From contig JASTWF010000069.1 of assembly GCA_030390025.1 (NCBI GenBank), positions 930,001 to 994,000 of the forward strand: a DNA stretch of 64,000 nt, in the 5' to 3' direction. This DNA comes from Squalus acanthias (lineage: Eukaryota). A program made the position numbers and the translations under genes. The notes under the pieces were generated by a model that worked only from the letters and a program-made list of their open reading frames with translations, did not search any database and was not told where the DNA came from. Positions 1 to 64,000 of this stretch are shown one piece after another; position 1 is the first letter of the stretch; the number at the start of each line of letters is the position of its first letter.

Positions 1-3000
1 CATGAATTCAATCGGAAGTCTGGATGGAGAATTAGAAACCTGTCCATTTGCGGGGATTTGGGTGCTCCTGGTCGGACGCAGTTGGTCGTTCCAGCCGCTG
101 ATTTGACACTTGTAATTTCTGTACTTGGCGGTTGTTGGGTTACCTGCAGAAAGGTGATCAATGCCGCAGTCAAACGCCTCCCGTTCCGGACTGCCGTGTC
201 CGATTAGGGTCGGCCATGGCTGGTTGGGAAGCCCCGGCGCCTGCGCTCACTATATTGCTGCGCTGGCCCCGGGCGCGTTCGGGAAAGTGTCGGAATCCCG
301 TGCCGCCTGCGGGCCGTCAGTCAGCGGGCCGGGTATCGGGAATAACTTCGGGCAGGAATGTCGGATCCGGACCGGGTAAACGGTGCCTGAATGGGCTTGC
401 GGGGCTGCACAGGCCAGCACCGACCCAGTGTAGCTGCGCCTTTGCCCGGCCGAGTGACCGCAGTCAGGCTGCAGACCGCTTTGCGACAGCTGAGTCGGCG
501 GGCCGGCAACCGATCTTGGTGTCCGAGCGGCCTGGGCAAGCCGGGGGCAAGGGGCATCCAGCGGTACCGGTACCGTGTCGGTGCGACACCGGGAAGCCGG
601 GTGCCGCTCGCTCCGAGTTTTCCCGTTTAAAACGACGGGAATGAGTGCTGCCCTCTGGTGGTGGAATCCTGCTGTTGCAGCTTTTCGTATACAATTACCG
701 TTTGCCCCGGTCGGCGGGGCGGCAGTCAAACGCCTCCCGTTCCGGACTGGCGTATCCGATTTCGGTCGGCCATGGCTCGTTGGAAAGCCACGGCGCTGGC
801 GCACACTATATTGCTGCGCTGGCCCCGTCTTGTTCGGGAAAGTGTCGCAATCGCCTGCCCCCTGCCGGGCCGTCGGTCACGGGGGCCGGGTATCGAGTAT
901 AACGTCTTGCCGGAAGGTCGGATTCGCACCGGGTCAACGGCGCCTGAATGGGCTTGCGGGGCTGAAGAGACCAGTACCGACTCGGTGTAGCTGCGCCTTT
1001 GTCCGGCCGGGTGACGGTAGTCCGGTTGCAGACCGCTTTCTGACTGGTAAATCGGCGGGCCGGCCAGCGATCTGCTGGGGGGCGCCATTTGCGGAAGCCG
1101 AGGGCAAGCGGCATCGGCCGGTACCAGAACCAGAGCGGTGGCCCACCGGGGAGCGTGTCGGCAGGCGCCGAAACTTGGCAGGGTGACCCCGCCCGCCCCG
1201 CTGGAAAAGGTGCAAAATGCCGCAAAAACCACCCGGGGAGCTCGAGCCGAGTGGGAAACGCTCATCTGGAAAGCCGGGACATTTTTGCACAAAGTCGTCC
1301 AAACGAACGAAAATTCTTGCAAAAGTGGCACAGAGACTGAGTGGGAAAGTGACAAATGGTTAACCAAAAGTCAGAGGGACAAATAGTTAACCAAAGTCCC
1401 AAAAGGGGGAACTCAGTAACTGATTTTTGAAAAGGGACAAATAGTTAACCAAAGAGTCAAAAGTGGGACCTCATTAACTGAAATGTGTCAATCCAAAGTC
1501 TCAAAGTGATAAATGATACATCAAGATTTAAAAGTGACAAATGGTTAACCAAATGTCAAAGGGACAAATGAAGAACCAAAGTCCCCAAAGTGGGAACTCA
1601 TAAACTGAAATTTCAAAGGGACAAATGAACCAAAGTATCAAAAGTGGGACCTGATGAACTGAAATGTCAAAGGGACAAATGATGAACCAATTGTCAAAGG
1701 GACGACATTTTATACCCTTGTTGGGTGGAATTTTTTTTCCAATTTTGGCCATTTTTCGGGTTTTTGGTCGGGATTTAAAAACGGCCGCCTGCCGCCTGGC
1801 AGAGGCCGGGAATTCGCCTCCCTTGCGTAAGGGACCGTATCCGAACCGATGGAGACCGGGAGCCCCGAGTTCAGGCCGGAAATTTTTTTAATCGGCCGAA
1901 AATTAAGAAACATTTCCCTTGCCGTCGGCAGGGGCGGCGTTCGACTGGGCACCGGGAATCCGCGTCTAACGGTGTCAAAACCGCGTGGCTCCGACGCCGG
2001 AGTGCGGAGATATGGTCGTTCAAAGTTGTTCCGGAGGTCCGAAGGGATCGGATTTGGTCGCCTTACAGGGGCCTCGGGTGATGATTTCCCGCTTGAGGAA
2101 GCGAGTTGCTCCCGGAAAATGGACATGTGCATTTTCTGGCAACTTTTCAGAACACTGGTTACTGAGTTGGCGGGCGGGAAATCATGAATTCAATCGGAAG
2201 TCTGGATGGAGAATTAAAAACTGGCCATTTGCGGGGATCTGGGTGCTCTTGGTCGGACGGAGTTGGTCATTCGACCCGCTGATTTGACACTTGTCATTTC
2301 TGTACTTGACGGTTGGCGGGGTACCTGCAGAAAGGTGATCAATGCCGCAGTCAAACGCCTCCCGTTCCGGACTACCATGTCCGATTTCGGTCGGGCATGG
2401 CTGGTTGGAAAGCCCCGGCGCCGCCGCACACTATATTGCTGCACTGGCCCCGGGCGAGCTCGGGAAAGTGTCGGAATCCCGTGCCGTCTGCCGGGCCGTC
2501 GGTCAGCGGGCACGGTATCGGGTATAACTTCGGACAGGAATGTCGGATCTGGACCAGGTCAACGGCGCCTGAATGGGCTTGCGGGGCTGCACAGGCCAGC
2601 ACCGACCCGGTGTAGCTGCGCCTTTGCCCGGCCGAGTGACGGCAGTCAGGCTGCAGACCGCTTTCCGACAGCTCAGTCGGCGGGCAGGCCACCCATCTTG
2701 GTGTCCGAGCGGCCTGGGCAGGCCGGGGACAAGGGGCATCCAGCGGTACCGGAATGGTGTCGGTGCGACACCGGGAAGCCGGGTTTCGCTCGCACTGAGT
2801 CCAGCCTGGGTTTTCCCGTTTAAAACGACGGGAATGAGTGCTGCCCTCCTGTGGTGGAATCCTGACATTGCAGCTTTTCGTATACAATTACCATTTGCCC
2901 CGGTCGGCGGGGCGGCAGTCAAACGCCTGACGTTCCGGACTGGCGTGTCCAATTTCGGTCGGAGATGGCTCGTTGGAAAGCCCCGGCGCTGGCGCTCACT

Positions 3001-4588
3001 ATATTGCTGCGCTGGCTCCGGGCCCGTTCGGGAAAGTGTCGGAATCGCCTGCCGCCTGCCGGGCCGTCGGTCAGCGGGCACGTCGTCGGGTATAACTTCT
3101 GGCCGGAAGGTCGGATCCGCACCGGGTCAACGGCGCCTGAATGGGCTTGCGGGGCTGAAGAGACCAGAACCGACCCGGTGTAGCTGCGTCTTTGTCCAGC
3201 GGGTGACGGCAGTCAGGCTGCAGAACACTTTCCGACTGCTAAATCGGCGGACGGCCACCGATCTGCTGGGGGGCGCCGTTTGAGGAAGCCGAGGGCAAGC
3301 GGCATCGGCCGGTACCAGAACCAGAGCGGTGGCCCACCGGGGAGCGTGTCGGCAGGCGCCGAAACTTGGCAGGGTGACCCCGCCCGCCCCGCTGGAAAAG
3401 GTGCAAAATGCCGCAAAAACCACCCGGGGAGCTCGAGCCGAGTGGGAAACGCTCATCTGGAAAGCCGGGACATTTTTCAACAAAGTCGTCCATACGAACG
3501 AAAATTCTTGCAAAAGTGGCGCAGAGACTGAGTGGGAAAGTGACAAATGGGTAACCAAAAGTCAATGGGACAAATAGTTAACCAAAGTCTCAAAAGTGGG
3601 AACTCAGTAACTGATCTTTGAAAAGTGACAAATGTTAAACCAAATGTCAAAGGGACGACATTTTATATCCTTTTTGGTTGGAATTTATTTTCCATTTTTA
3701 CCCGTTTTTCGGGTTTGTGGTCCGGCTTAAAAAACGTCCGCCTGACGCCCGGCAGAGGCCGGGGATTCGCCTCCCCTGCGTAAGGGACCGTATCCGAACC
3801 GATTGAGGCCGAGAGACCCGAGTTCAGGAATGAATTTTTTTTTCCCGAAATCGGCCAAAAATTTAAAAAAAAATTCCTGGCCGCCGGCCGGGGCGGCGTT
3901 CGACTGGACACCGGGAATCTGCGTCGAACGGTGGCAAAACCGTGTGGCTCCGACGCCGGAGTGCGGAGATATGGCCGTTCAAAGTTGTTCCGGAGGTCCG
4001 AAGGGAAAAGGATTCGGTCGCCTTACCGGGGCTTCGAGTGATGGTTTCCCGCTTGAGGAAGCGAATTGCTCCCGGCAAATGGACATGTGCATTTTCTGGC
4101 AAGTTTTCCAAACACTGGTTAAGGAGTTGGGGAGCGGGAAATCTTGAATTCAATCGGAAGTCTGGATGGAGAATTGAAAACTGGCCATTTGCGGGGATTT
4201 GGGTGCTCCTGGTCGAACGGAGTTGGTCGTTCGAGCCGCTGATTTGACACTTGTCATTTCTGTACTTGGCGGTTGTTGGGTTACCTGCAGAAAGGTGATC
4301 AATGCCGCAGTCAAACGCCTGACGTTCCGGACTGGTGTGTCCGATTTCGGTCGGGGATGGCTCGTTGGAAAGCCCCGGCGCTGGCGCTCACTATATTGCT
4401 GCGCTGGCCCCGGGCGAGTTCGGGAAAGTGTCGGAATCGCCTGCCGCCTGCCGGGCCGTCGGTCAGCGGGACGGGTGTCGTGAATAACTTCGTGCAGGAA
4501 GGTCGGATCCGCACCGGGTCAACGGCGCCTGAATGGGCTGGCGGGGCTGAAGAGACCAGCACCGACCCGGTGTAGCTGCGCCTTTGCA
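1..4588. repeat. GC/CpG-rich macrosatellite, ~2.0-2.2 kb unit (units start at 1, 2183, 4143), each with two related GC-rich subrepeats and an AT-rich block of short subrepeats
   Basis: 'tgaattcaatcggaagtctggatggagaatt' recurs near 1, 2183 and 4143; subrepeat 'cagtcaaacgcct..cgttccggact' at ~167, 723, 2348, 2916, 4308; 'caaagggacaaat..aaccaaa' block at ~1345-1705, shorter in unit 2. Confidence 0.9.
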
Positions 4589-5950
4589 TACTCGCTGCGT
4601 AAAAAAGCTTTTCCTCACGCCCCCCTGTATCTCTTGCCCAAAATCTTAAATCTGTGTCCCCTAGTCCTTGTACCATCAACTAGTGGGAACAGCCTTTCCC
4701 CGTCTAGCCTATCCAAACCCGTCATAATCTTGTACACCTCGATCAAATCACCCCTCAACCTCCTTTGCTCTAATGAAAACAAATCCAGCTTCTCCAACCT
4801 GTCCTTGTAGCTAAGATCCCCCATCCCCAGAACCATTCTGGTAAATCTCCTCTGCACCCTCTCAAGGGCCTTCACATCCTTCCTAAAGTGTGCTGACCAG
4901 AACTGGACGCAATACTTCTGTTGTGGCCTAACCAGCGCTTTATAAAGGTTCAGCATAACTTCTCTACTTTTGTACTCAATACCTCTGTTTATGAAGCCCA
5001 AGATCCCATATGCTTTGTTAACCATACTCTCAATATGTCCTGCCACCTTCAGGAACCTATACACATTAACTCCCAGGTCCCTCTGTCCCTACACACTCTT
5101 TTAAACTGTGCCATTAAGTGTATATTGCCTCTCCCTGTTCCTTCGGGCAAAATGTATCACCTCACACTTCAGTGTTAAATTCCATCTGCCACATATCTGC
5201 GCATTCTGCTAGCCTTTCTATGTCATGTTGCAGTCGATTGGTATCATCCTCACTGTTTGCCACTGTTGGGGAGAAAATAAAATTCTCAGAGCCTAGATGA
5301 AGTTCAAAAACACACAGTTTATTAGACAAAGTACTTTGGGAGAAGAGCCAAAGGTCCCGTGACCTTGTGTACCCACTTCTCGTTCAACCTTTGTTCAGTA
5401 CAGCTTATATTCAATATTTCTGGCTACATGCCATCATACATCGATTTTCGTCCAATTACATGGTATTACATTAATCACCTGATTATATTTTGCCTTTATC
5501 TATATTTATTTGGCAATAATCATAAAAGCAGTTACATCTTGTTATGCCTTTTTGAGCATAGTCTAATCCCACAGTTTACTACTGTATGTTATCTGTGATT
5601 GGCACCGTGCCTACGGTCTCTAGCTAACTTTGTAAAAGGCCCCTTTCAATACCTTTATTAAACACTGAACCCTCCCTCAGAAATCTGTCTGGCAGCTGTA
5701 ATTATATCTATTCCTTGTCCCAATTTGCAAGACCTTCATTTCCTGGCAGCTGTAAGCTTATCAATTGTTGTCTCAATTTGCAAAACCTTCACTGTTCATG
5801 GTTTTATGTTTTATTGCAAATTATATAGAAACTGAATTTGACCATTCCAAATTAACTCTTTCAGCCACACTCCCAAGTTTGGTGTCATCAGCAAATTTAG
5901 AAATTCTACTCTGTATTCCAATATCCAGGTCATTTATATACATCAAAAAA
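4589..5950 (-). mobile_element. CR1-clade LINE fragment (RT C-terminal region), interrupted by a solo LTR
   Basis: ORF 4615-5064 ([40 protein letters not shown]) is typical CR1 ORF2; sequence resumes at 5864. Confidence 0.9.
5264..5863 (-). mobile_element. solo LTR (600 bp)
   Basis: TG...CA ends; 5-bp target duplication gccac (5259-5263 and 5864-5868) versus uninterrupted CR1 copies (tttgccacacccccaag); AATAAA on minus strand near 5320; ends resemble LTR at 39640. Confidence 0.8.
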
Positions 5951-6124
5951 GTCAGCAAAGTCAAAAAACCACCAAAACCATTTTTAATGACTTTCGATTA
6001 CTCTTTGAAAGGTCTGGAGTTTGATAAAATGAGCCTTTTAAGCAAAGTTACATTTTTCGGGCATTTTCAAAATGTACTCGCTGTGTAAAATTTGTTCTGA
6101 AAATCGTGTTCCCGAAAATCTCCC

Positions 6125-7488
6125 GCCACCCCGCCAACCCCCAAGTACAGAAATGACAAGTGTCAAATCAGCGGGTCAAAGGGCCACCTCGGTCCGACCA
6201 GGAGCACCCAAATCGCCGCAAATGGCCAGATTTTATTCTCCATCCAGACTTCCGATTGAGTTCATGATTTCCCACCCGTCAACTCATAAACCAGTGTTCT
6301 CACCACTTGCCAGAAAAAGCACATGACCATTTGCCGGGAGCAACTCGCTTCCTCAAGCGGGAAATCTACACCCGAAGCCCGGGTAAGGCGGCCAAATCCC
6401 AACCCTTCGGACCTCCGGTATAAATTTGAACGGCCATATCTCCGCACTCCGGCGTCGGAGACAAGCGGTTTTGACACCGTTAGCCGCGGATTCCCGGTGC
6501 CCAGTCGAACGCCGCCCCGGCCGACGGCCAGGAAAATGTTTTTAAATTTTCGGCCGATTTCGGGGAAAAAAATTTCCGGCCTGAACTCGGGTCTCTCGGC
6601 CTCAATCGGTTCGGACACGATCGCTTACGGAGGGGAGGCGAATCCCCGGCCTCTGCCGGGCGTCAGGCGGATGTTTTTAAATCCCGACCAAAAATCCGAA
6701 AAATGGGAAAAATGCAAAAAAAATTCACCCAAAAAGGGTATAAAATGTCGTCCCTTTGACTTTTGGTTAACCATTTGTCACTTTCCCACTCAGTCTCTGG
6801 GCCACTTTTGCAAGAATTTTCGTTCGTATGGACGACTTTGTTGAAAAATGTCCCGGCTTTCCAGATGAGCGTTTCCCACTCGGCTCGAGCTCCCCGGGTG
6901 GTTTTTGCAGGCATTTTGCACCTTTTCCAGCGGGGCGGGCGGGGTCACCCTGCCAAGTTTCGGCGCCTGCCGACACGCTCCCCGGTGGGCCACCGCTCTG
7001 GTTCTGGTACCGGCCGATGCCGCTTGCCCTCGTCTTCCGAAAACGGCGCCCCCCAGCAGATCGGTGGCCGGCCCGCCGATTTAGCAGTCGGAAAGCGGTC
7101 TGCAGCCTGACTGCTGTCACCCAGCCGGGCAAAGGCGCAGCTACACCGGTTCGGTACTGGTCTCTTCAGCCCCGCAAGCCCATTCAGGCGCCGTTGACCC
7201 GGTCCGGATTCGACATTTCTGCCCGAAGTTATACCCGATACCGTGCCTGCTGACCGACGTCCCGGCAGGCGGCACGGGATTCCGACACTTTCCCCAACTC
7301 GCCCGGGGCCAGTGCAGCAATATAGTGTGCGCCGGCGCCGGGGCTTTCCAACCAGCCATCCCCGACCCTAATCGGACACGGGACTCGGGAACAAAACCCA
7401 TTTGACTGCGGCCCTGCAAACCGGGGCAAATGGTTAACTGGACATGCTTCAACCAAGCTTTCTACTCACTTCGGGCGTTTTAAACAAG
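6125..7488 (-). repeat. inverted, internally deleted copy of the macrosatellite unit
   Basis: reverse complement of unit sequence (e.g. catccagacttccgattga at ~6241; same spurious ORFs MAHRGACRQAPK on the opposite strand). Confidence 0.9.
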
Positions 7489-7489
7489 C

Positions 7490-8318
7490 TGAAGGATCCA
7501 GCTAGTTCCCAAAGAATTCTGGGATACTTGACTATGTTTAAGCCTCTCATAAAAAAGGCGCTTGTAAGGACTAGCTGTAGATTCAAAGATGGGGCTTAAT
7601 TAAAACGGAGACTGACAACATGCAGCTGGGAACAGATAGCAGGGATGTAAGCCAGGTCGAATATCGAACATCAGAGACCAGTAAAAGTGATAAGGGGATC
7701 GTAAAATGCAAGGAACAGGCACTTTTGCAGGCTGCAAGGCGTCTCTTCACTAATTAAACTTCGGGATGTGTATTCACAGCGCCTTAGTGGAGTCACTGTC
7801 CAAGCACGGCCTGTCCTCCCAGGAGATAAGGGGACCAATTATCAAACATGGTACGAGTTCGCTAGACACATGAATCGCTGTGGCTTTGTGCTTGTTCGGC
7901 AGTTAAGTGTAAAACCGGTCCTCTCGAACAATAAACTATGCTTATAGCGAGGAAGAGATAACAACAGGAATGTGGAGGTAGGGTTACTCCCAACATCTGT
8001 GTCCAGCATGGGCAGGGGAGGGGCACCTGAGTTCAGGGGATGGGCCCAACAGTTGAGTGACTAAACACCGAAACCAATAAAGAGTAACTGTGGTGACGTT
8101 GTTTGTACGTGTACGCCCCCATTCTGTAGTAAGTGGGCGTTGCTTATAGAACTGTATATCTTGAATGAACCGCTGTTTTTCCTTTGTGAGTGCACCTCAA
8201 GCTTGAGGAAGCTGGGTGGCTCCACTTGTGCACAAGTCTCTCTTAGTTGTTTTAATAAATTTTGTTCTTGTCCTCAATTCCATCTCCGTCTAGAGTTTCT
8301 CCAAATTCGAATCGAACA
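7490..8318 (+). mobile_element. possible LTR-like sequence
   Basis: starts tgaagg, AATAAA at ~8254, ends ...cgaaca at the minisatellite junction; no target duplication seen. Confidence 0.35.
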
Positions 8319-9812
8319 TCCTGTTCCTGTGTAACATGCTCGATGATCTGAATCTGCCTGCTCCTGTTCCTGTATAACAGGCTCGAGGGGTTGAATGGGC
8401 CTCCTCCTATTATTGTGTAACAGGATCTAGCGGGCTCAAAGCGTCTCCTCCTGTTCCTGTGTAACAGGCTCGAGCATCTGAATGGGCCTCCTCCTGTTCC
8501 TGTGTAACAGGCTCGAGGGGCTGAATGGGACTCATCCTGTTCCTGTGTAACAGGCTCGAGGGGCTGAATGTGCCTACTCCTGTTCTTGTGTATCAGGTTT
8601 GAGTTGCTGAATGTGCCTCCTTCTGTTCCTGTGAAACAGGCTCGAGGGGCTGAATGGGCCTCCTCCTGTTCCTGTGTAACAGTCCCAAGGGGCTGAATGG
8701 GCCTCCTGCTGTTCATGTGTAACAGGCTCGAGGGGGATGAATAGGCCTCCTCCTGTTCCTGTGTAACAGGCCCAAGGGGCTGAAGGCGCCTCCTCCTCTA
8801 CCTGTATATTAGGATCGAGGGGCTGAATGGGCCTCCTCCTGTTCCTGTGAAACAGGCTCGAGGTGCTGACTGGGCCTCTTCCTGTTCTTGTGTAACAGGC
8901 TCGATGATCAAAATCTGCCTCCTCCTGTTCCTGTGTAGCAGGCTCGAGGGGCTGAATAGGCCTCCTCCTGTTCCTGTGTAACATGTCCGAGGGGCTTAAT
9001 GGGCCTCCTCTTCCTGTGTAATAGGCTTGAGGGGGCTGAATGGGCCTACTCCTGTTCCTGTGTAACTGGCTCGAGGGGCTGAATGGGCGTCCTCCTGTTC
9101 CTGCGTAACAGGCTCGAGGTGCTGAATGGGTACCCTCCTGTTCCTGTGTAACAGGCTCAAGGGGCTGAATGGGCCTCCACCTGTTCTTGTGTTTTAGACT
9201 CGAGTGGCTAAATGGGCCTCCTCCTGTTCCTGTGTAACAGGCTAAGGGGCTGAATGGGCCTCCTCCTGTTCCTGTGTAACAGGCTCGAGGGGGCTGAATG
9301 GGCCTCCTCCTGTTCCTGTGTAACAGGCTCGAGGGGCTGAATTGGACTCCTCCTGTTCCTGTGTAACAGGCTAAGGGGCTGAATGGGCCTCCTCCTGTTC
9401 CTGTGTAACAGGCTCGAGGGGCTGAATGGGCCTCCTCCTGTTCCTGTGTAACAGGCTCGAGGGGCTGAATAGGCCTCCACCTGTTCTTGTGTATTAGACT
9501 CGAGGGGCTTAATGGGCCTCCTCCTGTTCCTGTGTAACAGGCTACGGGGCTGAATTGTCCTCCTCCTGTTCCTGTGTAACAGGCTCGAGGCAGCTGAATG
9601 GGCCTCCTCCTGTTCCTGTGTAACAGGCTCTTTGGGCTGAATTGCCTCCTCCTTTTCCTGTGTATCAGGCTCGAGGGGCTGAATGGGCCTCCTCCTGTTC
9701 CTGTGTAACAGGCTCGAGGGGCTGAATGGGCCTCCTCCTGTTCCTGTGTAACAGCTCGACGGGCTGAATGGGCCTCCTCCTGTTCCTGTGTAACAGGCTC
9801 GACGGTCTGAAT
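8319..9812 (+). repeat. 43-bp minisatellite (cctcctcctgttcctgtgtaacaggctcgaggggctgaatggg)n
   Basis: direct tandem repeats; unit matches the CR1/HE1-type 3' tail. Confidence 0.95.
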
Positions 9813-10062
9813 AGTAATAAAGAGGTAAAAAGCGAGTGTCTGGTGAAAACGCTAAACCACAAGAAGTGCCCAAGCTGCCCATCCACAGCCATGAGGAGGT
9901 TCAATGTATCTCAGATACTGGAACAAGCCCAGCAGCAACCAATGGAGGGTTCAATGTGTCCTGGGTGCTGAAGTAAACTCAATCACAATGATGAGGGAGG
10001 TCGTGAGGGCCTCACAGACAGGCCTGGACCTGCCCTCAAGTTGAAGGTGAAGGAAGATTTCC

Positions 10063-10858
10063 TCAGTGCTCTGTCTTAACATCGTAACCACAGCCGGAAG
10101 ATTCCCCCTGGTCCCTGTGTCTTAACAACATCGTAAACACAGCCAGAAGATTCCCCCCTGGTCCCTGTGTCTCAACAACATCGTAAACACAGCCGGAAGA
10201 TTTCCCCCAGTCCCTGTGCGTTAACAACATCGTAAACACAGCCAGAAGATTCCCTCCGCGTTCCTGTGTCTTAACAACATCGTAAACACAGCTGGAAGAT
10301 TCTCCCCGCATTCCTGTGTCTTAACAACATCGTAAACACAGCCGGAAGATTCCCCCTGGTCCCTGTGTCTTAACAACATTGTAGACACAGCCGGAAGATT
10401 CCCCCCTGGTCCCTGTGTCTTAACAACATCGTAAACACAGCCAGAAGATTCCCCCCTGGTCCCTGTGTCTTAACAACATTGTAAACAGAACCGGAAGATT
10501 CCCCCTGGTCCATGTGTCTTAACAACATCGTAAAAACAGCCGGAAGATTTCCCCCTGGACCCTGTGTCTTAACAACATCGTAAACACATCCGGAAGATTC
10601 ACCCTGGTCCCTATGTCTTAACAACATCGTAAACACAGCCAAAAGATTTCCCGCCAGTCCCTGTGTCTTAACAACATCCTAAAGACAGTGGGAAGATTCT
10701 CCCCCGCCCCCGGTCCCTCTGTCTTAACAACATCGTAAACACAGCCGGAAGATTTCCCCCCAGTCCCTGTGTCTTAACAACATCGTAAACACAGCCGGAA
10801 GATTTCCCCCCACTCCCTGTGTCTCGACAACATCGTAACCACAGCCGGAAGATTTCCT
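10063..10858. repeat. 49-50 bp minisatellite (tcttaacaacatcgtaaacacagccggaagattccccctggtccctgtg)n
   Basis: about 16 direct tandem copies. Confidence 0.95.
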
Positions 10859-11029
10859 CTGAGAAGCAGAGCTGCGACACTACAGCGCCACCACTGGTAG
10901 GAGGGTGTAATTACAACGTGACATGAGGAACACAGGATGGTTTTTTTTTATCCACCCTTTTGTTTGGCCCTTGTTTTTTTTCCCTCGCAGCTGTCCTTCA
11001 TTCTGCCAGCGCATTTCACACTTCATCTC

Positions 11030-11351
11030 GAGCCATCCTTTGTTCCTCAACCTGTCCCATTACCACCTCCTCTTGCCTTGAATATCTCTTAATGTCTCTC
11101 AATGTCTCTTAATCTCTCCTGCTTTCTATCCTATCACTGACCGTTTTTGTTCTTTCATCCCCTCCCGCTTTTCCCAGGCTATACTTGCTTAAAAATCTAT
11201 TTCATTTCCTGCTTTTTTCCAGTTCTGACGAAAGGTCTTCGACCTGAAACGTTAACTCTGTTTCTGTCTCCACGGATGCTGCCTGGCCTGCTGAGTTTTT
11301 ACAGCGTTTTCTGTTGTTATTTTGGATTTCCAGCATCCGCAGTATTTTGCT
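11030..11351 (+). mobile_element. Penelope-like element terminal remnant
   Basis: pyrimidine-rich stretch, then ctgacgaaaggtc..gacctgaaacgttaactctgtttct..gatgctgcc..cctgctgag, a pattern recognised from fish/shark Penelope repeats. Confidence 0.55.
11221..11257 (+). ncRNA. minimal type I hammerhead ribozyme-like motif
   Basis: agtt-CTGACGA-a-aggtc/ttc/gacct-GAAA-c-gtt-aact: both core boxes, 5-bp stem II, palindromic stem III, 4-bp stem I. Confidence 0.55.
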
Positions 11352-11411
11352 ATCAGATCAGCCATGATCTCATTGAATGGCTTGGCAGGCTCGAGGGGCC
11401 GAATGGCCGAC

Positions 11412-12337
11412 TTATAGAGTCATAACGGCACAGAAGGAGGCCATTCGGCCCATTGAGTCTGTGCCAGCTCTCTGTAGAGCAATCCAGTCAGTCCCATTCC
11501 CCCGCTCTATCCCCGTAACCCTGCAAGTTTATTTCCCTCAAGTGCCTATCCAGTCTCCCCTTGAAAACATTGAGTGTCTCCGCTTCCACCACTTCCGTCG
11601 GCAGCGAGTTCCTGGTCCTCAACACTCGCTGTGTAAAAAAGTTTTTCCTCACGCCCCCCTGTATCTCTTGCCCAAAATCTTAAATCTGTGTCCCCTAGTC
11701 CTTGTACCATCAACTAGTGGGAACAGCCTTTCCCCATCTAGCCTATCCAAACCCATCATAATCGTGTACACCTCCATCAAATCACCCCTCAACCTCCTTT
11801 GCACTAATGATAACAAATCCAGCTTCTCCAACCTGTCCTTGTAGCTAAGAACCCCCATCCCCGGAACCATTCTGGTAAATCTCTTCTGCACCCTCTCAAG
11901 TGCCTTCACATCCTTCCTAAAGTGTGGTGACCAGAACTGGATGCAATACTTCAGTTGTGGCCTAACCAACACTTAATAAATGTTCAGCATAACTTCTCTA
12001 CTTTTGTACTCAATACCTCTATTTCTGAAGCCCAAGATCCCATATTCTTTTTTAAGCACTCTCTTAATATGTACTGCCACCTTCAGGGACCTATGCACAT
12101 TAACTCCCAGGTCCCTCTGTCCCTGCACACTCTTTAAAACTGTGCCATTAAGTGTATGTTGCCAATCCCTGTTCCTTCTGCCAAAATGCATCACCTCACA
12201 CTTCTCTGTATTAAATTCCATCTGCCACTTGTCTGCCCATTCTGCTAGCCTTTCTATGTCCTGTTGCAGTCGATTGATGTCATCATCACTGTTTGCCACA
12301 CCCCCAAGTTTGGTGTCATCGGCAAATTTAGAAATTT
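11412..12337 (-). mobile_element. 5'-truncated CR1 LINE nested in the 3' tail of another CR1/HE1-type element (tail halves 11353-11411 and 12338-12362)
   Basis: CR1 ORF2 ORFs 11649-12299; host tail gatcagccatgatc..caggctcgaggggccgaatggcc resumes as gctcctatttcttatgttcttatg. Confidence 0.85.
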
Positions 12338-12438
12338 GCTCCTATTTCTTATGTTCTTATGTAAGAATGGATTTGGATTCCCTGTGGACTGTCTGGTCAA
12401 TGGTTCGAAGCTGACTCCGTATTGGTAAGAGTTCTGAT

Positions 12439-12444
12439 TTTATT
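12439..12444 (-). terminator. candidate polyadenylation signal (AATAAA) of Siglec copy A
   Basis: tttatt on the plus strand, ~700 nt downstream of the stop at 13146. Confidence 0.35.
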
Positions 12445-13145
12445 GAAGCAGCAGTGAGACCGAATACACTCGGTATCTGAGCATCAGTTTACAAAGTACG
12501 ATTGAGAATTGGATTACCCGCTGTTGCCCCCTTTGAGTAGAAGGCCTGGCTCGTTTCCCCCGATCCTCCTCCTCCCCCTGCGTGTCTGCACCTGTCCGGA
12601 TCGGTGTCCTTGCTGGCCCTTCTACACTGAGACCCAGACCAAACCCACCAGGATGTCCCCCAAGAGCCGGAACTGTGGAGAAACCCATCCAACCATAGGC
12701 ACGGCGGGTTCTCTGTGTCCAGGCACAGGCTCTGGGCCTCCCTTATCTGCTTTTTACCCTCAGCACAAGCTCTTTCGGTGCTTGCTTTCTGTTTCCATGG
12801 AGATAAGGCAACCCAGGAACTAGAGGACAATGGGTTCCCACTGTAAATAAAATCTAGACTTTAATAGACTTTCCCCTGATTCTAACAGAGGAGAAATGAG
12901 ACTAAATTAATAAAACTGTAAACTAGAAATCTTAATATTAAACTACAATCTAGCAAAGCTTAATGCTGAAAATTAGCAAAAGGGATTTGTATTTGGGTAT
13001 GTTTCAACGACTCACAAAGCTTTGCGCGTTCCCACTGATTGAGAAAGAGATAAAAGATAAGCTGCAGGCGGCTCTGACTCTCCCTTGTTCTTTCCCTCGC
13101 TTTTCTAGCAATGAGAAGTGTGCTCGTGGGGGCGAGCGCTCGGCT

Positions 13146-13339
13146 TTAGTCAGTTGTCCGATGAAATAAGTGGTCAGGCCGCTGATTCCCGACTCCCGTA
13201 TCCTCACAGCTCTCAACAGGCTCTCGGCTTCCTTTAGCTGGTCTTCGGTCCCAGACGCCAACCCCAGTGACCGTGGCGATGACGGCGAGAATGAATATCG
13301 CAGCTCGTATTCCCAGGATCTGAATCGTGTGCAGAGTGC
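13146..13339 (-). CDS. Siglec A exon 5: transmembrane ([23 protein letters not shown]) plus 34-aa cytoplasmic tail and stop
   Basis: acceptor tttcttgctgtatgtttccag; phase-1 join C|GC gives Arg after ...TITVE; 23-aa hydrophobic run followed by DRR; non-repeat island between two CR1 copies. Confidence 0.7.
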
Positions 13340-16300
13340 CTGGAAACATACAGCAAGAAACGATGACTTACTCTCCGCTTTCGATCCCTCGCTGTGCTCT
13401 CCCTGTTCCTTCTGCCAAAATGCATCGCCTCACACTTCTCTGTATTAAATTCCATCTGCCACTTGTCTGCCCATTCTGCTAGCCTTTCTATGTCCTGTTG
13501 CAGTCGATTGGTTTCATCCTCACTGTCTGCCACACCCCCAAGTTTGGTGTGGTCGGCAAATTTAGAAATTCTACTCTATATTCCAATATCTAGATCATTT
13601 ATATATATATTAAAAAAAAGCAGTGGCCCCAGAACTGACCTTTGGGGAACACCACTGTCTACCATCCTCCAGTCTGAAAAACAGCCATTTACCACAACTC
13701 GCTGTTTTCTGTCCTTAAGCCAATTCCTTATCCAAGCTGCCACTGACCCACCTATTCCATGAGTCTCAATTGTTAACCAGCCTTCTATGTGGTACTTTGA
13801 CAAACACCTTCCGAATACCAATGTAGACAACATCCATTGCATTCCCTTCATCAATCATCCCTGCTATTTCATCAAAAAATTCAGTTAGATTCGTCAAACA
13901 CGGTCTGCCTTTTACAAATCCGTGCTGGCTCTCCTTAATTAGCTTAAACCTCTCCAAGTGCCTGTTAATTTTTTCCTTGATTATTGTTTCTAAAACTTTA
14001 CCCACCACTGATGTTAAACTGACCGGCCTATAGTTACTAGGATTGTCCTTACACCCTTTCTTGAACAATGGTGTCACATTTGCTATTTTCAAATCCTCAG
14101 GCACCTCCCCCGCATCTATGGAAGATTTGAAAATTATGGCAAGCCCTTCCGCAATCTCCTCCCCCAATTCCCTTAGCAACCTGGGATGGAAGCCATCTGG
14201 ACCAGGCGACTTATCCACTCTAAGCATACCCAGCCTTTCTCGTACATCCTGTCTATCAATTTTCACTCTTCCATTGCTGCTACCTTTTCCACTTCTACCG
14301 ATATTTTGTCAGCATCCACCTCCTTAGTAAACACCGATACAAAGTACTTATTGAGTATTCTAGCCTTGCCCTGCGCCTCTAAGCATATATCACCTTTTTC
14401 TCTGATAGGCCCCATCCTGCCTCTTATTACCCGCTTAATTTTTACAGGGCCACTGTTTACATGCCGGTAGAAGATTTTTGCGTTCCCTATTATGTTAACC
14501 GCCATTCTACTCTCATATTCTCTCTTTGCCAATCTTATTTTCATCTTCACTTCCCCTCTCAACTTATTGTATTTGGTCTGGTACTCCCTTGAAGAATTCA
14601 CCTGACATGCACCATACACCCTCTTTTTTTGTTTCATCATCTTCTCTATCTCCCTCGTCATCCAAGGAGCCCATGCTTTGGTTCCCTTACCCTTCCCTCT
14701 TGTTGGAATGTACCTAGCCTGTACTTGGAACATCTCCTCCTTAAAGATCACCCATTGTTCCATTACTTCCTGTCAGTCTTTGGTTCTATTTTACCCTGGC
14801 TAGATCCTTTTGCATCCCATTGAAGTTAGCCCTAATCCAGTTTAGAAGTTCCACTCTAGATTGTTCCTTGCTCCTCTCCATTGCTGATCTAAACCTTATG
14901 ATACGATGATCACTCGTACCCAAGTGTTCTCCCACAGACACTTGGTTGACCTGGCCCACCTCATTTCCCAGCACCAGATCCAGCAATGCCTCCTTCCTAG
15001 TTGGGCCAAGAACATACTGGTCAAGGAAATTCTCCTGAACACATTTCAGAAATTCCTCCCCTCCTTTCCCTTTACCCTAGCATTATCCCAATCGATATTT
15101 GGGTAATTAAAGTCTCCAATATCACCACTCTATAGCTCTTGCATATCTCTGCGATTTCCCTGCAGATTTGCTCCTCTACCCCCCTCTCACTATTTGGAGG
15201 CCTATAGAATACCCACAATAGCGTGATCATACCCTTTTTGCTCCTCAACTCTAACCAAATGGATTCTGTCCTTGTCCCCTCAAGAACATCCTCCCTTTCC
15301 AACACTACAATGTCTTCCTTAATCAGCACTGCCACCCCACCTCCCTTTTTTCCTTCCCTATCTTTTCTGAACACCTTGTACCCTTGAATATTAAGTGCCC
15401 AGTCCTCACCGTTTTTAAGCCACGTTTCCGTTATTGTCACAACATCATATTGCCACACGGCTAATTGTGCTTGTCGCTCAACAACATTATTCACCACACT
15501 TTGTGTGTTTACGTACATGCATTCTAAACGCATTTTTGAATTTTTCGTAGTCTTTCTTAGTTTGCTCCTATCTAATATGGTACTACTTCCGCCTCTAGAA
15601 GTACTTCCTTCTCTAGTACTCTCCAACACACTCACTCTTTTATGCACCTTATTCCTCTTTTCTACTCCTATATGCTGGTCAGAAGTGGTAATAAGTTCAG
15701 AAGTGGGGATGTTCGCTGATGACTGCACAGTGTTCAGCGCCATTCGCAACTCCTCAGATAATGAAGCAGTCCGTGCCCGAATGCAGCAAGACCTGGACGA
15801 CACTCAGGCTTGGGCTGACAAGCGGCAAGTAACATTCGTGCCACACAATCGCTGTGTACCATCTACAAGATGCACTGCAGCAACTCGCCAAGACTTCTTC
15901 GACAGCACCTCCCAAACCCGTGACCTCTACCACCTAGAAGGACAAGGGCAGCAGGTGCATGCGAACACCACCACCTTCTCAAGGGCAATTAGGGATGGAC
16001 AATAAATGCTGGCCTTGCCAGCAACGCCCACATGACAGGAATGAATAATTAAAAAACTGCACTTCAAAAGTGCTTCATTGGCTGTAAAGCACTGAGGGAC
16101 TACATAAGCGTTACATAAATGCAAGTCTTCACGTTCTATGAAATATCTATATATGTAATATTTATAAGTGTAATATCTAAAGATGTAATATTAGTCGACC
16201 TCCAGTTTCTCCCTATCTACTCTGTCAAAACAACTCATTTTGAACGCCTCTATTAAATCTACTGTTAACCTTCTCTGCTCTAAGGAGAACAACCCCAGCT

Positions 16301-19300
16301 TCTCCAGTCTCTCCATGTGACTGAAGTCCCTCATCCCTGGGACCATTCTGGTCAATCTCCCCTTAACCTTCTCTGCTCTAAGGAGAACAACCCCAGCTTC
16401 TCCAGTCTCTCCACATCACTGAAGTCCCTCATCCCTGGAACCATTCTGGTAAATCTCCCCTTAATCTTCTCTGCTCTAAGGAGAACAACACCAGCTTCTC
16501 CAGTCTCTCAATGTGACTGAAGTCCCTCATCCCTGGAACCATTCTGGTCAATCTGCTCTTAACCTTCTCTGCTCCAAGGAGAACAACCCCAGCTTCTCCA
16601 GTCTCTCCACATCACTGAAGTCCCTCATCCCTGGGACCATTCTGGTCAATCTCCCCTTAACCTTCTCTACACTAAGGAGAGCATGGGAGACTGGTCAAGA
16701 AGGTAAGAGCCCATGGGTTCCAGGGCAACTTGGCATATTGGATCCAAAATTGGCTTACTGGCAGGAGGCAGAGGGTGATGGTCGAAGGTTGTTTTTGTGA
16801 CTGGAAGCCTGTGTCCAGTGGTGTACCACAGGGATCGGTGCTGGGTCCTTTGCTGTTTGTAGTGTACATTAATGATTTAGATATGAATGTAGGAGGTATG
16901 ATCAGTAAGTTTGCAGATGACACGAAAATTGGTGGGGTGGTAAATAGCGAGGAGGGAAGTCTCAGGCTGCAGGACGATATAGACGGGTTGGTCAAATGGG
17001 CAGAGCAGTGGCAAATGGAATTTAACCCTGAAAAGTGTGAGGTGATGCATTTTTGGGAGGACTAACAAGGCAAGGGAATACACAATGAATGGTAGGACCC
17101 TAGGAAGCACAGAGGATCAGAGGGACCTTGGCGTGCATGTACATAGATCCCTGAAGGCAGCAGGACAGGTAGAAAAGGTGGTTAAAAAGGCATTTGGGAT
17201 ACATGCCTTCATTAGCCGAGGCATAGAATATAAGAGCAGGGAGGTTATGATGGAGCTGTACAAAACGCTAGTTAGGCCACAGCTGGAATACTGTGTGCAG
17301 TTCTGGTCGCCACACTATAGGAAGGATGTGATTGCATTGGAGAGGGTGCAGAGGAGATTCACCAGGATGTTACCTGGGCTGGAGCGCTTCAGCTATGAAG
17401 AGAGACTGGACAGGCTGGGGTTGTTTTCCTTAGAGCAGAGAAGGCTGAGGGGGGACCTGATTGAGGTGTACAAAATTATGAGGGGCTTAGATAGGTAGAT
17501 AGAAAGGAACTTTTCCCCTTAGTAGAGGGGTCAGTAACCAGGGGGCATAGTTTCAAGGTAAGGGGCAGGAGGTTTAGAGGGGATTTGAGGAACAACTTTT
17601 TCACCCAGAGGGTGGTTGAATCTGGAACTCACTGCCTGAAAGGGTGGTAGAGGCAGGAACCCTCACAACATTCAAGAAGCATTTAGATGAGCACTTGAAA
17701 CACCATAGCATACAAGGCTACGGACCAAGTGCTGGAAAATGGGATTACAATAGACAGGGCTTGATTGCCGGCGCGGACACGGTGGGCCGAAGGGCCTCTT
17801 TCTGTGCTGTATAACTCTATGACTCTATGAGAACAACAGTTCTGCCTGATGCAACAACCAGCTGTCTTGTATCAGACAACAACAACCAGCTTGTATTTAG
17901 AGAGATGTGGAAGTACCTGTAGACTCACGTTCCACAGTGATGGTTATGGTCCTCTCCACTGCTCCATGTCCATTCTCCGCCACACACTGATAGTCTCCAG
18001 CGACCCTGGGTGTAACGTGAGGAATCTCCAACCACAGCTCGTTGTTGGAACTTGTTCTGTTCATTGTGACACCATGATGTCGCCAGGTCAGGTTAGAAGC
18101 CGGGAAGCTCACGACAGAGCAGAGTATCGCTGTAGAATTCCCTTCTTTGATATTGATCAATGAATTTTTAATCGTATCACGAGAAATAATGGAGAGATTC
18201 CGTGGGGCGTCTAAAGACAAATTAAGATCAGTTAACGTACATCGGCTGTGAAGCACTTTGAGAGACGCTGAGAATGTCAAAGGTGTGATATCAAAGCAAG
18301 TTCCTTCATCACAAAGCAGGTAATCCAAGCAGACACTTTAGTGCAGTACTGAGGGAGCGCCGCACTGTCGGAGGGTCAGTACTGAGGGAGCGCTGTCGGA
18401 GGGGCAGTACAGAGGGAGCGCCGCAGTGTCGGAGGGGCAGTACTGAGGGAGCGCCGCACTGTCGGAGGGGCGGTACTGAGGGAGCGCTGCACTGTCGGAA
18501 GGTCAGTACTGGGGGAGAGCCGCACTGTTGAAGGGACAGTACTGAGGGAGTGCCGCACTGTCGGAGGGGCAGTACTGAGGGAGTGCTGCACTATCGGCGG
18601 GGTAGTACTGAGGGAGCGCCGCACTGTTGGAGGGACAGTACTGAAGGGAGTGCTGCACTATCGGAGGGACAGTACTGAGGGAGTGCCGCACTGTCGGAGG
18701 GACAGTACTGAGGGAGCGCCGCACTGTTGGAAGTGCTGTCTTTCACATGAGACATTAAACCGAGGGAACGTCTGCCCTCTCAGGTGGATGTAAAAGATCC
18801 CATGACACTATTCAATGAAGAGTCCTATCTGTAAAATACAGATGATCTTGACATCAGAACCATTGCTGCTTGTGGGATCTTGCTGTGCGCAAAGTAGACT
18901 ATCACGGGTAATGTAGAATTAAGGATGTCCGTACTTACATTGCACAGTGAGTGCGAGGGTCTGCTCCGATGAAACAGATGGATATCTGACTCTGCAGGTG
19001 AGAGTTTGTCCGTGGTGTTTGAGTGATGGAATCAGGGACAGAACAGAAGTATATGTCAGAGTGACGCCATGCTGAGTTACACTGTTTGAGACTGACCCGG
19101 GTACGTCAGTGGGATTGACCCAGGTTAAGACAGGTGCTGTTCCAGTGCACGTGGTGTTGAAGGTGCAGCTTACGTTCACACGCTTTCCTGCAATCATTTC
19201 AGCAGGGAATATCCTGGGTTTATCTGTGAAATCTAACACACAGAGAATGGATCCTTTTAGATAAATATAACGTGAGGCATCAGTTCAAATAGAAATCACA

Positions 19301-22300
19301 GTCCCGCAAGAGAAAGTACTTTGACCCGGATAATACCAGAACTGAGAGGTTACAACGATCAGGAAAGATTGAACAGGCTGGGGCTCTTTTCTCTAGAAAA
19401 GAGAAGGCTGAGGGGTGACCTGATAGAGGTCTTTAAAATTATGAAGGGGTTCGATAGGGTAGACGGAGAGAAGGTATTTCCACTTGTGGGGGAGACCAGA
19501 ACTAGGGGCCATCAATATAAGATAGTCAGTGATAAATCCAATAGGGAATTCAGGAGAAACTTCTTTTCCCAGAGAGTGGTGAGAATGTGGAACTCGCTAC
19601 CACAGGGAGTGGTTGAGGCGAAGAGCAGAGATGCATTTAAGGGGAAGCTGAATAAACACATGAGGGAGAAAGGAATAGAAGGATATGTTGATGGGGTGAG
19701 ATGAAGAGGAGTGGGAGGAGACTGGTGTGGAGCATAAACACCGGGATGGACCAGTTGTGGTGAATGGCCTCTTTCTGTGCGGCAGACTTGATGTAACTTT
19801 GTGTGAATCTGCTAAGAAGAAATTGTTTCCTATTTCCAGGATTGGCGGAGTGTCTGTCACTGAGCTTAATACACTTTCTCTCCGAGACCCTTGAATTGAC
19901 TATACTGGGTGGGGGTGAAGGACCTGGTCACAGCCCCAGGAACACTGGCTCTCCACTCACTCAGAGATCTCTGCCAATGTTAAATTAAATCCTCTCCACG
20001 GCAGGACAGAACCAATTTGCAATTATCCCTCAACCAAAACATAAAAGAAAGACTTGCATTCCCACAGCTCATTTCATGACCTCAGGACGACCCAAAGTGC
20101 TTGACAGCCAATTAAATACTTCTAAAGTGTTAAACCAGATGATCTGGTCATTATCACATTGCTGTTTGTGGGAGCTTGCTGTGCGCAAACTGGCTGCCAC
20201 GTTTCCTACATTACAACAGTGACTACACTTCAAAAAAAGAACTTAATTGGCTGTGAAGCGCTTTGGAACCTCCTGAGGTGGTGAAAGGTGCTGGAGAAAT
20301 GTGAATCTGTCTTTTGTCTGTATGTAAGACTTTTAAACACGATTAGAGAGATATATGGGAGTCGATAACCTGATAACAATGATGGACACAGTCAAGACAT
20401 TCAATCATTGATAATAAAGTGAGTATTAGAGGTTGCTTTAGGACTGAACTGGAAGGTATCGCCAGGTTATTGATAATCAGACACTGTGTTATAATAAGCT
20501 GTGTTTTGTGTTAATGTGTAACCGCCACAGTTTCTGTTATTTCCCACTGACTGTTGAGCGTGAATTGTGGAGTAATTATAACCCAGCACTTACCAGAAAC
20601 ATGAAGCTGTGTTACAGGGTGGTAGTTAAACCGAACACTGTTGTCAAAATCTATTCTGAAATAATAAGTTCCTGCGTCTCGCTGTGTGATGTTGTTTATA
20701 ATCAGGGAACAGTCACCATCTCTCAGGTCTCCAGACAGCCGGGTCCGATGGTGAAACTGTGGCGACTCACGATTGTGATCCTTGGAGTGAAAGGCTATAG
20801 GCGATGATCTCCATTTCTCATAATTATACCAGATTCCAACTCGCGATTGGTTTGCCAGATGCGATGGATAAGTGTAATGACATGGAATCTGTGCACACAA
20901 ACCTTCCTGTGCTGTCACCACTCGTGGAGTCTTGCCTTTCCACACCTCTGACAATACAGCTGGGGAGAGAAATATCAATATTTAGCACTGGATGGCTTGT
21001 CGCTCCACTGGACTCGATATCCACCCCCTCCGTCACTGGCGCACAGTGTCTGCAGTGTGGACCATCTACAGGACACACAAGGAACTCACCAAGGTTACAT
21101 TGACAGCACCGCCCTCCCCTGCGACCTCTACCACCCAGAAGGACAAGAGCTACTGAGACAACACAATCCAAGAATGAATATCAAACACTGCGCACCGTGT
21201 TCTGTGATTGGGGAGCATTATAGTGAACCCACATGTCGGACAGACTCATAGTCACCTTGCCCGTGGACATCGCACCCGCCTGTCCTCATGCCTTTTCCTC
21301 AGCATACAATGTTTCTGTATGTGAAGACAATTCTTGACCCAACAGATGGCTCCATCAACCCAACGGATGGAAGGGAATCCTCGGCACGGGAGTGGACAAG
21401 TTCATTCTATATTGGCTCACAGACCTCAGGACCCTGTTCAGTGAAGTAGGTCTTCCACCCAACACAATGCCTAAATGACGCACCCATTGAGGAATATTCT
21501 GTGCTGACTTACAAGGCAGGAACAGTGGATTAGGATCCATCAGAACTCATGCCACTATCTCCATCCTGAATCACTAGAGTCATAGAGTCACACGGCACAG
21601 AAGGAGGCCATTCGGCCCATCGAGTCCGTGCCGGCTCTCTGTAGAGCAATCCAGTCAGTCCCATTCCCCCGCTCTATCCCCGTAGCCCTGCAAGTTTATT
21701 TCCCTCAAGTGCCTATCCAGTCTCCCCTTGAAAACATTGAAGGCTGGATTTTGTCAGTGTGGGGCGGTGTCAGGTGGAAATCGTGTCGGGACCCCGACTC
21801 CTAAGTGAAGTGCTGAAATAGTGGGATTTTCCCCTAATTGTGCAATTGATTTCCTGGGTGTGGGAACCCCTGGCCCAATGAGTCTTTTCAGACAGAAAGT
21901 CGCCTTCGATGACATCATCAATGCTGCTGGATTTAAGACCTGCAAGCAGCCTTGCTTCTTCTGGAGACTGGAAACGCTTTGGAAATTGTAGGAAGGAATA
22001 ATTTACCGACCATGTGCACCAGCAAGCAAAAGTGTGCACCTCGGTTTGATGAGCCCTCCCTCCAAGCTCTGGTGCATGGAGCCAGATGTAATAAGGAGGT
22101 GCTGTTCCCTTCCTCGGGGAGAAAAAAGCCACCCCAGCAGACAAAAGCTGTGTGGCTGCAAGTGGCCCAGGAGGTCAACTCCATTTCGCTGAGCCGCAGA
22201 ACCTGGCTGCAGTGCAGGAAGAGGTTTCATGACCTTCTCCACACAGGAAAAGTGAATATGACATTCCCATCACACTCAATCTGATCCCCATCGCCTCTCC

Positions 22301-25300
22301 TCACCAGCACTCTGCTTTGCCAACCTCTTCCTCCACATCCCACTTGACACTTACATTCCTGCACCCTTACCCATTCTCTCTCTCTCTCGAAGGTCACATT
22401 CACTTAACTATTCAACTATGCAGCCCTCACACTCCCTATCACTGTGATGCCATGACAACAACAACTTTTATCACACAGGGAGGGTCCTTTGTATCCTTCT
22501 AAGCATCTATGCTCTGGATTCTCTACACTCACTCCTTCATTCTCACTCAAACTCCACTTGTGTCCCTCATTGCAGGAAAAGAGAGCCCACAATAAGAGGG
22601 AAAGAGCCATGACAGGAGGAGGGCCACCCTCAGTAGCCCAGCTCACTGCCTGGGAGGAGGCGGCCCTGGAAATCGCCAGGATCGAGGAGGATTCCCAAGT
22701 GGGGGACGGACAGATGGGCGCATCACAGCAAGCTGGTGACAGAATAGTTTAGCATCTCTCTCATTGACATTGCATGGGTCACTGATAATGAATCTGATGC
22801 TCTAACAGATTGACTTATGATCATCTGCACTATTCAATGTTCATGTAACCTTGACCTCACATCTCTAACTCTTTCCTTTACTCCCCCATAGGACCATTGA
22901 AAGCCCCTGTCCCCACTGTCCAGGAGGAAGAGCCTGAGCTTCCAGACTCCTCAGAGGAAGCTGCAACCTCTGAGGGCGCAGCCTCAGCAGAATTCAGCGC
23001 ACCCAGCACCAGCGCAGACACTCACACCTCGGTGGGACCTTCGCGAGATAGAGTAGTGTTGGCACCTGGTTTATCACAGCTCACAAGTGAGCTTCAGCAG
23101 ATGGTGGAGACAGGGACAGCAGTGGAGAGGCCTCGTCGGAGGGCGCAGGACTCTGCCAGCTTGGCTCAGCTGCATGTCGACCCTGTGCCTCCGGGTCCAT
23201 CCAGAAGGAGAGCGGTGCTGGAACTCCAGGAACAGGTGCAGGAGTCTCTGGCAGGTTTTGTCTCCAGGGTTGCTGCGAGTGTCGAGCAAATGGAGAAGTC
23301 CATCGCGAACATGAGCAGAGCCTTTGTGGAGGCATTGGCGCATGAACGCATCACCACGGAAAGGATGGCAACCTCTGTGGAAAGGATGGCTACGGTAGAG
23401 GAGAGGATGGCTAAGGCCATGGAGGAGCTAAGTCGCCAGAGTGTAGAAAACATGTTCATTGTTCAGAATAGACTGGCATCTCTTGAGGCGCGATGGTCAG
23501 CTACTGAGCATAGAAACCAGACCTTCATGGAAGTCCTCTGGAGTAGGACTTGCAGTGCAGAAACGGGTCCTCATGGCCCCCCTGAAGTGCAGCAAGGTGC
23601 TGTCAAGCCACTTGCTAGCTCTGAAGTGGGGCTGACCCATGAGAGGGATATTGGTGGCAGACAACAAGGAAGTGGGGGCTCCTCTCCAAGCGCTCAAACG
23701 ACCATGCCACTGCAAAGCCCTCGGTCAGAGCCCCACCAGAGTCCTCATCCCAACTGAGATGGGCATCTCAGCCCCTGCACAGCCGCAGGAGCAGCAGACT
23801 GTTGCCGAGCCCTCACAGGTTCGCAACCCCAGAGGACGGCCGCCAAAGGTGTCGAGACAGGAGCAGCAAGAAAGTGAGCAAGGGGCGTCCACATCTGCTG
23901 TAGCCACAGGGGAAGCACCACGTAGGAGCACGCGTAAGAGGAAGATAATGCACAAGTAGTCACATGGGTAGTCACTTGGGTGTTATGTTGTGTTTATTTT
24001 TGAAATGCCACCAGTTGCTTGATGTGATAAAAAATTCTGATGGCAAACTGTTGAAGTTGTGGCCTGTGTCATTTTGCAAATGGAACTTCTACATTGAGGG
24101 CTTAGAGCGACTTGCAATCGTCAGTATGGTGGTCAGAGTTATAGGAATCCGTAGGTTCTTGTCCATTGTCGATGCTCTGGTAAGAACGTGCGAGGCAAAG
24201 GTGTTTGATTGTACAGGCTAAGCAAATGTGACCAACATGAGTGTGTCCCTTGCATCCCGGGCAGCAATATGGTCGTGCTCTGGTGACTTCTGGCCTGTGC
24301 ATCTTCAGGTGGGTGAGCAGCAGCTTGGCGCTCCTGTTGATGCTCCTGCTGTTGGTGCTGCTGTTGTTCATGGTTCTGCTGCTGCCGCGGCTGGTCTTCA
24401 TCCGAATCTGATGTCCAGGAGGAAAGGAAATATATGGTTCCCATGCTTCTGGTATATGCCTCAGTTGAGGAAGCGCTTAGTCAAGGTGGGGAGAGGGGTT
24501 TCCCAGGAGGTCACACTGGAGATGGGTGTCAGGCTCCAAACTTCCACAACACTGAGTAGGCCTGCTAAAAGTTCCCCCAGACCTGAAACAACAAAGTTCT
24601 ACCACCTGCAAATGATCATCGGTGAAAACTCCTTCGTAATGGTGGAGCTGCAGCTGTTGGTAAGCAGTCCACTTGTGAGGCCGCCAGCATTACCTGGCGT
24701 GTTCCAGAGGAGGCGTGAGGGATGGGGGGAATGACTAAAAATCGGAAAGGCCTCTCAAAATGGGATTATAGAGGCTATTAAGTGGTTGTTAAGGGCCTTA
24801 AGGGCCTATCCCGCCTCTTGGAGGCGGATGGAAAGGGGGTCAGAAAACACGCATTTGGGAAAAATGCTCGGAGGTGGGATGGAGGCGGGATTGGGCCTGC
24901 CCGCCAGTTTTTCCTCACATCCCCCCTGTATCTCTTGCCCAAAATCTGTGTCCCCTAGTCCTTGTACCATCAACTAGTGGGAACAGCCTTTCCCCGTCTA
25001 GCCTATCCAAACCCGTCATAATCTTGTACAACTCTATCAAATCACCCCTCAACCTCCTTTGCTCTAATGGAAACAAATCCAGCTTCTCCAACCTGTCCTT
25101 GCAGCTAAGATCCCCCATCCCCGGAACCATTCTGGTAAATCTCCTCTGCACCCTCTCAAGGGCCTTCACATCCTTCCTAAAGTGTGGTGACCAGAACTGG
25201 ACGCAATACTCCAGTTGTGGCCTAACCAGCGCTTTCTAAAGGTTCAGCATAACTTCTCAACTTTTGTACTCAATACCTCTATTTATGAAGCCCAAGATCC

Positions 25301-27083
25301 CATATGCTTTGCTAACCACTTTCTCAATATGTCCCGCCACCTTCAGGGACCTATGCACATTAACTCCCAGGTCCCTCTTTCACTGCACACTCTTTAAAAC
25401 TGTGCCATTAAGTGTATATTGCCTCTCCCTGTTCCTTCTGCCAAAATGCATCACCTCACACTTCTCTGTATTAAATTCCATCTGCCACTTGTCTGCCCAT
25501 TCTGCTAGCCTTTCTATGTCCTGTTGCAGTCGATTGGTATCATCCTCACTGTTTGCCACACCCCCAAGTTTGGTGTTGTCGGCAAATTTAGAAATTCTAC
25601 TCTGTATTCCAATATCCAGGACATTTATATATATCAAAAAAAGCAGTGGCCCCAGCACTGACCCTTGGGGAACACCACTGTCTACCATCCTCCAGTCTGA
25701 AAAACAGCCATTTACCACAACTCGCTGTTTTCTGTCCTTAAGCCAATTCCTTATCCAAGCTGCCACTGACCCACCTATTCCATGAGCCTCAATTTTGTTA
25801 ACCAGCCTTCTATGTGGTACTTTGTCAAACGCCTTCCCAAAATCCATGTAGACAACATCCATTTCATTCCCTTCATCAATCCTCCCTGTTACTTCAACAA
25901 AAAAATCAATTAGATTAGTCAAACACGATCTGCCTTTTACAAATCTGTGTTGGCTCTCCTTAATTAGCTTAAACCTCACCAAGTGTCCGATAATTTTTTC
26001 CTTGATTATTGTTTCTAAAATTTTACCCAACACTGATGTTAAACTGAATGGACTGTAGTTACTAGGATTGTCCTTACACCCTTTCTTGAACAATGGTTTC
26101 ACATTTGCCACTTTCCAATCTTCAGGCACCTCCCCCGCATCTAGGGAAGATTGGAAAATTATGGCAAGCCCTTCCGCTCTCTCCTCCCCCAATTCCCTTA
26201 GGAAGCCTAAACCTCTTGTTTGCTCTTCAGCCTCCCGATTGTCTAAGCTGGTGAATTTTGGATCCTCATTGTCTAAGGAATCACTTTGGATCCTCATTGT
26301 CTAAGGAATCACTTTGGATTCATGTCTAAGGAATCACTTTGGATCCTCATTGTCTAAGGACTATCTTTGGATCCTCATTGTCTAAGGAATCACTTTGGAT
26401 TCTCATTGTCTATGAAATATAACTGCACAGCAGATCAGAGGCAAACAGAGAAACTATATATATGACACCTTTATACACTTCCTGTCTTGTTTGCTTGTTA
26501 TCTTAACCACATCTTGCACCCTTACCATGGTATGAGGACTGAACTGCCTGTCTATTCTAAGCGCTGCTGTGTTGTTGTCATGGTGACCTGTAACTAAAAT
26601 TTGGATCTCTGCGCTCCTTCAATTCTGGCCTCTTGTCCATCCCCGAGTTTTAGGGAGGGAATTCCAGAGCTTAGGGTCGAGACGGCTGAAGGCACGGCCG
26701 CCATTGGTGGAGCGATGGAAATCGGGGAGGCACAAGAGGCCAGAATGGGTGGAACGCAGAGATCCCGGAGGCTTGCAGGGCTGGAGGAGGTTACAGAGAT
26801 AGTGAGGCAGGGGGCGAGGCCATGGAGCGATTTGAAGACGAGGATGAGGATTTTAAATTTGGGGCGTTGCCGGACCGGGAGCCAATGTAGATCAGCGAGC
26901 GCAGGGTTGATCTGTGAACGGGACTTGGTGCGAGTTAGGACACTGGGTCACTGCTGAATTTGGTCCCCAATCATAGCTCAATAAGAATGATCTTTCACAA
27001 AGACTATTAACCATAAATATGTCCGAGCTGACGATGATATTACCTTGGAGAAGTGACAGGAGGAAGTAAGATTTCCTGATCAT
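13146..27083 (-). CDS. Siglec-family receptor copy A (CD33-related/MAG/CD22-like), 5 coding exons, 391 aa, V-C2-C2-TM, predicted activating
   Basis: exons 27083-27044, 20959-20594, 19232-18939, 18210-17929, 13339-13146; all GT-AG, all phase 1; total 1176 nt, open frame. Confidence 0.85.
13395..15670 (-). mobile_element. CR1 LINE with endonuclease and RT regions, frameshifted
   Basis: [20 protein letters not shown] (endonuclease), [21 protein letters not shown] (RT). Confidence 0.92.
15686..16040 (+). mobile_element. fragment of a second CR1-type LINE family
   Basis: [20 protein letters not shown] motif. Confidence 0.7.
16262..16680 (-). repeat. 98-bp tandem repeat (about 4.2 copies) made from a CR1 ORF2 segment
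   Basis: ttaacc/ttaatc at 16265, 16363, 16461, 16559, 16657; unit is antisense to the [17 protein letters not shown]-coding region. Confidence 0.85.
16681..17830 (+). mobile_element. 5'-truncated CR1 LINE with 3' microsatellite tail
   Basis: [18 protein letters not shown]; ends ctctatgactctatga. Confidence 0.92.
17929..18210 (-). CDS. Siglec A exon 4: Ig C2-set domain 3
   Basis: (Y)[29 protein letters not shown]...[12 protein letters not shown]; acceptor ttgtctttag, donor gtgagt; 282 nt. Confidence 0.9.
18330..18895 (+). mobile_element. Deu-domain (SacSINE1-like) SINE with internal 33-bp tandem expansion
   Basis: (gggagcgccgcactgtcggaggggcagtactga)n followed by gtcttt..atgagacattaaaccgagg..ctctcaggtggatgtaaaagatcccatg. 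Confidence 0.75.
18939..19232 (-). CDS. Siglec A exon 3: Ig C2-set domain 2
   Basis: [39 protein letters not shown]; acceptor tgttag, donor gtaagt; 294 nt. Confidence 0.92.
19320..19800 (+). mobile_element. CR1 3' fragment in intron 2 (mirrored at ~62990-63465)
   Basis: [34 protein letters not shown]. Confidence 0.85.
20045..20312. mobile_element. two oppositely oriented SINE 3' fragments (mirrored at ~62478-62745)
   Basis: tggctgtgaagcgctttgg..cctgagg..gaaag tail present in both orientations. Confidence 0.65.
20594..20959 (-). CDS. Siglec A exon 2: sialic-acid-binding V-set domain
   Basis: [40 protein letters not shown]: Siglec Cys pattern and F-strand Arg (20655-20657); 366 nt, AG/GT. 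Confidence 0.93.
21741..24906 (+). mobile_element. PIF/Harbinger DNA transposon derivative: Myb/SANT gene kept, transposase largely deleted, right end lost
   Basis: starts aggctggatttt; absent from the right arm; encodes a Myb/SANT-like protein; about 65 bp of flanking CR1 is missing at the right junction. Confidence 0.75.
22012..23757 (+). CDS. Myb/SANT-like (trihelix) DNA-binding protein of Harbinger type; exons 22012-22251, 22576-22735, 22892-23757
   Basis: APRFDE..L..LV..LFP...W..VA..VN.....[12 protein letters not shown] | [18 protein letters not shown]; GT-AG introns in compatible phases, 1266 nt; coiled-coil-like C-terminal part; probable frameshift before the ancestral end at 23959. 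Confidence 0.75.
26260..26412. repeat. 28-bp tandem repeat (ggatcctcattgtctaaggaatcacttt), mirrored at ~58606-58712
   Basis: direct repeats, about 5 copies on the left and 4 on the right. Confidence 0.85.
26600..26945 (-). mobile_element. L2 LINE 3' fragment (mirrored at ~57657-58000)
   Basis: encodes ..LADLHWLPV....[14 protein letters not shown], typical L2 C-terminus. Confidence 0.75.
27044..27083 (-). CDS. Siglec A exon 1: signal peptide [13 protein letters not shown](A)
   Basis: ATG, hydrophobic core, CAAG|gtaat phase-1 donor joining to (G)CT GTA TTG TCA; identical in both arms. Confidence 0.8.
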
Positions 27084-27904
27084 TGTCCACTCCCAGATAT
27101 TTCATCAACTTCTCACTCTCAAGGTCTGAAAGAGAAAGGAGTTAATGAGACCTCACCTCTTGCCCGACAGCTCTCGAGAGATCAAAACTGCTTTGAGACT
27201 ATGTCTTCACTAATTTTACTCACTGTGGGATGATAGGTGCTCTGCAGTGAGTTACAAGGCTTTAAGAAAGAAAAACAAAGGAATACTTGCATTTCTCCAG
27301 ACACTTTCACCACCTTAGGACATCCCAAATAGCCTCACAGCCAATGAAGTACTTCTTACAGTGTAGTCACTGTTGTAATGTAGAAAACGCGGCAGCCAAA
27401 TTGCACACAGCAAGATTCCACAGACGGCGATGGGATAAACGGTCAGACTGTCTGTACTTGATGTTACCGAAACTCACTGCTTGGGTCGAATGGCCTCTTC
27501 CTGTGCTGCACCCTCTGTGTATTCAATTAGAAAGGGTTGATGTGTCGCTGTGAGTTAAATCAGGAAGCGGGCAACAAGTGAGAAAACATCACTTTGTCCG
27601 GCCCTATAAGCAAACTGTTAACCCTTTGTGTCCTGACACTCTGAAGATATTTCTGCTGGAAGCTGGGCAGCCGTTGCCATGGAGTTTCCACCGGGGCTCA
27701 GTGGGTTTAACTCTCTTTCTCTCCCTCTCTCTCTCCCTCTCTCTTTCTCTCGCCTCTGAGTCAGAAGGTTGTGGGCTCAGAGACTTTTGAGTGATGCTGG
27801 TTGAGGGATAAATATTGGCCCCAGGACACCGGAGAGAACTCCTCCTGAGCTAAGGAAATACGTCATTTCTAGATTGCTAGATTATTGATGGTTAATGATG
27901 TCAA

Positions 27905-30600
27905 TGGTGTGGGGCTGAATGGGCCTCCACCTGTTCCTGTGTAACAGGCTCGAGGGGCTGAATGGGCCTCCTCCTGTTCCTGTGTAACAGGCTCGAGGGA
28001 CTGAATGGGCTTCCTCCTGTTCCTATGTAACTGGCTTGAGGGACTGACTGGTCCTCCTCCTGTTCCTGTGCAACAGGCTCGAGGGGCCTGAATGAGCCTC
28101 CTCCTGTTCCTGTGCAACAGGCTCGAGGGGGCTGAATGGGCCTCCTGCTGTTCCTGTGCAACAGGATCGAGGGGCTGAATGGGCCTCCTCCTGTTCCTGT
28201 GTAACAGGCTCGAGGGGCTGAATGGGCCTCCTCCTGTTCCTATGGAACAGGCTCGAGGGGCTGAATGAGACTCCTCCTGTTCCTGTGTAGCAGGCTCGAG
28301 GGTCAAATGGACCTCCTCCTGTTCCTGTGTAACAGGCTCGAGGGACTGAATGGGCCTCCTCCTGTTCCTGTGTAACAGGCTCGAGGGGCTGAATGGGCCT
28401 CCTCCTGTTCCTGTGTAACAATCTCGAGGGGCTGAATGGGCCTCCTCCTGTTCCTGTGTAACAATCTCGAGGGGCTGAATGTGCCTCCTCCTGTATCTGT
28501 GTAACAGTCTCGAGGGGCTGAATGTGCCTCCTCCTGTATCTGTGTATCAGGCTCGAGAGGCTGGGTGGGCCTCCTCCTGTTGCTGTGTAACAGGCTCGTG
28601 GGGCTGAATGGGCCTCCACCTGTTCCTGTGTAACAGGCTCGAGGAGGCTGATTGGGACTCCTCCTGTTCCTGTGTAACAGTCTCGAGGGGCTGAATGGGC
28701 CTCCTCCTGTTCCTGTGTAACAGGCTCGAGGGGCTGAATGGGCCTCCACCTGTTCCTGTGTAACAGGCTCGAGGAGGCTGATTGGGACTCCTCCTGTTCC
28801 TGTGTAACAGTCTCGAGGGGCTGAATGGGCCTCCTCCTGTTCCTGTGTAACCGGCTCGAGGGGATGAATGTGCCTCCACCTGTTCCTGTGTAACAGGCTC
28901 AAGGGGCTGAATGGAGCTCCTCCTGTTCCTGTGTAACAGTCTCGAGGAACTGAATTGGCCTCCTCTTGTTCCTGTGTAACAGGCTCGAAGGTCTGAATCT
29001 GCCTTCTCCTGTTTCTGTGTAACTGGCTCCTTGTTCTGAATCGGCCTCCTCCTGTTCTTGTGTAACAGGCTCGAGGTGCTGAATGGCCTCCTGTTGGTGT
29101 GTAACAGGCTCGAGGGGCTGAATGGGCCACCTCCAGTTCCTTTGTAACAGTCTCGATGGGCTGAATGGGCCTTCTCCTGTTCCTATGCAACAGCCTTGAG
29201 GGTCTGAATGTGCCTCCTCCTGTTCCTATGTAACTGGCTCGAGGGGCTAAATGGATCTCCTCCTGTTCCTGTGTAACAGGCTCGAGGGGCTGAATGGGCC
29301 TCCTCCTGTTCCTATGTAACTGGCTCGAGGGGCTGAATGGGCCTCCTCCTGTTCCTATGTAACAGCCTTGAGGGTCTGAATGTGCCTACTCCTGTTCTGT
29401 GTAACAGGCTTGAGGGGCTGAATGGGCCTCCTCCTGTTCCTGTGTAACAGGCTGAAGGTGCTGAAAGGGCCTCCTCCTGTACCTGTGTATCAGACTCGAG
29501 GGGCTGAATGGGCCTCCACATGTTCCTGCGTAGGAGGCTCAAGGGGCTGAATGTGCCTCCTCCTGTTCCTATGTAATAGTCTCGAGGGGGCTGAATGGGC
29601 CTCCTCCTGCCCCTTTGAAACAGGCTCAAGTGCCTGAATGTTCCTCCTCCTGCTCAACAGGCTCGAGGGGCTAAATGGGCCTCCTCCTGTTCCTGCGTAA
29701 CAGGCTCGAGGGGCTGAATGGGCCTCCTCCTGCTCCTGTGTAAGAGGCTCAAGGGGCTGAATGGGCCTCCTCCTGTTCCTAAATAACATGCTCGAAGGTC
29801 TGAATGGGCCTCCTCCTATTCCTGTGTAACAGGCTCGAGGGGCTGAATGGGCCTCCTCCTGTTCCTATGGTAACAGGCTCGAGGGGCTGAATGGCCTCCT
29901 CCTGTTCCTGTGTATCAGGCTCAGGGGGCTGATTGGGCCTCCTCCTGTAACTGTGTAACAGTCTCGAGGGGCTGAATGGGCCTCCTCCTGTTCCTATGGT
30001 AACAGGCTCGATGGGCTGAATGGCCTCCTCCTGTTCCTGTGTATCAGGCTCAGGGGGCTGATTGGGCCTCCTCCTGTAACTGTGTAACAGTCTCGAGGGG
30101 CTGACTGGGCCTCCTCCTGTTCTGTGTTGCAGGCTTGAGAGGCTGAGGGGCCTCTACCTGTTCCTCTGTAACAGGCTCAGTGGTCTGAATGGGCCTACTC
30201 CAGTTCCTATGGAACAGGCTCGAGGGGCTGAATGGGTCTCCTCCTGTTCCTGTGTAGCAGGCTCGAGCGGGCTGTATGGGACTCCTCCTGTACCTGTGTG
30301 AAAGTCTCGAGGGGCTGAATGGGACTCCTCCTGTTCCTGTGTAACAGGCTCGATGGGGCTGAATGGGCTCCTCCTGTTCCTGTGTAACAGGCTCGAGGGG
30401 CTGAATGGGCCTCCTCCTGTTCATGTGTCACAGGCTCGAGGGGGCTGAATGGGCCTCCTACTGCTCCTGTGTAACAGGCTCGAGGGGCTGAATGGGACTC
30501 CTCCTTTTCTTGTGTAACAGTCTCGAGGGACTGAATTGGCCTCCTCCTGTTCCTGTGTAACAGGCTCGAGGGGCTGAATGGACCTCCTCCTGTTCCTGTG
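27905..30600 (+). repeat. 43-bp minisatellite array
   Basis: direct tandem repeats. Confidence 0.95.
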
Positions 30601-31541
30601 TGCAGTGGAGCAGCGGTGCTCTTCAGGAATTAAGGGGTTAACAATGAAGCTTGCAAACTAGACAGACCAGCGGGGACAGGTCAGACACGCTGACCACAAG
30701 GTCCCAGTGCTTTTGCAAGATCAGATGAAACTAGCTCAGCAGCACCAACCACAAACTATGGAACCTGGAGATCAGTAACACCACTCGGGGCCACAGCGAG
30801 ACAGAAATGCAGACATGTGGTTTTACTAAAGCTCACAAAATTATAACAACAGGTGAGATCATAAAGATCATGTGACAATAAATATAGGCGAACGGTCATG
30901 TGACACGAGATAGGGAATTTTCCAATCAGCAACACTGCCCGCGGGCTTTAAGCCAATTAAAACAGTGTAACGGGATTGTGTACGAGGTTACCACGACCTT
31001 TGAACGCATAAATATGTAACGCTTACTGTATCATTTCGGAGAAGTCTCCTGGTGCGTCAGTAAGAGATTCTCTCCCCACCGGTGGAATAAAGACTTTTCA
31101 TTTGTACCGGACAGACTTGTGTCGAGTGTTGAATAAATACTCCACGTCAATTGGCGTAGTCGGCAGGAACCACCCGGAGGACAAACTACTGACCGAGGCG
31201 GACCAACACGGAGTGCGTACGTTAAAATACCACTCTAAAATCTGATGGCATCTGTGCCGTGAAGTGTAAGTCCGCCAGGGGATTCGAATGAAGTCAAAAG
31301 TCTGAGGACAAATTAAAAGATCTTAAAAGTTAAGACCCCAGTGGCACTGTGGGCATTTGAAAGGTAAGACCCCAATAGGACTGTGGCTGCTTCTAAGGAA
31401 GAGGACTGGGGACCAGAAGGGCCTCTAACTAAGTTTTTCACCGATGTGTGATATGTGCCCAGCATAATCCGGGGAAAGCACTGAAGGTACGACTGTCGCA
31501 TCGGCCACGCCCGAGGGGGCCGTGGGAGAATTTACAGATGG
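30601..31541 (+). mobile_element. duplicated ERV 5' fragment: LTR 30601-31149, PBS 31152-31168, leader and integrase start
   Basis: near-identical to 34245-35185; cut off at an atgg microhomology into the minisatellite. Confidence 0.9.
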
Positions 31542-34244
31542 CCTCCTCCTGCTCAACAGGCTGAATGGGCTTCCTCCTGATCCTATTGTAACAGGCTCGA
31601 GAGACTGAATGAGCCTCCTCCTGTTCTTATGTAACATGCTCGAGGGGCTGAATGGGCCTCCTCCTGTTCCTATGTAACAGCCTTGAGGGTCTGAATGTGC
31701 TTCTTCCTGTTCCTTTGTAACAGGCTCGAGGGGCTGAATGGGCCTCCTCCTCTTCCTGTGCAACAGTCTCGAGGGACTGAATGGGCCTCCTCCTGCTCAA
31801 CAGGCTTGAGGGTCTGAATGTGCCTCCTCCTGTTCCTGTGTAACAGACTCGAGGTGCTGAATGGGCCACCTCCTGTTCCTAAGTAACCGGCTCGAAGGTC
31901 TGAATGGGCCTCCTCCTGTTTCTGTGTAAAAGGCTCCTTGGTCTGAATGGGCCTCCTCCTGTTCCTGTGTAACAGGCTCGAGGTGGTGAATGGGCCTCCT
32001 CCTGTTCCTGTGTAACAGGCCCGAGGGGCTGAATGGGCCTCCTCCTGTTCCTGTGTAACAGGCTCGAGGGGCTGAATGGGCCTCCTCCTGTTCCTGTGTA
32101 ACAGGCTCGAGGGGCTGAATGGGCCTCCTCCTGTTCCTAAGGCAACAGGCTCGAGGGGATAAAAGGGCCTCCTCCTGTTCCTGTGTAACAGGCTCGATGG
32201 ACCGAATGGGCCTCCTCCTGTTCTTGTGTAACAGGCTCGAGGGGCTGAATGGGCCTCCTCCTGTTCCTGTGTAACAGGCTCAAGGTGCTGAAAGGGCCTC
32301 CTCCTGTTCTGTGTAGCAGGCTCAAGGGGCTGAATGTGCCTCCTCCTGTTCCTATGTAATAGTCTCGAGGGGTTGAATGGGCCTCCTCCAGTTCCTTTGA
32401 AACAGGCTCAAGGGGCTAAATGGGCTTCATCCTGATCCAATGGAACAGGCACGAGGGGCTGAATGGGCCACCTCCTGTTCCTGTATAACAGGCTCGAAGG
32501 GCTGAACGGGCCTCCTCCTGTTCCTGTGTAGCAGGCTCAAGGGGCTGAATGGGCCTCCTCCTGTTCCTGTGTAACAAACTAGAGGGGCTGACTGGTCCTC
32601 CTCCTGTTCTGTGTAGCAGGCTCGAGAGTCTCAAGGGCCACCACCTGTTCCTCTGTAACAGGCTCATTGTATGAATGGGCCTCCTCCTGTTCCTGTGTAA
32701 CAGGCTCGAGGGGCTGAATGGGCCTCCTCCTGTTCCTGTGTAACAGGCTCCTTACTCTGAATGGGCTTCCTCCTGTTCCTGTGTAACAGTCTCGAGGGGC
32801 TGAATGGGCCTCCGCCTGCTCCTGTGTAACAGGCTCGAGGGGCTGAATGGGCCTCCTCCTTTACCTGTGGTAACAGGCTCGAGGGGCTGAATGGCCTCCT
32901 CCTGTTCCTGTGTAGCAGGCTCAAGGGGCTGATTGGGCCTCCTCCTGTTCCTGTGTAACAGACTCGAGGGGCTGACTGGGCCTCCTCCTGTTCTGTGTAG
33001 CAGGCTCGAGAGGCTGAGGGGCCTCCACCTGTTCCTCTGTAACAGGCTCAGTGGTCTGAATGGGCCTACTCCAGTTCCTATGGAACAGGCGTGAGGGGCT
33101 GAATGTGTCTCCTCTGGTTCCTATGTAGAAGGCTCGAGGGGGCTGTATGGGACTCCTGCTGCTCCTGTTTAACAGGCTCGATGGGCTGAATGGGCCTCCG
33201 CCTGTTCCTTTGTAACAGGCTCGAGGGGCTGAATGGGCCTCCTCCTGTTCTTGTGTAACAGGCTCGAGGGGCTGAATGGGCCTCCCCCTGTTCCTGTTTA
33301 ACAGGGTCGAGGGGCTGAATGGGCCTCCTCCTGTTCCTGTGTAACAGGCTCGACGGGCTGAATGGGCCTCCTCCTGTTCCTGTGTAACAGGCTCGAGGGG
33401 CTGAATGGGCCTCCTCCTGTTCCTGTGTAACAGGCTCGAGGTGCTGAATAGCCTCCTCCTGCTCATATGTAACAGGCTCGAGGGTCTGAATGGGCCTCCT
33501 CCTGTTCCTCTGTAACAATCTCGTGGGGCAGAATGGGCCTCCTCCTGTTCCTGCGTAACAGGCTCGAGGGGCTGAATGGATCTCCTCTTGTTTCTGTGTA
33601 ACTGGCTCGAGGGGCGGAATGGGCCTCCTCCTGTTCCTGTGTAACAGGCTCGAGGCGCTGAATAGGCCTCCTCCTGTTCCTGTGTAACAGGCTCGAGGGG
33701 CTGAATGGGGCTCCTCCTGTTCCTGTGTAACAGGCTCGAGGGGGCTGAATGGGCCTCCGCCTGTTCCTATGCAACAGGTTCGAGAGGCTGAATGGGCCTC
33801 CACCTGTTCCTGTGTAACAGGCTCTAGTGGCTGAATGGGCCTCCTTTTGTTCCTGTGTTAGAGGCTCGAGGGGCTGAATGGGCCTCCTCCTGTTCCTGTG
33901 TAACAGGTTCGAGGGGCTGAATGGGCCTCCTCCTTTTCCTGTGTCACAGTCTCGATGGTCTGAATGGGCCTCCACCTTTTCCTATGTCACAGGCTCAAGG
34001 GTCTGAATGGGCCTCCTCCTGTTTATGTGCAACAGGCTCCTTGGTCTGAACAGGCCTCCTCCTGTTCCTGTGTAACAGGCGCGAGAGGCTGAATGGGCCT
34101 CCTCATGTTCCTGTGCAACAGGCTCGAGGGGCTGAATGGGCCTCCTCCTGTTCCTGTGTAACAGGCTCGAGGTGCTGAATGGGCCTCCTCCTGTTCCTGT
34201 GTAACAGACTCCTTGGTCTGAATGGGCCTCCTCCTGTTCCTGTG
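31542..34244 (+). repeat. 43-bp minisatellite array
   Basis: direct tandem repeats sharing variant units with 27905-30600. Confidence 0.95.
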
Positions 34245-34795
34245 TGAAGTGGAGCAGCGGTGCTCTTCAGGAATTAAGGGGTTAACAATGCAGCTTGCAA
34301 ACTAGACAGATCAGCGGGGACAGGTCAGACACGCTGACCACAAGGTCCCGATGCTTTTGCAAGATCAGATGAAACTAGCTCAGAAGCACCAACCACAAAC
34401 TATGGAACCTGGAGATCAGTAACACCACTCGGGGCCACAGCGAGACAGAAATGCAGACATGTGGTTTTACTAAAGCTCACAAAATTAGAACAACAGGTGA
34501 GATCATAAAGATCATGTGACAATAAATATAGGCGAACGGTCATGTGACGCGAGATAGGGAATTTTCCAATCAGCAACACTGCCCGCGGGCTTTAAGCCAA
34601 TTAAAACAGTGTAACGGGATTGTTCACGAGGTTACCATGACCTTTGAACGCATAAATATGTAACGCTTACCGTATCATTTCGGAGAAGCCTCCTGGTGCG
34701 CCAGTAAGAGATTCTCTCCCCACCGGTGGAATAAAGACTTTTCATTTGTACCGGACAGACTTGTGTCGAGTGTTGAATAAATACTCCACGTCAAT

Positions 34796-34812
34796 TGGCG
34801 TAGTCGGCAGGA
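34796..34812 (+). promoter_or_regulatory. primer binding site complementary to the tRNA-Ser 3' end
   Basis: TGGCGTAGTCGGCAGGA, 2 nt after the LTR end. Confidence 0.8.
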
Positions 34813-35091
34813 ACCACCCGGAGGACAAACTACTGACCGAGGCGGACCATCACGGAGTGCGTACGTTAAAATACCACTCTAAAATCTGATGGCATCTGTG
34901 CCGTGAAGTGTCAGTCCGCCGGGGGATTCGAATGAAGTCAAAAGTCTGAGGACAAATTAAAAGATCTTAAAAGTTAAGACCCCAGTGGCACTGTGGGCAT
35001 TTGAAAGGTAAGTCCCCAGTGGGACTGTGGCTGCTTCTAAGGAAGAGGACTGGGGACCAGAAGGGCCTCTAACTAAGTTTTTCACCGATGT

Positions 35092-36068
35092 GTGATATGT
35101 GCCCAGCATAATCCGGGGAAAGCAGTGAAGGTACGACTGTCGCATCGACCACGTCCTAGGGGCCCGTGGGAGAATTTACAGATGGATTTTACTGGGCCAC
35201 TACCCAGTTCTCGGGGTGGGGGGAAGAAATCCCGTCTAGTGATGATTGATCAGTTCACACGGTGGGTGGAAACATTTGCTCCCCGCAATTGCACTGCCAC
35301 CACTGTGGGAAAAATATTGGCAGACGAGGTGATTCCCCACTGGGGAATCCTGACACAAATTGGCTCGGATCAAGGGACACACTTTACCGGAAAGGTCATC
35401 AAAGAATTGTGTCCAATGATGGGTATTAAAGAGAAGTTCCACATCCCCTACCACCCCCAGAGTTCGGGAATGGTAGAGAGGATGAACCGCACGTTGAAAA
35501 CATCATTGGCCAAAGCCATCCAGGAGACAGCTCAATCCTGGTCGGAATTGTTGCCCACCATCCACATGAGGTTGCGTGCAACCCCCTAATCGGACCGCGG
35601 GGCTAACCCCCTCGGAGCTGATGACAGGGCGAGCTGTGAAATTACCGGGAGGGAATGGTAACGGGAGGATCAGATCTTGGCCCACTAAGGGACCAGATCC
35701 GACGGTACGTAATGGGATTGAGTAAACAACTAAAAGGATTACGACAGGAGGTAAGGGAGCAACAAGAGTGTGCAGACCAAAACCAGGATACGGGGTGTCC
35801 GGCATACGGGCCACAAGTAGGAGAGAAGGTTATGGTTAAGGGTCTGCCCGGGCGAACGGGGTTCGCCCCTCGGTGGACCGGGCCGTACGAGGTCTTAATA
35901 AGCGGGGACACGTGCGCATGCTTAGATATGAGGGGAAAGGGTAGGTGGAAACATTGGAGCCAACTAAAGCAAGACAACAATAACCCACCTGACCTTAAAT
36001 CCCACAGGAACAATGGAATAAACACCGGAGATAAACTAACATCTGGTGACGAGCAGATTTCTGCTTAA
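35092..36068 (+). pseudogene. pol: retroviral integrase (core and C-terminal domain), disrupted
   Basis: PWENLQMDFTGPLP, IDQFTRWVE, GSDQGTHFTG, YHPQSSGMVERMNRTLK (DDE triad); FAPRWTGPYEV (GPY/F). Confidence 0.9.
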
Positions 36069-36127
36069 GTTCCAGGTAAGATGGGCCTTGGACGCCAGAG
36101 GCACCCACCCTAAGTTCTACCCACAGA

Positions 36128-37944
36128 ATGTTGCCTCTATACACCAGGATCCTGATCGTACTCGGGACACTACTAGACGCCATAGGAACAGGAAACCTTC
36201 TGAGAAATCGCCAACATCCAGAGGACCAGGGAGACCCGAATTACCCACAGGTCCTCGTCGGAGAGAGAGTATATCTGACGGGTATATTCCGGCGGAAGGG
36301 CACCAAGTACTTCAATTTTCCCGGAAGGGGCCGAACATTTGGCGGGTGTAAGGGAAGCCAACCCAGGATATTGGGCGTTGAGTTAAAGTACAATAGGACC
36401 TTGTGTATTGAATGTGGTAGTGAGAGGGTAAGGGCCAACCGACCGACATATCACAGATGGATGTGGATTAAGTTCAGGTATCTACCAGGGATGCCACAGA
36501 TACTACATGCCTGTAGAAACATGTGGCCGCGCGTTAACTATATGCGGTGCCTCGACACACAGGGTTCCGCCGTCATAAGCCAGGTTTAGTCAATGACGCA
36601 CTGACTGGCGTAAATACCGGCACGTCCCTGATAAATGCCCTGGATATCCAATCCGTGAAAGCAAGCTCGGAGAGTCTTAGAGACTGTGCGGATTTTGCTC
36701 CAGAGGCACACGGGGGACGTCCGGACGGGAGTAGACTTGGGGCAGCAGACCACCAAGATATTATGACAGGGACTTGTGATAATGGAGGGGCCTGCGACCA
36801 CCATTCATCGCTTCATTGACCGAGAATACGAGGAGGCCACCAGTGGGGTGAAGCGAAACACTTGTCTCGCATATGGGGGATGGATCATAGGACAAGTCTG
36901 ACACAACCTGGACAGGCAGGGTCCCCGACTGGATCAATAGTACCCACCTACTGCAGTTGGCACAGCACCCAGGATCACTGGATAGCTGTATACTAAAGGA
37001 CATGACAAGGGTCTGCCCTGTGACGGGTGGGTACACCTCGCTGATAGGGATGGTGCTAATGATCCCGGTAATGACTGGAGACGCGAAACCATACCCGCAG
37101 TACGAGGTGGAGAACATAGGACTGATCAGGGGCAGGGATTACCTGCGGTACTACCCAATGGATCAATAAGCGATCAAAAGTAACAGAACCATGAGAGGGG
37201 TCTCATTGATTGGGTGCCGCAGGGAAAGGAAGCCTCACGATCTGCCCACACCCGGTGGGACAAGGTAGGAAGGATGGGTGCGGGTTCAATCAGACTGTGG
37301 GATGTGTGCTGGAAATAAGCCCAGCGGAATCTGAACCGACCCACTCTGCCTACCGGGGAAAGGGCGAGTACTGCGTGACAAACCAACGGAGGTACGATGA
37401 TGGTGGACTGACATGTAATATCACTAACCCCAACTTCTGCTTCACCCCCAGCCTGCCCGTGACAATCGGGCGCGCACGGATGACGTACATTCACGCACGA
37501 AAAACGGTCACCCGGAATCTAACAGACGAGATCAGAGCGGACCTGGGGCTATACGAGGAACACCTCGCAGCGCCCATTCCGCATCTCCCAGGGGATCTAA
37601 AGAAACTTAGGGACCCTCGACACGAGAACATGAAACGGTCCCATCTCCTGAAACAAGAGTTACAGGAACTAGACAAGGAGATGGAAACCCAACTCCGTAA
37701 GATACCGTGGTATGAAACAGTCTGAAACTGGGACTTGAACGTAAATATCCACCCTTGGGTCCGCATCATCTCTCATGTACTGGTAGCGCGACAATTAATA
37801 TTAGCGTTAGGTTGGCTTACAATGACTTGTGCTGCTTGCTGGAAACGTAGAAACAAAACCAGGGCAAAGGCGATAGTTAAGGAGCAGAGTAAGCTGCTCA
37901 AACGTGTGCAAGATGAAGGAATTATTGAGCTCCAAACGCACTAG
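36128..37944 (+). pseudogene. env: envelope glycoprotein, frameshifted, fusion(F)-protein-like layout
   Basis: signal peptide MLPLYTRILIVLGTLL; RRHK(P)-GLVNDALTGVNTGTSLIN cleavage/fusion-peptide-like segment; Cys-rich region; heptad LKQELQELDKEM; C-terminal TM; ends just before the PPT. Confidence 0.75.
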
Positions 37945-38586
37945 GTGTCCCCAACCCAGCAGCTGGCCACTGAAAGCGGGGCGGGATGCCTAAGGCAGTA
38001 GGAGTAGTAATTGGTCATCTTGGGTGGGTTAGCCAAGGACCAAAAGGGGGGACAGGAGTGGAGCAGCGGTGCCCTTCAGGAATTAAGGGGTTAACAACGC
38101 AGCTTGCACACTAGACAGACCAGCGGGGATAGGTCAGACACGCTGACCACAAGGTCCCGGTGCTTTTGCAAGATTAGATGAAACTAGCTCAGCAGCACCA
38201 ACCACAAACTATGGAACCTGGAGATCAGTAACACCACTCGGGGCCACAGCGAGACAGAAATGCAGACATGTGGTTTTACTAAAGCTCACAAAATTAGAAC
38301 AACAGGTGAGTCATAAAGATCATGTGACAATAAATATAGGCGAACGGTCATGTGACGCGAGATAGGGAATTAGCCAATCAGCAACTGTGCCAGCGGGCGT
38401 TAAGCCAATTAAAACAGTGTAACGGGATTGTGCACGAGGTTACCACGACCTTTGAACGCATAAATATGTAACGCTTACCGTATCATTTCGGAGAAGTCTC
38501 CTGGTGCGCCAGTAAGAGATTCTCTCCCCACCGGTGGAATAAAGACTTTTCATTTGTACCGGACAGACTTGTGTCTAGTGTTGAAT

Positions 38587-39513
38587 AAATACAGCACTTC
38601 AATCAAATACTGCACTTCAATCTAATACAACACTTCAATCAAATACTGCACTTCAATCTAATACAACACTTCAATCAAATACAACACTTCAATCTAATAC
38701 AACACTTCAATCAAATACAACACTTCAATCTAATACAACACTTCAATCTAATACAGCACTTCAATCTAATACAACACTTCAATCTAATACAACACTTCAA
38801 TCTAATACAACACTTCAATCTGATACAACACTTCAATCTAATACAACACTTCAATCTGATACAACACTTCAATCTAATACAACACTTCAATCTAATACAG
38901 CACTTCAATCTAATACAACACTTCAATCTAATACAACACTTCAATCTGATACAACACTTCAATCTAATACAGCACTTCAATCTGATACAACACTTCAATC
39001 TAATACAACACTTCAATCTAATTCAGCCCTTCAATCTGATACAACACTTCAATCTAATACAACACTTCAATCTAATACAGCACTTCAATCTAATACAACA
39101 CTTCAATCTGATACAACACTTCAATCTAATTCAGCCCTTCAATCAAATACAACACTTCAATCTGATACAACACTTCAATCTAATACAGCACTTCAATCTA
39201 ATACAACACTTCAATCTGATACAACACTTCAATCTAATTCAGCCCTTCAATCTAATACAACACTTCAATCTGATACAACACTTCAATCTAATACAACACT
39301 TCAATCTAATACAGCACTTCAATCTAAGACAACACTTCAATCTGATACAACACTTCAATCTGATACAGCACTTCAATCAAATACAAAACTTCAATCTAAT
39401 ACAGCACTTCAAGCGAATACAGCACTTCAATCTAATACAACACTTCAATCTAATACAACACTTCAATCTAATACAGCCCTGCAATCTGATGCAGTACTTC
39501 AATCTAATACAGC
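38587..39513. repeat. 18-bp minisatellite (aatacaacacttcaatct)n, about 51 copies
   Basis: direct repeats; source of the IRLKCC pseudo-ORF. Confidence 0.95.
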
Positions 39514-39639
39514 CCTCGAGCCTGTTACAAAGGAACAGGAGGAGGCCGATTCAGTCCCTCGAGCCTGCTCCACCATTCTATTCGATCATGGCTGATCTGT
39601 ACGTCAACTCCAATTTACCGCCTTTGCTCCACATCCCTT

Positions 39640-40176
39640 TGAAAGGGTTAATTTGAACCCATGTTAAATTAAAGCTCTCTTAGCTGTAAAGGGAATGGAC
39701 GTTATGTACGAAATAGAATAAGAAGCAACCAGGTGGATGATAAGGATTGGATGCCTAGCTTCATTCAAGGACAGAATACAATGGGAACTGTAGAGAAATA
39801 CAATGGACAAGTGTGAGAGTGAGATGACACCCAGCACCCAGGCAAAACATAGAATGTGATTCCCAACAAATATTGCTTGCAGCATATATATGTAATTGGA
39901 TAATTGTTTTTAGTTTGTAGCTGACAAAGATAAGAAATATAACGAATTAACCGGTTTAGTTTGAATTGACATAATTGGAATCATGTGATATTTTGTAAAA
40001 ATGTGATTGGATAATTCTTAAATAAAAGGTTGTAACTGACAACGGGAGGTCAAGAAACCGTGGTCACTAGGCCGGGTAAGGACTATGACGCTTCTCCCAG
40101 AGATCTCTGAACATTAATAAACTGTTTTGCTTTAAACTATCAACACAGACTGGAGTGAATTAATTTCTCCCTAACA
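39640..40176 (+). mobile_element. solo LTR (537 bp)
   Basis: tgaaagggttaatttg...ccctaaca; AATAAA ~40116; 4-bp target duplication cctt; absent from the four sister spacer copies. Confidence 0.85.
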
Positions 40177-43100
40177 CCTTGATACCCTTAACCAACAAAA
40201 ATCTAGCACTCTCAATTTCTAAAGACCTCCTGCATCCACAGCCTTTTTGGGGGGGGAAGTGTTCCAGATTTCCACCACCCTTTGTGTGAAGACGTGCTTC
40301 CTGACATCAGCCCTGAATGGCCTGGATCTAATTTTAAGGTTCTGTCCCCTTGTTCCGGACTCCGTTGTTTGAGATTACGATTGAGAAATAGGAAGAAAGA
40401 AATTTTACACAACAGAATGACAGATCCTATATTTCATTTGAGATTATTTCCCCTTTTAACAACAAAAAAATATTGAAAGGCTTCCCATTATCAACTCAAT
40501 GCCAGATTCGGTTCTCTGTTCCTGACACAATACTCAATCTATCCTGTGGCAGTTGTCGCTCAGTGGGTTCAGCACTCTCTCTTTCTCACTCTGTCTCTGA
40601 GTCAGAAGGTTGTGGGTTCAAGGCCTAACTCCAGAGACTTGAACACTTAATCCAGGCCGAGACTCATGGTCCCAATACTGAGGGAGCGCCGCACTGTCGG
40701 AGGGGCAGTACTGGGGGAGTGCTGCACTGTCAGAGGGGCAGTACTGAGGGAGCGCAGCACTGTCGGAGGGGCAGTACTGGGGGAGCGCTGCACTGTCGGA
40801 GGGGCAGTACTGGGGAGCGCTGCACTGTCGGAGGGGCAGTACTGGGGGAGCGCTGCACTGTCGGAGGGGCAGTACTGAGGGAGCGCCGCACCGTTGGAGG
40901 GGCAGTACTGAGGGAGCGCAGCACTGTCGGAGGGGCAGTACTGGGGGAGCGCTGCACTGTCAGAGGGACAGTACTGAGGGAGCGCCGCACTGTCGGAGGG
41001 GCAGTACTGAGGGAGCGCCGCACTTTGGGAGGGTCAGTACTGAGGGAGCGCCGCACTGACAGAGGGGCAGTACTGGGGGAGCGCCGCACTGTCGGAAGGT
41101 CAGTACTGAGGGAGCGCCGCACTGTCGGAGGGGCAGTAATGAGGAACAGGAGGAGGCCCATTCAGCACCTCAAGCCTGTTACACAGGAACAGGAGGAGGC
41201 CGATTCAGCCCCTTCGAGCCTGTTACACAGCAACAGGATTAGGCACATTAAGCCAATCGAGCCTGTTACACAGGAACAGGAGGAGGTCCATTCAGCCCCC
41301 TCGAGCCCATTACACAGGAACAGGAGGAGGCCCATTCAGCCCCCTCGAGCCTGTTACACAGGAACAGAAGGAGGCCCATTCAGCCCCTCGAGCCTGTTAC
41401 ACAGGAACAGAAGGAGGCCCATTCAGCCCCTCCAGCCTGTTACACAGGGACAGGAGAGGCCCATTCAGCCCCTCGAGACTGTTACACTGTAACAGGAGGA
41501 GGCACATTCAGCTCCTCGAGTCTGTTACCACAAGAAAATGATGTGGCTGATTCAGCCCCTCGATCCTGTTGCACAGGGACAGGAGGATGGGCAGTACTGA
41601 GGGAGCGCCGCACTATCGGAGGGGCAATACTGAGGGAGCGCCGCACTGTCGGAGGGGCAGTACTGAGGAACAGGAGGTGGCCTATTCAGCCCCTCGAGGC
41701 TGTTACACAGGAACAGGAGGAGGCCCATTCAGCCCCTCAAGCCTGTAACATCAACAGGAGGAGGCACATTCAGCCCCTCGAGTCTGTCACCATAGGAAAA
41801 GGAGGAGGCCGATTTAGCCCCACGATACTGTTACACAGTGACAGGAGGATGGCATTCAGCCCCTCGAGCCTGTTGCACAGGAAAAGGCGGAGGCCCATTC
41901 AGCCCCCTTGAGCCTGTTACACAGGAACAGGAGGAGGTCCATTCAGCCTCTCGAGCCTGTTACACAGGAACAGGAGGAGGCCCATTCAGCCCCTCGAGCC
42001 TGTTACACAGGAACAGGAGGAGGCCCGTTCAGCTCCTCGAGACTGTTACACAGGGACAGGAGGAGGCACATTCAGCCCCTCGAGTCTGTTACCATAGGAA
42101 AAGGAGGAGGCCCATTCAGCCCCTCGAGACTGTTACACAGTAACAGGAGGAGGCACATTCAGCCCCTCGAGTCTGTTACCATAGGAAAATGAGGAGGCCG
42201 ATTCAACCCCTCGATCCTGTTACACAGGGAATGGAGGATGGGCAGTACTGAGGGAGCACCGCACTATCGGAGGGGCAATACTGAGGGAGCGCCGCACTGT
42301 CGGAGGGGCAGTACTGAGGAACAGGAGGAGGCCTATTCAGCCCCTCGAGGCTGTTACACAGGAACAGGAGGAGGCCCATTCAGCCCCTCGAGCCTGTTAC
42401 ACAGGAACAGGAGAAGGCCCCTTCAGCATCTCGAGCCTTTTACACAGGAACAGGAGGAGGTCTCTTCAGTCCCCTCGAGCCTGTTACACAGGAACAGGAG
42501 GAGGCCCATTCAGCCTCCTCGAGCCTGTTACACAGGAACAGGAGGAGGCCCATTCAGCCCTTGAGCCTGTTACACAGGAACAGGAGAAGGCCCATTCAGC
42601 CCCTCAAGCCTGTTACACAGGAACAGGAGGAGGTCTATTCAGCCCCCTCGAGCCTGTTACACAGGGACAGGAGGAGGCCCATTCAGCCCCTCGAGACTGT
42701 TACACAGTAACAGGAGGAGGCACATTCAGCCCCTCGAGTCTGTTACCATAGGAAAATGAGGAGGCCGATTCAGCCCCTCGATCCTGTTACACAGGGACAG
42801 GAGGAGGCCATTCAGCCCCTCGAGCCTGTTACACAGGAACAGGATGAGGCCATTCAGCCCCACGAGCCTATTACACAGGGACAGGAGGAGGCATCTTCAG
42901 CCCCTCGAACATGTTACACAGGACAGGAGGAGGCCATTCAGCCCCTCGAGCCTGTTACACAGTAACAGGAGGTGGCCCATTCAGCCCCTCGAGCCTGTTA
43001 CACATGAACAGGAGGAGGCCATTCAGCCCCTCGAGCCTGTTACACAGGGACAGGAGGAGGCCCATACAGCCCCTCGAACATGTTACACAGGACAGGAGGA

Positions 43101-46100
43101 GGCACATTCAGCCCGTCGAGCCTGTTACACAGGAACAGGAGGAGGACCATTCAGCCCCTCGAGCCTGTTACACAGGAACAGGAGGAGACCCATTCAGCCC
43201 CTCGAGTCTGTTACACAGGAACAGGAGGAGGCCCATTCAGCCCCTCGAGCCTGTTACACAGGAACAGGAGGAGGCCCATTCAGCCCCTCGAGCCTGTTAC
43301 ACAGGAACAGGAGGAGGCCCATTCAGTCCCTCGAGCCTGTTACACAAGAACAGGAGGAGGCCCATTCAGCCCCTCGAGCCTGTTACACAGGAACAGGAGG
43401 AGGCCCATTCAGTCCCTCGAGCCTGTTACACAGGAACAGGAGGAGACCCATTTAGCCCCTCGAGCCTGCTCCACCATTCAATTCGATCATGGCTGATCAG
43501 TACGTCAACTCCAATTGCCCGCCTTTGCTCCACATCTCTTGACACCCATAAGCAACAAAATCTAGCAATCTCAATTTCTAAAGACTTCCTGCATCCACAG
43601 CCTTTTTGGGGGAGAGAGTTCCAGATTTCCACCACCCTTTGTGTGAAGACGTGCTTCCTGACATCAGCACTGAATGGCCTGGATCTAATTTTAAGGTTCT
43701 GCCCCCTGTTCCGGACTCCGTTGTTTGAGATTACGATTGAGAAATAGGAAGGAAAGAAATTTTACACAACAGAATGACAGATCCTATATTCCATTTGAGG
43801 TTATTTCTCCTTTTAACAACAAAAAAATATTGAAAGGCTTCCCTTTATAAACTCAAGGCCAGATTCGGTTCTCTGTTCCTGACACAATCCTCAATCTATC
43901 CTGTGGCAGTTGTCGCGCAGTGTGTTTAGGACTCTCTCTTTCTCACTCTCGCCTCTGAGTCAGAAGTTTGTGGGTTCAAGGCCTCACTCCAGAGACTTGA
44001 ACACATAATCCAGGCCGAGAATCATGGTGCCAGTACAGAGGGAGCGCCGCACTGTCAGAGGGGCAGTACTGTGGGAGCGTCGCACTATCGGAGGGGCAGT
44101 ACTGAGGGAGCGTCGCACTATTGGAGGGGCAGTACTGAGGGAGCGGCGCACTTTGGGAGGGGCAGTACTGAGGGAGCGCCGCACTGTCAGAGGGGCAGTA
44201 CTGGGGGAGCGCCGCGCTGTCGGAAGGTCAGTACTGAGGGAGCGCCGCACTGTCAGAGGGGCAGTACTGAGGGAATGCCGCACTGTCGGAGGGGCAGTAC
44301 TGAGGGAGTGCTGCACTGTCGGAGGGGCAGTACTGAGGTAGCGACGCACTGTCAGAGGGGCAATAATGAGGGAGCGCCGCACTGTTGGAGGGGCAGTACT
44401 GAGGAACAGGAGGAGGCCCATTCAGCCCCTCGAGCCTGTTACACAGGAACAGGAGGAGGCCCATTCAGCCCCTCGAGCCTGTTAAACAGGAACAGGAGGA
44501 GGCCCATTCAGCCCCTCGAGTCTGTTACCATAGGAAAAGGTGGAGGCCGATTCAGCCCCTCGAGCCTGTTACACAGGGACAGGATGAGGCCATTCAGCCC
44601 CTCAAGCCTGTAACACAGGAACAGGAGGAGGCCATTCAGCCCCTCGAGCCTGTTACACAGGAACAGGAGGAGGCCCATTCAGCCCCCTCGAGCCTGTTAC
44701 ACAGGAACAGGAGGAGGCACATTCAGCCCCTCGAGTCTGTTACCATAGGAAAAGGAGGAGGCCGATTCAGCCCCTCGAGCCTGTTACACAGGAACAGGAG
44801 GAGGTCCATTCAGCCTCTCGAGCCTGTTACACAGGAACAGGAGGAGGCCCATTCAGCCCCTCGAGCCTGTTACACAGGGACAGGAGGAGGCCCATTCAGC
44901 CCCTCGAGCCTGTTAAACAGGAAAAGGAGGAGGCCCATTCAGCCCCTCGAGCCTGTTACACAAGAACAGGAGGAGACTCATTTAGCCCCTCGAGCCTGCT
45001 CCACCATTCAATTCGATCATGGCTGATCTGTACGTCAACTCCAATTGCCCGCCTTTGCTCCACATCTCTTAACACCCATAAGCAACAAAATCTAGCAATC
45101 TCAATTTCTAAAGACTTCCTGCATCCACAGCCTTTTTGGGGGAGAGAGTTCCTGATTTCCACCAGCCTTTGTGTGAAGACGTGCTTCCTGACATCACCCC
45201 TGAATGGCCTGGATCTAATTTTAAGGTTCTGCCCCCCTGTTCCGGACTCCGTTGTTTGAGATTACGATTGAGAAATAGGAAGGAAAGAAATTTTACACAA
45301 CAGAATGACAGATCCTATATTCCATTTGAGATTATTTCTCCTTTTAACAACAAAAAAATATTGAAAGGCTTCCCTTTATAAACTCAAGGCCAGATTCGGT
45401 TCTCTGTTCCTGACACAATCCACAATCTATCCTGTGGCAGTTGTCGCTCAGTGTGTTCAGCACTCTCTCTTTCTCACTCTCGCCTCTGAGTCAGAAGTTT
45501 GTGGGTTCAAGGCCTCACTCCAGAGACTTGAACACATTATCCAGGCCGAGAATCATGGTGCCAGTACAGAGGGAGTGCCGCACTGTCGGAGGGGCAGTAC
45601 TGGGGGAGCGCTGCACTGTCGGAAGGGCAGTACGGAGGGAGCGCCGCACTATCGGAGGGGCAGTACTGAGGGAGCGCCGCACTGAGGGAGGGGCAGAACT
45701 GAGGGAGCGCCGCACTGTCAGAGGGGCAGTACTGAGGGAGCGCCGCACTTTGGGAGGGGCAGTACTGGGGGAGGGCTGCGCTATCGGAAGTTCAGTACTG
45801 AGGGAGCGCCGCACTGTCAGAGGGGCAGTACTGGGCTAACGACGCACTGTCGGAGGGGCAGTACTGAGGGAGTGCTGCACTGTCGGAGGGGCAGTACTGA
45901 GGGAGCGCCGCACTGTCGGAGGGGCAGTACTGAGGGAGCGCCGCACTGTCGGAGGGGCAGTACTGAGGAACAGGAGGAGGCCCATTCAGCCCCTCGAGCC
46001 TGTTACACAGGAACAGGAGAAGCCCAATCAACCCCTTGAGCCTGTTACACAGTTACAAGGGGAGGCCCATTCAGCCCCTCGAGCACGTTAAACAGGAACA

Positions 46101-47929
46101 GGAGGAGGCCCATTCAGCCCCTCGAGCCTGTTACACAGGAACAGGATGAGGCCCATTCAGCCACTCGAGCCTGTTACACAGGAACATGGGGAGGCTGATT
46201 CTGCCCCTCGAGCCTGTTACACAGGAAAAGGAGGCGGCCCATTCAGTCCCTTCGAGCCTGTTACACAGGAACAGGAGGAGGTCCATTCAGCTCCTCAAGC
46301 CTGTTACACAGGAACAGGAGGAGGCCCATTCAGCCCCCTCGAGCCTGTTACACAGGAACAGGAGGAGGCCCATTCAGCCCCTCGAGCCTGTTACACAGGA
46401 ACAGGAGGAGGTCTATTCAGCCCCCTCGAGCCTGATACACAGGAACAGGAGGAGGTCCATTCAGCCCCCTCGAGCCTCTTACACAGGAACAGGAGAAGGC
46501 CCATTCAGCCCCTCGAGCCTGTTACAGAGGAACAGGAGGAGGTCCATTCAGCCCCTCGAGCCTGTTACAGAGGAACAGGAGGAGGTCCATTCAGTCCCCT
46601 CGACCCTGTTACACAGGAACAGGAGGAGGCCCATTCAGCCACTCGAGACTGTTACACAGTAACAGGAGGAGGCACATTCAGCCCCTCGATCCTGTTGCAA
46701 AGGAACAGGAGGAGGCCATACAGCCCCTCGAGCCTGTTACAGAGGAACAGGAGGAGGCACATTCAGCCCCTCGCACGTGTTACACGGGACAGGAGGAGGC
46801 ACATTCAGCCCGTCGAGCCTGTTGCACAGCAACAGGAGGAGGCCCATTCAGCCTCTCGAGCCTGTTACACAGGAACAGGAGGAGGACCATTCCGCCCCTC
46901 GAGCCTGTTACACAGGAACAGGAGTTGCCCAATCAGCCCCTTGAGCCTGTTACACAGTTACAAGGGGAGGCCCATTCAGTCCCTCGAGCCTGTTACACAG
47001 GTACAGGAGGAGCCCATTCAGCCCCTCGAGCCTGTTACACAGGAACAGGAGGAGGCCCATTCAGCCCCTCGAGCCTGTTACACAGGAACAGGAGGAGGCC
47101 CATTCAGCCCCTCGAGCCTGTTACACAGGAACAGGAGGAGGCCCATTCAGCCCCTCGAGCCTGTTACACAGGAACAGGAGGAGGCCATTCAGCCCCTCGA
47201 GCCTGTTACACAGGAACAGGAGGAGGCCCATTCAGCCCCTCGAGCCTGTTACACAGGAACAGGAGGAGGCACATTCAGCCCCTCGAGCCTGTTACACAGG
47301 AACAAGAGGAGGTCCATTCAGCCCCCTCGAGCCTGTTACACAGAAACAGGAGGAGGCCGATTCAGCCCCTCGAGCCTGTTACACAGGAACAGGAGGAGGC
47401 ACATTCAGCCCCTCGAGCCTGTTACACAGGAACAGGAGGAGGCCCATTCAGCCCCCTCGAGCCTGTTACACAGGAAAAGGAGAGGCCCATTCAGCCCCTC
47501 GAGCCTGTTACACAGGAACAGGAGGAGGCCCATTCAGCCCCTCGAGCCTGTTACACAGGAACAGAGGAGGCCATTCAGCCCCTCGAGCCTGTTACACAGG
47601 AACAGGAGGAGGCCATTCAGCCCCTCGAGCCTGTTACACAGGAACAGGAGTAGGCCATTCAGCCCCTCGAACATGTTACACGGGACAGGAGGAGGCACAT
47701 TCAGCCCCTCAATCCTGTTACACAGGAACAGGAGGAGCCCATTCCGCCCCTCAATCCTGTACACAGGAACAGGAGGAGCTCATTCCGCCCCTCGAGCCTG
47801 TACACAGGAACAGGAGGAGCCCATTCAGCCACTTGAGCCTGTTACACAGGAAAAGGACGAGCCCATTCAGCCACTCGAGCCTGTTACACAGGAACAGGAG
47901 GAGGCCATTCAGCCCCTCGAGCCTGTTAC

Positions 47930-48855
47930 AGGAAATATAGTAGAGCAAGTTATTATCTAAATGGCAAGAAACTGGAAAGTACTGAAGTACAAAGGGAACT
48001 GGGGGTCCTGGTGCACGAAACTCAAAAGGTTAGTATGCAGGTGCAACAAGTGATTAAGAAGTCCAATGGAATGTTGGCTTTCATTGCTAGGGGGATAGAA
48101 TATAAAAATAGAGAGGTATTGCTTCAGTTGTACAAGGTGTTGGTGAGACCGCACCTGGAATACTGCATACAGTTTTGGTGTTCATACTTAAGAAAAGACA
48201 TACTTGCTCTCGAGTCAGTACAAAGAAGGATCACTCGGTTAATCCCGGGGATGAGGGGATGGATATATGAGGAGAGGTTGGGTAGATTGGGACTCTACTC
48301 ATTGGAGTTCAGAAGAATGAGAGGCGATCTTATTGAAACATAAGATTGTGAAGGGGTTGGATCGGGTGGATGCGGGGAGGATGTTCCCGATGATGGGTGA
48401 AACTAGAACTAGGGGGCATAGTCTTAGAATAAGGGGCTGCTCTTTCAAAACTGAGATGAGATGGAACTACTTCACTCAGAGGGTGGTAGGTCCATGGAAT
48501 ATGCTGCCCCAAAAAGCTGTAGAAGCTACATCATTACATAAATTTAAAACAGAAATAGACAGTTTCCTAGAAGTAAAGGGAATTAAGGGTTACGGGGAGC
48601 GGGCAGGAATTTGGACATGAGTCTAGGTTCGGATCGGTCATGGCCCTGTGGGTAGCGCAGCGGGCCCAGGGGCCGTGTAGCCTGATCCTGCTCCTATTTC
48701 GTGTGTCCAATTCTGTTAGGTTCAGGAGATGGTTCTGTGATAGTAGATTGGCGGTTAGGATCAGATCAGCCATGATCTTATTGAATGGCGGAGAAGGCTC
48801 GAGAGGCAGATTGGCCTACTCCTGCTCCTATTTCGTTTGTTCTTATGTTCTTATG
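47930..48855 (+). mobile_element. CR1 3' fragment plus HE1/CR1-type tail inside the composite array
   Basis: LYKVLVRPHLEYC..LESVQRR..RRMRGDLIET; tail gatcagccatgatc..ggcctactcctgctcctatttc..ttcttatg. Confidence 0.85.
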
Positions 48856-51800
48856 AACAGGAGGAGGCACATTCAGCCCCTCGAACATGTTACACGGGAC
48901 AGGAGGAGGCCCATTCAGCCCCTCGAGCCTGTTACACAGGAAAAGGAGGAGGACCATTCCGCCCCTCGAGCCTGTTACACAGGAACAGGAGGAGGTCCAT
49001 TCAAGCCCTTGAGCCTGTTACACAGGAACAAGGGGAGGCCCATTCAGAAACCTCGAGCCTGTTACACAGGAACAGGAGGAGGCCCATTCAGCCCCTCGAG
49101 CCTGTTACACAGGAATAGGAGGAGTCCCATTCAGCCCCTCGAGCCTGTTACACAAGAACAGGAGGAGACTCATTTAGCCCCTCGAGCCTGCTCCACCATT
49201 CAATTCGATCATGGCTGATCTATACGTCAACTCCAATTGCCCGCCTTTGCTCCACATCTCTTAACACCCATAAGCAACAAAATCTAGCAATCTCAATTTC
49301 TAAAGACTTCCTGCATCCACAGCCTTTTTGGGGGAGAGAGTTCCTGATTTCCAACAGCCTTTGTGTGAAGACGTGCTTCCTGACATCACCCCTGAATGGC
49401 CTGGATCTAATTTTAAGGTTCTGCCCCCCTGTTCCGGACTCCGTTGTTTGAGATTACGATTGAGAAATAGGAAGGAAAGACATTTTACACAACAGAATGA
49501 CAGATCCTATATTCCATTTGAGATTATTTCTCCTTTTAACAACAAAAAAATATTGAAAGGCTTCCCTTTATAAACTCAAGGCCAGATTCGGTTCTCTGTT
49601 CCTGACACAATCCTCAATCTATCCTGCTCAGTTGTAGCTCAGTGTGTTCAGCACTCTCTCTTTCTCACTCTCGCCTCTGAGTCAGAAGTTTGTGGGTTCA
49701 AGGCCTCACTCCAGAGACTTGAACACATTATCCAGGCCGAGAATCATGGTGCCAGTACAGAGGGAGCGCTGCACTGTCGGAAGGGCAGTACGGAGGGAGT
49801 GCCGCACTGTCGGGGGGTCAGTACTTAGGGAGTGCCGCACTGTCGGAGGGGCAGTACTGGGGGAGTGCTTCACTGTCGGAGGGGCAGTACTGAGGGAGCG
49901 CAGCACTGTCGGAGGGGCAGTACTGGGGAGCGCCGCACTGTCGGAGGGGCATTACATTGGGAGCGCTGCACTGTCGGAGGGGCAGTACTGAGAGAGCGCC
50001 CCAATGTCGGAGGGGCAATACTGAGGGAGCGCAGTACTGTCGGAGGGGCAGTACTGGGGGAGCACCGCACTGTCAGGGGGGCAGTACTGAGGGAGCGCAG
50101 CACTGTGGGAGGGGCAGTACTGGGGGAGTGCCGCACTGTCGGAGGGGCAGTACTGGGGGAGCCCTGCACTGTTGGAGGGGCTGTACTGAGGGAGTGCCGC
50201 ACTGTCGGAGGGGAAGAACTGGGGGAGCGCCGCATTGCCGGAAGGGCAGTACTGAGGGAGCGCCGCACTATCGGAGGGGCAGAACTGAGGGAGCACCGCA
50301 CTTTGGGAGGGGAAGTACTGAGGGAGCGCCGCACTGTCAGAGGGGAAGTTCTGGGGGAGCGCCGCGCTGTCGGAAGGTCAGTACTGAGGGAGCGCCGCAC
50401 TGTCAGAGGGGCAGTACTGGGGGAACGCTGCACTGTCGGAGGGGCAGTACTGAGGGAGCGCCGCACTGTCGGAGGGGCAGTACTGAGGGAGCACCGCACT
50501 GTCGGAGGGGAAGAAATGGGGGAGCACCGCATTGCCGGAAGGGCAGTACTGAGGGAGCGCCGCACTGTCGGAGGGACAGAACTGAGGGGGCGCCGCACTA
50601 TCGGAGGGGCAGAACTGAGGGAGCACCGCACTTTGGGAGGGGAAGTACTGAGGGAGCGCCGCACTGTCAGAGGGGCAGTTCTGGGGGAGCGCCGCGCTGT
50701 CGGAAGGTCAGTACTGAGGGAGCGCCGCACTGTCAGAGGGGCAGTACTGGGGGAACGCTGCACTGTCGGAGGGGCAGTACTGAGGGAGTGCTGCACTGTC
50801 GGAGGGGCAATAATGAGGGAGCGCCGCACTGTCGGAGGGTCAGTACTGAGGAACAGGGGGAGGCCCATTCAGCCCCTCGAGGCTGTTACACAGGAACAGA
50901 TGAAGGCCCATCAGCCCCTCGAGCCTGTTACACAGGAACAGGAGGAGGTCCATTCAGCCCCCTCGAGCCTGTTACACAGGAACAGGAGGACGCCCATTCA
51001 GCCTCGTCGAGCCTGTTACACAGGAACAGGAGGAGGCCCATTCAGCCCCTCGAGCCTGTTACACATGAACAGGAGGAGGCCCATTCAGCCCCTCGAGCCT
51101 GTTACACAGTAACAGGAGGAGGCCCAGTCAGCCCCTCGAGCCTTTTACACAGGAACAGGAGGAGGTCTATTAAGAACCCTCGAGCCAGTTACACAGGAAC
51201 TGGAGGTGGCCCATTCAGCCCCTTCGAGCCTGTTACACAGGAACAGGAGTAGGCACATTCAGCCCCTCGAGTCTGTCACCATAGGAAAAGGAGGAGGCCG
51301 ATTCAGCCCCTCGAGCTTGTTACACAGGGACAGGATAAGGCCATTCAGCCCCTCGAGCATGTTACACAGGAACAGGTGGAGGCCCATTCAGCCCCCTCGA
51401 GCCTGTTACACAGGAAGAGGAGGAGGCACATTCAGCCCCTCGAGTGTGTTACCATAGGAACAGGAGGAGGCCGATTCAGCCACTCGAGCCTGTTATACAG
51501 GAACAGGAGGAGGCCATTCAGCCCCTCGAGCCTGTTACACAGGAACAGGAGGAGGCCCATTCAGCCCCCTCGAGCCTGTTACACAGGAACAGGAGGAGGT
51601 CCATTCAGCCCCTCGAGCCTGTTACACAGGAACAGGAGGAGGCCCATTCAGCCCCTCGAGCCTGTTACAGAAGAACAGGAGGAGGCCCATTCAGCCCCTC
51701 GAGCCTGTTACACAGGAACAGGAGGAGGACCATTCAGCCCCTCGAGCCTGTTACACAGGAACAGGAGGAGGCCCATTCAGCCCCTCGAGCCTGTTACACA

Positions 51801-54800
51801 GGACAGGAGGAGGCACATTCAGCCCCTCGAGCCTGTTACACAGGAACAGGAGGAGGCACATTCAGCCCCTCGAACATGTTACACGGGACAGGAGGAGGCA
51901 CATTCAGCCCGTCGAGCCTGTTACACAGGAACAGGAGGAGGCACATTCAGCCCCTCGAGCCTGTTACACAGGAAAAGGAGGAGGCCGATTCAGCCCCTCG
52001 AGCCTGTTACACAGGAACAGGAGGAGGCCATTCAGCCCCTCGAGCCTGTTACACAGGAACAGGAGGAGGCCCATTCAGCCCCTCGAGCCTGTTACACAGG
52101 AACAGGAGGAGGCACATTCAGCCCCTCGAGTCTGTTACACAGGAAAAGGAGAGGCCGATTCAGCCCCTCGAGCTGTTACACAGGAACAGGAGGAGGCCCA
52201 TTCAGCCCCTCGAGCCTGTTACACAGGAACAGGAGGAGGCACATTCAGCCCCTCGAGCCTGTTACACAGGAACAGGAGGAGGCCATTCAGCCCCTCGAGC
52301 CTGTTACACAGGAACAGGAGGAGGCCCATTCAGCCCCTCGAGCCTGTTACACAGGAACAGGAGGAGGCCCATTCAGCCCCTCGAGCCTGTTACACGGGAC
52401 AGGAGGAGGGACATTCAGCCCGTCGAGCCTGTTACACAGGAACAGGAGGAGGCCCATTCAGCCCCCTCGAGCCTGTTACACAGGAACAGGAGGAGGCCAT
52501 TCAGCCACTCGAGCCTGTTACACAGGAACAGGAGGAGGCCCATTCAGCCCCTCGAGCCTGTTACACAGGAACAGGAGGAGGCACATTCAGCCCCTCGAGC
52601 CTGTTACACAGGAACAGGAGGAGGCCCATTCAGCCCCTCGAGCCTGTTACACAGGAACAGGAGGAGGCCCATTCAGCCCCTCGAGCCTGTTACACAGGAA
52701 CAGGAGGAGGACCATTCAGCCCCTCGAGCCTGTTACACAGGAACAGGAGGAGGCCCATTCAGCCCCTCGAGCCTGTTACACAGGAACAGGAGGAGGCCCA
52801 TTCAGCCCCTCGAGCCTGTTACACAGGAACAGGAGGAGGCCCATTCAGCCCCTCGAGCCTGTTACACAGGAACAGGAGGAGGCACATTCAGCCCCTCGAG
52901 CCTGTTACACAGGAACAGGAGGAGGCACATTCAGCCCCTCGAGCCTGTTACACAGGAACAGGAGGAGGCCCATTCAGCCCCTCGAGCCTGTTACACAGGA
53001 ACAGGAGGAGGCCCATTCAGCCCCTCGAGCCTGTTACACAGGAACAGGAGGAGGCCCATTCAGCCCCTCGAGCCTGTTACACAGGAACAGGAGGAGGCCC
53101 ATTCAGCCCCTCGAGCCTGTTACACAGGAACAGGAGGAGGCCATTCAGCCCCTCGAGCCTGTTACACAGGAACAGGAGGAGGCCCATTCAGCCCCTCGAG
53201 CCTGTTACACAGGAACAGGAGGAGGCCCATTCAGCCCCTCGAGCCTGTTACACAGGAACAGGAGGAGGCCCATTCAGCCCTCGAGCCTGTTACACAGGAA
53301 CAGGAGGAGGCCCATTCAGCCCCTCGAGCCTGTTACACAGGAACAGGAGGAGTCCCATTCAGCCCCTCGAGCCTGTTACACAGGAACAGGAGGAGGCCCA
53401 TTCAGCCCCTCGAGCCTGTTACACAGGAACAGGAGGAGGTCCATTCAGCCCCTCGAGCCTGTTACACAGGAACAGGAGGAGGCCCATTCAGCCCCCTCGA
53501 GCCTGTTACACAGGAACAGGAGGAGGCCCATTCAGCCCCTCGAGACTGTTACACAGTAACAGGAGGAGTCACATTCAGCCGCTCGAGTCAGTTACCATAG
53601 GAAAATGAGGAGGCCGATACAGCCCCTCGATCCTGTTACACAGGGACAGGATGAGGCCATTCAGCCCCTCGAGCCTGTTACACAGGAACAGGAGGGGGCA
53701 CATTCAGCCCCTCGAACATGTTACACGGGACAGGAGGAGGTACATTCAGCCCGTCGAGTCTGTTACACAGGAACAGGTGGAGGCCCATTCAGCCAATCGA
53801 GCCTGTTACACAGGAACAGGAGGAGTACCATTCCGCCCCTCGAGCCTGTTACACAGGAACAGGAGGAGGCCATTCAGCCCCACGAGCCTGTTACACAGGA
53901 ACAAGGGGAGGCCCATTCAGCCCCTGGAGCCAGTTACACAAGAACAGGAGGCGGCCCATTCAGCCCCTCGAGCCTGTTACACAGGAACAGGAGGAGGCCG
54001 ATTCAGCCCCTCGAGCCTGTTACACAGGAGCAGGAGAAGGACCATTCAGCACCCTCGAGCCTGTAGCACAGGAACAGGAGAAGGCCCATTAAGCACCCTC
54101 GAGCCTGTTGCACAGGAGCAGGAGAAGGCCCATTCAGCATCCTCGAGCCTGTTACACAGAAACAAGGGGAGGCCCATTGAGCCCCTTGAGCCTGTTACAC
54201 AGGAACAGGAGGCGTCCCATTCAGCCCCTCGAGCCTGTTACACAGGAACAGGAGGAGGCCCATTCAGCCCCTCGAGCCTGTTGCACAGGAACAGGAGGAG
54301 GCCCATTCAGCCCCCTCGAGCCAGTTACACTGTAACAGGAGGAGGACATTCAGCCCCTCGAGCCTGTTACACAGGAACAGGAGGAGGCCCATTCAACCTC
54401 TCGAGCCTGTTACACAGGAACAGGAGGAGGCCCATTCAGCCCCTCGAGCCTGTTACACAGGAACAGGAGGAGGCCCATTCAGCCCCTCGTGCCTGTTACA
54501 CAGGAACAGGAGGAGGCCCATTTAGCCCCTCGAGCCTGCTCCACCATTCAATTCGATCATGGCTGATCTGTACGTCAACTCCAATTGCCCGCCTTTGCTC
54601 CACATCTCTTGACACCCTTAACCAACAAAAATCTAGCAATCTCAATTTCTAACGACTTCCTGCATCCACAGCCTTTTTGGGGAGAGAGTTCCAGATTTCC
54701 ACCACCCTTTGTGTGAAGACGTGCTTCCTGACATCAGCCCTGAGCAGCCAGATCTAATTTTAAGATTCTGCTCCCTTGTTCCGGAATCCGTTGTTAGAGA

Positions 54801-54974
54801 TTACGATTGAGAAATAGGAAGGAAAGAAATTTAACACAACATAATGACAGATCCTATATTCCATTTGAGATTATTTCTCCTTTAAAAAATAAACTAAAAT
54901 TGAAAGACTTCCCTTTATCAACTCAAGGCCAGACTGGGTTCTCTGTTCCTAACACAATCCTCAATCTATCCTGC

Positions 54975-56800
54975 GGCAGTTGTAGCTCAGTGTGTTCAGC
55001 ACTCTCTCTTTCTCACTCTCACATCTGAGTCACAAGGTTGTGGTTTCAAGGCCTCACTCCAGAGATTTGAACACATAATCCAGGCCGAGAATGATGGTGC
55101 CAGTACTGAGGGAGCGCCGCACTGTCGGAGGGGCAGTACTGAGGGAGCGCCGCAATGTCGGAGGGGCAGTACTGAGGGTGCACTGCACTGTCGGACGGGC
55201 AGTACTGAGGGTGCACTGCACTGTCGGAGGGGCAGTACTGAGGGAGCACCGCACTGTCGGAGGGGCAGTACTGAGGGTGCACTGCACTGTTGGAGGGTCA
55301 GTACTGAGGGAGTGCCGCACTGTCGGAGGGGCAGTACTGGGGGAGTGCTGCATTGTCGGAGGGGCAGTACTGAGGGAGCGCCGCACTGTCGGAGGGGCAG
55401 TACTGTGGGAGCGCCGCACTTTGGGAGGGGCAGTACTGAGGGAGCGCCGCACTGTCGGAGGGGCAGTACTGAGGGTGCACTGCACTGTCGGAGGGGCAGT
55501 ACTGAGGGAGCGCCACACTGTCGGAGGGGCAGTACTGAGGGTGCACTGCACTGTCGGAGGGTCAGTACTGAGGGAGTGCCGCACTGTCGGAGGGGCAGTA
55601 CTGGGGGAGTGCTGCACTGTCGGAGGGGCAGTACTGAGGGAGCGCAGCACTGTCGGAGGGGCAGTACTGGGGGAGCCCCTCACTGTCGGAAGGGCAGTAC
55701 TGAGGGAGCACTGCACTCTCGGAGGGTCAGTACTTGGGGAGCGCCGCAGTATCAGAGGGGCAGTACTGAGGGAGAGCTGCACTGTCGGAGGGGCAGTACT
55801 GAGGGAGCGCCGCACTGTCGGAGTGGCAATACTGAGGGAGCGCCGCACTGTCGGAGGGGCAGTACTGAGGGAGCGCCGCACTGTCACATGGTCAGTACTG
55901 AGGGAACGCCGCACTGTCGGAGGGGCAGCACTGAGGGAGCACCGCACTGTCGGAGGGGCAGTACTGAGGGAGCGCCGGACTGTCGGAGGGGCAGTACTGA
56001 GGGAGCGCCGCACTGTCAGAGGGGCAGTACTGAGGGAGCGCCGCACTGTCGGAGGGTCAGTACTGTGGGAGCGCCGCACTTTGGGAGGGGCAGTACTGAG
56101 GGAGCGCCGCACTGTCAGAGGGGCAGTACTGGGGGAGCGCCGCACTGTCGGAAGGTCAGTACTGAGGGAGCGCCGCACTGTCAGAGGGGCAGTACTGGGG
56201 GAACGGCACACTGTCGGAGGGGCAGTACTGAGGGAGAGCTGCACTGTCGGAGGGGCAGTACTGAGGGTGCGCCGCACTGTCGGAGTGGCAATACTGAGGG
56301 AGCGCCGCACTGTCGGAGGGGCAGTACTGAGGGAGCGCCGCACTGTCACAGGGTCAGTACTGAGGGAGCGCCGCACTGTCGGAGGGGCAGTACTGAGGGA
56401 GCACCGCACTGTCGGAGGGGCAGTACTGAGGGAGCGCCGCACTGTCAGAGGGGCGGTACTGAGGGAGCGCCGGACTGTCGGAGGGGCAGTGCTGAGGGAG
56501 TGCCGGACTGTCGGAGGGGCGGTACTGAGGGAGCGCCGGACTGTCGGAGGGTCAGTACTGAGGGAGTGCCGGACTGTCGGAGGGGCGGTACTGAGGGAGC
56601 GCCGGACTGTCGGAGGGTCAGTACTGAGGGAGTGCCGCACTGTCGGAGGTGCCGTCTTTCAGATGAGATGTTAAACCGATGCCCTGTCTGCTCTCTCAGG
56701 TGGACGTAAAAGATCCCAGGGCCAATATTTTGAAGAAGAGCAGGAAGAGTTCTTCCCGGTGTCCTGGGGCCAATATTTATCCCTCAACCAGCATTACTCA
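54975..56800 (+). mobile_element. Deu-domain SINE with ~1.5 kb internal 33-bp expansion (55102-56648)
   Basis: tRNA-like head (gctcagtg..ctgagtca..ggttcaag), 33-mer array, then ggtgccgtctttcagatgagatgttaaaccga..caggtggacgtaaaagatccc. Confidence 0.8.
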
Positions 56801-58784
56801 AAAGTCTCTGAGCCCACAACCTTCTGACTCAGAGGAGAGGGAGAGGGAGAGAGAGAGAGAGAGAGAGGGAGATGAAGAGAAAGAGAAAGAGCTAAACCCA
56901 CTGAGCTCCGGTGGAAACACCATGGCAACGGCTGCCCAGCTTCGAGCAGAAATATCTTCAGAGTGTCAGGACACAAAGGGTTAACAGTTTGCTTATAAGG
57001 TCGGACAAAGTGATGTTATCTCACTTGTTGCCCGCTTCCTGATTTGACTCACTGCGACACATCAACATTTAAAGTTGAATACACAGAGGGTGCAGCACAG
57101 GAAGAGGCCATTCGACCCAAGCAGTGAGTGTCGGTAACATCAAGAACAGACTGTCTGACCGTTTATCCCATCGCCGTCTGTGGGATCTTGCTGTGTGCAA
57201 TTTGGCTGCCGCGTTTCCTACATTACAACAGTGACTACACTGTCAGAAGTACTTCATTGGCTGTGAAGCGCTTTGGGACGTCCTGAGGTGGTGAAAGGTG
57301 CTGGAGAAATGCAAGTATTCTTTGTTTTTCTTTCTTAAAGCCTTGTAACTCACTGCAGAGCACCTATCATCCCACAGTGAGTCAAATTAGTCCGTGAAGA
57401 CATTGTCTCAAAGCAGTTTTGATCTCTCGAGAGCTGTCGGGCAAGAGGTGAGGTCTCATTAACTCCTTTCTCTTTCAGACCTTGAGAGTGAGAAGTTGAT
57501 GAAATATCTGGGAGCGGACAATGATCAGGAAATCTTACTTCCTCCTGTCACTTCTCCAAGGTAATATCATCGTCAGCTCGGACATATTTATGGTTAATAG
57601 TCTTTGTGAAAGATCATTCTTATTGAGCTATGATTGGGGCCAAATTCAGCAGTGACCCAGTGTCCTAACTCGCACCAAGTCCCGTTCACTCCTCAACCCT
57701 GCGCTCGCTGATCTACATTGGCTCCCGGTCCGGCAACGCCCCAAATTTAAAATCCTCATCCTCGTCTTCAAATCGCTCCATGGCCTCGCCCCCTGCCTCA
57801 CTATCTCTGTAACCTCCTCCAGCCCTGCAAGCCTCCGGGATCTCTGCGTTCCACCCATTCTGGCCTCTTGTGCCTCCCCGATTTCCATCGCTCCACCAAT
57901 GGCGGCCGTGCCTTCAGCCGTCTAGACCCTAAGCTCTGGAATTCCCTCCCTAAAACTCGGGGATGGACAAGAGGTCAGAATTGGAGGAGCGCAGAGATCC
58001 AAATTTTAGTTACAATTCGCCATGACGACAACACAGCAGCGCTTAGAATAGACAGGCAGTTCAGTCCTCACAATTACTGCCCATTCTCAGGATGATAGCA
58101 ACCATGGTAAGGGTGCACGATGTGGTTAAGATAACAAGCAAACAAGACAGGAAGTGTATAAAGGTGTCATATATACAGTTTCTCTGTTTGCCTCTGATCT
58201 GCTGTGCAGTTACATTGCATAGAATCATAGAATGATACAGCACAGAAGGAGGCCATTCTGCCCATCGTGCCTGTGCCGGCTCTTTGAAAGAGCTATCCAA
58301 TTAATCCCACTCCCCCGCTCTTCCCCCACAGCCCTGCTGAAATCATGAATATTTCAGACGAACACGGAACAAGAGGTATTTGCCACCGACGTTTAGTTTG
58401 AAGCCCAGTTCAGTTTTAACAAACACGCAGCGAGACCGCCTGTAAACGCCCCTGCACCTCCGACACATTCAGAGCTCAGGCAAGAGGAGATTCGCTCCTG
58501 TGCTTCAAAGAGTCTGCTGGAGTAGGAACAGTGCTGATCTTGGGGACAAGTCAGTCTACAATGCTGTATCGGAATCACCCTACAGCAATATTGTTGGACC
58601 TAAAATAATCCCTTAGAAAATGAGGATCCAAAGTGATTCCTTAGACAATGAGAATCCAAAGAGATTCCTCAGACAATGAAAATCCAAAGAAATTCCTTAG
58701 ACAATGAGGATCCGAAATTCGCCAAGTAGACTGAATCAGCTTAGACAATCAAGAGGGCTGAAGAGCAAACAAGAAGGTCAGGCT

Positions 58785-60309
58785 TGCTAAGGGAATTGGG
58801 GGAGGAGAGAGCGGAAGGGCTTGCCATAATTTTTCAATCTTCCCTAGATGCAGGGCAGGTGCCTGAGGATTGGAAAATGTCAAATGTGAAACCATTGTTA
58901 AAGACAGGGTGTACGGCCAATTCTACTAACTACAGGCCGGTCAGTATAACATCGTTGGTGGGTGTAGTTTTAGAAACAATAATCAAGGAAAAAATTATCG
59001 GTCACTTGGAGATGTTTAAGCTAATTAAGGAGAGCCAACACGGATTTGTAAAAGGCAGATCGTGTTTGACTAATGTAACTGAATTTTTTGCTGAAGTAAC
59101 AAGGAGGATTGATGAAGGGAATGCAATGGATGTTGTCTGCATGGATATTCGGAAGGCGTTTGACAAAGTACCACATAGAAGGCTGGTTAACAAAATTGAG
59201 GCTCATGGAATAGGTGGGTCAGTGGCAGCTTGGATAAGGAATTGGCTTAAGGACAGAAAACAGCGAGATGTGGTAAATGGCTGTTTTTCAGACTGGAGGA
59301 TGGTAGACAGTGGTGTTCCCCAAGGGTCAGTGCTGGGGCCACTGCTTTTTCTTATATCTATAAATGACCTGGATATTGGAATATAGAGTAGAATTTCTAA
59401 ATTTGCCGACGACACCAAACTTGGGGGTGTGGCAAACAGTGATGACATCAATCGACTGAAACATGATATAGAAAGGCTAGCAGAATGGGCAGACAAGTGG
59501 CAGATGGAATTTAATACAGAGAAGTGTGAGGTGATGCATTTTGGTCAGAAGGAACAGGGAGAGGCAATTTCCACTTAATGGCAGTTTTAAACCAAGTGCA
59601 GGGACAGAGGGACCTGGGAGTTAATGTGCATAGGTCCCTGAAGGTGGCGGGACATTTTGAGAGCGGGGTTAGCAAAGCATATGGGATCTTGGGCTTCAAA
59701 AATAGAGGTATTGAGTACAAAAGTAGAGAAGTTATGCTGAAGCTTTATAAAGCACTGGTTAGGCCACAACTGGAGTATTGCATCCAGTTCTGGTCACCAC
59801 ACTTTAGGAAGGATGTGAAGGCCCTTGAGAGGGTGCAGAGGAGATTTACCAGAATGGTTCCGGGGATGGGGGATCTTAGCTACAAGGACAGGTTGGAGAA
59901 GCTGGATTTGTTTTCATTAGAGCAATGGAGGTTGAGGGGAGATTTGATTGTGGTGTGCAAGATTATGACGGGTTTGGATAGGCTAGACGGGGAAAGGCTG
60001 TTCCCACTAATTGATGGCACAAGGACTAGGGGACACAGATTTAAGGTTTTGGGCAAGAGATACAGCGGATTGTGAGGAAAATCTTTTTTATGCAGCGAGT
60101 GGTGAGGACATGGAACTCGCTGCCGACGGAAGTGGTGGAAGCGGAGACACTCAATGTTTTCAAGGGGAGACTGGATAGGCACTTGAGGGAAATAACCTTG
60201 CAGGGCTACGGGGATAGAGCGGGAGAATGGGACTGACTGGATTGCTCTACAGAGAGCTGGCACGGACTCAGTGGGCCGAATGGCCGCCTTCTGTGCCGTA
60301 TGACTCTAT
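58785..60309 (+). mobile_element. CR1 LINE in intron 1 of copy B
   Basis: RT ORFs 58784-59386 and 59578-60075; tail ends gactctat. Confidence 0.9.
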
Positions 60310-61205
60310 GGGGGAGAAATTCAGTATCACCCCATTTGGGGCGCAATTATTGGCCGGGCGCAAAGATTAGCGCCTGGCGCTAATTATCGCCACCGACTGC
60401 AAACTTGACTTTTATCGCCCCTGGAGGTGATTGGAGTGCTAAATCAGGCAGTTCACACCTGTCTTAAGGCGCAAAGGCCGAGAGGCGAGGCACTACTTCA
60501 GAGTGCTGGCGAAGCTCATGTGATGTCAGTCAGCAATGGAACACACACACAAAGGCACGGGCCTGTTCTTAAAGGGGATGGTTGATCTTGCTTTCCAGCC
60601 ACATCCTGCTCATTGCAGCCTTGAATCTCGGCCTGGAGAGACCTGCACATCAAATCTGCTGGAAAGAACAATGGAGAGTACCAGGCAAAGAGCTCAGAGT
60701 GCAGCCCCCACAGTCTCTTCTAAATCGATACAAGGAAGTTCAAATCAAAATGAACCTGCAAAGTGCTGCTCAGTACCCAAAACTCCTTCACACAGCGTTG
60801 AATCTCTCCAGAAGTCTCTCTCCCTCTCTCTCAGAATGCGTGGTTCAAAAATGGCACCAACAATAAAAGGCAGGAAGCGGTCGCCTTTAAATAGCGCTCA
60901 CCCAGTCCCTTCCTGACTGCAAACGGCTCCCCTCAACCTGTCGTTGCTAGCGGCAGGCTGTAAGGCAGGGGGCGCCACTCAATATCCGCTCCGGGGCGCT
61001 ACCGGGGCGCTGCGCACTCGACTGACGTCACGATCTGCCGGCGCAGGAGAACTACGTGGCGGTAGTGTTTAGCGCCGCCGCAAAATTTCTAGTTAATTTC
61101 GCGAGCGGCGCAAACATCGCCGCGCCTGGGCGCTCGATGATTGGCGCCCCATTAGCGCCCTCTTAAGGCGCTAATGGGAGACGCAACCAACTGAATTTTT
61201 CCCCC
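60310..61205. mobile_element. non-autonomous Harbinger-type element (896 bp)
   Basis: 16-bp TIRs gggggagaaattcagt / actgaatttttccccc (1 mismatch); 3-bp target duplication tat; empty site present in the left arm (~21578). Confidence 0.85.
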
Positions 61206-64000
61206 TATGACCCTAGTGATTCAGGATGGAGATAGTGGCTTTAGTTCTGACGGATCCTAATCCACTGTTCCTGCCTTGTAAGTCAGCACACAATATACCT
61301 CAATGGGTGTGTCATTTAGGCATTGTGTTGGGTGGAAGACTTGCTTCACTGAACAGGGTCCTGAGGTCTGTGAGCCAATATAGAATGAGCTTGTCCACTC
61401 CCGTGCCGAGGATTCCCTTCCATCCGTTGGGTTGATGGAGCCATCTGTTGGGTCAAGAATTGTCTTCACATACAGAAACATTGTATGCTGAGGAAAAGGC
61501 ATGAGGACAGGCGGGTGCGATGTCCACGGGCAAGGTGACTATGAGTCTGTCCGACATGTGGGTTCACTATAATGCTCCCCAATCACAGAACACGGTGCGC
61601 AGTGTTTGATATTCATTCTTGGATTGTGTTGTCTCAGTAGCTCTTGTCCTTCTGGGTGGTAGAGGTCGCAGGGGAGGGCGGTGCTGTCAACGTAACCTTG
61701 GTGAGTTCCTTGTGTGTCCTGTAGATGGTCCACACTGCAGACACTGTGCGCCAGTGACGGAGGGGGTGGATATCGAGTCCAGTGGAGCGACAAGCCATCC
61801 AGTGCTAAATATTGATATTTCTCTCCCCAGCTGTATTGTCAGAGGAGTGGAAAGGCGAGACTCCACGAGAGGTGACAGCACAGGAAGGTTTGTGTGCACA
61901 GATTCCATGTCATTACACTTATCCATCGCGTCTGGCAAACCAACCGCGAGTTGGAATCTGGATTAATATGTGGAACGGAGATCATCGCCTATAGCCTTTC
62001 ACTCCAAGGATCACAATCGTGAGTCGTCACAGTTTCGCCATCGGACCCGGCTGTCTGGAGACCTGAGAGATGGTGACTGTTCCCTGATTATAAACAACAT
62101 CACACAGCGAGACGCAGGACCTTATTATTTCAGAATAGAATTTGACAACAGTGATCTGTTTAACTACTACCCTGAACACAGCTTCATGTTTCTGGTAAGT
62201 GCTGGGTTATAATTACTCCACAATTCACGCTCAACAGTCAGTGGGAAATAACATAAACTGTGGCGGTTACACATTAACACAAAACACAGCTTATTATAAC
62301 ACAGCGTCTGATTATCAATAACCTGGCGATACCTTCCAGTTCAGTCCTAAAGCAACCTCTAATACTCACTTTATTATCAATGATTGAATGTCTTGACTGT
62401 GTCCATCATTGTTATCAGGTTATCGACTCCTATCTATCTCTCTAATTGTGTTTAAAAGTCTTACATACAGACAAAAGACAGTCTCACATTTCTCCAGCAC
62501 CTTTCACCACCTCAGGAGGTCCCAAAGCGCTTCACAGACAATGAAGTTCTTTTTTTGAAGTGTGGTCACTGTTGTAATGTAGGAAACGTGGCAGCCAGTT
62601 TGCGCACAGCAAGCTCCCACAAACAGCAATGTGATAATGACCAGAACATCTGGTTTAACACTTCAAAAGTACTTCATTGGCTGTGAAGCGCTTTGGGACG
62701 TCCTGAGGTCATGAAATGCGCTGTAGGAATGCAAGTCTTTCTTTTATGTTTTGGTTGAGTGATCATTGCAAATTGTTTCTGTCCTGCCGTGGAGAAGATT
62801 TAATTTAACATTGGCAGAGATCTCTGAGCGAGTGGAGAGCCAGTGTTCCTGGGGCTGTGACCAGGTCCTCCACCCCGAACCAGTATTGTCAATTCAAGTA
62901 TCTCAGAGAGAAAGTGCATTAAGCTCAGTGACAGACACTCCGCAAACCCTGGAAATAGGAAACAATGTTTTCTTATACATTCACACAAAGTTACATAGAG
63001 ACTACCGCTCAGAAAGAGGCCATTCAGCACAACTGGTCCATCCCGGTGTTTATGCTCCACACCAGCCTCCTCCCACCCCTCTTCATCTCACCCCATCAAC
63101 ATATCCTTCTATTCCTTTCTCCCTCATGTGTTTATTCAGCTTCCCCTTAAATGCATCTCTGCTCTTCGCCTCAACCACTCCCTGTGGTAGCGAGTTCCCC
63201 ATTCTCACCACTCTCTGGGGAAAGAAGTTTCTCCTGAATTCCCTATTGGATTTATCAGTGACTATCTTATATTGATGGCCCCTAGTTCTGGTCTCCCCCA
63301 CAAGTGGAAACATCTTCTCTACGTCTACCCTATCGAAACCCTTCATAATTTTAAAGACCTCTATCAGGTCACCCCTCAGCCTTCTCTTTTCTAGAGAAAA
63401 GAGCCCCAGCCTGTTCAATCTTTCCTGATCGTTGTAACCTCTCAGTTCTGGTATTATCCGTGTAAAAGTACTTTCTCTTGCGGGACTGTGATTTCTATTT
63501 GAACTGATGCCTCACGTTATATTTATCTAAAAGGATCCATTCTCTGTGTGTTAGATTTCACAGATAAACCCAGGATATTCCCTGCTGAAATGATTGCAGG
63601 AAAGCGTGTGAACGTAAGCTGCACCTTCAACACCACGTGCACTGGAACAGCACCTGTCTTAACCTGGGTCAATCCCACTGACGTACCCGGGTCAGTCTCA
63701 AACAGTGTAACTCAGCATGGCGTCACTCTGACATATACTTCTGTTCTGTCCCTGATTCCATCACTCAAACACCACGGACAAACTCTCACCTGCAGAGTCA
63801 GATATCCATCTGTTTCATCGGAACAGACCCTCGCACTCACTGTGCAATGTAAGTACGGATATCCTTAAATTTAATTACCCGTGCTAGTCTACATTGCGCA
63901 CGGCAAGATCCCACAAAGGGCAACATGGTGAGGCCTAGATCAGAAAATTTTTATTGATAAATATTGACAAGAACACTGGGGAGAACACTTCTTTAAATCG

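Follow-up and report, generated by a model that had tools for sequence, protein, structure and literature searches.

The 64,000-nucleotide stretch of the Squalus acanthias genome analysed here (contig JASTWF010000069.1, positions 930,001 to 994,000; hereafter the window, numbered from its first letter) carries on its minus strand a gene for a predicted Siglec-like receptor with an arginine inside its transmembrane (TM) segment. Judged from its sequence, the locus is a real gene and an intact member of a large family of CD33-related-type Siglec-like receptors in sharks, and the exon that ends it is no chance open reading frame but a conserved cassette, which recurs in at least three other shark species. 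We consider it probable that this V-C2-C2 receptor with its Arg-bearing TM cassette represents the adaptor-coupled, activating counterpart of the inhibitory members of the family, which carry ITIMs.

The coding sequence read from the window is divided over five exons of the minus strand, with canonical AG/GT sites and phase 1 at every junction, the lengths of which (40 + 366 + 294 + 282 + 194 nt) add up to 1176 nt, or 391 codons and a stop. The open exons, their splice sites and this sum bear out the preliminary description of the locus, in which five phase-1 exons were spliced into a 391-residue V-C2-C2-TM protein. The predicted layout is a signal peptide, a Siglec V-set domain, two Ig exons of the C2 type and, at the end, the exon with the Arg-bearing TM segment. 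Each exon was translated and searched singly, and the domain and homology matches given below are per exon. The features discussed in the text are the following.

27103 to 27105, minus strand: out-of-frame upstream ATG, 22 nt ahead of the main ATG
27044 to 27083, minus strand: coding part of exon 1, from the ATG at 27083 to 27044 (ATG, 13 codons and 1 base; donor gtaata), signal peptide
20594 to 20959, minus strand: V-set exon of 122 codons (acceptor ...ccccag, donor gtaagt), with the Arg of YYFRI and three Cys in the Siglec pattern
18939 to 19232, minus strand: C2a, first C2-type Ig exon (acceptor ...tgttag, donor gtaagt; Pfam C2-set_2, 3.5e-8)
17929 to 18210, minus strand: C2b, second C2/I-type Ig exon (acceptor ...ctttag, donor gtgagt; Pfam Ig_3, 3.9e-11, and I-set, 1.1e-9)
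13397 to 15803, minus strand: LINE in the C2b-TM intron, in the orientation of the gene (RVT_1, 1.6e-8, at 13769-14266; Exo_endo_phos, 3.9e-6, at 15075-15803)
13146 to 13339, minus strand: last coding exon with a short stalk, the Arg-bearing TM segment, a Tyr-free tail and the stop (acceptor ...tttccag; taa at 13148-13146)
13202 to 13207, minus strand: internal gtgagg, a possible alternative donor, traversed by the one contig that covers it (X2-17)
12698 to 13145, minus strand: 3' UTR of at least this length, colinear with contig X2-17
57521 to 63848, plus strand: copy B, an inverted partial duplicate (exon 1' at 57521-57560, V' at about 61831-62194, C2a' at about 63555-63848; 3' part beyond the window)

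The N-terminus is a familiar one in the family: MIGKSYFLL... opens 12 of the 16 relatives displayed, and P0012 opens with MIRKSYFLL, exactly as the Squalus gene does. In tblastn searches, proteins of the relatives matched positions 27043-27111 in the exon 1 region. The frame of the upstream ATG is 95% identical to the first 20 residues of a Carcharodon isoform X2 (P0029), and copy B has this ATG too, at 57499. Within the window, the Siglec-like gene is the sole minus-strand gene located upstream of the last exon. A tblastn search with 44 relatives (E<=1e-3) revealed no additional Ig or TM exons beyond exon 1, V, C2a, C2b, the inverted copy and repeat-derived matches. As the preliminary description had stated, the exons are scattered among repeats, with the LINE in the C2b-TM intron and a 33-bp satellite in the C2a-C2b intron.

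The domain matches of the three Ig exons fit a Siglec ectodomain. The V exon matches the Pfam V-set (9.1e-14) and Ig_CD22 (1.5e-9) domains, in addition to the C2-set_2 and Ig_3 matches of C2a and C2b, and C2a is 78% identical to residues 259-372 of P0003 from Mustelus asterias. The best PDB matches of the V exon are Siglec-5 (1.8e-13), MAG (2.1e-13) and Siglec-8 (2.3e-13); these values do not separate MAG or sialoadhesin (7.6e-13) from the Siglec-5, Siglec-8 and CD33 group (1.8e-13 to 5.9e-13), and Siglec-15 (5.5e-7) and CD22 (0.0083) are clearly further away. The Arg of YYFRI aligns with the Arg of YFFRV in Siglec-5 and of YYFRG in MAG, which is the canonical position of the sialic-acid-binding Arg in the F strand, and the identification of the V domain as that of a Siglec is thereby upheld. 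Siglec V domains have three Cys residues, an intrasheet pair and an interdomain one, and a further Cys is found in the first C2 domain. The segments GLCAQIPC and GDCSL of the Squalus V exon align with GLCVLVPC and KNCSL of Siglec-5 and supply the three Cys, and the additional one is found in C2a, which carries SCTFNTTC...LTC.

The last exon is contained in a 67-residue open reading frame (13146..13349, minus strand) of the program-made list. The preliminary description had taken this anonymous frame to be a last exon with an Arg inside the TM segment and a 34-residue tail, and the sequence agrees. The Arg codon, cga at 13305..13307 (minus strand), is the fifth in a hydrophobic run of 23 residues, the best 19-residue Kyte-Doolittle window of which is 2.31. 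The tail contains 34 residues and no Tyr, and thus no ITIM, ITSM or ITAM. An architecture of the activating type, with a basic TM residue and a short Tyr-free tail, is therefore what the exon encodes, and the 13 kb downstream of it yielded no ITIM exon.

This exon is shared with other sharks. Of 150 family representatives, two match it at their very C-terminus, the "Siglec-12" of Scyliorhinus torazame (P0006) and the "Siglec-13" of Chiloscyllium punctatum (P0021), with 60-61% identity and E-values of 1.3e-9 and 2.3e-8. Five further carriers (P0151-P0154 and P0155) were recovered, so that the cassette, which we refer to as LGIRA, ends seven NCBI-annotated proteins from S. torazame, C. punctatum and Hemiscyllium ocellatum. 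The names Siglec-8, -10, -12, -13 and "CD33-like" in this family are automatic labels from NCBI. Fourteen columns, the Arg included, are the same in all eight cassettes, that of Squalus among them, and all of the tails are short and Tyr-free. The distal tail length ranges from 7 to 34 residues, and since it drifts so freely, constraint seems to be limited to the TM and juxtamembrane part. The order of junctions in the NCBI model of P0021 (...LQVS/DFTDKP, ...LTVQ/YAPE and ...ITVQ/YSRGEILHVILILGIRA) agrees with the Squalus model. Taken together, the Pfam domains and the cassette homology exclude a chance origin of the exons.

In the searches made here, the TM and tail cassette had no detectable similarity beyond sharks. 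The sole PDB match to the TM exon (E 0.78) was judged to be due to chance. A search with the 63-residue exon peptide against proteins of 35-110 residues yielded no homologue candidate, a result that says little because only proteins in that size range were eligible.

Copy B is a close but damaged sister of the 5' part of the gene. From exon 1 to C2a the two are 94-96.5% identical (96.5% for 18870-21585 against 63916-61205), and the similarity ends directly after C2a. The V' exon of copy B has two 1-bp deletions. In the C2b-TM intron, the LINE is truncated on its 3' side, and its similarity to other copies ends at 13397, 57 nt before the TM acceptor; the LINE copy at 24909-26374 extends about 514 nt beyond that truncation. 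The truncated element at this short distance marks a rearrangement near the TM acceptor.

Contigs from two public runs, X1 and X2, bear on the expression of the last exon. That these runs are RNA is a guess, although X1 does appear to contain spliced RNA, because one of its contigs has a joint at the exact borders of C2b (18210->17929, a step that "goes back 282"), which marks a transcript with a pair of such exons in tandem. Contig X2-17 (682 nt) is colinear with 12698-13338 and 99% identical over 641 nt, with five differing letters and one 10-nt insertion, and departs from the genome at the TM acceptor with 31 extra letters. Contig X1-2 joins the genome at 13340 after 431 non-matching letters, and differs in 5 of 105 letters. 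The ends of the two matches (13338 and 13340) are thus within one base of the acceptor, which points to its use in transcripts. Since both contigs differ from the window sequence, they may derive from alleles or from paralogues. Depth from X1 and X2 is absent at 12500-12696. No AATAAA was seen from the stop to 12560, and a single ATTAAA lies near 12866.

Under another interpretation, the Arg-TM exon is expressed but does not terminate this gene: the contigs would have been transcribed from paralogues, with the exon here left as an orphan of rearrangement, or the locus would be decaying and its product secreted or absent. In favor of this are the lack of a 17929->13339 joint among the 15 of 90 joints listed, the sequence differences of both acceptor contigs, the breakpoint implied by the LINE truncation, and the deletions in copy B, which indicate that decay happens in the cluster. 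However, all five exons are open and have good splice sites, the match to X2-17 includes the UTR and fits an allele of the locus, and the window contains neither another same-strand gene upstream nor another TM exon. Furthermore, in the NCBI models of two further species, the cassette follows straight on a C2b-like exon. We therefore regard this interpretation as quite unlikely. Still less credible, and in our opinion highly improbable, is that the TM exon lies internally in the gene, with the gtgagg donor at 13207 leading on to ITIM exons and an inhibitory receptor. Use of this donor would give a 132-nt exon of phase 1-1, and the minus-strand frames of 1..17929 contain 30 loose ITIM-pattern matches. 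Yet X2-17 crosses the donor and continues for about 450 nt of UTR beyond the stop, the proteins of the relatives end 7-15 residues past the TM segment, and 14 TM-plus-tail segments from relatives, used as tblastn queries, revealed neither an ITIM-tail exon nor an inhibitory-type TM exon in the window. The best matches of those segments had E-values of 0.007 or weaker, all in satellite or other non-coding sequence. The 30 pattern matches were all assigned to LINE ORFs, satellites and short open segments, including IVYEKL, which occurs twice, in a repeat of roughly 2.2 kb. The preliminary description had named a switch from gtgagg to ITIM exons as an outcome that would overturn it, and neither the contig nor the window provides one.

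For the intact receptor we infer sialic acid binding, pairing with an adaptor, an activating outcome and, at the locus itself, the splice from C2b to the last exon. The V domain would bind sialylated ligands through the retained Arg in its F strand. The receptor would by itself be incapable of signalling, but inside the membrane its buried Arg could engage the Asp of a small ITAM adaptor of the DAP12, CD3-zeta or FcR-gamma kind, and ligand binding would then elicit an activating signal through that adaptor. No sign of an ITAM adaptor gene was seen in the window, where the pattern D/ExxYxxL/I(6-9)YxxL/I is absent from all six frames.

Alternatively, the gene may be as modelled while its product is not coupled to an ITAM. 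Such a receptor, lacking an ITIM, could act as a decoy or stay silent, or its Arg could serve another partner, such as a receptor chain or a non-ITAM adaptor like DAP10. No known motif is present in the tail, the distal length of which drifts, and in a 2014 screen no homologue of FcR-gamma turned up in cartilaginous fish (PMC4016189). The TM segment is nevertheless much better conserved than the tail, with its 14 invariant columns in eight sequences from long-diverged orders, which argues for a specific intramembrane partner. The cassette is also reused behind different ectodomains, as expected of a signalling module, and in mammals and teleosts such an architecture almost always means pairing with an ITAM adaptor, as is well established (see also PMC8102735). 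We consider a product uncoupled from ITAMs to be rather unlikely.

Which adaptor would be used by the activating receptor that we favor cannot be read from the sequence. According to a rule quoted in PMC8102735, FcR-gamma partners an Arg at position 4 and DAP12 a Lys at position 9. In all seven relatives the Arg is residue 8 of 26, and its place at 5 of 23 in Squalus arises because a Gln breaks the hydrophobic run; with these two positions, the location of the Arg is not decisive. The suggestion in the preliminary description that the receptor is of the FcR-gamma rather than the DAP12 type is accordingly not supported, as position 8 in the relatives approaches the DAP12 position and is more distant from the FcR-gamma one, and the 2014 screen points to the absence of FcR-gamma.

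The inhibitory relatives have no charge in the TM segment, and their tails, about 93-113 residues long, carry LLYASI-type ITIMs together with a second motif of the TEYAQIRF type. The tails of P0005, P0011 and P0014 contain LLY[AI]xI or ILYANI plus TEYA[QL]IRF; in P0029, the TEYAQIRF motif is present and the proximal LLYANP falls outside the ITIM pattern. Neither tail motif occurs in the Squalus gene. This membrane-proximal ITIM with a distal ITIM-like motif resembles the pair in mammalian CD33-related Siglecs. The inhibitory relatives are from other species and have 63-69% identity in the V domain, and the near-identical copy B has a broken V exon and a 3' end outside the window.

The last Ig domain ahead of the cassette is of at least three kinds: C2b-like (P0006 and P0021), C2a (P0155) and CEACAM/CD22-like (P0151-P0154). 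One tentative hypothesis, possible but held with less than even confidence, is that the LGIRA exon is a shared and shuffled activating module of galeomorph sharks, which made several families of Ig receptors adaptor-coupled, including Siglecs of the CD33-related type. If this were true and FcR-gamma is absent, the partner would be an undescribed adaptor or a chain resembling DAP12 or CD3-zeta. CD33-type Siglecs in activating and inhibitory pairs would also predate the split between cartilaginous and bony vertebrates, even though teleosts are said to lack the CD33 type. In PMC7226832, which deals with teleosts, fish are described as having only Siglec-1, CD22, MAG and Siglec-15 and no CD33-related Siglecs. 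In the shark family, some members end in CD33-type ITIM tails and others in the Arg-TM cassette, which suggests that the pairing of inhibitory and activating forms in fast-evolving Siglecs is either convergent or far more ancient than the CD33 cluster of mammals. Because many such copies exist, and related proteins are already present in the automatic annotation at NCBI, the value of these findings lies in the family picture and not in the single locus. The conserved cassette could serve as bait for identifying the ITAM adaptor of cartilaginous fish. On activating Siglecs, DAP12 or FcR-gamma in sharks, our searches of an open-access library brought up nothing on point.

Among the closest known proteins are P0006 and P0021, which share with the Squalus gene the type of signal peptide, the V-set and C2 domains and the C-terminal LGIRA cassette. 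They differ in that their V domains are only 55-62% identical to that of Squalus, in having extra C2b-like domains or two V domains, and in their tails of 9-13 residues as compared to 34; in P0021, a Lys replaces the canonical Arg of the V domain. Siglec-15 is an activating Siglec known in fish and has a basic TM residue (PMC7226832). Its V domain is far more distant from that of the Squalus gene (E 5.5e-7, against 1.8e-13 for Siglec-5), and it is a conserved single-copy gene with a Lys and one C2 domain, whereas the Squalus gene belongs to an expanded, fast-evolving cluster. Members with a charged TM segment are likewise found in paired multigene families of both cartilaginous and bony fish, the MDIR of skate and the NITR and LITR of teleosts (PMC3031540), but their V domains are CD300/TREM/pIgR-like and not of the Siglec type. 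The Arg-TM receptors that pair with FcR-gamma (KIR2DL4 and the activating KIR of macaque) and the Lys-TM receptors that pair with DAP12 also have a TM segment with a single basic residue in its outer half.

The human activating Siglecs offer another close parallel in design. Siglec-14, paired with Siglec-5, and Siglec-16, paired with Siglec-11, likewise combine a V-set domain with the canonical Arg, C2 domains, a basic TM residue and a short tail without an ITIM. The likeness of the Squalus gene to them is meant as one of architecture and not of orthology, and its cassette has, in the searches made here, no detectable similarity outside sharks. The sister genes of the human pairs are nearly alike in their 5' parts and unlike in their 3' parts, and in the Squalus window the likeness between the gene and copy B also stops past C2a.

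The gene model consists of five minus-strand exons within 13146-27083, with canonical splice sites and phase 1 at all junctions as read from the sequence:

27083 (ATG) to 27044, minus strand, exon 1
20959-20594, minus strand, V exon
19232-18939, minus strand, Ig exon C2a
18210-17929, minus strand, Ig exon C2b
13339-13146, minus strand, last exon, closing with taa

The summed exons amount to 1176 nt, or 391 codons plus a stop, in agreement with the 391 aa of the preliminary description. The Arg codon that it had placed at 13305-13307 was also confirmed by reading the last exon, which encodes a 29-residue segment followed by 34 Tyr-free residues.

The exons were translated and searched singly. 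In Pfam, the V exon matched V-set (9.1e-14) and also Ig_CD22, C2a matched C2-set_2 (3.5e-8), C2b matched Ig_3 (3.9e-11) and I-set (1.1e-9), and the last exon gave no match. Among solved structures, the top hits of the V exon were Siglec-5 (1.8e-13), MAG (2.1e-13), Siglec-8 (2.3e-13), CD33 (5.9e-13) and sialoadhesin (7.6e-13), and the matches to Siglec-15 (5.5e-7) and CD22 (0.0083) were far weaker. In the structure-search alignments, the Arg of YYFRI falls on the Arg that binds the ligand in Siglec-5 and MAG, and all three V-domain cysteines align as well. Taken together, these matches identify the gene as a Siglec by every sequence criterion tested; on the same criteria, the V domain alone gives no subgroup placement.

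A profile-free scan of the V exon against 1.84 billion representatives yielded 1386 matches at E<=1e-3, 34 of them at E<=1e-30, with a top identity of 71%. Under the names assigned by NCBI automatic annotation, the relatives include "Siglec-12" and "Siglec-13" of Mustelus asterias, "Siglec-8" of Scyliorhinus canicula, "Siglec-12" of Cetorhinus maximus, "CD33-like" of Carcharodon carcharias, "Siglec-10" of Stegostoma tigrinum, "Siglec-11" of Hemiscyllium ocellatum and partial "Siglec-12" and "Siglec-14" of Hypanus sabinus. The closest non-chondrichthyan matches among the representatives looked up were "Siglec-6" of Arapaima and Scleropages, a tree frog "Siglec-12" and turtle Ig proteins. Among the 43 closest representatives, several carry a TM free of charged residues (WT.GL..AGI...), and their tails, 93-113 residues long, contain ITIMs of the LLYASI/ILYANI type; the tails of ITIM-bearing relatives also show a distal TEYAQIRF-type motif. 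Mammalian CD33-related Siglecs have a similar pair of motifs.

In a local blastp search against 150 representatives of the family, the peptide of the last exon matched only two, both at the extreme C-terminus: the "Siglec-12" of S. torazame (P0006; 60% over 40 residues, 1.3e-9) and the "Siglec-13" of C. punctatum (P0021; 61% over 36 residues, 2.3e-8). With these two C-termini as search seeds, four proteins from C. punctatum and H. ocellatum (P0151-P0154, labelled CEACAM5-like, CD22-like and sialoadhesin-like) and one from S. torazame (P0155, labelled pIgR-like) were added. The pattern L..I.ILGIRA.IF...V..TV....V, with its Arg, is invariant across all 8 aligned cassettes, and the tails of the relatives end 7-15 residues past the hydrophobic window without a Tyr. 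In P0006 and P0021 the cassette is preceded by a C2b-like domain, in P0155 by C2a, and in P0151-P0154 by an Ig domain unrelated to these; standing behind such different last Ig domains, the cassette behaves in these predicted proteins as a shuffled module. The V/C2a, C2a/C2b and C2b/cassette exon joins of P0021 coincide exactly with those of our model. In the V domain of P0021, a Lys (YYFKVEF) replaces the canonical sialic-acid-binding Arg, which is kept in the window gene and P0006.

The introns of the gene are repeat-rich. Repeats in and outside them, and the exons of the second gene copy (copy B), are as follows:

13397-15803, minus strand, LINE with endonuclease and RT ORFs, filling this part of the last intron
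21952-22281, plus strand, Myb/SANT-like ORF in intron 1 (Pfam Myb_DNA-bind_5, 8.2e-9)
8319-9812, 27911-34245, 41142-47930 and 50849-54538, 43-bp satellite arrays
18343-18731 (in the C2a-C2b intron), 40676-41144, 49753-50851 and 55101-56649, 33-bp satellite arrays
57521-57560, plus strand, exon 1' of copy B
about 61831-62194, plus strand, V' of copy B
about 63555-63848, plus strand, C2a' of copy B

At its 3' side the LINE is cut at 13397, leaving 57 nt to the TM acceptor, and other copies run on for about 514 nt more. LINE insertions are not usually truncated on this side, and the cut marks a breakpoint of deletion or recombination beside the cassette exon, perhaps left by exon shuffling. The Myb/SANT ORF is probably derived from a transposon; a neighbouring 286-aa ORF (22897-23754) had no match in Pfam. 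The satellites form very large arrays, which take up a large share of the sequence separating the two inverted gene copies, and of that downstream of the gene, and give rise to long spurious ORFs.

Copy B (57521-63916) is an inverted partial duplicate of the 5' part of the gene (exon 1, V and C2a), 94-96.5% identical, with 96.5% over 2.7 kb; the similarity ends about 70 nt past C2a (18870 = 63916). V' is broken as assembled: it lacks single bases at two places, opposite 20828 and 20614, and also has 17 substitutions. C2a' has a single silent base difference. The start codon of both copies is preceded, at a distance of 22 nt, by an ATG in another frame (27103-27105, minus strand; 57499-57501, plus strand), and this frame matches the first 20 residues of the Carcharodon carcharias isoform X2 (P0029) at 95% identity. 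Position -3 is T at the upstream ATG, a weak context, and A at the main ATG; leaky scanning past the upstream ATG may therefore occur.

Of 24 public runs found, none was recorded as RNA and 18 were guessed to be RNA. Logan contigs of runs X1, X2, X8 and X19 were aligned to 12500-18400. Over 12698-13338, contig X2-17 (682 nt) runs colinearly with the genome, differing at 5 letters and by 10 nt inserted behind 13178, and it continues beyond 13338 with 31 letters diverging from the intron; the acceptor is therefore used, and the gtgagg at 13207-13202 is read through. The contig extends about 450 nt beyond the stop codon. In X1-2 (536 nt), the last 105 letters match 13340-13236 with 5 differences, and the 431 preceding letters were unaligned to 12500-18400. 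In X1, a joint 18210->17929 shows one C2b-type exon spliced directly to another. Both borders of C2b are confirmed by this joint, as is the presence of spliced RNA in this run. The joint 17929->13339 was absent among the 15 of 90 joints listed for contigs on 12500-18400, and X1 and X2 had zero depth at 12500-12696. Since X2-17 and X1-2 differ from the window, they may be alleles or paralogues. Read by hand, the insertion (13178/13179) is a tandem duplicate of the adjacent ten bases and causes a frameshift, with which the tail would be shorter, ending after four different residues, and still Tyr-free.

The preliminary description had also considered that the gtgagg donor might join ITIM exons. 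The read-through in X2-17 speaks against this, and so do tblastn searches of the window: on the minus strand, 44 relatives matched no exons other than exon 1, V, C2a and C2b, and 14 TM-plus-tail segments of relatives gave no credible match. Downstream ITIM exons were rejected as candidates, all 30 loose ITIM pattern matches being inside repeats. The window contains no ITAM pattern.

Receptors that signal through Asp-bearing ITAM adaptors are generally recognised by one basic residue buried in the membrane and a short tail devoid of motifs (PMC8102735). The helix of the cassette is strongly conserved whereas the tail drifts, which argues for an intramembrane partner. The choice of FcR-gamma over DAP12 in the preliminary description did not hold up. 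A rule quoted in the same paper assigns Arg at position 4 of the TM to FcR-gamma and Lys at position 9 to DAP12 (PMC8102735); the Arg is the 8th of 26 TM residues in 7/7 relatives, and counts as the 5th of 23 in the window gene because a Gln breaks the hydrophobic run. Akula et al. (2014; PMC4016189) report that the shark data of that time yielded no homologue of FcR-gamma.

Proteins with the same cassette are already present in the NCBI automatic annotation of three sharks, and we consider the family-level picture more interesting than the single window locus. In our searches of an open-access library, no report turned up on Siglecs of cartilaginous fish that are activating or of CD33 type, and the teleost literature holds that CD33-related Siglecs are absent from fish (PMC7226832). 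Paired activating and inhibitory Ig families are known in the skate, where the MDIR have been described (PMC3031540).

Follow-up and report, generated by a model that had tools for sequence, protein, structure and literature searches.

Two head-to-head Siglec genes in inverted arms

The window (the whole 64-kb stretch of Squalus acanthias DNA analysed here) carries, in each of two inverted arms, the signal-peptide, V and C exons of a Siglec gene, bearing out the head-to-head arrangement originally proposed for genes A and B. Their start codons lie 30.4 kb apart, across a spacer predicted at ~29 kb and measured at 28,893 bp, of which 70% is tandem arrays. The arms diverge by 4.2% in a patchwork, and masked self-BLAST resolves them into four collinear inverted blocks. 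The original prediction took ~18840-27870 to be the reverse complement of ~56740-63900; the inverted pairing stands, but a plain reverse complement does not, as three copy-specific insertions interrupt the match. No exons of other family genes were found within the 64-kb window besides those of A and B, and Rfam and ARAGORN searches of the window gave no match. The features are:

18870..27847, minus strand: arm A, from the upstream region to 69 nt into gene A intron 3
56741..63916, plus strand: arm B, inverted match to arm A
26409-27847 with 58223-56741, inverted: block 1, 93.1% identity (masked self-BLAST, as for blocks 2 to 4)
24906-26359 with 60084-58611, inverted: block 2, 91.4% identity
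21581-21740 with 60310-60151, inverted: block 3, 95.6% identity
18870-21585 with 63916-61205, inverted: block 4, 96.5% identity
27848..56740, unstranded: spacer; 43-, 33- and 18-bp tandem arrays and a degenerate LTR element
21741..24905, plus strand: A-only insertion, 3.2 kb; Myb/SANT-like ORF at 21937-22284
24906..26204, minus strand: LINE fragment in intron 1, also in B (58784-60084) with the same junction
58224..58610, plus strand: B-only insertion, ~390 bp, starting with a repeat 3' end
60310..61205, unstranded: B-only element, 895 bp, 16-bp terminal inverted repeats, MITE-like
27044..27083, minus strand: gene A exon 1, signal peptide, 40 nt, phase 1; B copy identical
20594..20959, minus strand: gene A exon 2, V-set; codon for the essential Arg115 at 20655-20657
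18939..19232, minus strand: gene A exon 3, first C2-set (Ig domain 2)
17929..18210, minus strand: gene A exon 4, third Ig domain, beyond the shared arm
13146..13339, minus strand: gene A last exon; membrane helix (Arg339 codon 13305-13307), tail and stop, flanked by two LINE pieces
57521..57560, plus strand: gene B exon 1, signal peptide; A counterpart identical
61831..62194, plus strand: gene B exon 2, V-set; as assembled, one nucleotide is missing near 61962-61966 and another at 62174, with a stop codon at 61992-61994
63555..63848, plus strand: gene B exon 3, C2-set; separated from A by a single synonymous change
63917..64000, plus strand: sequence past the identity drop; SINE family shared with A 18869-18700, far more diverged

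The ORF of the A-only insertion matches PF13873 (E 9e-9), and we take this element to be probably of PIF/Harbinger type; 66 nt of LINE sequence are absent where this element lies. The intron 1 LINE fragments of A and B differ by about 6% (6.0-6.2%). Together, this divergence and the three copy-specific insertions argue for an old split between the two copies.

Gene A resembles an activating-type Siglec

The exon chain of gene A is open and encodes 391 amino acids in V-C-C domain order, where we infer splicing from exon 4 to the exon carrying the membrane-helix arginine (the Arg-TM exon). Pfam matches are V-set, Ig_CD22, C2-set_2 and Ig_3, and the best PDB matches are Siglecs throughout, in keeping with the Siglec plan of a type I membrane protein whose N-terminal V-set domain precedes C2-set domains. 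Siglecs have three cysteines each in the V and first C domains, forming intra- and inter-domain disulfides. Here, Cys35/40/97 (V) and Cys158/164/215 (first C) are invariant across 52 of 52 unique shark homologues, all of which also keep Arg115, the residue that aligns with the essential arginine of Siglec-5 and MAG. In Siglec V domains this arginine lies in a Y-x-F-R motif (PMC13358205). Among Siglecs, the V domain scores 53.6 bits against Siglec-5 vs 53.4 against MAG, and the first C domain 31.1 bits against CD33 vs 29.8 against MAG; a three-domain shark homologue scores 151 with MAG vs 136 with Siglec-8.

Activating-type receptors combine a basic residue in the membrane helix with a short tail lacking an ITIM (PMC13358205). 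The Arg-TM exon predicted for copy A is present: Arg339 lies inside the helix, and the 34-residue tail contains no tyrosine and no ITIM. With this helix arginine and tyrosine-free tail, gene A looks, from its sequence, like an activating-type receptor. Its TM exon lacks the four residues that precede the helix in homologues, and its tail is some 20 residues longer. As a lone query, the exon recovered 0 of 36 candidates in one search and no hits in another.

Gene B and the divergence of the V exons

As assembled, the gene B V exon is frameshifted twice and contains a stop, a feature absent from the original prediction; the essential arginine codon is retained (62132). Contigs of close paralogues or alleles have the extra base where B has a deletion. 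The deletions may nevertheless be real, since indels are nearly absent from the LTR copies of this window (0 gaps in 934 columns). Gene B is about equally likely to be a young pseudogene or an intact gene whose consensus sequence contains two errors.

Comparison of the A and B V exons gives 15 nonsynonymous differences and no synonymous one (p=0.013); eight of the 15 lie in the stretches C-C' and F-G, as delimited by homology (p=0.008). Divergence of the V exon exceeds that of the flanking introns (4.7% vs 1.8%, p=0.006). The absence of synonymous change fits poorly with a long-dead gene B.

The identity drop in intron 3

Identity between the arms drops sharply at 63917, 68 nt into intron 3, and does so in two steps: the C exon has one difference in 294 nt, the next 68 nt have six substitutions and one gap (the first at 63860), and from 63917 about half of the columns differ. 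The abrupt drop predicted just after the domain-2 exon is thus present; its position was put at ~63868, and that boundary is ruled out by the sharp step at 63917. Unrelated DNA past the drop is likewise ruled out, as both copies continue in one old SINE family (shuffle p=0.007).

Misassembly had been named as what might undo the original prediction. At the drop it is ruled out by an independent contig (run X1, record 8) that crosses the drop exactly, matching 63885-63968 with 0 differences; a second DNA run contains a two-base variant of the sequence across the drop. The contigs matching 61200-64000 are short, and two in X1 and four in X2 extend past an end of that stretch. A basking-shark gene model, P0022, reads into intron 3 and matches the A read-through up to the SINE motif. 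Because of this match, and because the B tail aligns to A above chance, the homology is older than the shared tract. With the independent contig running through it and one old SINE remnant extending past it in both copies, the drop is consistent with the edge of a homogenised tract. The conversion-like boundary originally suggested is thereby supported: the drop is real, and older homology continues beyond it.

Patchwork identity and its explanation

Across 5441 clean columns, A and B show 229 differences, interrupted by identical runs of 358, 301 and 231 bp. The longest non-coding identical run, 301 bp, exceeds the 129 obtained on average by shuffling (p=2e-4; permutation on clean aligned blocks, copy-specific insertions excluded), in a two-sequence test that cannot tell conversion from rate variation. 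Unique introns near the V and C exons differ by only 1.8-2.4%, repeat-like parts by 5.0% vs 3.6% in other non-coding parts. The A LINE is 5.1-6.3% from unrelated copies in the window vs 6.0% from the B copy. The C exon is conserved across sharks in any case. As expected of a conversion tract, non-coding identity is patchy, on the same two-sequence test, and older homology lies outside the tract. As expected of paired receptors, the two genes are linked and have highly similar ectodomain exons.

From this patchwork we infer gene conversion. The preferred reading, at a probability of about 0.62, is that A and B belong to a large elasmobranch Siglec family in which the 5' module is exchanged between paralogues and the 3' modules are old and distinct. 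The 5' module, from the promoter through the signal and V exons to the first C exon, would have been exchanged repeatedly, by conversion between A and B directly, aided by the inverted layout, or via other copies; the V exon would then diverge under positive selection on its binding face. Gene A would bind sialoglycans via Arg115 and signal via its membrane arginine and an ITAM adaptor (FcR-gamma or DAP12). Judging from read depth, there may be tens of copies, in which case A and B would not be an exclusive pair.

The most serious alternative, doubtful as it seems, is a single inverted duplication of the 5' part of A, ended by SINE-SINE recombination, with B a truncated or chimeric pseudogene (birth-and-death evolution) and the uneven identity due to faster repeats and exon selection. 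Both arms end in copies of one SINE family, which favours this alternative, but the intron 3 SINE is ancestral to the family, so that sharing it needs no new junction, and the B tail is present in two other DNA runs. The frameshifts of B, made more credible by the gap-free LTR copies, and the more diverged repeat-like parts agree with duplication; the non-coding 301-bp identical run (p=2e-4) and a V exon free of synonymous change do not.

Inhibitory and activating forms across sharks

Local BLAST against family proteins found homologues of the gene A TM exon in nine of 146 (55-62% identity), and ITIM/ITSM-like tails occur in 57 of 112, all counted on automatic gene models that may be chimeric, as P0121 is. 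These putative activating and inhibitory versions in other sharks suggest the paired-receptor design known from primates. In six family proteins the first C domain is joined directly to an Arg-TM segment, and the ectodomains of the Arg-TM forms are scattered: five changes are needed for six rows of the tree, and monophyly is rejected (p-AU 0.016). Species labels cluster on the ectodomain tree (eight changes vs a shuffled mean of 19.5). The Arg-TM ectodomains thus appear, at the protein level, to group by species, as concerted evolution predicts; this test concerns other sharks and is indirect for A/B conversion. The quick tree served as a guide only. White shark shows a strong nearest-neighbour signal, catsharks a weak one (P0066 V domain, 68% vs 68%; P0054, 84% vs 82%); the P0002 V comparison, seemingly out of register (top identity 60%), was left out.

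Because its intron 3 is anciently different from that of A, gene B probably has a different 3' module, whose exons would fall past 64000; the window reaches only 84 nt beyond the drop. By our own estimate from family frequency, the chance that this module is of ITIM type is slightly better than even. We entertain, tentatively, the fuller possibility that the deletions of B are consensus errors, that B is intact and has an ITIM tail, and that A, its activating partner in the head-to-head layout, is kept matched to it by conversion. If true, sharks run a full paired-Siglec system whose conserved Arg-TM exon was already being exchanged between ectodomains before the main shark lineages diverged. 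Such Siglecs would be the most ancient paired ones, or else sharks would have arrived at the primate design independently. The evidence falls short of a dedicated activating/inhibitory pair at this locus, because the B 3' end lies past the window, B is frameshifted, the V exons are diverging (15 nonsynonymous to 0 synonymous) and near-identical copies of A and B seem to be numerous.

Alternatively, B could closely match A, being likewise of activating type and ending in an Arg-TM exon of its own, the two being same-sign paralogues with different ligand loops. The six proteins joining first C to Arg-TM allow this, and so do the diversifying V exons, as opposing pairs are expected to retain one ligand. 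It is nonetheless unlikely: Arg-TM forms are a minority (9/146), and the proposal is compatible with conversion, departing from the preferred reading only in the B tail. Finally, it is highly improbable that assembly error, by false duplication or a poor-quality contig end, produced the drop or the entire second copy, and for the drop this is largely refuted, since the proximity of the window end (84 nt), the satellite-rich spacer and the two frameshifts are outweighed by the exactly matching independent contig, the two-base variant in a second run, and copy-specific insertions and 229 substitutions impossible from one duplicated haplotype.

An expanded shark family with ITIM and Arg-TM forms, species-following ectodomains and positive selection on the binding face would show that inhibitory and activating Siglecs are in an arms race in cartilaginous fish too. 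Whether inhibitory and activating Siglecs arose once or repeatedly becomes testable with public shark genomes.

Comparison with known paired receptors

Paired Siglecs have been described from primates, and a conversion-based paired-receptor mechanism is already known. A literature search found no paper on these shark Siglec genes. Fish genomes are said to be without CD33-related Siglecs, a statement that covers teleosts only in the available part of its source (PMC7226832). Annotated shark homologues reach 75% identity in the V domain and 92% in the first C domain, and nine models share the TM motif; their names, however, are automatic, and both the A/B pair and the Arg-TM/ITIM split are absent from the annotation.

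Siglec-14 has three Ig domains and a TM arginine. The analogies originally drawn with SIGLEC11/SIGLEC16 and SIGLEC5/SIGLEC14 are confirmed in the available portions of PMC5701461 and PMC4042635. As described there, SIGLEC11 and SIGLEC16 are head-to-head, with highly similar V and C2 exons in the 5' region and fragmented converted regions, and the null allele SIGLEC16P has a small exon 2 deletion (PMC5701461). The shark locus shares this orientation, the similar 5' V/C2 exons, the apparently fragmented conversion and, as assembled, small V-exon deletions in one copy. It differs in spacing (30.4 kb between start codons vs ~9 kb) and in which copy is broken: the activating one there, whereas in the shark A (activating type) is intact and B broken as assembled. 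For SIGLEC5/SIGLEC14, conversion is confined to the first two domains, as seems to hold in the shark, and the activating partner signals via an adaptor, in the part of the source available (PMC4042635); the Siglec-14 ligand domain is near-identical to that of Siglec-5, whereas the shark V exon is more diverged than its flanking introns (4.7% vs 1.8%).

In Xenopus CEACAM pairs, on the available text of PMC5112662, almost no synonymous changes have arisen after conversion, and nonsynonymous ones lie on the CC'C''FG face. These genes, too, are non-mammalian, oppositely oriented and marked by a mainly nonsynonymous pattern on the binding face. They belong, however, to another family, with conversion only in the N exon, and their activating members bear an ITAM-like motif of their own instead of a charged helix.

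The inverted pair and its Siglec genes

The original prediction placed a head-to-head Siglec pair in a large inverted duplication, an observation that is here confirmed in part. Self-BLAST of the window, with tandem arrays masked, aligns four collinear inverted blocks between two arms:

18870-27847, minus strand, gene A and its arm
56741-63916, plus strand, gene B and its arm

The spacer between the arms is 28,893 bp, 70% of it tandem repeat, and the start codons lie 30.4 kb apart. A global alignment leaves 5441 clean columns once both insertion regions are excluded, and substitutions separate the copies in 229 of them (4.2%). Together with three copy-specific inserts, this indicates that the pair is real, though no more than gene-sized, and that its age exceeds what the best stretches imply.

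Copy-specific inserts in the inverted pair
A-only insert, 3.2 kb, Myb/SANT ORF inside
B-only element, 895 bp, 16-bp terminal inverted repeats
B-only insert, ~390 bp

The five exons of gene A have canonical splice sites and join into an open frame of 391 residues, in the order: signal peptide; V-set domain (V); two C2-set domains (C); and a last exon at 13146-13339 encoding a predicted membrane helix with Arg339 and a 34-residue tail that contains no tyrosine. Searching with the V exon gave 112 matches, every one a protein with Siglec-type domains from a shark or ray, and at most 75% identical. Across 52 unique shark homologs, none departs from the essential arginine or from any of the six cysteines. 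Of the 146 family proteins, 9 also have the last exon, at 55-62% identity, and these represent four shark species; this sharing indicates that the predicted exon is no chance ORF. Gene A is without four residues present in homologs ahead of the helix, and its tail extends beyond their stop. By sequence, the family could belong with the CD33-related Siglecs or could have branched off separately near MAG. No other Siglec exons were found in the window by tblastn with all 146 family proteins.

The ~1-kb stretch with the TM exon of gene A is flanked by a 171-bp direct LINE repeat (12166-12336 and 13400-13570, 96%), as if it had been placed within a single LINE; exon shuffling mediated by LINEs may have left this trace. 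Elsewhere, a GC-rich repeat at 1-4587 (period ~2.18 kb, 91% between copies, internal ~435-bp duplication) has an inverted copy at 6128-7434, and neither matched Rfam or tRNA. A degenerate LTR element at 34248-38587, with LTRs 96% identical, is inserted into a 43-bp array; a second LTR and leader (30603-31537), 3.65 kb upstream, form part of a tandem duplication. Tandem arrays of 50 bp and 18 bp occupy 10078-10857 and 38588-39511.

Patchwork identity and the boundary in intron 3

A and B are identical over runs of 358, 301, and 231 bp, interspersed with stretches that differ by 6-11%. In non-coding columns only, the longest identical run is 301, as compared to an expected 129 (p=2e-4). Two observations stand against patchwork exchange: repeats change more quickly than unique intron does, and the LINE of A is no nearer to that of B than to other LINE copies in the window. 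In sequencing run X1, depth per contig, which by the tool's own caveat is not a copy number, is 1620-1830 where A and B share sequence; it is 97 for the B tail (63917-64000) and 16-24 for rare variants. These depths hint at tens of near-identical copies, and exchange may therefore involve third genes besides A and B. In runs X15 and X16, both only guessed to be RNA, V and C exons are covered, unique intron bins are without cover, and contigs cease matching where the exons end, a pattern consistent with spliced transcripts of the family.

The abrupt loss of identity at 63917, proposed to be a conversion or duplication boundary, lies in intron 3. The 68 nt behind the C exon contain six substitutions and one gap; from 63917 on, 39 of 84 columns differ. 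Record 8 of X1 exactly matches 63885-63968, with 32 letters on one side of the drop and 52 on the other, and a contig of run X2 covering the B tail differs at 63933-63934. The B tail is therefore present in other samples, which are likely conspecific. Beyond the drop, A and B each align to the same SINE family, and their mutual alignment exceeds chance (p=0.007). A basking-shark model retaining intron 3 continues across the same SINE motif, and its frame there is that of A, which makes this SINE ancestral. These features are read most simply as a 5' tract homogenised within a pair of introns of ancient divergence; the drop could also stem from recombination of one SINE copy with another. Tandem arrays of 33 bp begin right at SINE ends (18343-18731, 40676-41144, 49753-50851, and 55101-56649) and look derived from the SINE tail.

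The V exon and the status of copy B

Between A and B, the V exon has 15 nonsynonymous and 0 synonymous changes (p=0.013; two ambiguous codons and one gapped codon excluded). Its divergence is 4.7%, whereas the introns on either side differ by 1.8% (p=0.006). The C-C' and F-G stretches hold 8 of the 15 changes (p=0.008), with strands assigned by homology and regions picked with the data already known. The commoner family residue is carried by B at nine differing sites and by A at six.

The signal exon of B is identical to that of A, and its C exon differs by one synonymous change. As assembled, the B V exon has a 1-nt deletion at each of two places and contains a stop codon at 61992-61994. An extra base behind 61966 accounts for 21.2 of 120.5 contig depth in X1, 0 of 127.7 in X2, and 14.8 of 14.8 in X15 (X16 has no cover), where the remainder includes contigs that terminate at the site and cannot decide its presence. 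Position 62174 is covered in X2 (depth 61.5) and X16 (depth 12.4) but not in X1 or X15, and an extra base is present throughout that depth. The listed contig pieces with extra bases differ from B at 4-8 further sites, and therefore represent in-frame relatives rather than B itself. Two neutral deletions since the split have a rough p of 0.007-0.04; two assembly errors are also unlikely, since LTR copies in the window have 0 gaps in 934 columns. Genuine deletions and assembly errors are thus left about evenly probable. The B frame would survive skipping of the V exon (phase 1 to phase 1).

Tails and ectodomains across the family

Assigned by sequence pattern, the tails of the first 112 family matches are: 57 ITIM/ITSM-like; 19 with other tyrosine; 7 with an arginine-bearing membrane helix (Arg-TM); 7 with no tyrosine; and 22 with no clear helix. 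The tree of V and first C domains contains 32 rows (gene A and non-identical TM-bearing proteins from five species), drawn from the 105 that have the block; P0002 and P0025, both Arg-TM, have no full block and were left out. On this tree, the Arg-TM state of six rows requires five changes, and species labels cluster. Under LG+G4, a tree forced to group the Arg-TM rows is worse by 83.65 log units (p-AU 0.016), the constraint having been imposed after a quick tree had been seen. As read from these sequences, an old common TM exon on species-following ectodomains is the expectation of concerted evolution or exon shuffling. This family-wide result, limited by automatic gene models, few Arg-TM rows, and weak signal in catsharks, is stronger than the claim for the A/B pair itself.

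Several shark models among P0001-P0011 have many tandem V-set domains per chain, unlike the one (or two) of mammalian Siglecs; these may be real or fused models. Among ray proteins P0126, P0122, P0131, P0132, and P0134, the helix of one stingray member also bears an arginine but is of a different kind; in skate members the helix core has no charged residue and the tail is 6-7 residues long. Rays may have their own non-inhibitory forms.

Proposed mechanism and comparison with known systems

The paired-receptor interpretation is supported in part. In the proposed mechanism, A would bind sialoglycans via Arg115 and recruit an ITAM adaptor via Arg339; PMC13358205 defines the activating partner by such recruitment through the membrane helix. 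Inhibitory family members exploited by pathogens would donate ectodomain sequence by conversion, assisted by the inverted layout, after which the binding face would drift apart under selection.

Cao et al. 2009 and Bornhofft et al. 2018 reportedly surveyed Siglecs in non-mammals and may overlap part of the present findings. In full-text literature outside subscription journals, as far as its accessible portions extend, shark Siglecs were not found as the subject of any study. Siglecs are mentioned a single time in the available text of the whale shark genome paper, and the available sections of PMC7226832 describe fish as without CD33-related Siglecs and never mention sharks.

In such receptor systems, null alleles are frequent, according to PMC6288428 and PMC5701461, and a broken B would fit this pattern. 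The pattern of change in the V exon is the same as that described for converted CEACAM pairs of Xenopus in PMC5112662.

Follow-up and report, generated by a model that had tools for sequence, protein, structure and literature searches.

Introduction

In mammals, Siglec receptors form pairs in which a partner carrying an ITIM is matched by a short-tailed partner with a basic transmembrane residue, and gene conversion takes place between the two (PMC13358205 and PMC6288428, in the extracts consulted). That paired Siglecs are engaged in an arms race is known from mammals. In Xenopus, the ceacam family shows a build-up of non-synonymous changes on the CC'C''FG face, with conversion confined to the N exon (PMC5112662, likewise in extract). 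Fish genomes are said to lack CD33-related Siglecs (PMC7226832); the extract from that paper deals with teleosts and leaves sharks unmentioned. Our literature search found no study of selection or pairing for Siglec-like genes of sharks and rays.

Here we consider a window of 64,000 nucleotides from Squalus acanthias (contig JASTWF010000069.1, positions 930,001 to 994,000), which contains two neighbouring copies, A and B, of a Siglec-like immune receptor gene. It is highly probable that both are activating members, as predicted from their exons, of a young Siglec-like tandem cluster in which gene conversion and pathogen-driven selection on the CC'FG face are each likely to be at work.

Gene structure and organisation of the cluster

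Copy A lies on the reverse strand. The coding part of its signal-peptide exon (27044..27083; 13 codons and 1 nt) is followed by an open V-set exon of 121 codons (20594..20959; 366 nt) with residues W6, C21, C26, C83, R101 and F110, by two C2-type Ig exons encoding domain 2 (18939..19232) and domain 3 (17929..18210), the latter of a different type from domain 3 of copy B, and by an exon for the membrane helix and a short tail (13146..13339), with an Arg in the helix and no Tyr motif. Joined, these exons give a predicted open reading frame of 391 residues; this model, like the others used here, was built from exon order rather than full transcripts. Copy B lies on the forward strand, with the coding part of its signal-peptide exon at 57521..57560, a V-set exon of 364 nt at 61831..62194 and a domain-2 exon at 63555..63848. 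Its domain 3 (G000:C3542:995341-995616) and Arg-containing transmembrane exon (G000:C3542, from 997545) lie past the end of the window. Both V exons are bounded by AG...GT. In two RNA-like runs of family members, whose RNA nature is a guess, the leader is spliced to V, with loose ends at 61829. Two inverted duplicate blocks on the reverse strand link the copies: 18870..21585 is 96.5% identical to 61205-63916, and 24906..27709, around the leader exon, is 93-94% identical to 56893-60084.

The cluster comprises ten near-identical genes. Five, including both A and B, are predicted to be activating, having an Arg in the membrane helix and a short tail, and five are predicted to be inhibitory, having tails with Tyr motifs; the tail exons of one gene, g1068, gave only a partial match. 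Near-identical ectodomains are thus joined, in exon-order models, either to a Tyr-motif tail or to a basic transmembrane residue and short tail, as in paired receptors. This activating and inhibitory layout was absent from the first account of the locus. Cassettes of V and C2 exons are repeated two to three times per gene, and C2 repeats reach 13. The idea of a shared leader with rearrangement was abandoned because 13 leader exons were found.

Ectodomains have been shuffled between the two kinds of gene. Ectodomain distance is equal within and between kinds, and intron distance is 0.044 among activating genes, 0.042 among inhibitory genes and 0.042 between the two. The closest pair consists of one gene of each kind: their introns differ by 1.7% and their domain 2 is identical, while their V exons differ by 21.5 non-synonymous (N) against 1.5 synonymous (S) changes. 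Recombination within the cluster is also detected by an incompatibility permutation test (P=0.003), and identity continues 200-450 nt into the flanks of the V exon and across domain 2.

The Arg-containing transmembrane exon recurs in 7 of 112 shark and ray proteins. Its Arg lies close to the outer end of the helix, a position which we take to resemble that in partners of FcR-gamma rather than of DAP12. Two transmembrane matches of the zeta/FcR-gamma type were found in the genome; adaptor coupling is a candidate property of these receptors.

Siglec identity and descent

The V-set fold matches the V-sets of sialoadhesin, the best Foldseek match, and of Siglec-7, MAG and CD33 (TM 0.83-0.88), and the order of domains, an N-terminal V-set followed by C2-type domains, a transmembrane helix and a tail, is that of a Siglec. 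R101, within strand 96-104, aligns with the Arg of the YFFR/YYFR motif of Siglec-5, Siglec-8 and MAG; this residue is Arg in 12 of 14 V exons and Lys in the other two. Aromatic residues are present on strands A and G (W6 in 14/14; F or Y at residue 110 in 13/14). R109 and N111 match R127 and N129 of Siglec-10, solely by a local alignment of equal length and by their spacing from the Arg. Siglecs have a distinctive Cys pattern, in which the intradomain pair links strands B and E rather than B and F and a spare Cys serves the V-C2 link. C21, C26 and C83 are invariant in 44 sequences, the F strand carries no Cys and domain 2 has three; at the level of sequence this is the Siglec pattern, the bonds being predicted. 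Fold, Arg and alignment support the original prediction that these receptors are Siglecs.

Identity to mammalian CD33-related Siglecs is about 25-29%. The family includes 112 shark and ray proteins at 53-75% identity, and among the best 120 of 140 matches in a second search all were named as shark or ray except one, which was unnamed. An Atlas search returned generic V-set, C2 and CD22-like clusters and nothing else. In the tree the family forms its own shark and ray clade (97/95), separate from the MAG and sialoadhesin rows. The best tree, of 37 rows with no Siglec-15 and one long CD22 row, places the family and the tetrapod CD33-related Siglecs on one side of a branch with support of 68/86. 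Like the CD33-related Siglecs, the family forms a fast-evolving tandem cluster with signs of positive selection on the V-set.

Divergence between copies A and B

The V exons of A and B had been reported to differ by 17 nucleotides in 16 codons, all non-synonymous, next to domain-2 exons encoding one protein with a single silent change. Our recount agrees on both points (0 synonymous changes in V; one silent difference in 294 nt of domain 2). Under neutrality the probability that all 17 changes are non-synonymous is 0.002-0.011 (kappa 1-5), and an absence of synonymous changes is expected because exon and flanks were recently homogenised. V divergence does not exceed that of the whole intron (17/364 against 57/1360, Fisher P=0.66), nor does non-synonymous divergence exceed that of the mid-intron (48/860, P=0.65), although V divergence is far greater than that of the near flanks (12/1244, P=6e-7). 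The prediction of raised V divergence over flanking intron thus holds for the near flanks and fails for the whole and middle intron.

Other details need revision. Substitutions are not the only differences, as B also carries two 1-nt deletions, and the segment read as WIN-VER in B is read-through of a frameshift. The proposed acidic shift in B runs the other way: B keeps residues typical of the family which A has lost. Changes private to A affect five codons (E5V, E9K, P38S, E103D, D108V) and those private to B one; the cluster of changes at the N-terminus is A's own and corresponds to no hot spot in the family. None of A's private changes is listed among eight runs aligned to B's stretch. Taken alone, the A/B pair gives a modest, weak signal of selection.

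Probable diversifying selection on the V-set exons

The case for diversifying selection on the CC'FG face is supported by the wider family, rather than by the A/B pair, which is not decisive. Among the 14 V exons on the same contig as A and B, 90-91 distinct non-synonymous and 12-13 synonymous variants were counted (ratio 2.4-2.9, P 1.3e-3 to 6e-5). The excess persists in the 11 open-frame exons (78 N / 11 S), without A and B (84 N / 13 S), among variants present in at least two copies (39 N / 2 S, P=3e-4), and when CpG transitions (71 N / 7 S) or tandem changes (70 N / 6 S) are removed. pN exceeds pS in 90 of 91 pairs and exceeds intron distance in 65 of 66.

Our own GY94-type site models (M0, M1a/M2a, NEB) gave an M0 omega of 3.8 for the V exon and an M2a omega of 11.6 on 26% of codons (LRT 107); the excess is confined to the V exon, domain 2 showing none in the same models (M0 0.77, LRT 2.3). 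Strands C, F and G, together with the C-C' and F-G loops, account for 15 of the 20 codons with NEB > 0.95, and strands B, E and D for none, so that selected codons fall mostly on the CC'FG face, around the conserved Arg. Amino-acid changes on the predicted ligand-binding face are about 2.5 times the chance expectation. Recent variants show little purifying signal (ratio 1.29 in the framework, 0.7 in domain 2). Windows 33-54, 60-66 and 96-115 were chosen post hoc, after the variation had been seen, and we therefore rely on the whole-exon tests.

Neutral drift with gene conversion would leave V exons diverging at the intron rate, as A and B do, the missing silent changes being due to chance or to an artefact of recombination on the tree. 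Indeed, neutral simulations (16 in all), in which the tree was redrawn every 10 codons, yielded false M1a/M2a LRTs of up to 63, and 18 older V exons (contigs C17, C3, C3426 and C1048) show no excess by counting (ratio about 1.0, the same windows included), where saturation may hide a signal. An apparent replication in these older exons (LRT 54, omega 3.5) was rejected because it falls within the range of the simulations and counting gives a ratio of about 1.0. The simulations gave M0 values of at most 1.42, however, below the observed value in 16/16 cases; the tree-free count test remains significant under all filters (P <= 1e-3), and variants divide 35/46/20 among codon positions. Neutral drift is largely refuted and very improbable.

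Local germ-line hypermutation of the loops, by an AID-like process or error-prone repair, could produce substitutions and 1-nt indels without selection. All five 1-nt V indels lie on the most variable columns, tandem differences are commoner in V (54/211) than in the intron (36/404), and the windows exceed the framework in silent variation (0.24 against 0.065). This explanation is nevertheless very improbable, as silent variation in the windows is close to the mid-intron level (0.19), there is no enrichment of WRC/GYW hot spots (3/29 against 37/137) and isolated single changes still favour replacement. On the hot-spot and filtered N/S counts, AID hot-spot bias and CpG and tandem-change artefacts were rejected.

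It is extremely improbable that collapse of paralogs or haplotypes in the assembly produced the substitutions as noise. The contig is an unplaced one of 1.7 Mb, frameshifts fall on polymorphic columns and apparent haplotig duplicates exist for other paralogs; but 35 C2 exons are free of indels, errors would not spare silent sites, the shared variants alone keep the excess, and the same loop positions vary in other runs.

Frameshifts in copy B

Spliced as assembled, the frame of copy B stops after 67 residues. Relative to the family frame, one nucleotide is missing behind about 61966, in codon 44-46 of the C strand or C-C' loop (61961..61967, its place ambiguous), and another behind 62174, in codon 115 of the G strand (62173..62175). 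Two other V exons of the family are frameshifted as well. For B, real lesions are somewhat less likely than errors of the consensus at heterozygous positions. Of 363 V-exon columns, 17 have a minor count of at least 5, and the five 1-nt indels seen in V exons all fall on these, whereas random lesions should not strike the most variable columns alone; three V-exon deletions are each the common subsequence of two variants found among paralogs; and in contigs bridging B's sites from eight runs the extra base is present in three runs at the first site and six at the second. C2 exons, with domain 3 examined for indels and stops, contained no indel in 10,011 bp.

The other reading, a substantial though lesser possibility, is that both deletions are real, making B an activating receptor that has recently become null; the original prediction implied as much. 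Indels of 1 nt also occur in introns (seven in 12 introns), and none of the aligned contigs is demonstrably B's own ortholog. Null alleles of Siglec-14 and of Siglec-16, both activating, are common in humans (PMC6288428, in extract). That B was functional until recently is thus not established: it may be functional now, since both deletions look like consensus errors, or it may be a real null.

A model for the cluster

Under the preferred explanation, of conversion combined with selection, conversion would keep ectodomain cassettes alike across the cluster and reset silent sites, so that persisting new differences are mostly amino-acid changes, while pathogen-driven selection would fix such changes on the V-set's CC'FG face. 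Inhibitory members may recognise sialylated glycans of self by means of Arg101, their Tyr motifs passing on the signal. Microbes could exploit them by sialic-acid mimicry or by protein adhesins binding the CC'FG face, and members with a transmembrane Arg may counter such microbes by recruiting an adaptor of the FcR-gamma or DAP12 type.

A shark cluster with a mammal-like layout and omega well above 1 would point either to a far older origin of such systems or to independent re-invention. Tentatively, the cluster may represent the CD33-related Siglecs of cartilaginous fish, a paired system under conversion and diversifying selection having been present in the jawed-vertebrate ancestor and lost in teleosts; the shark array would be modular and many-to-many, and CC'FG polymorphism within one animal may break the consensus. 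The cluster provides 14 natural variants of one predicted binding face, in which about 20 codons can be named for tests with glycans or microbes, and it calls for caution over 'pseudogenes' in clusters of this type, since these may stem from mis-assembly at selected sites.

Comparison with known systems

Shark and ray genes annotated automatically as 'Siglec-10/12/13', 'CD33-like' or 'MAG-like' belong to the same family. Like the conserved fish Siglecs (Siglec-1, CD22, MAG and Siglec-15), it has the V-set fold and keeps W6 and the G-strand aromatic; unlike them, it forms its own clade, is multi-copy and evolves fast. With the Xenopus ceacam paired receptors it shares a near absence of synonymous change after conversion and partners in opposite orientation, but those are CEACAMs rather than Siglecs, and in the shark identity reaches the flanks and domain 2. 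The mammalian CD33-related pairs (Siglec-5/-14, Siglec-11/-16) are likewise clustered, with a V-set bearing an F-strand Arg, C2 domains, and members carrying an ITIM alongside others that have a short tail and a basic transmembrane residue. The Arg-to-Lys change at residue 101 and the tandem V units recall Siglec-XII and the Arg-less Siglecs. By analogy with the mammalian paired Siglecs, an arms race with pathogens is likely to lie behind the changes on the V-set face. Mammalian pairs are one-to-one, whereas the shark cluster is many-to-many, with repeated V-C2 cassettes.

Gene models of copies A and B

Copies A and B, two Siglec-like genes, belong to a single gene unit that is present twice in the window in opposite orientation (18870-21585 and 61205-63916; 96.5% identity). 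Pfam matches are to V-set and Ig_CD22, the nearest solved structures by sequence are Siglec-5, MAG, Siglec-8, CD33 and sialoadhesin, and an AlphaFold2 model of the V-set (pLDDT 85) has TM scores of 0.83-0.88 to Siglec V-sets. All 112 longer homologs, at 53-75% identity, carry shark/ray names, and a cartilaginous fish is presumed as host on that ground. The copy A model is open and encodes 391 aa, comprising a leader, V-set (V), two C2 domains, an Arg-bearing membrane helix and a short, Tyr-free tail, the predicted activating type (Arg-TM). Copy B has the leader, V, domain 2 (the first C2-type exon) and Arg-TM exon of A; its domain 3 differs. In two RNA-like runs, which are other samples of guessed RNA status, family contigs end at exon borders and the leader exon is spliced to V. 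In one RNA-like contig of run X14, behind window position 62194, V continues into a downstream exon that is not domain 2 and that was absent from the family loci examined. Between the A and B genes long 43-bp satellite arrays alternate with 33-bp arrays (satellite regions at window 8319-9812, 27911-34245 and 41142-56649), among which a 560-bp spacer is repeated in copies 92-98% alike.

Divergence between the two copies

The original prediction of 17 substituted bases in 16 codons, none silent, between the V exons (A, 20959-20594, minus strand, 366 nt; B, 61831-62194, plus strand, 364 nt) was confirmed in the family frame; under neutrality such an all-non-synonymous pattern has P 0.002-0.011. 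Domain 2 indeed encodes an identical protein, its single difference being silent. The exons do not differ by substitutions only: single bases are missing from B near codon 46 and within codon 115, and B, spliced as assembled, reaches a stop after 67 residues. The proposed acidic shift in B runs the other way: relative to the family, A has five private codons and B a single one, making A the derived, more basic copy, while B keeps the usual acidic residues.

All five 1-nt indels in 14 V exons fall on columns with a minor count of at least 5 (17/363 columns), each V deletion is the common subsequence of two paralog variants, and none of 35 C2 exons has a 1-nt indel. Contigs bridging B's two sites carry the extra base in 3/8 and 6/8 of the runs compared, none being identified as B itself. 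B is possibly a real null; its deletions are somewhat more likely to stem from errors in the consensus at heterozygous positions.

Along the unit, A/B differences number 2/450 upstream, 17/364 in V, 2/200, 48/860 and 7/300 through the intron after V, and 1/294 in domain 2. On these counts the expected excess of V over flanking intron fails when the full intron is taken (P=0.66); the non-synonymous rate in V is much higher than the divergence of the near flanks (P=6e-7). Relative to mid-intron, this pair shows no non-synonymous excess (P=0.65) and a lower silent rate (P=0.011). The paralogs vary little across the 200-450 nt surrounding V and more in the mid-intron. Runs labelled as other organisms match B without a difference across 218-262 nt of the intron directly upstream of V (window 61700-61960).

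Selection across the family

The selection signal is real and more than chance, and the family supports it better than the pair does. When each distinct variant was scored once without a tree, after masking of 12 frameshift-touched codons in three exons, the 14 V exons gave 91 non-synonymous and 12 synonymous variants (ratio 2.4-2.9), and domain 2 gave 15 and 8 (ratio 0.7). The V excess persists when the count is limited to open-frame exons or to shared variants, when A and B are left out, and when CpG transitions or tandem changes are dropped. Site models over the paralogs, as had been proposed, were custom models of the GY94 type, with F3x4 and NEB only, which took scaled branch lengths from an IQ-TREE nucleotide tree; V had an M0 value of 3.8 and, under M2a, an omega of 11.6 on 26% of codons (LRT 107), and domain 2 an LRT of 2.3. 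Recombination raises such statistics, and 16 neutral sets simulated with a new tree every 10 codons were therefore fitted too; they gave M0 0.47-1.42, LRT 4-63 and omega2 up to 6.5, and the observed V values lie above every one of them. The omega of 11.6 and the list of selected sites are approximate and to be read loosely. Older V exons, 18 of about 25 found elsewhere in the genome, gave an LRT of 54, within the false-positive range of the simulations, and by counting no non-synonymous excess (ratio 1.0).

On the structure model, none of the 20 best codons lies in strands B, E or D. They are codon 33 (B-C loop), 40 and 44 (strand C), six within 46-53 (C-C' loop), 63-66, 97 (F), 105-106 (F-G loop) and 109, 111, 113 and 115 (G). 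In Siglec-10, according to bioRxiv 10.1101/2025.06.10.658867, strand F, strand G and the C-C' loop form the site, and Neu5Ac is contacted by R119, R127 and N129. Codons 109 and 111 would be the counterparts of R127 and N129, judged by spacing from the putative essential Arg (R101) and an equal-length local match, and copy A carries R and N at these two positions. Lower on the same face are codons 97, 113 and 115, whose position may be as suitable for a protein adhesin as for a glycan ligand.

Organisation of the cluster

On the same contig, where the window occupies G000:C3542:930001-994000, positions 490,001-1,134,000 contain 14 V, 13 leader, 13 domain-2 and 22 further C2 exons, with 6 Arg-TM and 6 uncharged membrane exons. 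Tail indels of 4 and 10 nt give the six Arg-TM exons (e.g. window 13146-13339) three C-termini, all without a Tyr motif. Exon order and strand assign five Arg-TM genes (A, B and three others, one of which has three V-C2 cassettes), five genes of the predicted inhibitory type, whose tails carry Tyr motifs (LLYASI/TEYAEI or NLYENC/SVYANV) and one of which has two cassettes, and one orphan V, which is open and has no nearby leader or C2 (C3542:576461-576826). Another of these five Tyr-motif genes (C3542:1065819-1109626) has 13 near-identical C2 exons, forming a long stalk, a partly matched tail with a 1-nt gap in its first exon, and a frameshifted V with Lys at the essential-Arg position. There are also a V-less activating-type unit of leader, one C2 and Arg-TM, with no V or domain 2 between (C3542:887865-893842), leaders without a downstream V (C3542:879493-879579 and 1057595-1057681), and two V exons that have lost 3 nt in frame in the C-C' loop (C3542:826403-826765 and 856978-857340).

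Ectodomains are as distant within each kind as between the two, the closest gene pair combines a predicted activating with a predicted inhibitory gene, and site incompatibility drops at short range (P=0.003). This pattern agrees with an exchange of cassettes, whether by conversion or through unequal crossing over.

A further Siglec-like type is represented by two V exons that are almost identical (C3542:1151057-1151350 and 1172973-1173266; 35% to A, YYFR kept); after them comes a long microsatellite rich in CT, which creates a spurious long ORF. Another large Ig-superfamily cluster is marked by over 50 weaker V-set matches (26-34%) at G000:C30, about 6.0-8.0 Mb.

Relation to known systems

Fish are said, on teleost data, to be without CD33-related Siglecs (PMC7226832), and PMC13262535 assigns its Siglec-family cluster to Tetrapoda. 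In a 37-row tree the family forms its own shark/ray clade (97/95). MAG and sialoadhesin lie apart from it, and it groups with tetrapod CD33-related-like proteins at support 68/86, a possible sign of shared descent. Openly available papers yielded no description of a shark Siglec cluster; the evolutionary pattern is already known, and its description for this lineage was not found. Primates have paired Siglecs with conversion and frequent nulls, according to PMC13358205 and PMC6288428 (see also PMC5701461). In Xenopus ceacam paired receptors, as described in PMC5112662, conversion resets silent sites, amino-acid changes lie on the CC'C''FG face and partners are in opposite orientation. The shark family shares this signature of a probable silent-site reset, face changes and inverted partners.
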